This document shows, piece by piece, positions 1-64,000 of a stretch of 64,000 nt of DNA (positions are counted from its first letter, which is position 1; every line of letters begins with the position of its first letter). Source of the stretch: Bilabrum cf. latius. Lineage: Eukaryota. Location: NCBI GenBank assembly GCA_965178125.1, contig OZ237765.1, positions 682,001 through 746,000 on the forward strand. Direction: 5' to 3'. The notes under the pieces were generated by a model. The model was not told the origin of the DNA. It saw nothing but the letters and a program-made list of their open reading frames with translations, and searched no databases. Position numbers and translations under genes: made by a program.

Positions 1-2998
1 TATTCGGCAACCGCTTGAATCCATCTGTATCTAGCCTCGGCAGCGCGACGTCCGTTCTCGTCCATCCTCTTGCCATCAAGGACTCAAACACAGGGTCTGG
101 CTCACCGTCCAACGACTGCGCGCAAGCACCAACGGCCTGATCCAGGGCCTATAAAGCGGCTTGGGCGACGTGTGGCTCCCGTCTGTGGGCCCACCGCCCT
201 GCACCGCACGACAGATCCTCCAGCTCATGCACCAGCACGGTTCCAATGACGGTGCTCATGGAGTCGCACGAGGCTTTGCGCAGGTGAATATTCAAGCAAC
301 GCACTAGAACACGCCCAAGGCTGCTAGCAATCCGCCACGCGTCCACCGTAGTGGACTCGGCTAGCAACCGGATGATACTTTCAGCAATAGCCATATCGCC
401 CTCCATGAGCACTCGGAATAGGGTCACCTCAACGGCTGGCATGTCCACTGCAAACACCGCATCCGGCCACAGGTCGTGCCACATGCCCATCTGTTTTGCG
501 AGAAACACCCGGTGCAAGCACCACCATCTCTCCGACGAGAGTATCCAGCCTCTGCTACAGGGCTGCCCCAACTACGGCAGGCAGCGCGTGTGCAGCCCCG
601 GCCACACATCATACTTCAGGATCCACTTGATCAGTACGGCAAACGAGCAAGCGAGCTTGTGTTCGGAGATGCGGTCTCCTCGTGGCTTGCTGTGTTGGCG
701 CTTGTCCAGCGCAAAAGCAGCATCAGCGCGCATTTGGCGGTAGCCCCTGGCATCGTACGAAAGGCAATCGGGATACTTCTTGGAGCTTACTTGATACAGT
801 TGCATCCGCGTGCGTCGAGCTACAGCAAGGGTATCCCCGTCGCAGCTCAAAGAGTCCTGCATCAGACCTCTGCAAACGGCATCAGCAGGATCTCGATCCA
901 CAGCGGCCGAGTCTGCTGGCATGCATGCTCCTGATGGATCGGCACCATGGCGCAAGAGAATCTAAAGAGCAGAGCCGCTATTAAATTTCAGGCAAACTTG
1001 CACTAGCGTTGCACCTAACGCCGCGTCATCAACGTCCAACCCTTGCTCTAGTAGGAGATCCATACTCTTTCCCTAGTCAGCGATGCAAGCCATCTTGGCT
1101 GCAAGCAAGAGGGTTGATGCTGCTGGGTCCCGATTGTATGGTCCTACTGGTATCTTGCAGCAGGAAAGTGGAGGAATGACCCGACGTGAACACGCGATAT
1201 GCAATGCGAGCCGGAGACACTCTTCATCGCCATTCGCTGCGGCAATCACCATCTCTGGCATGAGAGCCAGCCAATGCAGTCCCCTGTCCCGTAGCCCTAC
1301 ATTTGCAATAATACCAAGAACAATCAGGTCATCCCGAAACCCGGACCGGCTGTCTACGATTTCGCATCCTTCTTCGAGATTCTCAGGCATCCAGTGCCTG
1401 GCGGAAGGCAGGGCAACGCGCAACCTGTGGTGTAGAATGTGGCGCTGGATTGCCTCGAGTTCTCTCACTGTTAGCATCTGTATGTAACGCTGCGGATGTA
1501 AAGACGCCCTACCTCTCCAATCGTGCTCAGCGTATACAAATGGCAACGCGCCAAAGAGGCGGTTGGGCTTGGTGCCTGCCTGGGCGCACATGGAGAGCAC
1601 CAGGGAGGGCGGGCCCTTGGGGCCCCACACGAGATTGTTGCAGCGATCTGCCCGGAACTCGTCCTGCATTCCAAACCGAGTTGGCAGCAGCTCAATGGTA
1701 TCCGTATCAGATATCCGGTCGCCATGACGAATGAACGCGTGCATCAAAGGTTCAAATATCCTCCCACTCCCGGTACCAAAGCACCGCTGCAGCTGGGCAT
1801 GCCACGAAGTGTCGATCAAGGACAGGTCAGCTCCCTTCGCAAGCAGACCACGGACGGCGGACTGGACCTGCCTGTCTGGATTCGGCTGCAGCTAAGCGGC
1901 ATAGCGGTGACTATCCTCGTCCTCATCCTCGTCCGAATCTTCGTCCTCATCCTCATCCTGATCCTCCAGTCTACCAATCTCTGTCTCGTTGTCCTCATCG
2001 TCGCCACCTTTATGAGCAGGATCGCCGGCTTCCTCATCTTCGTCTATTGAATCGGTGCTAGAGCTGTCGGAATCACTAGCCGCTCCTGAAGCAGGAGCAC
2101 TTGCAGTGGCTCGTTTCGAATTGGTAGTACGGGTGTTGGCATCTAATTTCCCCTCCCCGGCCCCCGCTAGCACAGCCGCCAGCGCCTGCTCAAGGCCCGT
2201 AGGGCTCGCTCGCTGCAGGACGTCGTGCTTGTCAAGCCAGCTCAGCAGATCGGTAAGGAACGAGAACGGCTGGCGTTTAGTATCACCATCTTCACCACCA
2301 ATGCTCCCATCGTCGTTTTCTTTCCAAGAGATGCCCTGCTTGATGGCAACCGCTGATGCCGCCTCGATGCAGGGAAGCACGGCATGCAGTGGTGCCCATT
2401 GCACGTCAGCTTCCTATTCTGTGCTTTGATCGATCAGTCGCTGCATGCCCAGCTCATACCTGGTGAAGAACTTGTACATGCCTTCCTTCTGGTTGTCGAT
2501 CACGCTCTGAATGCACTACCAGCGCCATTCTACAGGGAACCCCAGCGGATCCTAGCCACCGGCCGTCACGCAGTGCAAGAGAATGCGAGCGTTGTTTGGA
2601 TTGGTATCTACCAGCGAATCGAACATGATACATACATCCTATAATGTATTCTCTGTTTGATCGAGCCAGGGATCCAGTCCATGTCGGAGCATGAGGGCGA
2701 GGCCTTCCCACTTCAACCTAGTGCACCATTCGAACAAGTGGTCCTCCTTCGGGACCGGTAAGGAGGGGTCGAAGCCGGTCGAAAGATTTTCCTTCACCCA
2801 ATTGATGCTGTGCTCGAATATGTTGTCTTTGAAATTTGTTGCCGCTTGGTGCGTGAGGTAAACCTGATCTTGTTCGTCAGCTTGATCACTGTGCCCGGCA
2901 GCCAGTTCTGTTCGCCCACTTCGGTGCAATTTCCAGCCGTGTTGCCCACTTAGAACGATAGGAATATCAGGCTCGCTTGAAGCAACTGAGTTTCCCAT
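1..2998 (-). CDS. Ankyrin-repeat-like protein, >999 aa, 3' end runs off the window; possible N-myristoylation (MGNSVAS)
   Basis: Track ORFs 2639-2998, 1892-2404, 1073-1819, 572-955 and 149-571 share one frame and are joined only by 9 TAGs, with no TAA/TGA to the window edge. Ankyrin-like motifs: LLAKGADLS, LLLEQGLDVD, SAL(TAG)ILLRHGADP. Acidic tract at about 1910-2050. Confidence 0.7.
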
Positions 2999-3398
2999 AT
3001 TGGCGATGTTTACAGCTAGGACAAGTCAGAATGCGCAACTTTGTGGATCACACGATCGGTGCTACAGTGCAATGTAGCAATTGCATTGCACTGTGGCACT
3101 CCTGAATGTCCTCCGCGGAAACAAGATTCGTTCGGTCGGTCGGTCTGTCGGTCAACGGGTACATTTTCGTTGCTTGCCACGTTCAAAAACACAAAACACG
3201 CGTATCTGTTCATATATTCTGCCTGGCATAGTTTTAAATACCATGTCAGTTTCCGCTGCCATCGAAGGACACAGCAAGCATGCAACGCCACAACAATCAA
3301 GCTCAATTTCTCCAGGTGAGAGGTATTGGACCCATTATATGATTGTGTACAGTTGTATGTACCGCAAGCATGCTCCTGTCTGCGTGTGGAAGTTTTGA

Positions 3399-6300
3399 AT
3401 GCGGCGACAATCGTGCACCTTGTAGCGCTTCTTGCTTTTGGACGCAGAAATTTTGGCCATGTGCGCATCTGCACTAGATATCAGGGATATAGCAAGCTTA
3501 ATGCAAGTATCAAGGGATACCAGGCGCCATCTTGCCACGCAGCACGCCACTGTGGCAAAAGTTGCGGCAGCTAGGCTTGCCCATGTGGTCAAACAGCAGA
3601 TCAGCAGCGACGACTTGGTTCAATTTGTATCACGCACGTTTTGGCTGCACCTACGTGGCAACGATCTGCTGGCAGCACTGCAGCAAGTGTCCGATGCAGC
3701 TCGACAGGGCTCCGCGCTGTCGCGTGGTGAGCGGAGCCATGACTCTGTTCGAGATCGAGTCGTGGTCTACTAGTTCCCCCCAGCTTCTGACAGTGCCAGT
3801 TGTGGTCCGAGCCGCAAGCCAGACTTCCCGACAGAGGCGAAACGCTGTAAGATGTAGCCTGCTCAGCCTTCATGTGGTCGAGCAAGCACGTCACATCCAG
3901 GGTCCCGACTCTTGCAGTCGATCCGGCGAAACCCCATGGCTGCGGGCATGCTGCGAGCAATCGTCACATGGGGCACGGCGGGCGCACATATCCGATCACG
4001 TCAGTGCACTACCAATGCGCCAGCGCAACCATTGCACCGTCGCAGCGATAATTGCGCTGACTTGCCCTGGCTGACAGGCCTCACTTCCCTGCTGCTGGGC
4101 GTGGCGTCATTTCACAGCTTTAGGCCAGGGAGACTCGAGTCCTTGCGCAGGGCTCTGGCAGGGACCATTCACGGCGCAGAACCGACTCAAACTACGTCTG
4201 TACCGCTGCAGACCCGGCACCGCTCCCAGGTCGACACGAGCGAAGTCCTGCTGAGGTGCTTCAGACACGAAGCTGACTGCAACCTCCGTGTGTGGCAGCG
4301 TCTGCACCCGAGATACGACTTGGGACTGGCCTTGACCAACCTAGGGATCGGCTAGCACCCACAAATTGACTCAAATCTTGTACTGCTCTGTAATGTACGG
4401 GGTGTGGTGGCCGCTGCACACTGTGCTTGGAGTAGAAACATAACCTCTGGCTCACACGCGCGCGTAGCTGTGCTGCGTAGCAGTTGTATGCCAGTCACTG
4501 CAGAGCGCAATGTGCGAGACAAGCTAAGTCACTGCGTACATCATATGACGAGGATCATTTCTAATGTCGGAATGATGACGCTTCTATGTCAATGCGTCAA
4601 TGGCGAGTGCGTCCACGAGGCTCCTCAGGGCGTGCAGCGAGACGCACTATACTGGCCCTTCGACATGCCGTACCAAAGGTGTAAAGCTGTGGATTTGCTG
4701 GATAGTCAGACAGGGCGCCCAACGGGACTATCAGCTGTGAGCAGTCGCCCTAGTGGGACTTCCCCAATAGAATTACCTTCAAGCTGCAGCAAGACTGCAG
4801 CAGACAGTATTGGGAGAAATGTAGAATTACATTCGACAGTACAAGGTAAGAAGCAAGTGGCAGCGCGGCAAAGCAATCAAATTGAGGTAGAATGTGCGCA
4901 GGAGCCAGCATCATCCCCCATTTGTGATATCGACAGCGGGACTCGCACTGATTTTAGGTCTAACGAGAAGGACCGCACGCCAATCCAGCCGATAGCCATA
5001 CTACGTTGGATGGAAGCCAGCAGCATGATGCTGCAGCGTGACAATGAGATCAAGCACCTGAAGCGGCTTTTGGAGGAGTGCCACAAGGCTGGGCATGAAG
5101 CACACATTGCCCTGTCGATTGCAAAGCAACACTCATGCTGTATCCCTAACGGCACGCAGTGCAGGTTGCTGTGCACCGCATACCCCAGCAAAATTTGGGC
5201 AAGGTACTGGAGCGATGTACTGGTGACGGCTGTGCCAATGGTCATGTGGATCTGCGTGGCAATTGCATTCCTGTTGTATGCTGTGCCGGTCGCATGTGCA
5301 CAGGCAGTTCTTGTTGAGTCCACCGAAGTCTTGAACCGATCAATGGTGACATTCAATAGTTCGTGGCTACCCGTGGATGATGAAGTAGCCGACTCAATTT
5401 ATATGTGCGGAGCGGGATATCTTCTCGGCAGCAGCCCCGTTTCGCCCTCTGTATCCCATGGCCTGGGCCAATCGACAGGTCTGGTTGACATGACCAGCCT
5501 CGCGGCATTCCGGATGACACCGTGGGCTTTTACACTTGCTGCTGGGCCGGCGGCTCTCTCGGCATGCGTACTGTATTACTGTATTTTCAGCGTTGCACAG
5601 CAGTATTGCGATGATCTGTCGGTGTTCTGGGTTCCCTCCAGCCTGCACCTGATATGGGGGTCGTGGACTGAGATTGACGTGAGAACATAGCGTGACAGGA
5701 TCGATCAATTACGCAATCGGTACGATGCAGGGCAAACTTTCCCGCGTGGCTTCGAGCCTGCATGGGCGAGGCTCCACGATTTGAGGCGCCAAAGGGGTGT
5801 CAGTTCAATTTTGCCCGCACTGCATGTGATCGGAAGGCCCCGTTCTGTTGCTTTCGATGCAATGCACTGCGTCAGCATATCGGCTGCCTCCGTTGTCGCG
5901 TTTGCAACGGCTTCAAGTCTCGGTGTCGTTGGGCTTGCGGTACGGTGGGATGCCTTGATGCAGCGCTCGCTTATAAGCTCGATCGGAACGCATTCGGTCG
6001 TAGATCTATATGGACCTGATCCAGCTTCAATTATTTGCAGGGCCTTCACCTGGATTGCCGTGGCTAGTCTGCTACTTGACGCAGCGCTCCGTATCAGGCT
6101 TGTCCATCGGTACAGGTCATGGATTGGGACCAGTCGAGGCGAGCCGCCGTGCCTGTGTCATGCCTCGGTGGTGCATTGGGTATTTGGCACATTGCGGCAC
6201 TCTGTAATCGGCGATTATGTGATTTTGCTTTGCATTTGGCTCCTCTGGGTTGGATTAGCAAATCCAGGTTGTGATTTGTCATCACTGAACGGACGTGCAA

Positions 6301-7967
6301 GTACTGCCGCCGCCGTCCTCGCCGGCACGGGGGTGCTTCTATTCATAGGACGCGAGCTCATTCTTATGTCTATTTAGCGCCATGTGTGGTAGCTATGCCA
6401 CTGTTGTAGTGATAATCTTGCGGTCGCTAGAGATTGCATGGGTTTACCATCGGTGACAGGTGCATACTTGCTGGGTGTACTGCCACTCCTGACGGTATTC
6501 GGGTTGTCTATGTGGAGCGCAATAGGTTCAACTAGACACTATTTCTTCCATCCCTCCGTAGCCGCACCCATGTTCGGTGTTGCGTTCGGGGCACCAATCT
6601 TGCTGCACACAGTCCCTTTTATGTGCTACTGGCTGTACCCGGACTGGTTTCCGTAGAACAATACCATCTGGCAGCTGTGCTGCTGCCCCGGAGCGTCAAG
6701 GTCATATGGCGACACAAGAGGATTCAATGCCATGTATGCTAAAGCCCTGCACTCAGTTTTAGAGAGTCGGCACTACTTGACGGAGTTTATTGGGTGGATC
6801 CTTAGATAGCCTGCATGGCACAGCTTTGCCAGGAGAGACCTGGCCCAAATGATCGAGATCCGCTTAGGCGGGTTGGATCCAGGTATTGAGGCCGATGCAG
6901 CATTCATTGGACCCTATAAGGTATTAGCTCGATTTGTTGCGTACCCAATGGACTGTACAGGTGCCAAACTACACGAGTACACGTGGGGACCTGTGTGGAG
7001 CGGCAGGGCGAAACCTATTGGACCCGTGGACCGCACCTGGAGCGATCAGCAGCTAGAGGAGAAAGGTATCATTCCCACTCCAAGAAAATCAGTGGAGCAT
7101 TGGTTGAGCATGTGCGTTCAGTCGCGCATGTAGTTGGGGGTGGCTGCGATTCGAGAGGGTGTAAATGCTCTTCGTCATTTGCAAGGGAGTTCGCATTGCG
7201 GTGAGTCCTTCTATTTCGGACTAGCCCGCTAGCTCATTCGCCTTCACTGCAACCTTGAGGCCTTGCACGATGCCATTATGAGCTGTAGGCAACGTGTGGA
7301 TCGGCGCCTAGCTCGTGGCAGGTCTGGGCCGCGAAACAATCTGTGGGGCATGCCAGACGCGTATTTGGAGTCGCGCCAAGATACGTATTTGGCTGGTACT
7401 GATGCAGAGGAGGTGCGAGCTCTCAGTGGTGCTGCTGTTGGCGCTGCTCTGGCATTGGGTAAAGACCCAATCGAGCTTGTAGTGTTATATGCAAAGGAAA
7501 TGTGGCCTGACCTGCACCTGCACCGGCACCTGAACGCTCAGGCTCACAATACTACTGTGGAAACGTCGTTATTTACGCACCCTGGTACCGCTGGAGGCAA
7601 TTCAAATGTATCGGGCGCCTCGAGCGCTAACCATGGCCAGCGCAGCATCAATTGCGTGAAAAGTGTCAACGTGCGCGCTGCACTGGCTTGCGGGGAGGAA
7701 TCGTGGGATACGTGTGTGTAGTCCTGCATGGGTGGCAATCGAACCGTGGGATGGGCTTAGCCGGGGTGCCGCATGTTGCATGCCATGGGGGGTGGGAGCG
7801 CAGCACATGGCAGCGGGCGAACTGAAGGTTAGGTTCAGCTGCAAGCTACCGGGTCTCGAGAGAACTTGGACACTGGCAGCAGCGGTGCGTGGAGTGCTCG
7901 AGCTGGGGCTGACTGGGTTATGTGGCCAGGAAGCGAACCACTTCCGCGGGAGTTCCTTGGAAATTGA
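3399..7967 (+). CDS. Large (about 1522 aa) protein with N-terminal F-box-like motif and several central hydrophobic/TM segments; function unknown
   Basis: ATG at 3399 to TGA at 7965. Seven track ORFs (3432, 3912, 4404, 5781, 6438, 6849, 7263) are in one frame and broken only by 14 TAGs. LLDAEILAMCASALDIRDIASLMQVSR resembles an F-box. Hydrophobic segments lie at about 5220-5300, 5520-5600 and 5860-6650. Confidence 0.6.
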
Positions 7968-8569
7968 TTTCAGGTTGCAAGGATCACGTCATGTATCGCA
8001 CAGGTGCGATAGATAGAAGATAGAAATCTTGGTTTAAGATGCAATCCACGACAGTGAAAGAGCACACAACTCGAAAATCCAGATCAACGCCGTACCCGTG
8101 CGGTAGAACACCTAACACAGGCGTAGCGATGACCAAAACAGACGGGTTGTTGCGGGACAAGCCCCCGGATCCAACCACAGCAGCCGCTGTGGCACCGTTG
8201 ATCCGATCATCGGCACATAGGCCTGAGATCACACGTTGTACACAGCACCCTAATCTCGCAGACAGTCACACATGGTTGCAGTTGGTTTCCTCCGAGAGCC
8301 CATCCTGAAAGTTACCAAAAAGAAAACTGGTGAGTGCTGCCCCTCAGCGCCGGAATAGCACGCGGCTTGATTGCCGCTCGAGTCTAATTGTGACCTCTCA
8401 ACTTCCACATCCGCATGTGGTCGGGTGATCCGATCCCCCCTGATCCGAGTCACTCGTCCCCCACATGCCCAAACCCCCACCTGCCCGGCCTGTGCCTCCC
8501 CCCTTTCTATCCGCCGTATCACCCCGATGACCCCACCACTCATCTTCTCCTCCACTACCCGCTCCCCAC

Positions 8570-8830
8570 TTGGTGAACCGCCGCCCCCCCCCTCCTCCCT
8601 GCTTTGCCCCCCCGCCCATCTATCGCCTTCTCTCTCTGCTCCCCCACCCCCCCTCATCCCTCGCCCTCTCCCCTGCTCTGCCCCCACCCCTCCCCCCCCC
8701 CCCCCACCCCTCGTCCTCTCCTTCTGCTCCGCCCCCCCCCCCCCCCCCCCCATCCCTCGCCCTCTCCTTCTGCTCCCCCACACCACTCCCCTTTCCATCC
8801 GTCGCCCACCCCGCGTCGCCGCCGCTCCTG
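8570..8830. repeat. C-rich low-complexity tract / degenerate minisatellite (unit about 45-50 nt, core CCCTCGCCCTCTCCYCTGCTC followed by a poly-C run)
   Basis: 3-4 imperfect copies of ccctcg(c/t)cctctcc..ctgctc separated by long C runs, for example 8692-8706 and 8732-8751. It lies between the preceding gene and PLC. Confidence 0.7.
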
Positions 8831-9314
8831 GTCTGCATCCCTAGCCGCTTTCTCTCTCTCTCACTGAGCTTGCTGATCCGTTCGACCTGCCCAGTCCGAT
8901 TGCCTCTTGGGGTGGTCGTTGTAGTTGGGTAGTGTGTGCTTTGACTCAGACATATTATACTCTCTCTCACTCCTCCGCATCGCTACGTCGCATCTGCTCC
9001 TGCACCTCGAGCGTGTCCTGCGCCCACCGCGCGACCTCAATCTCAGATACCTTGCTGGCCTCACCAACTAAAAAAGCAACTAGCCATAAATGAAGATGAT
9101 GCAAACAATCTGAGATCGATCCACCGCTGCGCTCTTGCCTCCAATTCCGAAGATAGTGCGCACGTAAGGGGCTAAATGATAGGCGCAGAATCTAATCTAT
9201 TATTTAATGCAGTGCTTGGCTCTTGTATATACTGTGATGACCAGCTTTCGAGTCCACATTCGAGCCTCCAATATGCGCAGCAGATCTGTTCTAGTAATCA
9301 TAGTATCAATCATA

Positions 9315-11853
9315 ATGGGATGCTGTCCGAGCACTGAAGCTGGAGCAGGGGTGGTTGAAAAACGCAACTATGCCGGTATGTCCCCCGCAGAGGTGAGGTG
9401 AACGTGGCAACAACGACGAGGTTATCCGTTTGCTTCTGTTCCATCCCAATCTTGTAAAATCTCGATAGGATCTCCACGTCTATATTGCAGATCCTTTTGG
9501 CTGAAGAATGGGACGCAATCGATCAAGACAAGTAAGCGCTACCGCCTCTGAATTGCTCGCCGCTTTTTCTCGTGGCACCATTCTTCGGATACGGCATCTC
9601 TCTCATTAGGATCGCAGGAGCGGAGACTTGGACGAGACGGAGCTCATGCGTCTGATGGAAAGGATCGGCGTGTCTATCTCACCATAGGCGCTGAAGAAAC
9701 ACTTGAAGAAGTTTGACAAGGACGGCAGCGGCACTCTGTCCCGGGACGAGCTCGTGCCGTTCTTCGAAGAGGTCTCGGATCGCCCCACGGATGCGTTTGA
9801 CGCGCTGATCGCACAGTACGGCTAGGATGGTAAGCTCTCAGCAGCTCAGTTCGCCAAGTTCTAGGCTGAGCACCAGGGCGAGCACGCGGCCGCCGGCGAG
9901 ACCCCGGACCAGATGCTCGCCCGCTTTCGTGCCTCACTGCTCCGATCGGCGGATCGGGCGGCCGAGTCCCCCGACGGCGTGGACCCGGCCATCCAAGGGT
10001 ACAGGCAGACGGTCCACGACGCCGCCGAAAAGGCAGCCGAGGAGGAGGGTGGTGGCGGCGCGGCGGGAGCCTCGACCGCCGGAGGGGGCGCGGCGGGGGC
10101 GGCAGGGGATGGGGCGTCCAAGCTGAACCCACTGCAAGCAACGAAAGCCAAGAGCGGTGGGAGCAGCGAGTCGATGGTGGGAAAGATTCCCGTGTCCATA
10201 CGCCGCAACACCGCGGCAGTGGATGGGGCGGAGGGAAAGAGGGCGCAGATGGCTCGGTCGGCCGTGTCGGGGTCCAGCGACACGGTGTGTGTGCGAGAGC
10301 TCATGGCCTTGCTAACCAACCCCGAGGTGAATGGTATCATCGCCAACGATAGGGCGCAGAGAGTGTGGCAGGACATGACCCGCCCGCTCTCCCACTACCA
10401 CGTCTCCTCCACCCACAATTCGTACCTCGCCGGCAACCAGCTCTGGGGCGAGTCGAGCGCGGATGCGCTGCGCCGGGCGCTCTCGCTGGGCGCCCGGGTG
10501 GTGGAACTGGACACCTACGACGGGGATCCGGAGCCGATTATCACCCACGGGGGCACGCTCACCTCCACGCTGGGCTTCCGCGAGGCTGTCAGAGCCATCG
10601 GGGAGTACGCATTCAGGAAGCAGAACGTGCGGCCCTCGCAGTACCCGGTGATCATCACCATCGAAAACCACTGCAGCCAGGAGCAGCAGGCGGTGCAGGC
10701 CAGGATCCTCAAAGAGGAACTAGGTGACAAGCTGCACGTCCCGCCGGCCACCAGGCCACGGCTGTACCCCAGCCCAGAAGAACTCAAGGGCAAGGTCGTG
10801 ATACGGGACAAGCCGGGGGTGCCTCTGCCCGTGCAGGGCGAGGAGGGGGGTGTGGAGGCACCCACGGAGGCGCAGGTGAAGGCCGCTCAGGAGGCAGACG
10901 TGGAGGAAGAGGGGGAGGGCAAGGAGGGTAAAGGAGGCGCTGCTGCGAGCGGCGGCGCGGGGGGGGGCTCAAAGCACAGCAAGGCGATGCACCCCGATCT
11001 GCTGGCCCTCATCACGGTGCCCAACGTCAAGTTCAAGGGCTTGGACAAGCTGGAGGTCCTGGGGGCCGGGTCCACGTCCAGCTCCTTCGACGAAGACAAG
11101 ATCGTGAAAGTGGCGGGAAAGAGCCCCAAGTCGGCCGGGTTCATCGGGTACACGCAGACCCACCTAGCCAGGACGTATCCCAGGGGCCTCCGAGTGGACT
11201 CCTCAAACTACAACCCCACGTTCATGTGGCAGGTAGGCTGCCAGATCGTGGCTCTCAACTACCAGAGCGACGGGCTGCCGGTGCACATCAACCAGGGCAA
11301 GTTCAACGACAACGGAGGCTCGGGGTACGTGCTCAAGGCACCGCACCTGCTGCCGGCAGATGGCAAGTCCGCGGCAGCCGCGGTGCCCGCTGACTTTGAC
11401 GTATCTGGCAACAAGGCCCCCGCCAAGATGGACCTCAAGATCGAGCTAATCTCGGGGCACTACCTGCCCCAGGCAGCCGAGGACAAGGGCACCAGCGATG
11501 TGGTGGATCCATACGTCGTCATTCGCGTCAACGGGTGCGAGGCAGACGAGTCGAGCTGGACGAGCTCAACGGTCAAGGACAACGGGATCAACCCTCGGTG
11601 GAAAGGGGAGGTGGCCGGGGACAAGTACACGGCCAAGTTCTCCGTCAAACGGCCGGAGACCGCCGTCATCACGTTCGAGGTGTGGGACGCCGATACGAAT
11701 CCCGTGAACAGCGACGATCTGTGCGCGGTGTTCAGCTGCCCCCTCGACGCTGTCAGGCCTGGGCTACGGGTGGTGCCCCTGTGGGATGTGGGCAGCGTGC
11801 CCCTTCCTCTGTCGAACCTATTCGTGAGCGTGACGCGGGAGGACAAGGAGTGA
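9315..11853 (+). CDS. PLC: Phosphoinositide-specific phospholipase C (EF-hands, X and Y catalytic boxes, C2 domain) with N-terminal MGCC acylation motif
   Basis: Exons 9315-9392, 9491-9531 and 9618-11853 (GT..GCAG introns of 98 and 86 nt). EF-hands DQDKSGDLDETEL and DKDGSGTLSRDEL; X box QDMTRPLSHYHVSSTHNSYL..VELD..HGGTLT..IENHC; Y box RTYPRGLRVDSSNYNP..GCQIVALNYQ; C2 DPYV..NGINPRW. In-frame TAG at 9685, 9823 and 9862. Ends in TGA. Confidence 0.93.
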
Positions 11854-11962
11854 CCTCTGCCTGTGGTATGGTTTAGTTGGTGCTCTTCATGTGATTTTAT
11901 CGCTTCGAAGCTGGGTGCAACTCAAACCACGGGACAAGGATAGAGATCAAGGTTTACGTGGA

Positions 11963-13429
11963 TTACCCCTGCCCGCCGTTGCCCGCACGGCCACCGCCAC
12001 GACCCTTGCGCCGGCTGCGTCCTCCACCTGCACCTCCACCTCCTCCATTACCACCACCTCCACCACGCCCTCTTGCCCGACCCCTGCCCCGCCCCCGTCC
12101 ACTGCCACCGCCACCGCCACCGTCGCCTTCCCTGCCTCTGCCCCGTCTCCCCTTCCCCTTTCCCTGCCTGGCTTGCTGGCTGCCTGTCTCGCCGCTTGTC
12201 CGCCCATCCGCCCCGCTAGCGGCCTGCGTCCGGCCCTTGCCCCCACCCCTGCGCGCGGCCCCGCCCGTCTCCTTCCGCTGGCCACTCGCCGCCCGTCCAC
12301 GGTCTCCGTGGTGCCCATCTGATCCGATCTGGCTGGTTGCAACCACCGGACTCACCGGCACCGTCGCACCAACAGACGGGCCAGAGCCAGAGGAGGACCC
12401 GTCCCCTCTGTGGGGGTCAGGGGTCCGACCTCCACTCTCCGTGCGACCCCTCGCCGACCCCCCCACCTCCTCCTATTCCCCATCGACCCCCACGCCCTCT
12501 GGTCTGAATCCTGTGGCCGGAAGCACCCTCCCACGCGCCGCCTCCTCGGGTGAGATGGGCAGGAACTGGCCCGCGTGCTGGCAGGCCGCGGACTGCCGCT
12601 CCTGCGGGGCGACGGCCCGGCCGCTTGATGCCAGTGTGACGAGTGCGATGGGCTCCATCCGGGTGACGGGGATGCTGGACTGGCCGGGGGCCTCGGGCCC
12701 GGATCGGTGTGACGAGTGCCCCCTACCAGCCCGCTTGCTGGCCCCTGCGGCGGGAGACCTCGGCGATGACGACTGCATTGCGGCCGCCGCCGGGACGTCC
12801 ACGGGGACCGCCGCGGCAATTCCCCCTGCACTATAGCTTGGAATCGGACTCGTGCTCCATCTTGCTGGGTCTAAGCTAAAGTACCGGGGCTGCCAGACCG
12901 GCAGGTTGCAACCGGTGTTGGCCCCCCTGCCGCTGCCGGGAACTGCCAGGGGCAGCTGCACGGCGCCGGTGGTGGGGTCGCGAGGAACGGAAATGGCAAA
13001 ACTAGAGCCGGGCGGTGGGCCTGGATCAGTCGGTGGGGCATCGACTGCAGTGGCGCTGCTGCCCCCAGCAGCTCCAGCTCCACCCATGCTGCTACTGGCG
13101 GCACGAGGTGGCGGCGCGGATGTGAGCCCTACGTCTGCGGCTCGTTTCGCCTGCATCCAAGCCGGCAGATCCACCACAGATGACAATAAAGGTGCTGTGG
13201 CTATGCTCTCATCGTGCATGAACCGACATCTGCTGGCAAACGGACAACGGCCGCTCTCGTAGAATGCCTTGCAGCGCGCAGCCTTGTACTTGGGATGCCT
13301 TGGCTACCTTCTCAGTTCGTGGCAGCCGTGAGCAAACTAACATCGATCCCCATACCGACACTTCCCCTCGAACTCAAATTTTCGGCAGGGCTCTGACTTG
13401 AATAGGGACTTATTGGTGCGACCCGCCAT
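11963..13429 (-). CDS. Tristetraprolin/ZFP36-like tandem CCCH zinc-finger RNA-binding protein with Gly/Arg-rich tail (about 488 aa)
   Basis: ATG at 13429: MAGRTNKSLFKSEPCRKFEFEGKCRYGDRC(TAG)FAHGCHELRR(TAG)PRHPKYKAARCKAFYESGRCPFASRCRFMH, which matches the TTP tandem-finger pattern. TAGs at 13337, 13304 and 12473. Ends in TAA at 11963. Confidence 0.85.
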
Positions 13430-13675
13430 GCAGTACCAGACTCAAAGGCACCCGATTCGTACGATCCACCAGGTAATAGAGCCAAGCTTTGACAACAAGG
13501 TAATTGATTTGTTTGTAGAGCCTACGCACACAGGGCCAATTTGCTGTCCCAATAAGATCGTCGCGCGGATTGTGGATGGATGACATGTTCCGCTAAACAG
13601 AGTAGAAACGCGCGGCGCCGTTGGAGTGCATCGATGACGTAGTATCCTGCGAAAAAAAATTGCTCGACACACTGA

Positions 13676-15315
13676 ATGCACCGCGTGCGTACCCAAATCA
13701 AGCGAGCCACACAAACTATAGCATTTGCACCAAGAGCAGGTGTTGCCCTAGTCGTTGCTGCATTGATGGGTAGTACGCCTTCGAGCGCAGTTGCACTTGG
13801 AAGCTCCGACAGCATGGCGGCCACATCTAGAGCCAGCAGACCAACAATTTCGAGAGCTGTATTGTCAGATCGGATATCAGGCTGCTACTACGGCCTTTTG
13901 ACCGGCGATGCGCTTTCGATGCCGTATCACTGGTTCTATAGTCCCGCTGACATCACAAGGTATCACGGCGGTACCGTCAGAGACTTCGTTCGCGCACCCG
14001 ACACACACCCGGGCAGCATCATGAGCCTGAGTTCAACTGGTGGGGCCGGTCGTGGACAGTAGGAGGGTTCGGTAATTGGCGATGTGATTAACAAGGGCAA
14101 GAAGCACCTTTGGGGCAGACGCGGAGTGCACTACCACCACGGGTGAGCAAGGGAATGGTCTTCTTCCACAACTAGTGCATTACCGCTGCAAAGTATCGCA
14201 TTGCTATGTTTATTGTTTGTCCGGTGGCTTTCCTGTCTATGTTACGCAGCATGCTCGCCGGCGAGAACACGCTGAACGCCCTGTGCGCTCGGCTGGTGGT
14301 CCGCTCCATGGGCGCGGCGGGGGCCTACTCGAAGGATGCCTTTCTAAAAGACTACGTCGAATTCATGACCACAAAGGACTCCCACAACGACACGTACGCG
14401 GAGTCGTACCATCGGATATTCTTTGCAAACTGGGCCAAGGGAGTGCACCCGAGCAAGTGCGCCGGGGATGACGGCCACAACATCGCCACCATGGGCGGGT
14501 TCGTCACACTGCCCCCCGTGGTGCTGGTGGCCGCGGCCAAGGCCGGAATCGCCTGGGAACACGCGGAGGAGAAAAAGGAAGCCGACTCGGAATCGAAATC
14601 GAGACCACCGGGCGATGCTCCCGCCGTGGCAGTGGCCAGGATCGACCTGGCCAAGGCGAGGGAGGCGGGCGGCAGGGCGGCACGAGAGCACGTGCTGCTG
14701 ACTCACGCCAACGACTACCTGGCTGACCACGCAGAGCTCTACGGGCGCATGCTGGCGGGGCTCTTGCTCGGCGAGGACTTGCGGGAGGAGGCCGCGGCAG
14801 CGGGCAAGTCGCTGGGCGTGGACATCCCCGCGCTCGCGTCTGGTCGGTTGGCGGACACGGATGTGGTGGGCCGGCGGTTCTCGCCGGCGTGCTACATCCA
14901 CGACGCGTTCAGGGGCCTCTGCTTCTTCGCGCATAGGTACGCGGATTCTGCGGAGGAGGCTCTGGTAGGGAACACAAATGCGGGGGGCGAGAACTGCCAC
15001 CGGGGCGCCGCCCTGGGTGCGCTGGTGGGAACTGCGCTCGGGCTGGAGGGGGGGGAGGCAGGGAGGCAGGTGGGGGCGGGCGTGGGTGTGCCTGGGCGGT
15101 GGGTCAAGGGTCTGAATGCAGCCGATGAGATTCGGAAGGAGGCCGAGGTGCTCGTGTCCCTGGCGCTTGGGGAGGAAGTGCCCCCCGATGGTGGGCCTGG
15201 GAGCGGGGCTGGGGCTAAGGCTGGGGCCGGAGGTGCGAGTGACGAGGTCGGCATGTCGGCTGGGTCTGGCGGAGTGACCGAGGGTGAAGCAGGTGGCATG
15301 AAAATAGAATTGTGA
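13676..15315 (+). CDS. ADP-ribosylglycohydrolase (ARH/DraG/crystallin J1-like) family protein
   Basis: Motifs GLLTGDALSMPYHWFY, HYHHGMLAGENTLN (after splicing intron 14143-14249), HNDTYAESYHR and NTNAGGENCHRGAALGALVG. One TAG at 14060 in GGAGRGQ(TAG)EGSVIGDVI. Ends in TGA. The start may be a downstream ATG. Confidence 0.85.
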
Positions 15316-15560
15316 CGCTGTAATGTAGTGGGTCACGCGCGCTGCTGTGGTGCCTTCCACGTGGCCACTGGTTCACGCACCCTGCCGTGTGACGATGCAT
15401 GCTGCTCAAGATCCAATGTGATGTGATGTGCCATGCCATGATGCTTGCACAAGACAAAAGCTCCATGCTTGGGTGCAACTATGTCTTCAGCGGTTCAGTT
15501 GTTGTGTACATGTTGGAACGAAAGTGACCTGACTTGAAAGGGGAGCAAGACTATTTTAGC

Positions 15561-18500
15561 ATGCGTACTAACAACGGTGTTCGAGAACGAGAAGCGGCCT
15601 GCAGGCCGAACCAGCCACAAAAATATGCTCAGAAGGGCGGGTTCTTGCATTGCCAGATACGATGCTTTTCAGCTATGTTATTGCTGGTGCAGCTCACAGT
15701 TTTGAATGCATCCAACCGTCTCGGCCCGTGCCAACTGGGGCAAGGCTCGAGCACTGGGGGGGGGAGTTTCTGCCAGATTTACTCCAATGACAGCGTGTTT
15801 TCGCCGATTAATGCAGGGGAAAACATTGGTGCCCTAGCAGCAAGCGGAGACATGGGGATTTAGCGCGGGCTTAGGGCAGTGTCTGATTCAGGCATGGCCT
15901 TCTACTCGACAGGCGTTGTGGGCACTTCGCAATGCCAAATACACGGGATACATCTGGCATCAATGCGTGTTGTATGGCGCACACACCCATCGGATGTAGG
16001 TAGTGGCTGCATTTCAGAGCCGGCTGTCCGGCTGGCTGTGCAGGCACCACCATCTCGATGTCTTCTTGAAGTAGCAGCTTACACGCAGAAGTACCTGAGC
16101 GTCTATATCGTGAATGCATGCAAGCTGGATGCACTGGCACGGCAGGACCAACCCGACACGGTTATGGTACTAGAGCCGGCGACGCGAGACCGTCGCCTCG
16201 CAATCCCTACCTCTCTTGGCGCCACACGGCGCGGCATTGGGATGCCGGCCAGATGGATGGAATCGGCTGACCAAGGCTACCGGATTCTGGTCGGCTGGAG
16301 CGGCGAGTCCCTGGACTACCCGTCGCGCGAATGCAACACTCCAGCCCTCGTGCTCGTCGCCACCGCCGGGCCAAGCTTGGGGGACATGCAGGTCGAGTGG
16401 AGCTTAGAAGTTGGAGGGGTGCCAGGGGGCGACAGAAGGCAATGTGGGAAGGTTAACCCCAACAGGTCCCTTTCTCAAGACGAGTCAAAGTCCGCAGTGC
16501 ACGCCACTGGCAAGGGAGGCCGATTTCGCAGGCAAAGCCAAAGGCAAGGGCACGAGTCACCATCACCTGCGCGGCCGCCCCGCCGCTCCTAGTCAGAGAA
16601 CGATACAGCAAGCCTGGGAAAACACGGTCGCAGACTGCAGGCCGATGATCCCATCCTACATAACAGGGTCATAGACCCCATCAACCGGCCCACGCTCGGA
16701 TACATGATGGTCGGCATCCGAGGCCTCGGGCTGGCTTGCGTCGACAGGAACACGAGCAGCGATGCGGGACGTTTCGACCAAAATTAGTCACCGCAGTACG
16801 GACCATGTGGTAATGAGCAAGAGCTTGTTGCATTCTTGAGCATGGGCAGTGCGAAGCAATCCGGCACGGTCGCGGCGCGGCGGTTCCACAGGATTTCCGG
16901 TGTGTTCGGCACCATGCACAGGATCATGGCAGTGCGCGCGACGGACGGTGTGCTGCTGGGCGAATGGAGGCACCAGTGCTTGGCCACGGATCCAGTGTGC
17001 TAGTAGTACGTGCAGCTGCTGCAGCGGGGATTAAACTGGGGTATGCCGGAGATGCTTGGCTTGCGTCTGCTGCCTACGCGGCGGAACGGCTGGTCGTGGG
17101 GTTAGCCCCGCCGGGACCTCCCAAGTTCAGGTGGTGCATGCCAGCAAGCAGGCGTCAGTACGGTGTACGCAGAAGGGCAGCCTGACTGCATCGATGACAT
17201 GGACGTGCCCATCCCTTCGTCCGATGGGTTTCTGGTTGAGCTGCAGCAGTGGCCCATTGGACCTGACGGGCAGCTGCCGGTGACTGGAGACACGAGACTG
17301 CCTGCTGGGGGCTCTTTGCAGGATGACGCGGACGACTATCCCATCCACGACGATTCAATGTTCCCGCATGATGACGGGGCCATCATGCCAAGCGTGTATC
17401 CTAGCGGTGTTCCGCTTCCGTCGATGGCTCCGACATCGTGGCCCACACTCCAGCCCAGCCCTCTCCCGTTGGGCCACAAGTGCGGCGGGGGGCCGTTCTA
17501 CGGCCATTGCAGGAATGCCGTGATTCGCTTTAGGGCGTGGTTTAACGCAGATAACACTGGAGTGGTAATCAAACCTGTTTGGTCGCACAGTCTACGGCAG
17601 GCAGACCCGGACTCCATCACTGTGGTGCCCGGCAGGCATCTCCCATGGACAGGGCAGTCGCCTGATGACGCAGACGCAGGCATTCTGATCCGATCTCCAG
17701 CGATATCGGGCAGCTTCGACGACGACGTGGACGCACGGCACGATGATCAGGACGATCAGGAGTATGCAAGCAGCCTCGTGGGCCTGCCCCAGTGCCAGAC
17801 CGCCATGCTGCGGCTCTCGGACGGTGCAGTCGTGTGGCAGGACGCAGCGGGTTGTCTGTCTCGGTGGGCCACACGATCCTTCAGCGCGATCATGTACGGG
17901 ACGCGCTAGAGCGAGGTGCTCGTGCAGCCTGCCGGCACTGCGCTGGAGGGGTGGCGCGTGCCCGGCCCTGCGTGGCTAGTGGGCTTCCACACTGTGACGA
18001 GCGGAGGCACGACCGGGCTGAGGAGCGGATCGATCCATGTGCTGGTCAGGGATGCTGCCACGGGGCGCGTGGCTCTGAACCAGCCGTTGGGAATTGAGTC
18101 TGCCGGTTCCAACGGCGAGCATGCAGCGCATGATGACGTTGATGAGCGGTAGCACCGTGGTATTGGTGCAATGACAAACTACGGCAGTGTTACCGAGGGT
18201 ACCGATGACGAAGATGGAATGCGAGATTTCCCTGTGGAGCCGAGCGATGGCGTGTCCAGGTCCAGGTCACTGCAGCAGCCGCGAGGCAACGATGATTGGG
18301 GAGATGATGACCTCAACGAGTATGAGGCCCTATTCACGATGCACGGGCAAATTCGATCCGTGTTCCCCGTGCCGTGCGCCTCCATCAACGCCTCCATCGA
18401 GGCGGCAATGGCAGGCACAAGCCATGGCACGCGGGAGGCGGCGGGGTATTCGAACGGGACGGATTCGCCGACAAGAGGATCCGCCTGCATCGTGCTGGCT

Positions 18501-19193
18501 CTCTCCCTGCCAAGGGACCTCCTGTTCATGAGGATGGTGCAGCTACAGCCGCTGTTCCCCGGCCAGGAGGGCTGGGCCAAAGCCGCGGAGCAGAGGCTCC
18601 AGAGCCCCGCCCCGGTCCCGCCGGCCATGCCGTCCCCGGGATGGTTCGCTCCGAACGTTCGTTATTCGTCAGCCCCCACCCCAACGGCAAGCCCAACTCC
18701 CAGCAAGCACGCGCCACTGCCTGCTCCTGGCAACCCCTCAGGCACTGCCCGCGCGCTGTGGGCCGCGGCCTGTGCGGCCCTGGCCTGCATCGTCCTGGGC
18801 GGTATTGCGTGGGTCTGGTGGGGGCCTTGGGGGCAGGGCCGCGGGAGTGCAGGCGCAGGGGGGTATTAGCAAATCGATAAGGTGGGTGAAAGAGAAGATA
18901 ATGGTGCTGGTGCTAGTCCTGGGGCCCTTGAGGCCGGTGCGAGCGGTTCAGGTGGAACCCATGGCTCCTCGTCCTCGTCCTCATCCTCGGGCAATGATAG
19001 TTACCTGCAGGTCAATCGTGATCGGGCTGGAGCAGCGGCGGGCGCGTCAATCCTGTCGGAGCAGATGGGGCTGGTCCAGGTAGAAATGGGAGACATGATG
19101 GGAGTGGCATCCTAGTAGCGGGGAGGAAACGCGGGGGCTGGCCCACTGGCAGGCGGCCGCGGCGGTCAAATACACAAAGGTGTCTCAATTTGA
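15561..19193 (+). CDS. Type I membrane protein, tandem paralog 1 of 4 (large ectodomain, Pro/Ser/Thr stalk, one TM, cytoplasmic tail)
   Basis: Six track ORFs in one frame joined by 11 TAGs, ending in TGA at 19191. Shared family motifs GLPQCQTAMLRLSDGAVVWQDAAGC, HVLVRDAATGRVALN and PSPGWFA. TM at about 18755-18820. Start uncertain (15561 or 15674). Confidence 0.7.
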
Positions 19194-19535
19194 TTGCTTA
19201 TGGCAGTAAAGATAGGTTCTGTATCGTTCCGAATCTCGCTTTTCCCCGAGTGCGGGAACGCAAGGAAGGCTCGTGGAGACTACCTGGACATGTCCAGGAA
19301 GTGCCCAGGAAGTGCCCAGGACTCCTGCACCACCGACTCAGTTTTGAACAAAAATCACAACAATCGTAGACTGCCCAGCTGGATTGCCGGGTACTAGATT
19401 TACTACTGTTGCGCTCTATTACCCTACTTCAGCAGCTGGTAGCAGTAGTACTCGCTGGCTTGCACGTATAACTAGCAGCTACCGCGGCCCTGCAGAGAAT
19501 AGGATCGGCAGGTGTGCGACACCCGCGCCCCGCGA

Positions 19536-22500
19536 ATGCGCGCCTTTAATTTTTTGTGTTGGATATGTATCAACTACACGGTAGGGCATGTGTGTAGGAC
19601 CGCTGTTGATTCGTGGCGGAGCGATGTCGCTCAAAATAGTTGTTTCGTAGGGACTGCAAGCTTTGCTAGCCTGAACAGATCAGTGCTGCTAGGTCGAAGC
19701 GATTCCATAGACTCATCAAATGATGCTTACAGTGGATACATGTTGCCCCAGCTGGCGTTTGATGGTACTGGTGCAGACCAACCGTACGTTTTCGCGGTTG
19801 TGAAGGAATCTTTCTCTGATCCTGCCGTTATTGTGGCAGTAGACTCCCGTTCTTTCTCAGTGGTTTGGAAAGGATAGCCAAAGTCGTCCCGCTACCGCTC
19901 AATCGCGTCAGTTCAATGGGCGCCTAGCAGTCACCAGCACCAACGCTGCTGGCAACCCGCTGAGGAATAGGCAGGCAGCTCGGCAGCAACGTGCTGGATT
20001 CGAGTGGCTGCAACAACTGAAGAGGTTTCTGAGCTTTATTGTGTAGATGTCTGCAATCTGCAAAGCCGTTCGTTGGAAGTGCCGGCAGTGCAGCCTGACC
20101 GCACCGTTGCTTTGCCAGCGGCCGTGCAAAATAACCAAATATCCCCGATATACACACCATTCTTGGCTGTTCCCGACGGAAGTGCTGTCATTTCGTTTGC
20201 CATGTCGCCGGAGGCGTAGCAGCCGGCTGCCGGCGCTGCCCATGCCCTAGCAGTGGATTTCAGCGCAGGGGAGGTCATGTGGCACTCGCAGGTGGGCCAC
20301 AGCTGGGCCAATCGGTCCGAGTATTCCGTGCCGCAGCTGCAAGATATGGTCAAAGTAGAATCCGTGCAGTATATAGCTGGAAATGATGCTATCAATGGCG
20401 GACTGAGCGGCAGAGGGCTGCTTCTGGTGGCGCTGAGCTTTGGGACGGGCGATGAGTTTGGCGGTACTCGTCCTGGTAGTGCCAAGGCGGGAGCGCACTT
20501 TAGGGGGGTAACTGACGACAGTGGTACCCTGACCGACAGCGGTACTCGCGCACAGGCAAGCACAGGGCGTGCCGCGAGCCGCAGATCGAGCGCCGGAACG
20601 AGCAGGCGAGCAGCAGAGGACGACTCAGTCGGCGATTAGGCGGACAGAGCCAGCGTCGGCGCCGGGATGGTCGTGGGGACCGCCGCCTCCCTCGTCGCTC
20701 TCGACGCGGGGACTGGCCAGCTGGTAGGGTCTTGGGTGCTGCAGTGCAATGCATCCAGCCCCGCGTGCCAGTTCTACCAAGCGCTGTTCAACCAGTCCGG
20801 TGACGTGTACAACAGCTGGCACCCCACCCTCCGAAACCCCCTGCAGCTGAATGTCGGCCCGGGCCGGGTGGGCTAGCCTGGCGCGATACCTCGTACCGTA
20901 GGAACGCTTAAATCGACAACCAGCCAAGTGAAAGGCCCGCAGCCGGCCGCTGGACTCGCTTACACCCTGCAGGGCTGGTTGCACGATGCGTCCTGGGGCG
21001 ACCTCCCCGTTGCAAACGTGGGGCCGGGCCAGTACCCCTGGAAGCTGCTGAGTCAAGCCCCCAGCGTTGCTGCGGCATACGACCCAGTAAACGGTGATGG
21101 GCATGCTAGCACTCGTCACACCGAAGGCCCCCGGAATCTGCAGATCGACCCGTCGGCCTCGCCCTCCCCTCTACCCCACCCGCCGCTGACCCATCGGTGC
21201 GGAGGCTACCCGGAATACATCAAGTGCATCCAGCACGTACTGAGGATCGATCTGGTGTCTGCTGGGCCTGGATCTGTCTGCGATGATGACGGTCAGGTCG
21301 CGAGCACAATCAGTCTTGCAGCACAGCAAGTGCGCGGGGAAACCGACTCTGCTCTTGGGCAGACTAGAAATGCGGGCGGGCCAAGCGTCTGCTTCAAGAC
21401 TGTGTGGCTGAAGACAGTGCCAGGCACAGACCCACACCTGCTTGCAGTGCCATCGGCAGTCATGGGGGCTGAGAGCATTCTAGGGGCAGGCATCATGGTG
21501 TCTAGCAGCGCGCTGTCGGGCAGTTTGGACGATGACATCGACGGCAGTCACTCGGGCTCGGCCCTGGGACTGCCTTCGTGTCAGACAACCATGCTAGACT
21601 GGGGCACGGGGCACGTCCTATGGGAAGATGCGGGGGGTTGCCAGGCAGGGGACGTGGACCTCAAGGCAGAGGGGTTCATCCTAGGCAGGCAGATGACGGG
21701 GGGGCTCCTCATGCGGCTGGATGAGTCTCGGAGCATCGTCTACCAGACGTACGTGATCACAAACGGGGATCCTTTCTTCGGCGGCACGTCATCGATCGGG
21801 CTCATGGGCAGGGACCCCGCCAGCGGGCACCTGTGGTTCAACGACATGGTGCTGCGCATCGACGATGGGAGCCAGCTGGCGGTACCAGACAAGGGGCAGC
21901 CCATCGTTGTGTACGACTGCCACGATGCAAGCGGGGCTACTCAGAAGGCGGATGGCAGCAATGGACTGTGTGCCGCCATCGGCGTGCAGTTCGATCCTGG
22001 GCAACCGGGGCACGAGCCACAGATCCGATCCATGCTCTTGCGGCAGCTGGGGCCCGATGAGCAGGCCACCATCGCGACGAGCGCCGTCCCCGTGCCGTCG
22101 CTCCACCCGTCGCCGGGTTTCTTCGCGACCGCGCTCCCATCGGCCTCGCCATCCGTCTCGGGTGTCCCGGCCGTCTCCACCACGAGCACGCCCAGCGCCA
22201 GTGCCAGCGCCAGTGCTGCCCCGGCTTCCGCCAGCCCCTCGCCTGGATCCACTGCGACTCCGAGTCCCAGCGGGGGCACGCAGCCGCCCCATGGTGGGGG
22301 CAAAAGGCCTCATCGTGTGGGGGCCATCGTGGGCGGGGCGCTGGGGGGTTTGTTCGGGCTGGGGTGCGTGGGTGCGCTGGGGGCGTGGTTGCTGGGGTGG
22401 TGGGGGTCCAGCAGTAGGAATGGCGCCATGGGCGGCTTGAGGCTGCAGAGAGAAGTTTCGGAGGCGCTTGCAGAGGCAGAGGCAGAGGCATCGGGGGCAG

Positions 22501-22655
22501 GAGCGGGGGGTGGGCGGGGAAAGGGTAGAGGCAGCATGCAAGATACGGGGGGGGCAACGGCGCCGATCGATCGCATGCCGTCCTCTGGAAGCGGCTCCGG
22601 TCTCGTTTCCCAGGCGGTTGGCTCGCAGGCGGATTATGTGCGGCTGGATGACTGA
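19536..22655 (+). CDS. Type I membrane protein, tandem paralog 2 of 4
   Basis: Five track ORFs in one frame joined by 5 TAGs, ending in TGA. Motifs GLPSCQTTMLDWGTGHVLWEDAGGC, GRDPASGHLWFN and PSPGFFA; Ser/Pro/Thr stalk; TM VGAIVGGALGGLFGLGCVGALGAWLLGWW. Confidence 0.75.
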
Positions 22656-22672
22656 CTGACTGACTGACTGAC
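22649..22672. repeat. (TGAC)6 microsatellite overlapping the stop codon of paralog 2
   Basis: tgactgactgactgactgactgac read directly. Confidence 0.9.
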
Positions 22673-23107
22673 CTCGGTTGCAGTACTACATACACGCCGG
22701 ACTGAGGGCTAGGCCAGTGAAGTGGACTGGGGTCTGCTCGCCTCGCCTGTTCGTTTGCGCGTGTTCGCTACTGGTAGTACTTGCGTTTATTTGATCGCGC
22801 ATCAATCAATGCACATCATTTTACCTATTCTTGGCACGTCAATACCTCTTGCGCCATACTGTGGGAGTCTCTGCAAGAGCTGCGCGCACAAAGCTGAGGG
22901 CATTCCTAATGGATACGACACGATGGTCGGCGCGGCCTCCGTGAAGTGGCAACCAACCGACCACAACACGGTGCCCCAGGCTGCGCAGGATAGGCCTGGG
23001 CCTAGCTAGACCAGACTCAGTAGGCTAGACCCGGACTCCAAGTCGGACTCGGAGTCTTTCACCAAAGCGTGAGACGCAATCCACGCATTTTACGCAAAGG
23101 AAAGATC

Positions 23108-24298
23108 ATGCGCACGAGTTTGGCTGCACTAATTGGAGCTGTTTCTATGATTAGATCAACGACTGCAGTTCTTGGTTGCGCAAATGACCAGGTCTGTCTC
23201 AACGATAGCGAGACCTTGTTTCGATGCCTCGTAAGCTAGATAATCGTTGAATTCTGCAGGGCGGACTTGGCGAACCGAAGCAACTTGCACGTGCTAACAT
23301 AAATATCTCGCAGGAATCTGAGGCACAAGGTGCGAGCGAATGCCATTTGCCCGGTCCAAGTGGGAAGAATGGAACTTGCGCCTGTGAAGCTCCAACAGCG
23401 ACAGATCTATGCGGGCCAGGACCGGACCCGGTAGATCCGAGTAGTACTCAGAATTACTTGATGATTGGAGACTCTATATCGATCGGCATGAAGTCGATGG
23501 TGTTTAAGAATCTGTCCGCGAGTGGGATCTCGTCGCAGCATAACTCTGGAAATGCCGCCAGCGCAAATAAGGGCAGGCATTGCGTCCCAAGTGTGTATCT
23601 GAACGGGTCAGATGCCACTAAATGGGATATTGTTTCTGTGCAGTACGGGTTGCACGGGCTGGCTCATGACATGTAAGGCCTGGCAGCTGACAATCGATCA
23701 ATCTAGTAGACCATACCACACGCGCACCCCTTCCTAGATCCTGTCCAAGAATCGCAGCGAATGGATCGACGCGGATACCTACGAACGGGCAATTCGCAGC
23801 ATCTTCTCGGACGTCCTGCAGCTCACCAAGCCGGATATCCCCATCGTGATCGTCACCACCACGCCCGTGCCAGAAGCCCCCGTGAACCCCCCGAGGTTCA
23901 ACTCGGACGTGGTCACACGCAACAAAATCATGCTCGCCGCCGCCGAGCAGATTATCCCCCCAGACAGGCTCACCGTGGTGGATCTGTACAGCTGGGTGAT
24001 CAGCAAGTGCGGGGCGGGGTACTCCAAATGCTCCATCCAGCTGCCCAGTGAGTGTGTCTGACATGAATGCAGTGCAGTGTACCATGCGCATCGCGCGCTG
24101 GTTGCTTCTTGGCTGTCACGGTGCTGAGCAGTAACCTCTGTAGACTAGTCCACCTCTGCTGGTGACAACCCCAATCCCACGCCCCGCCTGCTCCCTGCCC
24201 TCTCACCAGCAGATAACGTTCACTATACGAACGAGGGTTGGGAGTACCTGGCTAGCAAGATGACCACTGGGCTCAGGCATGCACTCGGCGGAGTGTGA
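23108..24298 (+). CDS. Secreted SGNH/GDSL-family hydrolase (esterase/lipase-like), 4 exons
   Basis: Exons 23108-23230, 23314-23672, 23758-24047 and 24213-24298. Signal-like N-terminus; block I MIGDSISIG; QYGLHGL; VTTTPVP; block V NVHYTNEGWEYLA. Ends in TGA. This is the only gene here with no TAG. Confidence 0.8.
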
Positions 24299-24604
24299 CG
24301 AGACCTACTTAGTAGGTTTTACTTGGCTGGCGTGCTGGGTCGGGCTGTCCTGTCCCCTGTTGCCACTGATGCAGATTGTGGGACAATCATGGGGTCTGAA
24401 CATGCGATCTGCATCGGTTGATTGGTTGCTTTTTTGATCGATCGATTGATCGACTGACTGGCGGACTGGCTGGTCTTCTTCGGAAGGCTGTCGGTGTATC
24501 ACATTATGAAGCTGAAGCACACAACTCTCACGCGGGAGACACAAACACGGCCTTCACAACAGAGGTAGCATGGATACAACCGACTCCGCGATCGTATTAA
24601 AAAT

Positions 24605-27600
24605 ATGAGTCTTTATTTTGTGTTGATTTGCCTCTGCGCACTGTCTAGGTCGCTTCCGACTATGAATCCCCATCTGAATGTGGTGCGCGCTACTGCAACC
24701 ACAGCATTAGGAAGCAATATTCCGAGTATAGCAGAGGACACGTATCATATTGACGTAGTTCCAGAGGCTATCGCATCTAGATTTGCCTTTGTTCTGATGA
24801 ACCCATCTCCTACTGGACCCCCAGGGTTCCTTCGCGTGTTGGACGTCGCTGGCACCAACCAATCATCCCTCTGCTGGAACTCGGTACCTCTGTATTCTCC
24901 GTATGCCCAGCCGTCGGTACACTGGATATTTGACTCATGCTCATAGCAGGTCAATGCTAGATTGCAGAAAGGTACATGCGTTGCACGAGCGGTTGTAATC
25001 GACGCTGATGTTCTGAAATTGTTCCTAATAGACCTGACCCGCTATGTGAACGATGGCTGCAGCGGTAGCACTGATGTCATTCCTTCCAGACCTAACATCG
25101 AATTCGATATGGGGCCACTGCGGGCGCAAATAGGCCGAGGATCGATCAGCGCGGTCCACTTTGCGGATCCTCCTGCGCCTTTCGCCGCGGGCAGAGCCAG
25201 TGCCAGCAACACTAACAGTGGCACTCATGATCATCAAAATCGGCATAGGGTAGTCGTCACAATTGACGGAGAGAGGCCTGTCACTGGCACTAGAAGCAGG
25301 GGATCCAAGGATGGCGGGCAGCAGGCGGCGGGGCACCCAGCACACATCGTCGCAGTGGATCTAGATCTAGATATGGGGACAGGAGCCGTCGCGTTTATAT
25401 CCCCGCTATCCCGACCACCAAGGTATGAAGGGCTCATGTTCAGCCCAATAAGCTATGGGGAGTCACTAGGCACGCTGATCACCGTGTCAAGCACACAAAT
25501 AGTGCTTGGTGACCAGCGTGGAACCGGCGAGGCGGGCTATGCTGCTGGACTGCTCCTGGTCTCCCTTCGGTCTTAGTTCGTTAACATGGTGGCAAGACAG
25601 ATCCTGCACAAAGCAGCCGTAGGGGCGATCGTGGGAGTGAATCTGCAGACGGGTGAAATTGCAGTGGTGTGGGCGTTTGAGTGCAGGGGCCGTGGCTGTG
25701 CCCAGTTCCGCACGATGCAGTGCAAGCATCCACGCTCCGCCGGGCCCTGCACCATACTTCAAGTGCACCTGATCGGCCAGTCGACGCGATTGCTGCAGGA
25801 AAATGATGGATTGAGCAAGGATCTGGATTTAGACGAAGCAGTGATGGCGTAGATTCCTGTCCTTGCTGTTGCCATAGGCTGGAACAGGACCATTAGCCCG
25901 GGCCGAGAAGCGCGCAAGTTCGGTCGTTCCATTGCTCCTGCCCTGTACATGGGCACCAAGCCAGGCGGGGACGATGATTTGCAGGATGACCCTGCCGAAG
26001 ATGACCAAGAGGTGGCTGATGATACCGATGCAGATGATGACGATTGCATTGTCGCCCCCGACACTGTGGACCACGATGGCGGTGAGGACGAGGATACTGC
26101 TGGCACACCAGAGACCAGCGGACATGGTCTCTCGGACCCAGCGCGCCAGGATGTCCCCAGCTATTTGTTTGTGTTGCAGTTTCCCTTTGCGGCCAAGCGC
26201 CGTGTGCATGCGACGCGAGAACAGGGCCGAGATGCACGGCAGGCACATGCAGGGGCTGCAGGGGACAGCACTGATCAGGAGCGGGAGCGCCAGTCAGTCG
26301 TTCCTGTCGGTCTGGTCTTGCAGCAGCCGTGCGTGGTGCGCGGCCAGTTTCTGCCTAGCGCGATCGTGCAGGGTGCCCATCTCGCGCTGTTGCAGACAAA
26401 CTGTCCGTCCGCCTCAGTCGATGACGATGTCGGGCCGATGGAGTGGGGATGGAAAGGACAGTTTGGCTGCATGTCAATGCTGCTCGATGTGGAAAGTGGG
26501 GTTGTTCGCTGGCAGGAAGCGAGCGCGTGTCTCCTGCGCACTGATTCGAGGACCAGCGGGCTGTCTCCTGTGATGCTGCCTCCCTCCATGGCGAGGCTCG
26601 TGAGGTATCCCAGCTTGTATCTGGACGGTATTTTACACACTAAGGAGGTACAAACGAGGGAAAGCGACGGGCAACGCACCACTAGTGGGGTTATATAGCA
26701 ATAGGAACGTGCCGCATGGCGCACGCGATGGGCCGGCCTGCAGGTGTACGTCCTGAATACGGGAGCGATCGAGAGTGGCGGCGGCCTGCGGACGAATGCA
26801 TCCGTGCACCTGCTGCTCAGGGATGTTCTCACAGGACAGGTGCTACGGAACGAAATGGTATTAAAGGTACCGGGACTCGTTCTATTTGTGGAGGGAAGGC
26901 CTGCCCTGGCCTACAACGATGACTGCAGTACCAGCACCACGGGCAGCACTAGCTATGAACTGCAGTCACCTCCAGAGAGCGACGGGGAGACAGCATGGGC
27001 GCTGTGCATGCTGTTTAGAATCAGCGCAGTTCCAAAGCTCAGGACAGTTAGTTACAACATCAGGATCCGGCTGGGAGCTGTTCCGGATAACTCGCCGGCC
27101 GATCCACCGGAGCAGGATGAAGAGGACAGCTCTCAGGCTGGCAGCCCACAGGCACAGCCTGTGGCACCATTTGCGCTTGAGACTCCGTACCCCGTCTTGC
27201 CTGCCTATCCGTCTGCGGGGGTATTGCCGCTACCAACTGCTAGTCCGCCTCTGCCAGAACCGTCTGATCTGCCGTCAGCATCTGGAACTGCTGGCCCTAC
27301 TCCGCCCGCTGGTGGGCATGCCAGTGGTGGTCGCGCAAGGAGCGGCAGAGGCAGGGATGCGTGGATTGCTGTCGCGGTTGCTTCTTTCGCTTGCGTAGCA
27401 GGGGTACTGGCGTGGATGGTAATAATGGGTGGCAGATCTAAGGCCATCACGGCATCAGGCGCACAGGTCTAGACCAGGGGGCGGCGCTCATCTACATCCA
27501 GGGGGGCATACCATCGAGTGTTGGGCGAGGCTGAGGCTGAGGCTGAGGCTGAGGCTGGGGTTAGAATCGAGGAGGGCAGTGGCAGTGGATCGTATGTGGA

Positions 27601-27607
27601 TGGTTAA
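24605..27607 (+). CDS. Type I membrane protein, tandem paralog 3 of 4 (1000 aa)
   Basis: Signal peptide MSLYFVLICLCALSRS. Five track ORFs in one frame joined by 6 TAGs. Motifs GQFGCMSMLLDVESGVVRWQEASAC, HLLLRDVLTGQVLRN and YPVLPAYPSAG; TM AWIAVAVASFACVAGVLAWMVIMG. Ends in TAA at 27605, followed by GGG TAA. Confidence 0.75.
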
Positions 27608-27800
27608 GGGTAATGGTTGAGGTGGGATTGCGCGGTGGGGGCCTGCGACCGGTCGTTGCGACCGCGCGATTCAAGTTGTTGCCCGCGGGCTATCCCGGAA
27701 CCCGGACCTCCTGCGCAAAAGACTACTTTGTTTTCGCTCTACTTCTTCCCATTGGCAGACCTACTCACTAGTCCCGTACATCAGTAAATTGTGTAGTTGA

Positions 27801-30800
27801 ATGAATGTATTGTTATGCCTTATCTTTGCAGCAGCAGCTGTGGTGCTGGCTAGTCGCCCACTTGGCGGCATGGCAATTAGGTCGGCTCAATTTATCGATC
27901 CAAGGGGACAAATATCAAAGGCTAATGTGACCCATGCATGGTGGGGCGGGCAAAACTTGCAGTATGATCCATCCTATGCAACGCGTATAGCACGTGTACC
28001 TACCGAGCGAGACTCTATTCCGGTTGTGCTTGTCACTAGCACTCTTTAGATCAGGCAAGGATAGTTCGAGCTTCGTCTAGCGATGCTGCACTCTACAAAG
28101 GGAGAACTAGTGTGGATATCTTCGGTCATCGACCGATAGTCCAGGCGTAGATCTGCCCAGTGGATCCGCGGCCCTACATACGAGGCTAGCACGGCAACCG
28201 GCCTTCCGTGCTTCGCCAGAATCGTTTCGGCAGGGGCAGTAGCCGTCCATGTGTTCATCGTCAATGTGTGCAAAGCCATAGAACAATCGCAAGATGGTTA
28301 TCCCCCTCACGCTCGCGAGGGCCGCCCGGCGTCCGTCGTGTACCTGTCCTAGGTGATGAGCGACTGGACCGACAGGCAGACGATGCCGAGCGCCCCTGCC
28401 TTTCTAAATGACGGCCGCAACGTGGCCCCCGATGACCCTCACTACGTGTTAATTGCAGCGCATGGTATCATTTGGGACCACTCGTATCCTGTCAAGTCAT
28501 ATGCTCCGGCTCTGCTCAGCATCAACATGAGGGATGCTCGCCTGCACTACGTCCAGCCGTTGAACCAGGATCCAAATGCACTTATTGAGGGTGCATTGGC
28601 GCGGAGTAGCACTGATCCGTTCTGGGCCAGTCTCCCTCTGCTTGTGAAGGTTTCTGATTTCCGCTTGGTGCGTGTGTTTGCCGAGGGTGGCAAGCAGCAA
28701 GCCGCGAGCGTGCTGCTTGTGTCTCTGTCGCTTGTCGCGAGCCCGTTATCCAATGCACACATTATACCGCGTTCTACGCCTTTGGTTGCCGTCTTGGCAA
28801 TGTAGGGTTCGACCGGGCGCATGCTTGGCTCATGGGTCATGTCCTGCGAGGACCCTGGGTTGCCCTGCAACCGCACGTGGCTTGGGGTCAACACTCCCAC
28901 GCAGGACATGCCAGAGCTGCAATTCGAGCACCTGGGGGGCGATTCTGGCATTGAGTCCACGATGGAAGTCGTGCCAGTGGTAGAAGATGGGACAGAGGGC
29001 CGTGGGCAGTGCTCTGCCAGTGGGAGCGTTGTGGTGCCAGCGACCTACAGCCACATCACTGTCGCTGCCGAACGGAAGACAGGGGCCATAGCCATGCAGG
29101 GCAGGATCCTTCCAGGGGACGGACTGCTGACTGGACCCACTGGCGGCCGAGCGGAGGCTCTGAAGGGTCAGAGCAAAGCAGTCGGTGGGGCCTTCGATGC
29201 GGATTCCCCGTCCACACCAGCGATTGATCTACCTGATCGCGCGGCCAGTGGGGCTGGTAGCGTGAACGGCATCGCCAGACAGGACCGGTACATCTCGCTG
29301 GCTGGTGTGGTAGGCATGCGGCTGCAAGTGTCCATGGATGGGTGCAGCGACGATAGAAATCATGCGGTTAGCAGCTCAATGTCCGCTGCTGTCGGGCCAG
29401 TGTGGGGCACCGGCCTGCCTTCCACACGACTTTTGCTCCAAACTGTCCAGGGAGATCTTGTGCCAGGCGGGGCCGTGCTAGTGCAGGCAAAGGCTCCCAC
29501 CGCCGACTTGTCTATCTTAAAATATGACATGTCCTGGGAGGCGGAGGGACAGTACGGCTGCCTGATGCAGCTGATGGAGCTGGAGACTGGCCGGGTGCTC
29601 TGGGAGGATGCAGCGGCGTGTCTACTGCCCGTGAACTACAAAGCATCGTGGATGAGGACGCGAAATCATCAGGTGGGCGAGGTTGCCTTGCTGAAGTACC
29701 CCACGGGCTCTAGCAGCAGCAGCATCATCTCATCAGGGGTGAAGGCAGGGGCGATGGCAGCTCCAGGCTCCCTCCGCATGGATTATCGGTGGTGCATTGC
29801 CTCGATGCACTACAGCAGCATACCCGGCAGGGACATCATGGATACCAACTTCACTGCGCACCTGCTGCTTAGAGATCTCCTCACCGGCAGAGTGCTCAGG
29901 AATCAGCTCGTAGCATCGGTGGCTGGCATGCACCTGTCGCCTGGGGCAAGTTTTCCGTCACTGTTTGTCGGACCGGGCGTATCGAATGCAAGTGTGCACG
30001 GTGTGGTGGCAGAGACCGTGAACTGTACCTGCCTGACGTACGTGTGCAGCGCGATCAGGCACGACAGTGGGATGCTCGCCACGATCCGAGCGTGCGTCAG
30101 CAGCCGTGTCCACGATGGGTCTAGCCAGGGTGCCGCGGACGACCGGGGGAACATTCCGTGGTTTGACCTGGAACGCAGCTACCCAGCGTTGGCCGCCTAC
30201 CCCTCTCCAGGGTTTCTGCCGCGACCCACCGCGAGTCCGGGATCGATTCCGGCTGCGTCGGCATCGCCCTCCCCCGGTGGTGCTGGTCCGGGTCACTCTG
30301 GCACTGGCTCGGGCGGGTCTGGCGGTGTCCCGCATCAGGGCATGTACGGAGGCATGGCGTTTCTCGGGTGTGCGTGCGCGGTTGGGCTTGCCGTAGTGCT
30401 CGCTCGATGGCGGGGGGCATGGGGTGGTGGTGAATCTGCGGGTGGCTACAGGCGCGTTGAAGAGGACGAGGACGGATCGAACGAGGGTGTGCTCGGAGGG
30501 AGAAGGGAGAGAGGGGAGGCAGTGCTTGAGAAGATCGCGGATCCGGAGTCGCAATTCGAATCCATCGAGATGTCGGATGCGGTTGCAAACACTGGGAGGA
30601 AGGGATCCGCTGGTGCCAGTGGCTGGGGCACCTCCTCCAGCGGCGGCAGCGGTGGCGTGCCCGGTTCATCCCAGCCAATGCTGCTGGTGGCCGAAGATGG
30701 TTCGCCGCGGGTTCGCCGCCGATCCTCAGGGGAGCCCGACGATGAGTACGAGCACGCTGAACACGGATCTGCCTCCGGCGGCATCATCATGGGCGGAATG

Positions 30801-30911
30801 CTCGGAGCCGCCGAAGTCTGCCATACCGCCGTTGAACCGATAGAAGATACAGCGGAGCAGGGCGGGCGCGGCGCCATGGTACCACACGCGCGAGTCGGGG
30901 CAGAAGTATGA
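27801..30911 (+). CDS. Type I membrane protein, tandem paralog 4 of 4
   Basis: Signal peptide MNVLLCLIFAAAAVVLA; 5 in-frame TAGs. Motifs GQYGCLMQLMELETGRVLWEDAAAC, HLLLRDLLTGRVLRN and YPALAAYPSPGF; TM GMAFLGCACAVGLAVVLA. Ends in TGA. Confidence 0.78.
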
Positions 30912-31227
30912 TGCGTGATTGATCATGCTCTGGACGGTGCGTGGCATTCAACGTTTGTGAAATGTTAGTTGGCGTTGCATGAACAGGACGAGTGCGTGAA
31001 GGTGCGGGAGGGGGCAATGGAGTGAGTCACGTGTACCTGTGTTGGTCCGGTGAGGCGCGTGCCACTGCCGCGCGGGGCAAAGGTTGGCCATAGGCGCCAA
31101 AAGGAAAAACTGCTGTTCACTACCGAAGGTTCGCTGTGAGCAAAACGCAAATCCAAGATGTTTGCCCGTCACTCGTTTCCAGGAGGTCAAGGAACAATGA
31201 GGTATACGCGATAACTAGTTGCTTAAG

Positions 31228-33171
31228 ATGCGAACCACGTCGACGATGACGCGAGGTTTGGTACGTTCCGGTCTGTTGTTCCAGCGTAGCCTGGCGCGAT
31301 GGAGTTTCTCTCTTTAGGCACAGCGCCTCTGTGATAAAATGCGCTCGACGGAATTTGTACATGATCATTGCAAGCGTACTTTGTCTGCTGCAGCCCCTCC
31401 TGGAAGTCGTCTAGCCCGGCTTCGGGAAGCATTGAACTCTGAGGAAGGGCACGCGATCACTTCCACCTACCTGAAAAAGCCGAACGTGAGGTCTTAGCCC
31501 GATAGGAAGCACGATACGGAAACAAATGACGCGCTTTTAGGTGCAGAGGGGCGATCCGGAGTGCTTCGGTGGTGGCCGAACCACCTGCCGCTCCCCTCCG
31601 ATCGCGACCTCGCCGCATCAGCCGCCCAGGTGGAGCGCATCCTCGAAACCAGCCGCGTCCAGGATGGCGCATAGCATCTCACGTCTCAACCTACCGCGCT
31701 GACCGACCGATGGGGCCGCCAGCACGACTATCTGCGCATGTCTCTCACCGAGCGGTGCTCCCTCCGCTGCGTGTACTGCATGCCCCCCGAGGGCGTGGCT
31801 CTCACTCCCGAGGAGCACCTGGCCAGCGATGACGAATTGGTCGCAATGGCGGGGGCACTCGCCGCCGGTGCGGGCGTCTCCAAGATCCGTCTCACGGGCG
31901 GAGAGCCGTTCGTGAGGCCTGGCGCGGACCGCCTGGTCGAGCGGCTGGCTGCGCTGCCGGGGATCAGGTCAGTCGCCGCCACGTCCAACGCGATCGCGCT
32001 GAGCCCCAGGCGGCTGGCGAGGCTCAGCAGGGCCGGTCTGTAGGCGCTCAACATCTCCCTGGATACCGTGGACAGGCTGCTCTTCCAGCAGGTGGCGAGG
32101 AGGGATGCGCTGCCTGCCGTGCTGAGGGCCGTCGATGCAGCTGCAGGGCTTGCCGAGGCGGTCCGGCTGCGTGACGAGTGCGATTCGTCGATTGGCTAGG
32201 CCGGGAGTGGCCAGGACCCGACGGTGGAGTGGGGGCGATTGCACGGGGTGGTTACAACCGACGGGAAGGGTGCTAGGGCGGCAGGCAGCGAGAGTGATCC
32301 AGGCCAGGGCCAGGGCCAGGGCCAGGGCCAGGGCCAGGGCCAGGGCGAGGGCCAGGGTGAAGGCGAGGGCGAGGGCGAGGGCGAGTGTGGGGTGGACGAC
32401 AGACGTACAGGTGGGAAGCACAGCCTGCGCTCGGTGAAGGTCAACTGCGTCGTGATCCGAGGCATGAACAGCGATCCGGGGCAGCTCGCAGCCGTGGCCC
32501 GACTCGCTGAGGAACGTTCGCTGGACGTTCGGTTCATCGAGTGCATGCCGTTCGAGGGAAACGGATGGCGGCGGGACTCGCTGGTGGGGCAGGAAGAGAT
32601 CCTGGCGGGACTCAGGGAACAACTGCCGGGGCTGGAGCTGGACAGGCACAGGCACGCTGCGCATGGAGCCCAGGACAGGGGCGGCGATAAAGCGACATCA
32701 TTGCCGGGACCAGAGGACGGGCAGCGCGGCAGCACTGTACCGCCCATGGCCCTCGACCCGCCGCACCATCGTCTGCCGCCGCTCCCGCTGGGCAGCGACA
32801 CCTCCCGGCAGTGGAGGGTGCCCGGGTGGAAGGGCACCGTCGGTGTTGTGGCCTCCATGACCCGGCCCTTCTGCGGCGGTTGCAACCGGTTGAGGCTGAC
32901 GTCAGAGGGGCGGCTAAAGACGTGCCTGTTCGGGTCGGAGCAGGAGGAAGTGGGCTTGCTGCGGGCCTTGCGAGGGGGTGCGAAGGAGGCGGAGCTGGCA
33001 CAGCTGGCCGCACTGGCGCTGGGGAGGAAGCATCGACAGCTGGGCGGACACGCGAGTCCTGACGAGATCAGCCGTGCGGCGGTGGAATCGTCATCTGCGA
33101 GTGGCAGCAGCCGAGAGTCAGGCGGGGAGGGCGCGAGGACTAGCCGACCCATGATCCTGATCGGGGGATGA
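31228..33171 (+). CDS. MOCS1A: GTP 3',8-cyclase (MoaA/MOCS1A/Cnx2), radical SAM enzyme of molybdenum cofactor synthesis, with probable mitochondrial presequence
   Basis: Motifs LTDRWGRQHDYLRMSLTERCSLRCVYCMP (CxxxCxxC), KIRLTGGEP, AGL(TAG)ALNISLDT, VKVNCVV, VRFIECMPF, FCGGCNRLRLT..KTCL and C-terminal RPMILIGG-TGA. Arg/Ser/Leu-rich N-terminus. 5 in-frame TAGs. Confidence 0.93.
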
Positions 33172-33308
33172 TGGCAGATCAGCATGATCCGATGCGTATA
33201 GATGTCTATGGATATGAATTTGACCTAAAATGGATAATTGACCTAATCTTCTGACAATTTACGTAACGCGTGGCCCTACCCCGGCTCGCTGGCTGGCGAA
33301 TACAGACC

Positions 33309-35084
33309 TCAATCTGAACCCCCTCGAGCGCACCTGCACCCTCCAGCCGCCAGCTTGTTCACCAAGTCGACCATCGTATCGCTGGGCCGAGCCTCGCCCG
33401 CCTGCTCCTCCAGCACTTTCACGCACTCCCAATGGCCAAACACAGCCGCGGCTTCAATTGGGGCCATGGGGCCCAGGCCCCTGAAGCTGCTGGTGCGTCG
33501 GACGCCGCCTGCCAGTTTGCCCAGCCTCAGTCGCTTGGCCAGCTCCATGGGCCTGCCCTCGCTCGCCGCCTTGAATACTCTCCCTGCGTCCCTGTGCGCC
33601 TCATGTGCCCGCCTGAATGCAAGCAAATCGTGCTTCCTGAGCGCCGCTCTGGAGCCCAGCAGCCCGGGCACTCGTTTCGGCAGCTTGGTGCCGGTGCAGC
33701 GCCTGGTCCTGCCCGCGTGCACCAACAGGTCCACTACGCCTGTCCTGGCTAGAGCTCTGCAGGTGCCGATTGCTCTGCGAAACAGATCTGCCTCACATCT
33801 TAGTTCGCCTACTCTGATGTAGATTTGTCCCAGATCTGTGATCCAGTTGGCCATCCCGCATAGCAACCAGATATCGGAGTCCACCAGGGCCCGTGACAAG
33901 CCGTCTAGCCTAGATTGCACTAAAGCTTTATGCGCTGATGTATTTTTCACGGTCAATGCTAAATCATACTGCGGAACAATGATGCCAGGCTCTCCTTCCC
34001 ATGCGCCGCCAATATAGGTGCACATTGGCGGCAGACCCAAGGGCTGGAGCAGGCTCTGCATAGCTGCAGCGAGCGATGCGGCCTCGTTCTCTAGCAGCAG
34101 TGGGAGCTCTAGAGGCTCTGTCAGGCAATCATAGTTGCTGGTGAAGTGCCGCACGACAGCGAAGTGGTGGGCCACCTGCACGGCTGCCCGGGATCTCTTG
34201 AGGAACTGGTGGGCGTTCTTGGTTGCCATACCGCATGTCACCATGGTGCGCTCATCGAAATGGCTGGTACTGGATCCAATTTTGGTGGTTATAAGCATGG
34301 GATGGCAGCTCAGGATCCTCCACAGCAACAGATGCTCTGTTACAGCCGACGTAGAAGCCATTGCCGCCTGGGGCCTCCGCTGAAGTCCCCATATCGTCAC
34401 CTCCTCCAACGCGCAGTTGTCAACGAGCTTCAACAGCACCTTCTGCACGGTATCATCGCACGCTTCAGCTGTTCCGCCGGTGTGAAGCTAGCGCAGGCAG
34501 CAGTTGGCCTGAATCAGCTCGAAGAAGGACACCATCGCTCCTACGGAGTTGAACATCGGACGGCCGGCTAAGCTACTAGGGCTGACTACCTTCCCAAAAT
34601 TGAACTGCGGCAAGTAGGCCTGCCCTGATACAACCGAAAAGTGCAGTAGCGTATCGTTTTCTGCCAATGCCTTTCCTAGCTGCATCCAACCGAAAGGCAT
34701 CTGTGGTCCATCCAGCTCCAAGCCATTTTCCACGAGAACTTGAAGGCTCGTCAGACTCGGAGCTTCTCTAATTAGATATGCTAATTCGCTGCATACCTTC
34801 GGGTCGCTTGTGATCGATATTTGAAGGGTCCTCAGGTTTGGCATAGTTTCCGCGAAATGATAGAACCAACACTCGCAGCCGCTCAAGTCCAGCTGCAACT
34901 TGCAGCAGAAATGCTCGAGAGGCGAGTCAATGCACAACACTTTCATCAAATTATCGAAGCAGTCTTCGTCGTACTCGCGTGCCTCCTCAATGACGACCGT
35001 ATCAATGTGGCGAGAACAATGGATTGTGTCAATTGCTTCATTCGTTCGCTCCAGGTTCTGAATCACTCCTGAACCAATGATCAT
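33309..35084 (-). CDS. Protein with RNI/LRR-like N-terminal part and C-terminal ankyrin-like module (paralog of 43494-44881)
   Basis: ORFs 34488-35084 and 33309-34448 are in frame across a TAG at 34488; ends in TGA. LRR-like LAYLIREAPSLTSLQV and LGKALAENDTLLHF; ankyrin-like APIEAAAVFGHWECVKVL. Confidence 0.6.
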
Positions 35085-35350
35085 CGTTCTAGAGGTATTG
35101 ATGATGACTCCTATTTTGGTTTATTTTTCAAATAATGGCCGTGTAGGGCGATTGAATAGTGCAGCAACTTGAAGACGATTCTTGCAGCAATGCAGTGCAG
35201 CCGAAAGCAAGTGCTCCACAACAATCATCAGTCGAGTTTACTGCTAGAGGACGGCGTAAAACAAGCTCCTTGGATGTGAATACCATGCAGCCTGTCAAAT
35301 ACTCAGATACGATGCCTAACTCCAGTACGATAGACTCTACTCAACAATTT

Positions 35351-38293
35351 TCACTCTTCCATGCCTTGCTATCCAGAGGCCCCGGCGCCCGACCCACCAT
35401 GGTCGCCTTCAAACATTTGCTAACTGAGCATCAGAGCCGCTTGCAAGTCAGCATCCACGTCGGCCTAGCCCTGCCCAATACTGGCCGCCATTGCCGCCTG
35501 CAGCTCCGGATCCCCCTGCGCCCCGCCTCCAGTTGCAGTGCTCGCAGCGAGCGCGGCCTGAAGCATCGCATCCGAGGCGTCACCCTGCCCTCCAACGCCC
35601 ATGCCCACGCCCCCTGCGGCCTCCCTGCTCGCGGCCAGAGCCGCCTGCAGCATGGCATCTTCCTCGTCCTAGCCCCCTGCCATGGCCGCACCCGCCCCCA
35701 TAGCCACCTACCCGCTCCCACCGCGGCCCCCCGCAGCAGCTGCCTGACTGGCTGCAAGGGCCGCCGCCAGCTCCTCCTCCTCCCTTTTCTGCGCGTCTAG
35801 CCGCGTCTGCTCAAGCAGCGCCGCCTGCGTCGCCTCCATGTCGCTCTGCTGGCGCACCCGATCCACCACTGAGCTCTCCAGCGTCGAGCCAGACCCCGCC
35901 CCCGCCGCGTCACAATCCACCGCACCAGTCCCCGCACCGGTGCCATCTGCCTGTGCCCCATGCCCAGGCCCAGCCGCATCCCCCAGCGAGGCCCTGATCG
36001 CCGCCTCAAGCGCGGCCTCGGATGCGCCGCTGCCGTCCCCGAACGCGGCCCCCTGCAGGTCGACCACCCCCGCCCCTTGTTCCCTCCCGTACGACTGCAG
36101 ACTCATGGCCAGCGCCAGTTCAAGCCCCTGACCCCGCTCGAAAGTCTCCCTGCTGGCCTGCAGCGCGATTCTCATGGCCTCGTCACCCGCCGTGGATCCC
36201 CCAGCGGCCCGCCTGGCTCCCATCCTGGCGACCTGCCGGATCATGGCGTCCTCTCTCTCGCCGGGGACGGTCCGAAGGTGACCCGCGGCCCAGTCCGATC
36301 CACGGATGGAGTCATAGTGACCCCCACCGAAGTAGCTCAGCCGGATCGGGACGTTTCTCGCAGGAACAGGGGCTGGAGCGGGTGCCGGGGCACCGCTTGC
36401 ACTACCACCTCCAGCCCCAGCACCAGCCCCAGCCCCAGCCCCAGCACCAGCACCCTCCGCCGGTCGCACGTCGGCATTGGGCCCCACGTCGGCATTGGGT
36501 CCACTCACGGCTGCAGCTGTCCCCGACCCGCCCGTGTCACCTGCCCGTCCGCTGGCCCCCTGTGATCCTGCCGCAGCTGCCGTTCCTCCGCTGGCCCCCT
36601 GTGATCCTGCCGCAGCTGCCGTCCCTCCGCTGGCACCAGCACCGGCACCAGCAGAATCCACCGTCGATACCACATGCTGCACAGCCTGCACGGCCGACGC
36701 GGACTCGTGGAAGGTCCGTGCGATCGTGGCGCCCTCCCTCTCGCTGTAGATGAACACCTCCGCGGATCGCCCGTACAGCTCGCACATGGCCTGCACCTCC
36801 GGGTCGTCCCCCCACGTCCCGTCCTTGGCCATCTCGTCCAGGTACGCGTCGATGCCCCCCTCATCGTCAGCGATGAACTCCGCAAACCACTCCCTCTAGC
36901 TCCGCATGTAGGCCACGCAGCGGGCACGCACCACCCCCTGCAGATCCTGGTCCCCGTACACCTGGTCCGCCACAGACCGGAACAAGCAGTTGCCGTCCCC
37001 CTCCATGGAGTAGAGCCCCAGCCCCCGTCGGTCCAGAGCCCGGATGAAGCGCATCCCCTGCTCCGATCCACTCGTCACACGGCGGTCGTCCTTCCTCCTG
37101 GCTCGAGCCCCGTCCATGGGCGGCTGCGGCTGTCGCTGCTGGTCGCCCGCCCCGATCTCGAGGAGGGCACCCCGGGGCGCGTCGGCGGCGTTCCGCAGCC
37201 CCATGGTGGGTGGCCTGAGGCTGTCCATGAGTCCCATCTCGCGCTGCATGCGGCGGGTGGGCCTGAATCCCTGTGCCTGCTTGCTGTACGCGCCGAACGG
37301 CTCTATCCTGGTGGACCCCACAGGCACCCACTCGTCATATTCTGCCTTGAAGCCTCTATAGTGCACCTTGATTTCGCCCGGCCTAGTCGCGACCACCTCC
37401 GCGGCTAGGTAGCACCTCTTGGTCGGATACTCGTCAAACACATCCACCCACGATTTCTTCTTGATCACGTGCCTGTTGTGACCCAGGAAGACGTGCGTGC
37501 CGGGGGGCGCCAGCCGGTTCGAGTCGATTGGGACCCACTCATCGAACTTGGCAGAGCTCCAGTAGGTGAAGTGCACCAGCACACGGCGGTTTTCCATGTC
37601 CACGAAGCGGATCATGCCCTGATGCCAGCAGCCGAACTTGTCCAGAACGTCTCTCCGGATCGGATTCGCGGGAAAGAACCTCCGCCGGCGGGCAGGCACC
37701 CCGCCCGAGGCATTCTCGCCGCCAGCTGCTGCCCCGTCCTCACCTTCGGGTGCGTCATCGTCGGCATCGCGCTTGCCCTCATTGTCCACGCCGCTTGGCC
37801 CACTATCTGCCGTACTATCACCAGCAGAGGCGGCGGCACTCGCTCTCACGGCGCCGTTCGCGTTCGCGTTCGCGTTCGCTGGCTGAGACTACTACCTGTT
37901 CGCAGGGGCCGTACCAACCGAGTTGCTCGTAACAGAGCCTCCCTATGCATTGCCACGTGCTTGCTGCAACGCCTAGGAACCGCCGGCGGGCTGGTTTTCT
38001 TGCATGTCGCCTGCGCCGGCGCTTCCTGTTGCGGAAGGCCAAGTGGCATCGCCAACCGCAGGGCCAGGGCCACCGGCACCAGCCGCAGCACCTGCAGCAA
38101 CCACAGGCGGTATGACTTCATGTGATTCAGACTCTGCACTTCCCACAGAGTCTCCATCATCGTGCATCGGGGCACTGCCCGCACTGTCCATTCCAGTCCC
38201 ACTCAATTCGTCGTTCAAGTCATCCTACCGTCTCGGCGGCGTTGCGTTGGGATCCAAGCCATAATCACCCAACGGATAGCCGTTCTCATCCAT
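35351..38293 (-). CDS. OTU-family deubiquitinase with two N-terminal Tudor/chromo-barrel-like repeats and multiple C-terminal UIMs (about 980 aa)
   Basis: ATG at 38293 to TGA at 35351 with 11 TAGs. Cys box MEGDGNCLFRSVADQVYG, WGDDPEVQAMCELY and His box SYFGGGHYDS. Repeats VLVHFTYWSSAKFDEWVP and IKVHYRGFKAEYDEWVP. UIMs EEEELAAALAAS, DAMLQAALAAS and DADLQAALMLS. Confidence 0.88.
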
Positions 38294-38474
38294 CACTTGG
38301 TAACGTTTGTATTGGTGGCCTCGGCTTGCGTGCTGTTCTCGTCGTGTTTTGGTTGGCGCCGCGCATCATTTGTGCGGAACTTTGAACCAACCCCGAATCG
38401 AAATCCAAGATCGACGGTTGTGCAACAAGCGCGATTCTGTCGCAGCTGCCGGTTATTTAGCGCTGAGTTTAGCG

Positions 38475-39518
38475 ATGCACATAGTTAATCGACTAAGAGG
38501 TCGAGTTCAGGGAGTCAGGTCTACAGAACGTTAGTGCGATTTGAATCAGCGCCCTGAGTAGTGATTGCAGGTGGGCATGATTTGTTCCAATCTCTTTCTA
38601 TTAATTGGTTTCATCCCTCTATTTGCGTCGTAGGATATTTTGGCGAGCCAGAGTTCATGCAGACCCGGGCAGACGAATGCCTGCTGCTGCCAGCATCCAC
38701 CTCTGGACCGGACGTCGCCATGGCGTGCCAGTTTTGCCCTGACCGGAGCAAGGCTGGACTGGCCGCGATCACGACAGCGAACGGAAGTCTTCTGGTTGTG
38801 CAATCGAATGCTACACGTGGCATTGCAGTGCAATTGCGAGCTACTCTCCAGGCCGGAGACGCCTCCAGGGCCTGCTGTTTCGTCCCCGGTTCGTGCGGCG
38901 CTTTGGTTGCTGCTGCAGCCGGGCGAGCTGCAGTCTTGGTCGATCTCGAGCGCAAGGTCGTAGCGCAGACGTTTTCAGTGTCGGGGTGCAGGCCGCGGTC
39001 CATGTGCATCAGGCCGGATCAGCCGAGCGTGCTGCACGTGGCGAGCAGCACTGGCGGGCTGGACACCTTCGACTGCAGGGTGCAGCCCGCACGAGGCACG
39101 CCTAGCAGCAGCAGCAGCAGCAGCAGCAGTGTGCCCAGCAGCAACGTCAATGGTATCGCTGCAGCCGCGCCCCCCAGCGTTGGCCCGGTCAGGACGATCA
39201 CTGGCCTGCACGCCGGCATCGAGAGTGGGTCCGCTGTCAGTGTGACGAGTGCTAGGGCAGCGCACCGGCGTAGAGCGAGGCTGCAGTACTAGCAGCATCC
39301 GCAGCAGCAGCAATAGCATCAGCCACTAGCTACAGCCACGGATTCGATGGGTGGCTCGCCGGTCCACGCCGGGGTGGGCCTAGTGAATGCAGGCTGCGAT
39401 TCGGATCCACGCTCGCCGCGACGCCGCACTCGTCACACACCAACGGCGCTTTCTCCCCACAGGGCGAGAGCAGCTGCCAGGCTTGCTTCCCTTGCCCCTG
39501 CCCGTGGCCAGACCTGCA

Positions 39519-39550
<32 letters not shown>

Positions 39551-41404
39551 CCTGGCTCTGCTTCCAGCACTCATGCCGGGGCTGGCACCGTGCTTGGGTC
39601 TTTCGTATCGCAAACAGAAGCAGTAGGTTCTGGGGTTGCAGAACAAGCGACTACTGGGCGAACACTGCACGGCACTGCGCCTGAGCTTGGATCGAATCGA
39701 CCGCAGCGATTGAATCTGGCCAGCAGCCCGCGAGCGTCAATCTTACACCAGCTGGCTAGGGGCATGCGCAAGCTCGCGGACTCCACCACCGGAGTCGGGC
39801 GCAGCCGGAGTCCGTCGCCTGCATTTCACGGTCGCGCGCGTTCCTCCTCCCCCTCCTACCGCGGGTCACCATACGTAGCATCGGGCAGCCCGAGTGCGAC
39901 CACTAGGGCGCTCAACGGGATCGTGGCGCCAGGGGGCAGCAGCAGGCTGTACACGTGCGGCTCCACGCTTGGCGCCGTGGCTGTGTGGGACGAGCGGATG
40001 TTCCGCAGGCGGAAAGTGGCGCCGCGCAGATCGGGCGGGGTTGGTTCTGATTCCAGATCGCGATGGGAGTCGGAACCACTCGGAGTGTTTCGGGCTTCGT
40101 CGCTGGCCCAGAGCATGGGCAAAGCGGCGAGTGGCAGGGCGCTGTGGGGCAGCCAGTGGTGCGAAGCGGCGGCAAAGGAGGAGGCAGGCGCACGCCTGTC
40201 TGCGGGTGCGTGTGGTACATCCGGCTTGGCCCTGTCAGCAGACGGGCGGGTGCTCTGCGTGGCGACCACCGCGGGAGTTGTGTTTTCTCTGCCCCCCAGG
40301 GCACTGGAAGGGGCCCCCCTGGGTCTGGCCGGCCGGCTTAGGATACAAGTGGGTGCCCCGAGCCGCAGCTATTACGGGTCGTGTGCCGTGTCCGCAGATG
40401 GGAGAACAGTCGTAGGGAGTGGTCTGCATGGATTTGCGTGCGTGTGGTCGGCGGGGCAAAGCAGATGGGATGCCACCGAGACTGCAGCTGGCGATGGGAT
40501 GGAAGGGTACCGGCAGGGGCAGCTAGGTTTGGCGCTGGCAGCTGCGGCGCTGGAATCGTTCGAAAGCAACGCAACCATGGCACGCAAGACGTTCCGTGGC
40601 GATGAATGGTACGATGTGGTAGCGGGAGCATGGGACGAGGGTCGTGCGCGAGGTGACTTGGGGGCAGGATGCGGGCTGGAGGAGACTGCAGATGCAATCG
40701 ACGTTGAGCTGCCGAGTCACGTGCTGCCAATGCCACGGCTGTCTCGGCATGGGGCTGGTTCTCTGCGGCACCCTTGGGCCTCGAGCAGCGCTAGACCACG
40801 TAGTGGTGGGGGGCGGGGCGGGGCGCAGTGGGATGGTTTGCCGCCATCTGACGTGCATGCTGCCGACGTGGTCGCGATATGTCCGGTGAGTGGCGATATT
40901 GCGGTGGGGGCAGACGATGGCGTATGGTCGATCTGGCGGACGGGACGCGGGGCCAGCTAGGTAGGCAGCGTGCATGCCTTGCCCTGGGAGCTCGAAAGCA
41001 GAGCTATGGCCGAAACCGCACCATCGGTAGCCGAGCAACACGATGTGAGTGGTGCGCAAGGACGGCTGCTGGCAGTCCGCGGTGTTGGCTACAAATGGGC
41101 AGGACGACGCAGTGCGCAACTGACTGGCTGTGTACCTCGGCGCGATCTTGCCAAAGATGCTGCTAGTGTCAGCGCGTGGGCTCGCTAGCTTGAGTTGTCT
41201 GTTCATCCACGGGCCCCGCTTGGGACCAGCAGCGGCAGTCGATCAGAGCAATGCAGTGGACTTACAGAGCAGCACGGCGGCGCCACTCGAGCTTCGGGGC
41301 CGATGGGTCTCCCTGGTGGTGCTGCGACGTCAATCGGTGCCGTTCATCTAGGTCAGAAGCGGGCCCGGCAGCAATATGGGTAGTGCTCGATAGAGCCCCA
41401 ATGA
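38475..41404 (+). CDS. DTL: WD40 protein resembling DTL/Cdt2 (CRL4 substrate receptor)
   Basis: Exon 38475-38529, 41-nt intron 38530-38570, then open to TGA at 41402 with 5 TAGs. Successive blades match recalled Cdt2 motifs: SMCIRPDQPSVLHVASSTGGLDTFDCR, LYTCGSTLGAVAVWDER, GTSGLALSADG, SYYGSCAVSADG..VW and DIAVGADDGVWSIWR. Orthology is inferred by eye. Confidence 0.65.
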
Positions 41405-41627
41405 TCCTGGACAGAGTCAACTATGCAGTATTCGTTACAAAGCAGCAAAGCAGGCCAATGCCGACTTATAGACAGGCACAAAATGAGCAGCTAGTAGTCC
41501 GTACCAGCCCCTGCACTACCATCGGGATCCGGAGTGCGGACTCCCAGTCTGCGTTCCTGCCATAGCATCGGTGATTCAAGGACTAGTTGGCGCTTGGACA
41601 GAGGCAGCAAATTCAATACTCAAGTTC

Positions 41628-43019
41628 TCAGCGAGGGTGCGCCTTGCTTTCTCCGCCTCGGTGGGCCGGTGGGGCCGTGCCCAGGTGTTGTCCAGTCGCA
41701 GCTCCCTCGGCTTCGAATTCGGCATGACCGCTCGACGAGCCAGACGAGCTTCCTCGCTCGGAGCCCATTGGGTCCATCCTCTCGATGCGCCGGACGGGCC
41801 GGGTACTGCCTGGACCTGGGCGTCGGTCTCCAGGCGGTGCGCCGCCGTCCGGATCTTCGCCGCCTTCGCCGCCGGCGCCGCTCTCGCCGTGGCCAGCTGG
41901 CTCAGTGCCTCCACTGGCCCCACGGGCTTGACCGGCCCCGCTTCCAGCCTGTTGTTCATTCCTTGTAGTACTGACACCGGCAGCCGCCTCCTGCCCGGCC
42001 TGGTCACTTGACGAGGAACCTTCACCAGCCCCAGGTTTCCCCACCGGTTGTGATGCAGTATGCGAGCTTTGCGTTCGGCGGTGGGCAGGGTATATGACCC
42101 TCTCGATAACATGCATCGCGAGATCGGCATGGTGCCTTGCGGCGGCAGTGTGCAAGTATACGCCGTCGCCTGGCTCGCTTGGCCCTGGTGGGGCAGCGCT
42201 TCCGAGCATGCCGCCTGTAGCAGCGCCACCGGAAGCTGCCTACGACTCTTCTGCTTTCGCTGCTAGAGATGTTTCAAGGCGATCAATCGACTTTTCTAGC
42301 TCATCTCTTATGAACCGAATCTCTTCAGGATTAATCTCTTGGATCAAGTGATATACTACTTGCTCCACCGGTGCTAATTCAGTACCAAGCAGTCTTGCTG
42401 CTTGATTCGGTACTGCTGGCGGAGAAAACACGGCCGTACTAGCAGCATTTACAAGAATTTGCACTCTTGCGGCATCTTGGACTGGCAAAGCGCATTGAGC
42501 TGATGCCTGATCTTGTTCGACAGCTACACCCAGGTATTGCAAAAGCTGGATTGGAAGGCTGTTCTCAATCGGGCTGTTACCTGCAGTCTTATAGATTTTC
42601 TGCAGCCCCACGCAGATTCCTGGAACTTGTCCAAGGCCTGCATTGTAGAGACTTGCTCAACTGACAACAGACGGGTTTTTTGGACGCCTACATCGGAACG
42701 AGGCGGAACGATCCATGGATGGATCGAGCACTTTCTTACCCTTCACTTCCATGCCAGCCTCCCACAGCGAGATGACTTGCGCTTGGAATGCGCCACTTGT
42801 AGGTCCAATCAACATTGCTCCGGGCTTCTCGGGCAAAGATACCTAGAATTGCCCCTCTGCAGTTTGGGAGATTTTTGCGGTTGGCTTGCCAGAATCCAGC
42901 GTTGGTCTGAAGTCAGTCTGCTGGTTGCGTGTACGCCGACCGTACCGAAGAACGGTGTTTATCCCATATGCGCAGTTGGCCGCCACGATAGCGAAGACAA
43001 GCCCAAGAAGCTTGCCCAT
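41628..43019 (-). CDS. Putative secreted protein of unknown function with low-complexity C-terminus
   Basis: Signal peptide MGKLLGLVFAIVAANCAYG. A phase-1 intron at 42638-42739 (GTAAGA..ATGCAG) removes an in-frame TGA. TAGs at 42843 and 42240 join three track ORFs. Ends in TGA. Confidence 0.6.
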
Positions 43020-43493
43020 GGTCCAGCTACTTTCGTGCCGGCTCCACTTCGACGGACCGACGGAACGAATACGGACTTCGGAATTTCCGAAGATCGGAAA
43101 CAGCACCTTACATTGTTGCAGTTGCATCTGCCAAACGGGCGCTCGCAAGGGCGGTCCGGGAGGACTTTGCCAGCCTGGCTGTAGGGGCAGCCGAAAACAA
43201 CAACCTCGCCGTGGCGATCGCCAACGTCAAGGCAGGGTTGGCTCAGAACGGGCAGCAGGACGGGGTGCCGGCAGCGGGCGCCGGAGGGAACGTGAACGCT
43301 GACGCTCCCCAGGGGGAAATGGGTCCCCAGGGTGGAGCTTAGGTGGTTTAGGCCATTGCAGCTGAAGCGTGAAGTCTGGTAGGTCCCGGGCCCTCGTTCC
43401 AGATGTTTCTTCGTGATAGCGTGCGCTTTTGAGTTGAGTCCACAAAATATCAGATCCCCTGCATCTGAGTTGCATCCATCGGATACTCGTGCT

Positions 43494-44881
43494 ATGGTAA
43501 ACCCCCTAGCTTTATTTCACGCTATTATGTGCCATGATTTCCCACCGGAAGATATGTTGTCTCTATTTTCGTCTCCTGTCGGAAGAGTGATAGCAACTAT
43601 TGCTGTGGAAAGGAAGTATCGAAGGCCCGGAAAGAGAAGCATTCCAGTTGGACGATACAAGGTGGAGGAAGTGCCTTACGGGTATAGGATGATTCATAGG
43701 TATACTAAGTATCTTGAATACGATAGAAGACCCGAATCGGATTATTTCGGCAAATATCGAGCTTTCATACTTGCTGAGTGGCTGTCGAAGATACCGGCAT
43801 AGACTTTGCTTGCGTTGCTGCAAGCTGGTAGCCCTCCAGAGTCATCAGATAGATTAATGTGGGGCCCTTTATCTGAACTTTATGTCCCAGCCGTGAGTTC
43901 GCACGCACTGGACCGAAAATATTGAGCTAGCCCAAATTTGTAGCCCAATTTTGTTCGAACGTATGGAATGCAGGATATCATGCAAAAGTACTTCTTCCCT
44001 ACTATTGGGCGCTGTATAGAGAAAAAATTGCCTGAGCATCTTGAACTTCTGCTATTCTGCAGCAAGGGCTCACTTGCACTATGCATGGAAGTGAGGCTCG
44101 TTGTTGTTATCCCTTGGCCCTTCGCAATGGATAAAACTGTCCCAACTCATGCCCGGCATGGTTTGTACACTGTGCGCAGCAACGTCGGGCCTGGCAAATC
44201 TACGCAATGTTCCCGGAGAATTCCCTTGTCCGCATGCCATGGGACATGCTGGTGCCGCTGCTTCACGCTGACGTGCCGTTCAGACCGATCATATACAACG
44301 AGTTCGGTAGACGAAGCTGGGTTGACTCATGGTTAAGGCTCATTGTTGGCGCATCAGCCAGCGATGCGGTTCTAATTGGAGCGAAAACGAGCGGCTGGCT
44401 TCCGCACATATTCAGGCGTGTTCACCCAGTGCGTCTGCGTGGTGTGCAGTACTACAATCCATACCGCAAGCGCATGCGGCATATTGTGCACTGGCGAAGG
44501 GCTGTTGCTGCTGAGAGAGACGCTGGGCTCGTCTTTAGGGCAGCTGCGGAGGGGAGGCCCATGGAGCTGGCCCGGAGGCTGAGACTTGGCCGGCTGGCTA
44601 AGGGTCACTTGAGGCCCGGTGCGGTCTCGTTGGTTCCGCCCGGCGGACCGCTCATGGTGACTCTAGCGGGGTGCAACGCCCTGACTGCTGCTTGTACAAT
44701 GGGCCATGGGGACTGCGTGGGCGTGCTGGCTAAGGGAATGTCGATTGATGCCGATGAGTACATCAAGGGGAGAGACCCAGCCGGGAGGGGCTGCTGGGAG
44801 GTGGCGGTAGGAACTGCCGTTGAAGCGCTGCGAGAGGTCAAGAAAGACCCATGGATGCTCTGCGGGGACCTTTCAGTCTGA
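43494..44881 (+). CDS. Protein with C-terminal ankyrin-like module, paralog of 33309-35084
   Basis: Introns 43893-43973 and 44091-44179 (both GTGAG..GCAG, phase 0); TAG at 43800; ends in TGA. RDAGLVFRAAAEGRPMELARRLRLGRLA nearly matches RDAGRVFKAASEGRPMELAKRLRLGKLA in the paralog. Start uncertain. Confidence 0.6.
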
Positions 44882-45186
44882 TCGATGGACGCACTGGGTG
44901 ATTCGGGCCTAGCCAAATGTACCTAGATCCGGATGATCCAGCGACCGGATCCGCGTGACAGTTGTGCAAAGTGGCCGGAGCTTCCCATTGGTTGGGCCAG
45001 TGGTAGGCTAGACTATAATGATTTGAGGTGCATGGCATGCAACCCACCACTAGACTCTAGACTATCTAGTGTAGGTGGGACACACTCAATAATATCATCT
45101 TGTACAGTCCTATGAATCCATACTTAGACGCAGTAAGTAGGGGGCTAATCGGAAGCGGCACTGCCTTTCAGAAGAACTTGCAAACT

Positions 45187-48100
45187 TCACCCCCTCCTCT
45201 GCAGGCGCACTAGCCGAGCCCCCGACGCCGGCTCCAGGGTGAAGGGCAGGTACTCGCCCTTGGCATACAACTCCAGGATGTCGTAGTAATTCCGGCTGAA
45301 CAGGTTGCCAGACTGGCCCAAGCCGATGATGATCCGGCTCTGCACCGCCGTGTTGCCCTCTTCCGACCCGCCAAAGTCGACGATCCCGCGGTACCCCGGC
45401 CCGTGGTCTGCGTGCATGGACTCGTCCTCGTGGGAGAAATCCTGCGCGTTGACGCAGAACCCGTCACCCCCGGACTCGAACACGCGGTTCGCCATGCAGG
45501 CCAGAGGAGACGCATCCGACCCGAGGATCTGGGCGGCGTACACGCCCACGTGCCTCTCGTCGTGCGACTTGAGGCCGGCGGGGTCACTCCTGGGCCCCTG
45601 CACGCCCCACCCGGGCACGGCACCGTCCCCGGACCCCCCGAACTCGCGGCCCACCTTGTCCATGGCCGCAGCTGCAAAGGCGCTGCAGGAATCGTACCCC
45701 ATCGCCCGGCACGCGGGATCGGTCCCCCCCGCGGTCCCGTCGCTCGTCAGCGCGTTGAAGAAATACTCGGCGTACCACCACGATAGAAAGTCCTGGTCCC
45801 ACTCGTCCGCGCCCAGCCGAGAGACCTCCCTGGCCCACTGGTTCACGATCGTTGCCTCCCTGGATCCCACCGGGCTGTGCCCGTCCCACCCCGCCACTCG
45901 CGCCTTGAGCTCCCGGCCGGCCCTGGTGGCAAACAGGTCGTCGGGCAGACGCGCGATGATCTCGCGGGCGAAGCGCCTGCCCCATAGCGAGGTCACGTCC
46001 GTTTGCAGCCCGGCCACCATGTCGGGCGTGATCTTGCGGCCCTCGGTGATCCACCCCTGGATCGTGTCGTGGATCCGCAGCGCTCTGTACCCGTCCCCGT
46101 GCCATCGGGCATTCTACTGCGGAAGGTTCGCGGCGGAGATCTTGTTGTTGGCCGTGGACGTGAATCCCTTGGGCGCGTTGAGGGTCCTCGGCATGTCTTC
46201 GAACGGGACAAACCCGGTCCAGTCGTACGACCCGTTACCGGGGACGGGGTACCCGCCGTCCACTCCGGGAGCTCGCTGCGGCATGAGGCACGGTGTCAGG
46301 TAGCCCGCGTCCCCCTCCCTAGACGCAAACACCCAGGACTGGCAGGGCCCCACGAAGGCGCTCTGCACCTCCATGAACTGCGCCCAGTTGCGCACCTGCG
46401 GCAGCTTGAAGACGATGGCGGCGGATATGTCCGAGGTTCCCCGCATGATGGCGGGCCAGCCCAGCGCCAGCGGCTCGCTGAAGCTGGACGTGTCCTCATC
46501 CAGCCCCAGGTCCTCCACCATGCTCTCGCCCCCGAACAGGAGCAGCCCTTTGTTCTCGTTGATGACCGGGCCGTAGATCGAGTCGCGCACATGGATGGTG
46601 ACGTCGCTGCCCCCGCTCACGCCGATCCTCTCCTCGATCATGTCGAACTCCAGGCTGTTCCCGTTGTGCATGTAGCGCCCGCCCTCAGGGTCGCTGGGGT
46701 CGAGCTGCAGCCGGAACACGTCCTGCACGTCGTTCAGGGAGGTGGTGACGCCCCACGCGGCATACTGCGTGCGGCCCAGCACCACCAGTGGCGCGCCGGG
46801 GATGCTCACGCCGGCAACGTCCAGGTCATCCGCGGCGTTGGTGGACTTGAGGTGCATCATCATCCAGATGACGGGCGCGTCAAGAGCGAGGTGGGGATCG
46901 TTGGCCAGGATCGGACCCCCCGACGCGGTGTGGTTGCCGTGGATCACCCAGTCATTGCTGGCGTGCTGCATGGACCGCAATATATGGCTCCGGGTGCTGC
47001 CCTCGCCCTTGCCCCCGGCCAGCACGTCTGCCAGCCGCGAGGCGCCCTCCTTACCTGAGCCGATGGCCATGATCTGACCAAGAATCTCACCCGCTGCGCG
47101 GCGCGCGTGCTGTGCAAATCGCGAGCGAAGGCTCGCCTCGGGCCCGGCGGACTCCCCTTGTTCCAACTCCCTCGCGCGAGCGGAGGCTGACCCTTGGCTG
47201 GCAGCGTCCGTCTGCACCACCCTGGGCTGGTAGGGGGTCGGGTCATCTCTCCGGGTCGCGCCACCCGTGGTGGGGACAGCCCCCAGGCCCCACTCGCCGT
47301 CGGCAAGGATCGTGGGAAAGGCGGTGTAGTTCCAGCTGGGAAAGAAGCGCGACGCGTTGGCCACAGACAGCCCCCTCCCCTCGACAAGCCTGAGCTGCCT
47401 CAGCTCCTCATCCGCATTTGCGGTCAGCTGGAAGTTGAGAGCCTGCTGCACGAGGAGGACGTCCCTGGGCTCCCAATGCTTGGGCTGCTGGCCAAGGAGG
47501 ATGTACTCGGGGGGCACGTGGTTGGCCTGGTCCAGGAAGGCGTTCACCCCATCGCAGTACGCGAGCAGCTGCTCGTGGATGGCGGGCTCCCGCGCCTGCA
47601 AGGTCACCACGTTACGCTCAGCCGCGCGGTTCAGCCCCAGCGTTCGGAACGCCTTGTCCACGTCCAGCATGTCCTCCCCGATGAGCTCCGAGAGCCGCCC
47701 CCCGATGGCCCTCCGCATCAGGTCCATCTGGGCGAATCGGTACTGCGCATGCACAGCCCCGAGGGAGAAGAACACGTCGTGCCTAGAGGACGCCTCGATG
47801 CGGAAGAAGCCCTTGCCGTCATTGTCCTTGTACAGGCTGGCATTGTCGTTGAGGCCCTTGAGGCGGATGCTCCGCTGGCCCTCGCTCTGGGCCTGCCCCG
47901 AGAGTGCGAGCAGCAGGCCTGCCAGCAGCCAGCTCGCCAGAAACACCAGGGCGAGCAAGGCAGCGAGGGAGGCGCGGCTGGTGCGACGTACGCACGTCAT
48001 GTCGTCTCCCGATTTTGCGAAGCACAGGGGAAACAAAGTGCAGTCCATTGAGGCCTCGCCGGGACTCTGCTGCGGGGCCGGCTGCTGCTCACTTCCGGCG

Positions 48101-48624
48101 GCCGCGGCCGAAGGATCCGCCGCGGGGTGTGCCGCGTCTTTGGGCTCCTATCCGCTGCCAGGCTCCACCATTTCAACAGCAACTCCATCGGCAGACTTAT
48201 TTGACTTGTTTTCGGCAGAATTAGGAAGGAACTGGCGCCGTTGGGCGGCTGCCGCGGATGCATCGTCCTCGAGCTACACGTGCTTGTTCGTGTCGGGCGA
48301 GTCCCAGCCCCCGTCATGAAGCCGGCAGCAGCACTAGTACGCTATGAGGATGCATAGTATCAACGCAAGTCCGAATGCCACCCACAGTCCGGCGATGATG
48401 CCTGGCACCCCGCCACACTGCCCGTTAGCACCAACCGTCAATGTTGCCGTAAATATGGCGACCGCAATCGTGGTAAGAACCGAAACTCCTCCGACTATAG
48501 CACCTCCCAGAGTGCCCCATATACCGAGGCTAAGGTCGCAACAACCTTTGCCGCACATCGTGCGAGCGGTCTTGAATGAAAATCCACTTGTGAACCGCTT
48601 TGCTTGCATTGCGGAACGTTCCAT
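45187..48624 (-). CDS. Penicillin acylase / AHL-acylase family Ntn hydrolase (MEROPS S45) with N-terminal TM extension (about 1145 aa, intronless)
   Basis: Motifs FSLGAVHAQYRFAQMDLMRRAIGGRLSELIG, beta-subunit start ASNDWVIHGNHTASGGPILANDPHL (Ser at 46957-46959), TANNKI, YRALRI, GPGYRGIVDF and GQSGNLFSRNYYD. Four TAGs (48334, 48274, 48148, 46114) join three track ORFs. Ends in TGA. Confidence 0.9.
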
Positions 48625-48742
48625 AAGGTTCGCCCGGGTTCGTTCAAAAGGCTCACTTCTGGACCGGCATTTTTCGCAAAAGGTATGGTATGAAGCGCAC
48701 GTTATACGTCACTTTGTTGTGATTTAGCAGATTTTGGATAAT

Positions 48743-51700
48743 ATGCATAGCTCGTCGTCCTCTGGTGATGAGCGTGATGAGATCGTGCGGCTATGGGCAG
48801 CAAGCGAGCACAGCGGGCAGTGCGTTGTATGTCACGATAGTGGCCGCATCAGGCATTGCTGCAACTAGCATATTTGTAACAAATGCTACTATGGAACAAC
48901 AGACTGCCCAAATTGTAAGAAAACACACAAACGTCCCACGGCGGGCACCGGATTGGTGCAGTGGCCGGTGCGAAGAGAGGCGGTCCTGAGCGCTTTCTGC
49001 GTACCACTGGTGCTGATCGGGAGCATGCTGCTCTACATCAACATGATAATTATAAACGAGTTGGAAATTGATACTCTCATAGAGAGGAGGGGGTGTGCGG
49101 CTGGACGTGGCCGGTGGCTCGCCTGCGTTGCATCGAGCTCCCTCCAAGGCCAGGCCAGGAGCCCATCCCGCCGAGACTGGCATCGATGCGACGAGGCATT
49201 CGCATAGGAAGATCATTTAGTGAATATCCAATCGGTTAATTCGACCTTCATATCCCAAAGATCCCAGAATGCACCGTTTTAGCATGCTGGCTGGGGTGCT
49301 GTGGCAGGTTTCCCAGCGACTCAATCCGGTGCTGGTAGCGCTAGAGCTGACCAGGTGCCACCATCAATTCATTCGAACCATGCAGCCGTGCTTGGTGGCG
49401 TCCAGGGCTGTGTGTGTGCCCCTGCATGCGTGGTCGACGAGTGCGCTTTCAGGGAGTCTGGCGGTCGCGAGGGCTGGGACTTTGAAGCTGCCAGCTTCCA
49501 GCCACTCGTCACACTCGGCAGGGAGGATTTCCTCCGCGGTCCGTCTCCAATGCTGTGGGATCGGATCTCACTGGGCAGGGCGAGCGGAGACTGCGGCACT
49601 GCAGTGGGGGGCCATGCCATGGTGTTCGGCGGCGTGCGGTCCCAGGCCGGGCAGTTCAAGAGCGAGCGCTCTCTGCAGGGCTAGGCTCCTGCGCCGCGCG
49701 AGCTCCGCACGCTGCCGGTGGATGTATCAGGAGGCGGGGCCTGGGTGTTTTGGCTGCGGTACGGCACGGGCCGGGGCCCAGACGCGGGAGGGCGGTGCCC
49801 GCTCATGTCTCGGGCCCCTGTGTCGCTCGAGGCCAGCACGGACGGGGGGCGTGCCTGGGCGGAGCTGAAGCGGTTTGCAGTCGACAAATATCGGTCCATG
49901 GAGTTTAAGAAGGTGGTTGTGGAGATATCTGGTCGGATCGGGGACCTTGCCAGCAGTGGGGCGGGTGGATCGTCCAATACCACGGTGTTCCGATGGATCT
50001 AGCGAGACTATTACCAGACTGGCGATGCGTGGGCCATCGATGGGATTGCGCTGCAGAGACGCATGCAAGTAGAATGGCTAAATGGAGCTGCCAGTGAGGC
50101 TTCAAGTCACGTTGCAGCGTCGAATAGTTCCGGTGTACCAGCGCACCTCGACTCTTTCAGGGACGAGGTCAGGCAAGAGTCCGACCGAGCCGCCTGTTGC
50201 TTGGGTTGCGGGAGCTGCCAGCATCTGCCAGAAGGCAGCACTGGGCACGACCCTTGCCAAGCAAGCGCGGACACAGCTGCGTCCGCATCGGCCGAGTCAC
50301 CCGTGCGATACGAGCTGGCGCCCGTTTCGGAGTCGTTTCTGGCGGTAGTGCTGCTTGTGGGCGGAGTGCGAGCAGCCTTTGCATGCGTTGGACCGCTGTG
50401 TCAGCTATCCATGGATGTCTGCATCAAGCCCGCCGTGCTTGCGCCCATTGACAGAGCTCACAAACAGCGAGAAGAGGCATCTTCCGAACGTGCGCTCCGC
50501 GATGTGGTGACCCGAGACTGCGAGAGGAGGAGGAGAGAGAGGAGATTGCATCTGCACGCCCAGTTTGTCAGAAGGGGGGGGATGTCACGAGAGCAGGCAG
50601 AAGGTCTGTATTTGGCACGGCATGGCCCTGCTAGGCATGCGGCGAGGCAGCGACGGAGAGATAGGCTGGTGCACGAGGCAGGATCGGGCGCTGCAGCAGG
50701 AAACCCAGGCGCAGACTATGCGAATGACACAGGGGAAGATGATGACGACTAGAGAGCTATTAGGGCAGTGCAGCGAGTCATATGGTCGTATGCGATGAGC
50801 TGCATGCGGAAGGTGTGCTGTTGTGCCGACCAGTTTGATCGCGTCACAACTGTGAGTGTTGGCTCCAGCGAATCAGAGTCAGATGGGAAAACCGGCGCAG
50901 CGTCCCAGGACATGGATCCAGACGAACCAGTGACAGCCACAGACAGACTGTTTGCGGGGGAACCCCGATCCAGCACCTCCGGCAAGGGTCGCAGACCCTC
51001 CAGACGGCAGCGCAAGCGCATGGACACGGCAGAGCGCCAGAGGGTGGAGCTGCTCCGCTCCAAGGTGCGCAGGAAGCTGGCAAAGTCTATGCAGGGGACG
51101 GGACACGTGCCGCAAGAGCTGCTCGATGCAGACATCGACGCCCTAGAGAAAGAAGAGGCTGACCAGCTTCGTATGCGAGACCACTTCAGGCGAGCGCAGA
51201 GGTGGACTGAAGGGGCCATCGCGAGGCAGGCTTCGCGCAGGACTCAGGACGCACCCCAGCAAGCATTGACTTCTAGGGTATTCCAGCCACTACTTGACGA
51301 GCACAATGAGCTTCGGTAGGACGTGCTGGAGAAGACGAGGCGCGCCATCCGGAGAGGCAGGCGGTACTCGGTGCATCGGTCGCCCATGCTGCTGCTGGAC
51401 GCAGAATCAGCCGATGCTGCGGACCGCGGCACCTTCATCAAGAGAACGCTCAAGGACAAGGTTCACGGCATTGTGCGCACGGACCTGGAGCGGGCTGCAG
51501 CTGTACCCGATCGGCCACTTACGCCAGAGATCCCGGGGGCATGCACGATCAGGCCCAGGACGAGGGATGCGAGAGGGCGGCAGGTGCAGACCGATAGCAA
51601 GGGCGGGGTGACAGTGCCCGAGTCTGGGCACTTGCTTATAGGGGGCAATACTGCACAAGATCGATTGCTGCTGCGCGATGTGTCTTCGGACGAAGATGAT

Positions 51701-54403
51701 CGAGGTGCTAGGGCTCCGACTGGGATTCAGCTGCGGCTACAGCAAGGCCACGGTGATAGCGGCGGGCTGCAGCGACGAGCAGGATCTGATTCTTAGCCAT
51801 CAGATGACGCGGCAAGCAGTGATGATCAACAAGCGAAAAAATAGCACGCCCCATAGTCATCGCATCGCCCTGCTAGCATAGACAAGCACATCGCTCGAGC
51901 CATGGTGAAGCAGGAGGAGGAGGTGATGATGCGAGCCGCAGACCTTGCCTCGCTTAGCACGCACACGAGCGACTTGAGCGCTGAAGATCTGGAGGTCTTG
52001 GAATGGGAGCACATCATCGCAAGGGGAGGGGCAGCTATGCACCCCACCAGCCTACCCTTCCAACCCACGGCAGCTGAGATCGAGGATGAGCTCGAGAAGG
52101 CCGACCGGAGGGCTGCAGGGGCTCGAACGCAGTAGCCTCAGAGCGCGCTTGCAAAGTTCACCAGCCAAATGAGCGCGGCTGAGCTCAATAGGCGGAAGAG
52201 GAGGGAAAAGCTCGTTGCGAATCACGGCAACAGCGCAGTGGCGTGGGTGCATCCCCGCGAGATGACTGAGCGCATCCGCCGCAAGGCCAGAATCAGGCGA
52301 AGGGCGGGAGTTCGGGCCTCGCTCAGGTCACTTGCATTTGAGGAGGCAGCACAGCTCATGGCGCGCGAGAGGGCAAAGCCGAGGGTGTTCTCGTGGAGTA
52401 TTGTCGACGACCCGTGTACGCAAATGCTGTCATGGGCAGCTGCCTCGATTCTAGTGTGCGCCGGTGTCGCTGGATTGCTCGCTGCGAGAGCTGCAAGCAT
52501 ACGGCACACCTACACACATCGGTGGATTAGTATTGATACGCCCGTGCCCGATGCATTAGTGATCTTCGGCGCCGTGGTGACAGACGTCGTCTCTGCTTTT
52601 CGCTCGCTCGCTTCCTCCTTCGGACTGTACGGTGCGGTAGGAATGCCCTGCAGTTGCATGATCGAGCGCAGTGCCTGCCAAAGGATGCAAGGGTAGCGCA
52701 TGGAAAATCCAGGTTCAGCTGCAAAGCAATTGAAGCCTAAACAAGGTCAGTGGCGTGTCGAGATGACAGTGCCGCGCGCACAGCCAGCCCAAGACCTCGT
52801 GGATTTCATGCGGTCCTCGAATGTTCGCATTGGGCCCGCGCCATCCCCTAGAGATTAGGACACGCGAAAGGAAGCTCGTCATTCCGGACAAGCCCGGGAT
52901 ACCCTGCTCAGCGCAGCAGCGGGCACAATCCGAAGCGCTCATTTCGCCCCTGACTGGCTGGCTCGAGTGGCGTGCGCGGGCGCAGTCCTAGACCTCGTGC
53001 CCATAGCATCTATGGCAACCAGCCTACTCCGCGCAGTGCCTGAGCTGGGTTTGCTGCTTGCATGCGTTGCCGCCGCAAAGATAGCCGTTGGAGGCCGCCA
53101 GCCGTGCGGCTCGCTGGGTCTTGCTTGCGTGGAGCTGCAGGGGGCGCAGTGCGGGTTTCGCACACCCCGCGCCCGTGCATCAGCGGTGGCGGCGTGCTGT
53201 GGACCAGGGTGCAGGCGGGGCGCTCTGCTTGGCGCGTGTGCATGTGGGGTGCCTATGGCTGCGCTCGGGGTGGTCACTGCTTTGATGTCAATGGCTGTTC
53301 AGAGCGACACTGTGGCTGGCAGAGATCTCCTTGAGAACTCACACCGAGCTATAGCGTGGTGGATCGCTGGATGGCTGCTGCTCGGGGCCGGATGGGGCGC
53401 TTCATAGGCATGTCGCGCAATCGTCCCATTGCGGCTGGATGCACTTCTTCTGTCTCCTCCGTGGGCCATTCAAGGCCCAAAGGGTGGTCACGCGAACCGA
53501 TTCGATGTTCTTTTCAAGCTCGTGGAGAGGCGGAGGGGTATTTTGACCAGGAAGTGGCCCCTACTGTGCGGGTGCTGCGAGGGGGACCCGGGTGCGATCC
53601 CAGGGATGAGTCCTGTCGATGGCCTGCTGGATGATGTGGCTCGTCTGCTTGGGTGCATGCAAGGGGGCTAGGAGCACTTTGTGCTGCCTGCGCCCGGGCA
53701 GGCGACGGAGATTCGTTGGGTGCTCGTTGCAGGGGTGGTTGGCGCTGAGACTCTGCGGAGACGACTCGGCAAGCAAGGCATGCTTCGATTGATGGAAGAA
53801 GCGACAGCCCCAGACTGGGGCTCGATTCCTGCTGTGGTGGAGGGGGCCTCTTTGGGCGATAATGTCCTGCCGAGCAGCGGTGATAGTGCCAGATAGGCAG
53901 GATACAATAGCCAGGAGAATCACGAAGCAACGGGTCCAAGGGAAGGAAATGGCAGCCAGATCGAGGCAATCGACACGGAAGCGATCAAGCAACAAACAGG
54001 ACCAGGGCAAGCCGGATCCGCAGCTGTCCCCGTTCCTACGGACAGTAGCGGGCACCTTCCTGCGTCTCACTAGGATCAGTCAGCTGCAGGACAATTGAAT
54101 CCCGAGAAACCGCTTGCAGCGAACAGCAAGGGCCGTCCTGGCTAGGCTTTGGGCGCCGTGGGGATAGGCGACGACCGATCTGTGAGGAGCGCCATGTCTT
54201 CGGAAAGAGTCAGGGCAAAGGCAAGGGCTCTCCGTCGCGCCTGGCTCGGGCTGGAAGATGCTGGCATGGACAGCATTCGGTCCAGCCGCCGCACGCAGTT
54301 GCCAGTCGTGCCTCGAGATGGGGGCGACTAGGGGTTGGAGGAGATCGCGGCTGAAATGCACGCGGTCACCAAGATCGGGAGAGTAGGCACTGAATCAGAC
54401 TGA
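48743..54403 (+). CDS. Large (about 1886 aa) multipass membrane protein with N-terminal RING-like zinc finger and a reelin-subrepeat-like domain
   Basis: Eleven track ORFs in one frame, 19 TAGs, TGA at 54401. RING-like CVVC..RHCCN(TAG)HICNKC..CPNC; TM at about 48985-49060; reelin-like CG..AMVFGG..RELRTLPVDV..FWLRYG..C..VSLEASTDGGRAW..FRWI(TAG)..DAWAIDGI. Further TMs at about 50330-50420 and 52420-53410. Confidence 0.75.
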
Positions 54404-54754
54404 CGGTGAATTTCGGCAGATATGCAGCTGCCTGGCGTGTCTGCAGCCTCTCTCCCATCCGTGTTCTCCTCGTCTGCGGAACCTGCTCCGGGATCGGCGC
54501 CGCCGCTTCGAGTCTACTTCGGATCCATCGTCTGTAATCAAATCTCTAAATGACTGCATGGATTCTTATCAACTGAATAGCCTATCATGAATTCGTGAGC
54601 TCTTCTGTGTTTCACTATGATTTAGGCGCTGCAGCTCGCGCAACTACATCTTCAAATTCTCAATGGATTTCGACTTTGCAGTCTATTGCAAATCGTGAAG
54701 CGTGATGACAAAGGGGCAACCAGCGATGTCAGTCTGGCATATCGAGAGACTATC

Positions 54755-57700
54755 ATGCTGGAGAGAATGCTGTCTCGCCGGCGGCGGATGCGTCCAGTGT
54801 ACCTCCGACGGGCTCTATCGTAAGAGTTTAATCCTAGTTAGTATCATCAACACTGTTTAATTACATCGAATTCAAGTCATTATCACGGCAATGTATTGTT
54901 ATTGCAGGTACATATGCGATAGCAAGCGGTAGAAGCTAGGGTTACCACCGTAGGGCACTTCGTGGGAGGGACCTTGCACGTCTCCCCGGCCCGCTTCCCT
55001 GTGGCCAGCCGGCGCGTGGGGCCCGCCAAAGACGCACTCTGCGGTGGCTATTCGTCTCTCTGGAGAGGCTTTAAACTTTGCAGTCGATCGCAACGATGCA
55101 ATTGTGGTTGCAGTGCTGGCTCCACTTAGCAGTGCGGAGCAGCTGGGGCTGCAAGCAGCCGGCCGCACAAGCAGTGCAAGGTCGCAGTCAAAAGCCCAGC
55201 AGAAGCATCGCGACAGAAGCGGCCATGGAATGCGTACGGATAGTAATCTTGGCATTCTCTTGGGCGTGCGCATACTTTCAGCTCAACCAGTATTGCGCGG
55301 CGGCAGATTGAACAAGGCTCTGCTCGCAGGGAGCACTGCCTTAAATCCAACCAGTGCGAATGCCGGTGGGGCCGCGCGGTTTGCACCACCAAGCACATCA
55401 AGTGCGCACACAGCTACATAGATTCCCACGCATTAGAACCAGTCGACTCAATTTTGGAGCGCCGGAGATGAAGCGCCGAGAGGGTACGATGCTCTGGATC
55501 GACTTGCACAGCACGCGGGTGTTATGCAAGGCTCCCTCGTTGGAGAATCTGTGAGTGCATCTGGTGGCAGCATGCCTTCATCAAGCACATCAGGAGTATC
55601 TACCAAAGCTTAGCGGGCAGTATCACCCGCTAGCTTCGATGACAGGGAAACCTCTAGAGACTTGTTCCCAGGGCTGCCGCGAGCACCGCCCTCCTTGAGG
55701 GCATCCCCATCCCTCGGCGATGCTGAAGTCGGACGAATCGGAGTTGCAACAGGGTTGCATGCTCCTGGTGCCATAGGGGCCGGGGCAGCTACACACTCGC
55801 CTGAGGACATCGTGGTTGTCCTGCCGAAGCGGTTCACAAGGCATGGTCGGCTGGTTTTGCTTCCGTTTCTAGCCAGCAACGCCCTCTTGGGTCCCGATCA
55901 ATCGGAGCAGGGGCTGCATACAGCTGAAGCAGCAAGTACAAAGCGAGGGTCGCTCGATTCAACTTCAAAGCGACTGCCTCTAGACAGCGAGTTCTGCAGG
56001 GCACTGGCGACCCGCCTCGAGCCCTTGGATTCGGGGCATTTGCGTAGGTCTGCGGCATCGAGGGGCAGTCATGCAGCGCGATAGATGCATGGCATCGCAT
56101 CCAGGTCTCTCGTGTCCCCTAGGCAGGTCCAGCTTGCTGTGCAGGAGGCCGCCGAATCTGCCAACCGAGCAGGGATGCACCGGAGCAACGGCCACGGGGC
56201 GTCCTCTGGCGCAGGGTCCCGGTCGAGCGGGTCGGCCCAGTGCGCCTCGCTGTCACCCATCGCGGTGAGGGTGAAGCCTCTCGGGGGCACTCTGAAGACA
56301 GGCCCAACGGAGGTGCAGAGCGCCGTGTGCACGGCCCGCGTGTCCACTGGCTCCGAGGGGGCCACAGAAGGGAGTAGTGACGCGGGGAGTGCCTTGGGCC
56401 CGGGGCAGACGCAGCACCGCTTGTTTGCCGACAAGCTGCTGGACGTGTCGGCGGACTGGAACGGTGCATCAAGTGCGTGGTCGGACCAAACAAGTTCGAG
56501 GCTCAAGGTGTGCCTGCAGCACACCTCTATGTAGTGGCCCGTGGCTGCCCCCCAGCCGGACGAGGTGACCGGCAGCATACCACTGGCAGGCAGCTCGCAC
56601 GGCAGTGATGATGAATTGCGGCGCAGCTCTGTTGATGGAACAGCTGCTCGCAGCACAGGCACCGCGGGCAAAGTATCGGGTGCTCCTGTGTCCTCGCTGC
56701 TTCGGATGCCCCGCGTCCAGGACGACCAGGACCCGACGAGGCCACTGCTGGACCCACCGTCCATCGCCCTCGCGGGCGAGTTCTGGCAGCCACCTATGCG
56801 AGACCCCGCATCCATGCAGCTGCTTGGATGGTCCCCCGCCATGCCCAGGCTGCACCTGAGGCACAGAGCCGACAGGCTGGTGCACCCCCTGAGCGGGGCG
56901 GCGGCTCGCGCAAGCGCCACGATGCAGAAACTGGGCGGGCCCATGCCCAGGTCTGCAAGGCTCGTGCGCTGGAGGCAGACCGCCACAGCCCGCATGCGCA
57001 TGCTGCACACGAGCGCGGTCCGGCCCGCCGCTCCCGGCCGCCGCTCCAAGCTCAATCTAGCCATCGAGGCGGCGACCAGGGACACGGCACTGGCCATGGG
57101 CATCCCGCTGGAGGCACTGGAGGAGACCCAGCCCCGCGGGGCGGCTGGGAGGACAGCGGCTGGGTCGTCGGCTGGCGAGTCGGGGAGCGGAAGTGTGACG
57201 AGTGCGATGGACGGGACCTCCCCGCTACCGAGCCCCACCCCCAGCGCATCTCCCGTGCCTGAGGACTCCGTCGACGGCGATGGCGATGGCGATGGCGGGG
57301 ACGGGCCTGGCGGCAGCGATGAAGACGATGGGGACGATGGAGGTGAAGATGAAGAAAGCGCCGAAGTTACGGAGTCGCAGGACGGCGATGATGGAGACGA
57401 TGAAGACGACGATGAGGATGGAGGTGCTGGCGGGACAGGCCCAGGCACAGGCAGTGGAAGTGGGAGTGGCATTGCTCTGTCCGGGCGCGGGCGCAGGGGC
57501 AGTGGACCGCGTGCAGCCAAGCGAGCAAGGACGGCCGCGCGACCGACTTCAAGCCCCCGTGGGCGCGGACGTGGACGAGGACGTGGCCGTGGGAGGGGCA
57601 GGGGGCGTGGCAGGGGAAGGGGGCGCGGGCGCGGCATTGGAGCCGGTGAGGCCGGCAGGGGTGGGCTGTCATCAGTGTCGGGACGAGATGTGTCCTCTGT

Positions 57701-60700
57701 ACCCATGCGGATCAGCCGGCTGCCACGAGGATTCGAGCTCCTAGACTTGGGAGCCGTCAGCGACGACGAGACCGAGTGCGGGCCCGTTAGGATGCGAGAC
57801 TGGCTGCGGCAGCTCGGCAAGAGGGAGAAGCCGAGGGCGGGGGAGCAGGAGTCCGCGGTGCACCTGCGGCTGCCTGGGCGCTCCCGTCTGCTGCCCGGGG
57901 GCCGTGGGCACCAGGAGAAATCGCGGGGTGTGATCGACGGCCGGAAGGTCGGGGCGTGGGGGCAGGACCAGGAGGAGCCGAGCCTTGAGGGAGCGGGCGA
58001 CTCGCCAGACGCTGAGGTGGAGCTGCTGGGCGATGGGGTGCACGGCACTGCTGCACGGGCCACTGAGATGCCGGTGCTTCTGGGGGCGGCGATGCGGAGG
58101 CCCTAGCCGCTGGTGCATCGGCTGGCGGATCCTGGGCTCGTGCTTGAGCAGGAGATGGTGGGAGCTGCCGAGGTGGACCTGCTGGAGGAAGGCGCGGCAG
58201 CGGGGCCCGATATCGATGCAGAGCGCGTAGCGGCGGCGAGTGGTAGGAGCATCGGCAGTGGCAGTAGGAACGGTAGATCGAATCGGATGCGAGGTGGCTC
58301 CAACTCTGACTCCGACTCCGACTCTGATTCTGATCAAGAAGGCAAAATAGGAGGCGATCCGGGACTCGGACTTGGGCTCAGCAGGTCCCGCGGAAGAGCG
58401 TTTGCTTCAAATGGGTACTCCGCAGGGCACTAGAACGGATCCTAGATCGGCCGCAACTCCAGGGTGTAGCCTCGATCGACGGGTCTGGAGCCATCCATCC
58501 ACTAGAGCAAGCGCGGCACCGGCCCTGCCATCATCGGGAAGCTGCGGGTCATGGACCCGGCACTGGACGGCCAGAATCTCCCGCGCCCCGCTGCCGCCAG
58601 GTAGCAGCGGGCCCCCGAGCGGCTGGTCTTCCACTGGCTCGCGCCTCGAGTAGAAGTGCAGAGGGCGCTGCTTGAGGGGTGGGACGAGGTAAGGTGCAGG
58701 GCACTGCACCGCGCCATCCGTAGAGAGAAGCTAGAAGCGATGCCCCCAGACGAGCGACCCAGTTCGGAGGACGAGGCCGATTCGGGCGAAAATTTGAACG
58801 AGGACGAGGACGAGGACGGCGCCATCGTCAGAGGTGCGCACGCTGCCAGTAGGGGCAATGGCAAGGGTAAGGGCAAGGGCGCCGACCCTGGTAGCCACAG
58901 TAGCAGCAGCAGCAAGGGCAGTGGCAAAGAAACTGGGAAATCGCCCGCTCGGGCGCAGTCAGAAGCGGTCGAAAGGCGGGGGCGAGGCCGGCGAGCCGCC
59001 CGCAAGGTCGTTGTAAGCATGACAGACAACTCCAGCAGCGATGATGAGGACGGTGGTAGTGGCAGCGATTCTAGGGGCAGCGTGCAGAGCAAGGTCGCGG
59101 GCGGTTCGCGGGATTCAGGCGATTCCTCTGAGGATGGCAGCGGGTCCGACTCGATGGGCGCTGCTGCAGCTAGCGGGGGCTGGAAGGGACCCAGCAGCAG
59201 CAGCGTTCGAGCACTGCTGGCACTCGGTGAGGTAGAGGAGGCCGACGGGCAGCATGGGATGCGGGCTGATGTGGGTAGTGGGGATTCCACAGACGGAATG
59301 ATTGCTGCCCCGATCAGGAACGCATCGAATGGAAGCACCGTCGATGCACAGCCAGGCGGACTAATCTCCGGACAGGAGGCGTTTCCTTGGCTGTCGCGGC
59401 TGCTGGCTGACCCGTACTGCTGGAGCAGCCGCACGCAGGTCGTTGTCGGGATGGAGTGCCCCGCGTGCGACCAGCCGTGCGGAGACGTCCATGGGCTGCT
59501 CGAGCACATGCACGCGGACCACGTGGAGCGGATACAGGTGGCGCTATGGGGGGTATCCACCCCCTAGCAGCTGGTCAGCGGGGGGGGCAGGGCCCTTGAC
59601 GCCACTGTAGGAGTAGCCTTTGCTAGGGGCGGGGCGGTTGGCATGCCGGTTGCCTTGCGTGGGGTGGCAGGCAGGGAGCAGAGCCCCCTCGTGTATCACT
59701 TTGGCGCCTCCCTGGCTCACTTTGGCATGCCGGTGGGGTGCGATGGGGGCGGGGGAATTTCCCCTGGAGGACCCCCGCGTGGGGTAACTCCCCTGGATCT
59801 GCGCACCGAGGCTGCCGCTGCATCTCTTCGCTACCTTGCCCGTTTGCTGGACCAGCTGACCCACAAGCCGCACTCTGAGTGTGAGACGAGACAGGCTCTC
59901 CTGACAGAGACCATCGGCTGCGTGCGGGACTGCCTTCTCGTGACCCATGCAGGAGAGGGGGAGGGGAGTGACACTGGAGACAAGGGGAGTGCCTCTTCTG
60001 CAAGTAGCAAGACCAGCGGCCTCCAACAGGGGTCGTCGCACAAACGCAAGGCAGATGAGCCTAGTGCAGCGGGTGTGGGTGCAGCAAGCGATGGCCTGTA
60101 GGACGGGATAGGTGACGACCTGGATGACGGTGAAGGCGGATTGGCCGCCATGGCTGCCCTGATTGCCATGGAGCAAAGCATGGAGCGCGACGATGGGAGC
60201 ACAGACGGGGATGCTGGTGTTGGCGGGGCGGGGCAGGACCCGGCATGGCTCGGTGTCGACGAAAGCACAGACTCAGGTGCAGGTTCAGGCACTGAAGCTC
60301 CCGCAGCTCGCCGCGCTGCTTCCGACCCACGGGACTCGACTGCCTGGCACCGTGCCGTCGCTGACGTGGCCAGGTCAGTGCTCGCGAGTCACCATGCCCG
60401 GCTTGACCCCACCAGTCGCGAGCACCCGCACATACCCCAGAGGTGGGAAGCCATCAGCCGCGTGCTGCCCACCGAGCTCAGGCCGATGCCGCCCCCTGGC
60501 CCTCTGCCCCGGCGCACCATTTCGGGACAGGGCAGCCAGGGCCGCTCCCCTGCCGCCATGTACACACAGAGCGGGGTCTTCCTCGGGTCCAGGAAGGTAC
60601 GAGGGGTGCTGGACGTGCTGAACCCCAGCGTGGGGGCGACAGGTGCAGGGGCGGGGGCAGGATCGGATGGTGCTGCCTCAGGATCAGGGGCAGGGGCAGG

Positions 60701-61673
60701 GGCAGGGTCAGGCTCCGCCAAGTCTGCGGTGAAGGTACCCGACACGATCGAGGCGCGGATCACGGCGGCGCGCGCTTCGCCGGCCCTCACGGACCCTAGC
60801 CGCAGTGCAATGCACCTGCAGTCCAGCGGTAGTGCGTCTGCGTCCAACTGCTGCCTCATATGCACTCGTCACAGGGCACCCGGGTCGATCCGGAGGGCTG
60901 CGGTGCGCGCGGCGCAGCGGCTGGTCCGCGCCGCGGCCGGCCTCACTCGTCACACAGTGCTGCCTCAGGGTAGCTTGGTTCCTGCCGGCGGACTTCCTGC
61001 GCAGGACCCGTTCGCCGCGGCTGGAGGCACCAGTGTGACGATTGACCTGTGGTCGCGCGCGGTGCCGCTGGGCTGCATGCACGGGCCTGCTCGGCTCATG
61101 CCCGGCGAGCTGGCCGCCCTGCTGTACCTGTGGGAGAGGCAGGAGGAGGGTGGTGGCTGGATGCCCGTGCAGTACGTACACTCTCGTTCCCTGCAGCCGG
61201 TGAGGGAGGGCGAGCCGGACGTTGACTCGGAGGACGAGGGGGAGGATTCGAGGGTGCTGGGGGGGGTGGGTGGATCGGATGGGTACCTGCTCAAGAGGAG
61301 CGATGCGCTGTTGCGGGGGATGGGGGACTTGGGTGACAAGGACAGGCTGTTCATGCGGCTGTGGAACGTGTGGACGCATGCTGTGACGCCCGAGTTCCAG
61401 TACGAGATGCCTCACGTGTCGATCGGATTCGCGAGGGAGCATGCGGCCGTGATCGTGGGGGAGGGGCTTCGGTCCTCCATGGCCAAGCACATGATGCTGC
61501 TGTGGGAGCGGAGGCTCATCAGCAGAGACGTGGTGATGCGTTGCATGCGGATCGTGGATGGAGTCGGGGAGCTGGCGGGGTCCGTTGCGAGGGCAACTCG
61601 AGGAGAGATCAGACCCGATGAGCTGCCCGTGCCGAGGACTTTTGGGCATGGTTCGGCGCTTGGGCGAGACTGA
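54755..61673 (+). CDS. SUZ12: SUZ12/EMF2-like Polycomb repressive complex 2 subunit, greatly expanded (about 2280 aa)
   Basis: N-terminal RMLSRRRRMRPVYLRRALSYI (spliced across intron 54820-54907) matches the SUZ12/EMF2 motif. C2H2 finger CPACDQPCGDVHGLLEHMHADH at about 59457-59525. C-terminal VEFS box QYVHSRSLQP..DVDSEDE..KDRLFMRLWN..HMMLLWERRLI. 15 TAGs; ends in TGA. The true start may be upstream (ATG 54617 or 54663). Confidence 0.8.
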
Positions 61674-61869
61674 TTGTTCGCACCTGCATAGTTGACATGG
61701 TGTACGAGCTACGCCACCTACCGGTTCAAGAATAGGAGTATTGCACTCGGCGGACAAGAATTTGAAGTGCTCCGAATCATAGCAAGAATTGAAGCCAGAC
61801 CCCAGTACCGTACAAATCATCCACGGCCACTTCCGTCTGCATGACTATGGTGACACAAAAGACAATATA

Positions 61870-63846
61870 ATGCTGGCTACGAAGGCCAGAATGGAGGAAA
61901 TGGTAGGCACAGTGGAAGCTATGCGAAAAGGGCTTCGGCCACCTGCAAAGATGCTGGAAGACGGCGACGACACCAAGCAGTATTACTTGAAGCAGAATGT
62001 TGATATTCTTCGAACGATCCGGCGTGAAGAGGGGCGCCTTTGCAGCATGCAGACATTTCTGGAAGGCGAGCGATCTGCTGCCAAAGATGACTCGAACGCG
62101 ACAAAAGCCGCGGCCGGGACGCATGCTGATACGCTGTCAAAGGTAAGCACCCGTACAGCTACTGTTGCTTCGGATGATAAAAACGATGGCAACGAAGAAA
62201 CAGCGAGGGCGACACTGATGGCCCTTCTGCGGGCATCAGCCGCTGCAAGTGCAGGGGAAGAGCCGGATCCCATGGTGGACTGGCTTGTGTTTATATCATT
62301 TGTCGGTAATGTATTTATATTGATCGCCAAGATCATCGTACTGGCGTTTAGCCTGACGTTGAGCGTGATTGGCAGCTCGCTAGACAGCTTGCTGGATATC
62401 GCAGGTGGCGTGATCATCTATTTTTCCACCCGTGCTGCAAAGAAGACCTCGCTCCACGCGTTTCCAGCTGGGCGGGCTCGCGCCGAGCCGGTCGCGATCG
62501 TGGTGCTCAGCGCGGTGATGGGGATGGCGGGCCTGCTGCTCGCACGAGAGGCAATCGCCTCTCTGGCAGCCGGTGCCCCGGACCGGGGCGAGGACGAGGG
62601 CCCGGACATCCCTTCCCTGGCCGTGCTCGGCATCAATGTCGTGTACAAAGTCACCATGGCCTGGCTCTGCGGGGCCTACAAGGACGTCTCCCCCTCCATG
62701 GGGGCCTTGGCGCAGGACCACTTCAACGACTGTCTCACCAACGGCGCGGCTATCCTAGCCGTCGGACTGGCCAGTGCCTACCCCGATCTGTGGGCGGCAG
62801 ATCCCGCCTTTGCCATCCTGCTGGGCTGCTACATCATCTGGTCCTGGGTGCAGGAGGGCGCGGAGCAGGCCCGTCTGCTCATAGGCAAGGTGGCCAACCC
62901 TGACGTGCTGCAGGAGCTCACCCGAGTGGCCTATTTCCATGACCCGAGGGTCCGCGCCATCGACTCCGTGGTCGCATTCCACGCAGGCACGCGTGTGACC
63001 GTGGAGGTCGACCTGCTGCTGGACCGAGGCATCCCGCTGCACGAGGCGCACGACATCGGGGAGGCCCTTCAGCTGAGGCTAGAGTCATTCGCAGAGGTAG
63101 AGAGGGCGTACGTGCACCTGGACTATGAGGTGGACCACAAACACAGCATGGCGCAGCTCGAGGCGGGGGCGGGGGGCGAGAGACACAGGGAGAAGAAGGG
63201 GGATGAGAAGGAGGACGACTAGGAGGAGGAGGTCGGCGGCAGCGTGGCTCCAAGGAGCGGCGGTTCAGACGGAGGATCTTCGGGTGGTGTGACGAGTGAC
63301 GGCGGGGGCGCTGCGGCTGCTTCGGCCCCACGATCGCGTGATGGTGGTACAGGAGAGTGCGGTAAAGGCCAGTAGGAGTAGAAAGAGGAGGAGGAGGGGG
63401 AGGGGGAGGGGGAGGGGGAGGAGGCAGTGGACGTGGAGGCAGGGGAGGTGAGAGCGAGAGTTGGGGCGGGGGTGGGGGTGGCAGTTGAGGGGAGGAGGGA
63501 GGGGGAGGGCGAGGCTGCGGGTGTGGAAGGCCAGGGGCAGGGGCTGGGGCTGGAATAGGAGGAATCGGAGGGTGGGGACGGGGCGTCCTCCGGTGGCAGC
63601 TCCCCCCGGGCCGTGCGGCGGCAGGGGTCGGGCGACCTGCGCAAGAGGCTGGGTGGGAGGGTGAGGTTGGGCGTGGGCGGGGGCTCGCCGCGGTCCATGG
63701 ACGGGACTAGCGGGACTGCGATGGGCCAGCTGGCCGAGCACGTGGTGAAGTAGCCGCAGTCGGGCAAGGAGCTCATGGGAGCGGGGGAGGTGGCTGCCAT
63801 GGAGGCGGAGCTGGAGAAGGCCTCGAGGACGACTCGGAGGGGGTGA
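61870..63846 (+). CDS. Cation diffusion facilitator, Mn-CDF/MTP8-11 type, with acidic Gly-rich C-terminal tail
   Basis: Motifs KQYYLKQN, LDSLLD (TM2), FPAGRARAEPV, AQDHFND (TM5), HDIGEALQLRLE..VERAYVHLDYE. The tail continues through 5 TAGs to TGA at 63844. Confidence 0.9.
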
Positions 63847-64000
63847 ACGGGAAGGATTGCAAGGTGCTGCTGCTGCTACGCTGGGCTTCCGATTTCTGAG
63901 GGGGCTTCCAGGTCGCGTGCATGCGTGCGTTCTATTCTATAACTAGATCTAGAGTCGGCTATGGTTGCACTGCACTGTTGCTACGATACAATTTTTCGGC

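What the first reader, a model, noticed from the sequence alone, without database searches (positions are those of the whole stretch)
1..63846. Non-standard nuclear genetic code: UAG = glutamine, with UAA and UGA still stops
Seen: 19 of 20 genes contain in-frame TAGs (about 125 by hand count) and no internal TAA/TGA outside predicted introns. All 19 visible ends are TGA (17) or TAA (2), none TAG. TAGs interrupt essential parts of conserved proteins: MoaA 32041, OTU 36896 (between the catalytic Cys and His boxes), acylase 46114 and the PLC EF-hand region. Established: most eukaryotic reassignments move UAA and UAG together (ciliate code). Codes that split them are rare; examples I recall are the fornicate Iotanema spirale and some phyllopharyngean ciliates (UAG=Gln) and a rhizarian (UAG=Leu). 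Inference: this GC-rich genome with an apparent mitochondrial Moco enzyme and PRC2 does not look like those lineages. The sequence style suggests a heterotrophic stramenopile-like protist, so this may be an independent, undescribed origin. I cannot confirm taxonomy or novelty.
Basis: partly seen in the sequence, partly recalled or inferred. Interest (0 to 1): 0.97.

Follow-up and report, generated by a model that had tools for sequence, protein, structure and literature searches.

The report
Protist nuclear genome reads TAG as glutamine
This stretch of a GC-rich protist chromosome only makes sense if the stop codon TAG is read as an amino acid, most likely glutamine, while TAA and TGA still end genes, which is a rare kind of genetic-code change seen here in a lineage where it does not seem to have been reported.

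Summary
Reading TAG as sense lengthens the longest frame from 701 to 2270 codons; 100 shuffles gave at most 677. Seventeen long frames hold 133 in-frame TAG in 18,066 codons. All 18 visible ends are TGA (16) or TAA (2). Seven TAGs lie inside Pfam domain matches.

The TAGs are not errors, editing sites or micro-introns. Contigs from three further runs show GT..AG splicing that the DNA-like run lacks. They cover 18 of 29 TAGs with no difference.

A metagenome relative, L001 (74% identity in the acylase), shows the same pattern.

Glutamine is the best reading. In ortholog pairs TAG faces Gln in 6 of 18 well-aligned cases against a 3.2% background, and never Leu. One TAG sits at the Gln of the TIS11 zinc-finger CQFAHG motif.

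TAA is not sense: 0 in frame where 26-51 would be expected.

The closest named homolog is from Cafeteria, so the placement is tentative. Eight literature searches found no stramenopile case. No tRNA or eRF1 could be examined.

Verdict: a real UAG=Gln code (NCBI table 15 type), probably a new lineage of a known kind.

The parts
2..3025 (-). Long frame with no Pfam match; runs off the window start; 9 in-frame TAG
3399..7967 (+). 1522-codon frame with no Pfam match, 14 TAG, ends in TGA
9505..11853 (+). PI-PLC gene (EF-hand, X, Y, C2). 4 TAG at 9607, 9685, 9823, 9862; ends in TGA. The TAG at 9685 lies inside the EF-hand_7 match. The TAG at 9862 faces a Leu-rich column in homologs.
11963..13441 (-). 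TIS11/tristetraprolin-type tandem CCCH zinc-finger gene; 3 TAG; ends in TAA
13337..13339 (-). TAG codon at the Gln position of the CQFAHG motif in the first zinc finger
   Evidence: It aligns to Q in PDB 9y10, 1rgo and 1m9o. Q fills this position in 57 of 75 tandem-finger units found in 68 of 150 representatives.
14092..15315 (+). ADP-ribosylglycohydrolase gene; 1 TAG; ends in TGA
15528..30911 (+). Four tandem paralogs (15528-19193, 19194-22655, 24458-27607, 27801-30911) with no Pfam match and 22-29% mutual identity. They hold 11, 10, 7 and 5 TAG and end in TGA, TGA, TAA and TGA.
31201..33171 (+). MoaA/MOCS1-type GTP 3',8-cyclase with an N-terminal extension. 6 TAG, one of them at 32041 inside the Radical_SAM match. 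It ends ...ILIGG followed by TGA.
   Evidence: RNA-like contigs 31181-32293 and 32396-33246 show 0 differences.
33309..35120 (-). 603-codon frame with no Pfam match; 1 TAG; ends in TGA
35351..38365 (-). MBT + OTU protease gene. 11 TAG, one at 36896-36898 inside the OTU match; ends in TGA.
   Evidence: All 11 TAG lie in listed RNA-like contig pieces.
38558..41404 (+). 948-codon frame with no Pfam match and 5 TAG. The TAGs at 39290 and 39314 sit in a Gln run (CAG CAG CAG CAA TAG).
42637..42738 (-). Spliceosomal intron (CT..AC on the + strand) of a minus-strand gene whose exons lie within 41410-43024
   Evidence: Joint 42636>42739 is present in X5 and X7 and absent from X1
43893..43973 (+). GT..AG intron
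   Evidence: Joint 43892>43974 is present in X5 and X7 and absent from X1
44091..44179 (+). GT..AG intron
   Evidence: Joint 44090>44180 is present in X5 and X6 and absent from X1
45187..48708 (-). Penicillin-amidase-family gene with an N-terminal membrane extension; 4 TAG; ends in TGA
   Evidence: Pfam E 1e-156, one stretch running across the TAG. The N-terminal part is conserved in L001.
46114..46116 (-). TAG codon that faces Gln in the three closest homologs
   Evidence: P0004 (96% identity), P0005 = L001 (CAG) and P0006 all have Q here
48320..54403 (+). 2027-codon gene with a Reelin subrepeat-B match; 21 TAG, 2 of them inside the match; ends in TGA. Its L001 ortholog ends in TAA.
54861..61673 (+). 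2270-codon gene with a C-terminal VEFS box (SUZ12-like); 15 TAG; ends in TGA
61696..63846 (+). Cation-diffusion-facilitator transporter gene; 6 TAG; ends in TGA

Best explanation
The window is nuclear DNA of a GC-rich, intron-poor eukaryote, probably a heterotrophic stramenopile related to bicosoecids. Its cytoplasmic ribosomes read UAG as an amino acid, most likely glutamine, and UGA (the main stop) and UAA still end translation. This corresponds to NCBI translation table 15.

Shown here:
- TAG is frequent in frame, about 0.73% of codons, roughly one sixth of all presumed Gln codons.
- It is kept in transcript-like contigs.
- It is shared with a related species.
- It faces Gln codons in orthologs.

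Inferred from what is established for other UAG-only codes (PMC5304391, section 9):
- A tRNA-Gln with anticodon CUA, one base away from tRNA-Gln(CUG), decodes UAG but cannot pair with UAA.
- A glutaminyl-tRNA synthetase accepts that tRNA.
- The eRF1 N-domain has lost affinity for UAG while keeping UAA and UGA.
- The strong preference for TGA as stop (16 of 18 ends) may have made UAG stops rare enough to be captured.
For: (1) Frames. The longest frame is 2270 codons with TAG as sense, 701 with the standard code, and at most 677 in 100 shuffles.
(2) Domains. Seven TAGs in 6 genes lie inside single Pfam domain matches: EF-hand_7, zf-CCCH, Radical_SAM, OTU, Penicil_amidase, and Reelin subrepeat-B (two TAGs).
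(3) Gene ends. All 18 of 18 visible frame ends are TGA or TAA. MoaA ends with ...ILIGG directly before TGA; that a Gly-Gly end is typical of MoaA proteins is recalled, not tested. The acylase ends within a few residues of its L001 ortholog, both in TGA.
(4) Transcripts. In the 28001-48000 stretch, contigs of X5, X6 and X7 (two further studies) show three GT..AG joints that the DNA-like run X1 lacks. Their listed pieces cover 18 of 29 TAG with 0 other letters and 0 gaps.
(5) Relative. L001 has orthologs of four window genes and shows the same pattern: a 1990-codon frame with 18 TAG ending in TAA, and 28 TAG across its 4 frames.
(6) Amino acid, from orthologs. With TAG masked as X, 18 TAG-versus-other pairs at local identity of 0.4 or more face Q6 R4 K2 E2 A2 V1 H1, plus 1 TAG-TAG pair. 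The Gln background is 3.2%. Gln ranks first by both an empirical and a BLOSUM62 likelihood at all three thresholds. It leads Lys by 2.1-8.1 log units and Leu by 15-30.
(7) Amino acid, from conserved sites. TAG 13337-13339 faces the Gln of CQFAHG in three solved TIS11-family structures. Gln fills that position in 57 of 75 tandem-finger units. The acylase TAG faces Q in homologs of 96%, 74% and 36% identity.
(8) Neighbours. TAG clusters with Gln codons: 19 of 266 neighbours are CAR-Gln (7.1%, background 3.8%). One Gln run reads CAG CAG CAG CAA TAG.
(9) TAA. There are 0 TAA in 18,066 in-frame codons, where the A/G third-base ratios of Gln, Lys, Glu and Leu predict 26-51. The two TAA-ended frames extend only into stretches with 4 TAA in 69 and 4 in 119 codons.
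Against: - The sample for the amino acid is small: 10-28 ortholog pairs from one relative.
- One well-aligned TAG (PLC, 9862) faces a conserved hydrophobic column, L in 10 of 15 filled rows, which would fit Leu better.
- At the acylase TAG, distant bacterial homologs have F, L or Y.
- The MoaA and other PLC TAG columns are not Gln-rich.
- The four window paralogs give a flat likelihood.
- No tRNA gene lies in the window or in L001. No eRF1 or whole genome was available.
- The RNA nature of X5-X7 is the tool's guess. X5 is flagged 'probably DNA', and contigs drop rare variants.
- Two genes have a TAG 5-6 codons before the final TGA, so occasional termination at UAG is not excluded.
- Zero in-frame TAA and TGA is partly built in, because those codons were used to define the frames.
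Confidence: 0.85

Rival explanations
1. UAG is a sense codon but stands for another amino acid, such as Lys, Arg, Glu or Leu, as in the rhizarian exLh (Leu) or Scotinosphaera (Ser).
For: Lys is second in every likelihood ranking, only 2.1-2.2 log units behind Gln at the loosest threshold. The PLC TAG at 9862 faces a Leu-rich column. Leu is the second most common residue at the zinc-finger site, 7 of 75 units.
Against: Gln is first at all thresholds with both likelihood models. No Leu, Ile, Met or Phe partner occurs among the 28 ortholog pairs. The zinc-finger site has Q in 57 of 75 units and K in 2 of 75. A 96%-identical homolog has Q at the acylase TAG. All six Gln partners are CAG or CAA, one transition away from TAG or close to it.
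Confidence: 0.08
2. UAG is ambiguous: mostly glutamine, but also a stop at some gene ends, as in the context-dependent codes of Condylostoma, karyorelicts or Blastocrithidia.
For: Two of 17 genes (the OTU gene and the frame at 38558-41404) have a TAG 5-6 codons before the terminal TGA. With this method a TAG that ended a gene would go unseen.
Against: About 0.75 such cases are expected by chance at 0.73% TAG per codon, so 2 is not an excess (my own estimate). In the Reelin-like pair, similarity to the L001 ortholog continues after the last TAG up to the TGA/TAA. The MoaA and acylase ends that homology supports are TGA. Transcript-like contigs run 75 bases or more past the MoaA TGA, unlike the very short 3' ends I recall for ambiguous-code ciliates.
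Confidence: 0.1
3. This is the ordinary UAR=Gln code (table 6), with TAA simply rare because the genome is GC-rich.
For: TAA is the rarest stop triplet in all frames of this GC-rich DNA.
Against: CAA, AAA and GAA make up 26-28% of their A/G codon pairs and TTA 16%. That predicts 26-51 in-frame TAA beside 133 TAG; 0 are seen. Making TAA sense does not lengthen any gene frame. Two window genes and one L001 gene end in TAA, and what follows is TAA-dense.
Confidence: 0.02
4. The code is standard and the TAGs are assembly errors, pseudogene lesions, RNA-editing sites or tiny introns.
For: None found. The RNA status of the three runs is only a guess.
Against: Contigs of the DNA-like run X1 show 0 differences within the gene frames; its only listed differing position is at a repeat near 43297, and it may be the window's own source, so it is not independent support. 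The listed pieces of three further runs from two other studies show 0 differences. Spliced contigs keep 18 of 29 TAG. A relative at 38-74% protein identity has long frames only if TAG is sense. Domain matches run across the TAGs. Nineteen of 19 frames are affected.
Confidence: 0.01

Closest known systems
Iotanema spirale (Fornicata): UAG=Gln, with UAA and UGA as stops (Panek et al. 2017, PMC5304391; I read the abstract and section 9)
   Same: The code has the same three features: UAG is sense and reads as Gln, UAA is kept as a stop, and UGA is kept as a stop. The predicted mechanism is the same: a tRNA-Gln(CUA) plus an altered eRF1.
   Different: Iotanema is an anaerobic metamonad known from a transcriptome, and UAA is its primary stop. 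Here the genome is GC-rich, TGA is the main stop (16 of 18 ends), and the closest named homolog is from a stramenopile. A MoaA gene with an N-terminal extension suggests an aerobic cell, which is an inference.
Phyllopharyngean ciliates Hartmannula sinica and Trochilia petrani, and Protocruzia tuzeti: UAG=Gln only (McGowan et al. 2024, PMC11687900; I read passages only)
   Same: UAG alone is reassigned to Gln (NCBI table 15). In-frame UAG faces conserved Gln in a majority of checked positions.
   Different: Those are ciliates, with ciliate genome organisation, and the passage I read reports UAA at 93.5-100% of aligned C-termini. In this window the gene content and the best hits are not ciliate-like. 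Intron-poor long genes and TGA stops set it apart.
Rhizarian exLh (UAG=Leu) and Scotinosphaera (UAG=Ser)
   Same: UAG is decoupled from UAA in a nuclear code.
   Different: The amino acid differs. Here Leu is 15-30 log-likelihood units worse than Gln, and Ser is not among the top candidates.
UAR=Gln codes (NCBI table 6: many ciliates, hexamitin diplomonads, Ulvophyceae, Streblomastix, Amoeboaphelidium)
   Same: UAG is read as Gln.
   Different: TAA is a sense codon in those organisms. Here there are 0 in-frame TAA where 26-51 are expected, and TAA ends genes.
Cafeteria roenbergensis/burkhardae (Bicosoecida)
   Same: It supplies the closest named homolog, a PLC at 44% identity with the same domain set, and falls in the sister clade in a quick tree.
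   Different: Its 795-residue PLC was predicted whole with the standard code. This suggests, from one gene only, that Cafeteria does not share the change. The path length in the tree is about 2 changes per site, so the relationship is distant.

Membership tests
UAG=Gln nuclear code with UAA/UGA as stops (NCBI table 15) | UAG occurs in frame inside conserved genes, at a rate typical of a sense codon | tested here: met
   133 TAG in 18,066 codons of 17 genes. Seven lie inside Pfam domain matches.
UAG=Gln nuclear code with UAA/UGA as stops (NCBI table 15) | UAG positions correspond to glutamine in homologs | tested here: met
   6 of 18 ortholog partners are Gln against a 3.2% background, and Gln is first in all likelihood rankings. 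The CQFAHG site and the acylase site both face Q. The sample is small, and one site is Leu-like.
UAG=Gln nuclear code with UAA/UGA as stops (NCBI table 15) | UAA is not a sense codon and terminates genes | tested here: met
   0 in-frame TAA where 26-51 are expected. Two window genes and one L001 gene end in TAA.
UAG=Gln nuclear code with UAA/UGA as stops (NCBI table 15) | UGA is not a sense codon and terminates genes | tested here: met
   16 of 18 visible ends are TGA. TGA follows the ...ILIGG end of MoaA directly.
UAG=Gln nuclear code with UAA/UGA as stops (NCBI table 15) | UAG does not serve as a terminator | tested here: inconclusive
   No visible end needs TAG, and similarity continues past the last TAG of the Reelin-like gene. 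Two TAGs lie 5-6 codons before a TGA.
UAG=Gln nuclear code with UAA/UGA as stops (NCBI table 15) | UAG is present in mature mRNA | tested here: met
   18 of 29 TAG lie in spliced, RNA-like contigs with no difference. The RNA status is inferred from splicing and is not on record.
UAG=Gln nuclear code with UAA/UGA as stops (NCBI table 15) | A cognate tRNA-Gln(CUA) exists | not testable with these tools
   No tRNA gene lies in the window or in L001, and no whole genome is held.
UAG=Gln nuclear code with UAA/UGA as stops (NCBI table 15) | eRF1 N-domain changes weaken UAG recognition | not testable with these tools
   eRF1 is not in the window or in L001, and no genome is held.
UAR=Gln code (NCBI table 6) | Both UAA and UAG are sense codons | tested here: not met
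   Making TAA sense gains no frame length, and there are 0 in-frame TAA.
Stramenopiles / Bicosoecida (the organism's affinity) | Phylogenetic placement by marker genes | tested here: inconclusive
   This rests on one gene only. The PLC's best named hit is Cafeteria at 44% identity, and a quick tree (the careful search did not finish) puts window+P0124 sister to the Cafeteria clade with SH-aLRT 95. No other named stramenopile was in the set. MoaA hits gave no sharp signal.

The most novel reading that the evidence does not exclude
This would be an independent, so far unreported origin of the UAG-only-to-glutamine reassignment in a clade of free-living, GC-rich, TGA-terminating heterotrophic stramenopiles. 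The clade has at least two species: the window's organism and the environmental relative L001. Its nearest sequenced named neighbour, Cafeteria, keeps the standard code. It would be the first non-standard nuclear code in stramenopiles. It would also provide a genome-sequenced, apparently culturable system for studying how UAG and UAA are told apart by eRF1 and tRNA.
Probability: 0.5. Interest if true: 0.85.

Novelty: new member of a known kind. Interest (0 to 1): 0.78.

Why it matters
Nuclear codes that separate UAG from UAA are rare. The passages I read in PMC11687900 list only Iotanema, Protocruzia and two phyllopharyngean lineages for Gln, plus a rhizarian and some ciliates for Leu and Scotinosphaera for Ser.

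A further, independent case in a GC-rich genome where TGA is the usual stop would add a data point for the idea that a stop codon is captured once it has become rare. It would also offer a genome-sequenced, apparently culturable organism in which the predicted tRNA-Gln(CUA) and eRF1 changes can be read directly.

There is a practical side too. Standard-code gene calling breaks almost every gene of this organism and its relatives. In the protein database I searched, the close homologs appear as truncated pieces: P0004 has 723 residues where 949 or more are expected, and P0124 covers 62% of the PLC. Annotation, completeness scores and metagenome binning for this clade will be wrong until table 15 is used.

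Tried and rejected
- No whole genome is held for the window, so genome-wide code inference and searches for tRNA, eRF1 and 18S were impossible.
- ARAGORN found no tRNA in the window or in L001. Rfam found nothing in the window.
- Sequencing-run search: no RNA holder is listed. The three runs I treat as transcript-like are marked 'RNA?' by guess.
- Eleven of the 29 TAG in the laid stretch are not inside the pieces listed in table 8. That table shows only the longest pieces, so this says nothing about expression.
- The four window paralogs are too divergent (22-29% identity) and gave a flat likelihood for the TAG residue.
- Distant homolog columns for MoaA, PLC and the acylase were not informative for Gln.
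- MoaA homologs gave no taxonomic signal. Cluster look-ups added no organism names beyond Cafeteria.
- The careful tree search did not finish in 300 s, so only the quick tree is reported.
- Earlier findings of this scan: nothing on this genome or on look-alikes. One note on a giant virus with TAG=Gln in another genome came up. I considered a viral origin for this window and rejected it because of the spliceosomal introns, the gene content and the flat DNA depth.
- Literature: eight searches found no nuclear stop-codon reassignment reported for a stramenopile. Subscription journals and supplementary files were not searchable. The additional files of PMC5304391 and the S tables of PMC11687900 were not seen.
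- Rejected readings: TGA as sense. It lengthens random frames in GC-rich DNA (longest 1043 codons), but there is none in the gene frames. Pyrrolysine-like expansion: the TAGs are frequent and mostly at variable positions.

Full report
**What is in the window.** The window is 60% G+C and carries eukaryotic genes packed closely with few introns. Read with TAG as a residue, Pfam finds:
- a PI-PLC with EF-hand, X, Y and C2 domains;
- a TIS11-type tandem CCCH zinc-finger protein;
- an ADP-ribosylglycohydrolase;
- a MoaA/MOCS1-type radical-SAM enzyme with an N-terminal extension;
- an MBT+OTU protease;
- a penicillin-amidase-family protein (E 1e-156);
- a protein with a Reelin subrepeat;
- a 2270-residue protein with a C-terminal VEFS box (SUZ12-like);
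- a cation-diffusion-facilitator transporter.

Four tandem paralogs and several long frames have no Pfam match. No tRNA and no Rfam family is present. No whole genome is held.

**The observation.** With the standard code the longest frame on either strand is 701 codons, and frames of 300 codons or more sum to 11,022 codons. With TAG read through and TAA and TGA as stops, the longest is 2270 and the sum is 29,850. In 100 dinucleotide-preserving shuffles the longest TAG-sense frame was 318-677 codons.

All 19 non-overlapping frames of 250 codons or more contain TAG, 137 in total. Their ends are 16 TGA, 2 TAA and one that runs off the window. In the 17 frames I accept as genes there are 133 TAG in 18,066 codons (0.74%), beside 503 CAG and 177 CAA. 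Counted after each first ATG the figure is 130.

Seven TAGs in six genes lie inside single Pfam domain matches that run across them.

**Not an artefact, not editing, not micro-introns.** Seven public runs from three studies hold the stretch. I laid four of them on 28001-48000.
- The DNA-like run X1 covers the stretch at an even depth of about 100. Its listed pieces show no differing letter; its only listed differing position (43297) lies at a repeat outside the gene frames. X1 may be the window's own source.
- Contigs of X5, X6 and X7 come from two other studies and carry other organism labels. They begin and end near gene borders and have very uneven depth.
- Those three runs carry three joints with GT..AG ends that X1 lacks: 42636>42739 on the minus strand, 43892>43974 and 44090>44180. 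I therefore treat them as transcript-derived. The tool only guesses 'RNA?' and flags X5 as 'probably DNA'.
- Their listed pieces cover 18 of the 29 TAG codons of the stretch with 0 other letters and 0 gaps. This includes all 6 in MoaA, all 11 in the OTU gene and the acylase TAG.

**A relative with the same code.** The acylase has a 96%-identical homolog (P0004), a 74%-identical one (P0005) and a 36%-identical one (P0006). All three have Gln where the window has TAG 46114-46116.

P0005 lies on a 14.5-kb metagenome contig, L001. On L001 the standard code gives no frame above 356 codons apart from the 950-codon acylase frame. With TAG as sense, a 1990-codon frame with 18 TAG appears and ends in TAA. 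The acylase frame there grows to 1130 codons with 4 TAG and ends in TGA.

L001 carries orthologs of the Reelin-like gene, the acylase, the N-terminus of the VEFS-box gene and the transporter. The transporter sits at a different place in the gene order. The code change is therefore shared by at least two species, which differ by 30% in the acylase and by 62% in the Reelin-like protein.

**Which amino acid.** I aligned the four ortholog pairs with TAG masked as X. I kept only columns whose 20 neighbours reach a set identity.
- At 0.4 identity, 18 TAG-versus-other pairs face Q6, R4, K2, E2, A2, V1, H1, plus one TAG-TAG pair. Gln makes up 3.2% of aligned residues.
- At 0.5 identity, Gln is 5 of 10.
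- An empirical substitution model and a BLOSUM62 model both rank Gln first at thresholds 0.3, 0.4 and 0.5. Lys is second, 2.1 to 8.1 log units behind. Leu is 15-30 units behind.
- The Gln partners are CAG (3) and CAA (3).

Other evidence agrees:
- TAG 13337-13339 aligns with the Gln of C-Q-F-A-H-G in three solved TIS11/tristetraprolin structures.
- Among the 150 best of 8624 library representatives, 68 carry 75 tandem-finger units, and 57 of those units have Q at that position. L has 7 and K has 2.
- TAG neighbours Gln codons more often than background (7.1% against 3.8%). In one gene it extends a run CAG CAG CAG CAA TAG.

Evidence against Gln:
- The PLC TAG at 9862 faces a column that is L in 10 of 15 filled rows.
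- Distant bacterial acylases have F, L or Y at the acylase site.
- The MoaA columns are uninformative.
- The window's own paralogs are too divergent to help.

**TAA and TGA.** The third-base ratios are CAA/CAG 0.35, AAA/AAG 0.36, GAA/GAG 0.39 and TTA/TTG 0.20. They predict 26-51 in-frame TAA beside 133 TAG if TAA shared the meaning of TAG. None is seen. This zero is partly built in, because the frames were cut at TAA. Two further results are not circular. With TGA as the only stop, no gene frame merges with another. The two TAA-ended frames then extend by 69 and 119 codons, and each extension holds 4 TAA counting the terminal one, which is a density typical of non-coding sequence.

The gene ends also fit. 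TGA follows the ...ILIGG end of MoaA directly. The acylase orthologs end within a residue of each other, both in TGA. The Reelin-like orthologs stay similar past the last TAG, up to TGA in the window and TAA in L001.

I cannot exclude that UAG sometimes terminates. Two genes have a TAG 5-6 codons before the TGA, but about 0.75 such cases are expected by chance.

**Mechanism.** Shown here: UAG is a frequent sense codon, kept in transcripts, and it faces Gln. UAA and UGA end genes.

Inferred, following section 9 of PMC5304391 (read in full): a tRNA that reads UAG but not UAA must carry the anticodon CUA. For Gln this tRNA is one mutation away from tRNA-Gln(CUG). Glutaminyl-tRNA synthetase uses the anticodon as an identity element and so probably had to adapt. 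eRF1 is expected to have lost affinity for UAG, as with T32G in the GTS motif of Iotanema. None of these parts lies in the window or in L001.

The heavy use of TGA as stop (16 of 18 ends) fits a path in which UAG stops became rare before capture. That is my inference.

**Who is it.** The best named homolog of any gene is the Cafeteria PLC, at 44% identity over half the query, with the same domains. In a quick maximum-likelihood tree of 20 PLC rows, the window plus P0124 (81% identity) is sister to a four-row clade that contains Cafeteria, with SH-aLRT 95. The careful search did not finish, the branches are long, and no other named stramenopile was in the set. MoaA hits gave no sharp signal.

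A bicosoecid-related heterotrophic stramenopile is thus a reasonable but unproven placement. The Cafeteria PLC was predicted whole with the standard code. This hints, from one gene, that Cafeteria does not share the change.

**Comparison and novelty.** The code itself is known (NCBI table 15). Passages of PMC11687900 list UAG-only Gln in Iotanema, in Protocruzia and twice in phyllopharyngean ciliates. They list UAG=Leu in a rhizarian and some ciliates, and UAG=Ser in Scotinosphaera. The abstract and section 9 of PMC5304391 agree.

Eight full-text searches returned no nuclear stop-codon reassignment in a stramenopile. The only stramenopile items concern mitochondria, for example a reference to Labyrinthulea seen in the reference list of PMC12152300. 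Supplements and subscription journals could not be searched. The runs date from 2025, so those who sequenced the organism may already know.

I rate this a new member of a known kind. It is real, well supported for a single window, and of clear interest to people who study genetic-code evolution and protist genome annotation.

Noticed in passing
window 45187-63846 and L001 1-14522: L001 holds orthologs of four window genes with the acylase and the Reelin-like gene divergently arranged, as in the window. The cation-efflux transporter lies next to the acylase in L001 but after the VEFS-box gene in the window. This is a small rearrangement between the two species.
   Followed up: partly
window 15528-30911: Four tandem, same-strand paralogs of 1036-1221 codons (22-29% identity) have no Pfam match. 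Each has a hydrophobic segment near the C-terminus that follows a Pro/Ser/Ala-rich stretch. This looks like a lineage-specific surface-protein family.
   Followed up: partly
window 45187-48708 (minus strand): A penicillin-amidase-family gene whose homologs beyond the three closest are bacterial or metagenomic. It carries an N-terminal membrane extension that is conserved in L001, including a shared TAG. It may be an old gene transfer from bacteria.
   Followed up: partly
window 9862-9864: The PLC TAG faces a conserved hydrophobic column (Leu in 10 of 15 filled homolog rows). This is the one site that fits Leu better than Gln.
   Followed up: yes
window 39340-40006 and 42675-44008; also 33585 and 44539: In the DNA-like run the summed contig depth jumps from about 100 to about 118,000 at a serine-codon repeat near 39520-39550, and to 1,500-7,700 around 43100-43460. 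A joint on opposite strands links 33585 with 44539, where two frames share a similar C-terminal peptide. Repeated elements or a dispersed gene family are likely.
   Followed up: no
window 45190: Contigs of two RNA-like runs from different studies (X6, X7) end exactly at 45190, the last base before the acylase TGA on the minus strand. X5 reads on to 45032. This could be an assembly break or a 3' end; I could not tell which.
   Followed up: no
window 32302-32382: A 13.5-copy GGCCAG repeat encodes a Gly-Gln / Gly-Glu run inserted between the Radical_SAM and Mob_synth_C parts of MoaA. All contigs break there.
   Followed up: no
P0004, P0124 (database proteins): The closest database homologs are truncated pieces: 723 residues of an acylase of 949 or more, and 62% of the PLC. 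This is what standard-code gene calling would produce on relatives that also use TAG as sense.
   Followed up: partly

Follow-up and report, generated by a model that had tools for sequence, protein, structure and literature searches.

A probable UAG-to-glutamine nuclear code in a putatively Cafeteria-related bicosoecid flagellate

What does an in-frame TAG codon signify when it lies in the middle of a conserved and otherwise intact protein domain? The question is raised by a gene on the minus strand of the 64-kb stretch of DNA analysed here (hereafter the window, with a GC content of about 60%), which codes for a tandem CCCH zinc-finger protein of the TIS11/tristetraprolin (TTP) type. Its frame opens with an ATG (13429-13427), closes with a TAA (11963-11965) and contains three TAG codons (Table 1). 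The first of these was found exactly where the original prediction had placed it, in the minus-strand string TGT TAG TTT GCT CAC GGC; it follows directly on the third Cys of finger 1, and the His ligand is three residues further on. Read as a stop it would leave a product of 30 residues, and finger 2 is intact despite it (Pfam zf-CCCH, E 2.2e-12, two stretches), both as claimed. We propose that in the nuclear code of this apparently Cafeteria-related bicosoecid UAG very probably encodes glutamine, with UAA and, mostly, UGA retained as stops.

Table 1 Features discussed in the text. Positions are those of the window unless a locus is named.
Feature	Position	Strand	Remarks
TIS11/tristetraprolin-like tandem CCCH zinc-finger gene	11963..13429	-	488 aa with TAG read as Gln; TAA end
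CCCH finger 1 (Cys15 to His34)	13328..13387	-	
TAG codon 31	13337..13339	-	conserved Gln of TTP finger 1
TAG codon 42	13304..13306	-	in 18-residue linker; column variable, mostly hydrophobic
CCCH finger 2 (Cys53 to His72)	13214..13273	-	intact
TAG codon 319	12473..12475	-	in low-complexity tail; sense reading inferred
Phospholipase C (PLC) gene: EF-hand, X, Y, C2	9491..11853	+	TGA end; probably a further exon upstream
1210-aa ORF	15561..19193	+	11 in-frame TAG, 9 within one X5 contig
2019-aa ORF	48344..54403	+	20 in-frame TAG, no TAA/TGA; Reelin subrepeat match
2260-aa ORF	54891..61673	+	15 in-frame TAG; VEFS-box match at C-terminus
eRF1 gene	L001:1069-2941 (G000 C35)		two in-frame TAG, one of them closing a predicted exon

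The tandem domain matches PDB entries 9y10, 1rgo and 1m9o (E about 1e-21). Like these and ZFP36, it has two C-x8-C-x5-C-x3-H fingers spaced 18 residues apart and an RHPKYK lead-in; unlike them, it has its Gln written as TAG, the lead-ins FKSEP and YKAAR and a long low-complexity tail. The paired fingers, the linker length and the (R/K)YKTEL-like lead-ins of the TIS11/TTP family are present, with the lead-ins somewhat changed. Proteins of this family bind AU-rich elements and promote mRNA decay, and going by family membership the protein described here is a putative AU-rich element binder.

How strongly does codon 31 itself speak for glutamine? A word-index search with the zinc-finger region returned two matches, and column counts were taken from a representative search with 152 match proteins, from which 44 TTP-type tandem domains were picked by their HPxY[KR] linker pattern. 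The column of codon 31 holds Gln in 39 of these 44, Leu in 4 and Asn in 1; the 32 most similar domains all have Gln, as do three of four aligned PDB tandem-finger chains. The column is thus predominantly Gln in the closest homologs, and the predicted consensus stands within the TTP subfamily. It does not extend to CCCH fingers generally: over all 813 fingers of the same 152 proteins the residues at this position vary (Arg 141, Gln 125, Thr 114), which makes it diagnostic for the subfamily alone. The linker TAG, 11 codons further on, falls in a column with Gln in none of the 44 domains (Val 14, Leu 12, Pro 7). Because of this column and the variability among CCCH fingers, the zinc-finger locus taken alone is weak evidence. 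The glutamine call rests on, and is supported by, genome-wide data: dyneins, the switch II region of Rab proteins, eRF1, a TAG/CAG exchange in a relative and a tRNA(CUA) gene. We regard the zinc-finger gene itself as intact and ordinary, of the TIS11/TTP-like kind, with TAG as the spelling of one conserved Gln.

Within the window, reading TAG through yields nine open reading frames (ORFs) of 1000 or more amino acids, compared to none under the standard code. Read-through of TGA yields one and of TAA none, and both were rejected as codes on these counts. In 20 block shuffles no ORF of this size appeared (longest, 752 aa). Several long frames merit mention in their own right. The ORF with the C-terminal VEFS box is a candidate for a Suz12-like Polycomb protein. 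Four tandem plus-strand ORFs of 1033-1210 aa between 15561 and 30911 lack a Pfam match and have in common a short Cys motif and, C-terminally, a segment of membrane-like character; they look like a paralogous family of surface proteins. Two long, TAG-rich ORFs of lower GC content occupy positions 2-7967 (at least 999 aa on the minus strand, 1522 aa on the plus strand), again with no Pfam match. A penicillin-amidase-family ORF (45187-48624, minus strand, E 1e-156) overlaps the Reelin-repeat ORF head to head; the overlap depends on first-ATG definitions, and the true starts of both probably lie further downstream.

The pattern is not confined to the window. In the assembly of this organism (48.6 Mb, 111 contigs), the longest frame was taken from each of the 19 dynein heavy-chain matches; these frames run to 2953-4999 codons and together contain 370 in-frame TAG. 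Across 464 kb, at least one TAG was found in 47 of 57 predicted genes, with codon counts of 249 for TAG, 375 for CAA and 1710 for CAG. The 65 Ras-family matches contain 48 TAG, but just 2 TGA and 1 TAA. Essential genes, namely those for eRF1, Prp8, GluRS and the dyneins, carry the codon as well (the four TAG of the Prp8 frame were left out of scoring). Core histone matches and alpha/beta tubulins have none, as expected for a rare codon, and no in-frame TAA was found in the long genes. Over 62 genes, the TAG share goes up as GC3 goes down (rho -0.60) and correlates just weakly with the CAA share (rho 0.23, p 0.07), the latter a point against the glutamine reading.

Which codons, then, end genes? 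We compiled 39 gene ends fixed by a marker, comprising 19 small GTPases (C-terminal Cys motifs), 14 dyneins, 5 alpha/beta tubulins and eRF1; histones are not part of the set, nor are the loci lacking a usable end marker, namely 5 dyneins (of 19) and 11 Ras loci (of 30). Genes terminate in TGA 31 times, in TAA eight times and never in TAG, which sets an upper 95% bound of about 7.5% on TAG as a terminator (7.6% when calculated for n = 38). GC content falls by a mean of 0.118 across TAA/TGA (n = 57) compared to a mean of -0.001 across the last TAG of a frame (n = 23; p = 3.5e-5). The zinc-finger gene behaves likewise, with GC going from 0.80 to 0.50 across its TAA and from 0.67 to 0.75, without a drop, across its third TAG. 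UAA and UGA keep their role as stops and do not serve as codons within genes.

The release factor is instructive in two ways. Its gene, the exons of which were predicted from GT/AG sites and homology, itself has two TAG codons, so that eRF1 could not be made without reading UAG. One replaces the near-invariant Gln44 (Gln in 89 of 96 homologs); the other falls in the column of Leu69 (Leu 89, Gln 6). Position 69 affects UAG read-through according to the accessible part of PMC5304391, and Gln is found there in six homologs, too. The protein keeps the GTS, E55, NIKS, S70 and YxCxxxF elements, and its N domain carries the changes G29A, N30D, I35V, S60V, F117P, N129S and K130H, each seen in 0-4 of 96 homologs, a set beside which the supplementary eRF1 alignment of PMC5304391 also bears on rarity. 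Numbering is human, by offset from the motifs named in the accessible text of that paper, and one of the predicted exon joints falls at G29A and N30D. We suggest that an eRF1 with such an altered N domain would no longer terminate efficiently at UAG. A second match to the eRF1 family (on contig C20) was read as a Pelota-like protein and dropped.

These data also bear on the alternative that survives best, a dual meaning or unfinished reassignment in which UAG is glutamine internally and yet terminates some genes. The intact core motifs of eRF1 would fit it, and TAG is slightly enriched in the last 10 codons of the 57 predicted genes (6/570, 1.05%, vs 0.46% inside); two frames end in TAG-TGA, one of them a doubtful repeat-rich ORF, and the zinc-finger contig of sequencing run X5 stops (at 12477) two bases ahead of the third TAG, leaving that codon uncovered. 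Against this, X5 contigs of two neighbouring genes likewise stop about 300 bases before their stop codons, TAG is absent from all marker-defined ends, and the GC drop at TAA/TGA has no counterpart at the last TAG. We give this alternative a small chance only, although an occasional gene may end in UAG.

The identity of the residue was assessed on dyneins, using 33 de-replicated dyneins from outside (of 120 matches) for comparison. At columns conserved to 70% or more, TAG stands opposite Gln in 24 of 43 cases, Glu in 9 and Leu in 1, with other residues occurring singly; the Gln shares of the known glutamine codons are 287/458 for CAG and 32/59 for CAA. As CAG itself lies off Gln columns 37% of the time, TAG at some non-Gln columns is expected. 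The profile of TAG, taken over 80 covered sites, correlates far better with those of CAA (r = 0.977) and CAG (0.975) than with that of GAA (0.38). A likelihood model trained on sense codons ranks the residues for TAG as Gln (set to 0), Glu (-85), Leu (-182), Tyr (-193) and Trp (-271) in log units. The switch-II Gln of Rab/Rho GTPases has a catalytic role; at 21 such sites, counted without two false pattern matches, it is written TAG seven times, CAG nine times and CAA five times, and four of the TAG cases lie within an unbroken DTAG-x-E stretch.

A candidate decoder is at hand. Rfam scoring of 63 of 780 tRNA candidates gave one with the anticodon CUA (G000 C23:907607-907679, minus strand; locus L092:1491-1563; 69.8 bits), and a genome-wide CUA pattern search, which intron-bearing or odd genes could escape, returned the same single gene. 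The predicted tRNA folds into a cloverleaf with a 5-nt variable loop. Gln-like features are G73, G2:C71, U35, A37 and D and T arms as in tRNA-Gln(UUG), while the acceptor stem (6 of 7 pairs, including C1:G72), the anticodon stem (4 of 5 pairs) and the length of the variable loop are closer to tRNA-Tyr(GUA). Over the whole molecule 50/73 positions match Tyr, 48 match Gln-UUG and 44 match Gln-CUG, and it looks like a Tyr/Gln mosaic. In the accessible part of PMC9976931, the eukaryotic Tyr determinants are given as A73, C1-G72, G34 and U35 and the bacterial Gln determinants as including G73, G2-C71, U35 and A37; the entry for eukaryotic Gln is blank in its table. In the tRNA(CUA), A73 and G34 are missing and G73 and G2:C71 are present, and the genome has a GlnRS-like gene. 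We infer that the tRNA is charged with Gln: a cytosolic GlnRS would recognise G73, G2:C71, U35 and the Gln(UUG)-like D and T arms, and the single tRNA(CUA) would pair with UAG and not with UAA.

A pattern search of the genome found no tRNA(UUA) gene; of two matches, the one on C9 is a non-tRNA, in which ARAGORN finds nothing, and the other is a mitochondrial tRNA-Lys. The ARAGORN call 'tRNA-Pyl' is merely that program's label for a CUA anticodon, and the Gln columns argue against pyrrolysine. As a separate observation, a near-identical 61-nt tRNA-like element with A-box and B-box occurs at 18 listed places on many contigs, mostly near their ends (e.g. C6:2447, C9:4364, C11:1340304, C12:1321471, C23:7856 and C25:7345), possibly a subtelomeric tRNA-derived repeat or a small RNA gene.

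The mosaic nature of this tRNA leads to an alternative that we rate slightly below dual meaning: UAG might be ambiguous, with Gln as its main reading and Glu (or Tyr) inserted in a smaller share of cases because an unusual tRNA is mischarged. The Tyr-like C1:G72 pair and an anticodon-loop C38 as in tRNA-Glu(CUC) would be consistent with this, and one TAG of the GluRS gene (L094, G000 C15), just before the EFSRL motif, has Trp opposite it in one aligned PDB chain and Tyr in two others. There is also an excess of Glu at conserved TAG columns (9/43 vs 43/517 for CAG plus CAA; Fisher p = 0.012), although the nine sites are not independent, three being in one column, and paralogs in the same genome have Gln at several of the Glu columns. 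The best mixture of Gln and Glu (10%) gains just 1.5 log units over Gln alone, any share of Tyr, Leu, Lys or Trp worsens the fit, and the switch-II Gln of Rab proteins is written TAG at seven sites.

Could the codon be removed or altered before translation? Run X5 shows two GT..AG joints (9531-9618 and 14141-14249) that X1 lacks, and X5 is thus taken to hold spliced RNA. An X5 contig (12477-13563) and a contig of X7 (13135-13367), a run with a study code separate from that of X5, span codon 31 with 0 differences and 0 gaps. The TAG is unspliced in both, a point on which the original prediction would otherwise have fallen, and the linker TAG is unedited in both as well. Altogether 14 in-frame TAG codons are covered without a difference by three X5 contigs: two of the zinc-finger gene, three of the PLC gene and nine of the 15561 ORF (contig 15797-18886). 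The three PLC codons (9685, 9823 and 9862) are retained in a spliced contig, in which they sit behind an EF-hand restored by the removal of intron 9532-9617. X6 and X7 provide partial cover. We conclude that UAG is present unedited in mature mRNA, as judged from contigs of a run, X5, that is labelled 'RNA? (probably DNA)', its RNA status being a tool's guess and no run being recorded as RNA.

A standard code combined with mRNA editing (U-to-C, to yield CAG, or A-to-I, to yield Trp) or with splicing-out of the codon is, in our estimate, highly improbable. Such a scheme would gain from the guessed RNA status of the runs and from the use of contigs, which drop rare variants, rather than raw reads; two TAG codons of the window, 9607 (in the PLC intron) and 14173, did turn out to be intronic and were dropped from the counts. 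It is opposed by the spliced PLC contig and the 14 unchanged codons, by the presence of a tRNA(CUA) gene and by the fit of Trp, the worst of all residues.

Less likely still is an assignment of UAG to leucine, like that of the rhizarian exLh and some phyllopharyngean ciliates. The linker column of the zinc-finger gene (Leu 12, Val 14 of 44) and the Leu69 column of eRF1 would suit it, but the single Leu among 43 conserved dynein columns and the log-likelihood of -182 do not. The 5-nt variable loop of the tRNA(CUA) also differs from the large variable region that the accessible text of PMC11687900 gives for Leu tRNAs. A CUA pattern search in which long variable arms were allowed yielded just the one gene. 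CAG to TAG is a common mutation, but a zinc-finger pseudogene, an assembly error or C-to-T decay has next to no probability, already refuted as it is by the genome-wide pattern: decay would produce TAA and TGA too, both absent from frames thousands of codons long, essential genes (eRF1, Prp8, GluRS, dyneins) likewise carry TAG, and runs X1, X5 and X7 match the assembly at codon 31.

With glutamine as the preferred reading, we turn to the organism. The best named match of its eRF1 is that of Cafeteria roenbergensis (69%). In a single-gene eRF1 tree of 40 rows it forms a clade with Cafeteria (95/82) on a long stem and, within it, groups with the metagenomic protein P0274 (100/100), while Bicosoecida sp. 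CB-2014 falls elsewhere. Tandem SSU genes of 1700 nt on contig C12 are presumably bicosoecid. Judged by this one gene with its long stem, the organism appears to be a Cafeteria-related bicosoecid flagellate. A metagenomic relative (L140:2-709), 92% identical over its eRF1 part, has an in-frame TAG opposite a CAG of our genome, with 99 synonymous differences in 236 codons; its eRF1 is represented in the protein collection by a 160-aa piece. Among 79 other metagenomic eRF1 loci, 55 could be anchored and show no in-frame stop in 215 codons, a length too short to prove the standard code.

Some observations concern the neighbourhood of this clade, of which P0274 is the third member beside our genome and L140. 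The eRF1 P0281, labelled Symbiodinium sp. KB8, groups with Cafeteria-like sequences, a hint that the assembly it comes from contains bicosoecid contamination; the closely related P0277, P0279 and P0280 have Gln at eRF1 position 69. A second, distinct SSU rRNA gene of 1802 nt (L034; C95:6099-7900), which we take to be dinoflagellate-like, sits on a separate contig and probably stems from a co-cultured organism, and small contigs may follow another code. The mitochondrial-looking contig C111 (loci L004 and L019) carries a tRNA with the anticodon UCA, suggesting that UGA is Trp in the organelle.

We found no reported nuclear case from stramenopiles in literature searched for bicosoecids, Cafeteria, Bigyra and stramenopiles, mostly non-subscription papers without supplements. 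It is likely that a new lineage with UAG as glutamine has been found; the submitters of the assembly may already be aware of the code. Considerably more speculative, and as a whole rather doubtful, is a joint reading in which this genome would be the first among stramenopile nuclear genomes to show stop reassignment, the change being common to a small clade beside Cafeteria, with a Tyr-derived decoder and a switch in a GC-rich setting. The decoder would then not descend from tRNA-Gln(CUG), contrary to the prediction for such codes, but from an amber suppressor of tRNA-Tyr (GUA to CUA, one change) or from a Tyr/Gln chimera, and its change to Gln identity would have come with the acquisition of G73, G2:C71 and D and T arms of the Gln type. 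That the genome is GC-rich and stops mainly at UGA would speak against the usual codon-capture route under AT pressure, to which the recoding in Blastocrithidia is tied in the accessible part of PMC12153298.

Few codes split UAG from UAA. Those with UAG as glutamine are known, in the accessible parts of the sources, from a single transcriptome and from ciliate assemblies that are incomplete, and no decoding tRNA had been found in them. Our case brings together, in one assembly, the codon table, just one candidate tRNA, GlnRS and eRF1, with the well-studied Cafeteria as control. It thus becomes testable how an eRF1 drops UAG yet keeps UAA and UGA and where such tRNAs originate, questions of relevance to amber recoding in eukaryotes. 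A practical consequence is that annotation under the standard code would cut short most long genes of this lineage, considering that 47 of 57 predicted genes contain TAG.

Among known codes, the closest is that of Iotanema spirale, with UAG as Gln and UAA/UGA as stops (PMC5304391, PMC9161772; accessible parts). The codon table is identical, with UAG alone reassigned and to the same residue. As described there, Iotanema is a fornicate and as such unrelated to a Cafeteria-related stramenopile; its main stop is UAA, in contrast to UGA here (31/39), and its tRNA was predicted and not found, whereas a tRNA(CUA) gene was found here. Its eRF1 carries T32G, which is absent here, where GTS is intact and neighbouring residues are changed; T32G marks the route of a single lineage, and the code is not defined by it. 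The ciliates Hartmannula sinica, Trochilia petrani and Protocruzia tuzeti, with UAG only as Gln, have the same assignment, likewise inferred from conserved columns, according to the accessible text of PMC11687900; they differ in using UAA most as stop, and no suppressor tRNA is given there as detected for H. sinica and T. petrani. Many ciliates, hexamitin diplomonads, ulvophytes and Amoeboaphelidium read both UAR codons as Gln (PMC5304391, PMC11687900, as far as accessible). They, too, read UAG through a tRNA(CUA), but in our organism UAA is unreassigned: it closes 8 of the 39 genes with a fixed end, and the pattern search gave no tRNA(UUA). UAG is likewise uncoupled from UAA where it encodes Leu (rhizarian exLh, TARA phyllopharyngean MAGs) or Ser (Scotinosphaera; all as cited in the accessible part of PMC11687900), with another amino acid and, for Leu, tRNAs with a large variable region. 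UAG as glutamine is thus a known type of code; its genome-wide use is well supported here, in a lineage from which our searches turned up no earlier report, with a candidate tRNA and the release factor in hand.
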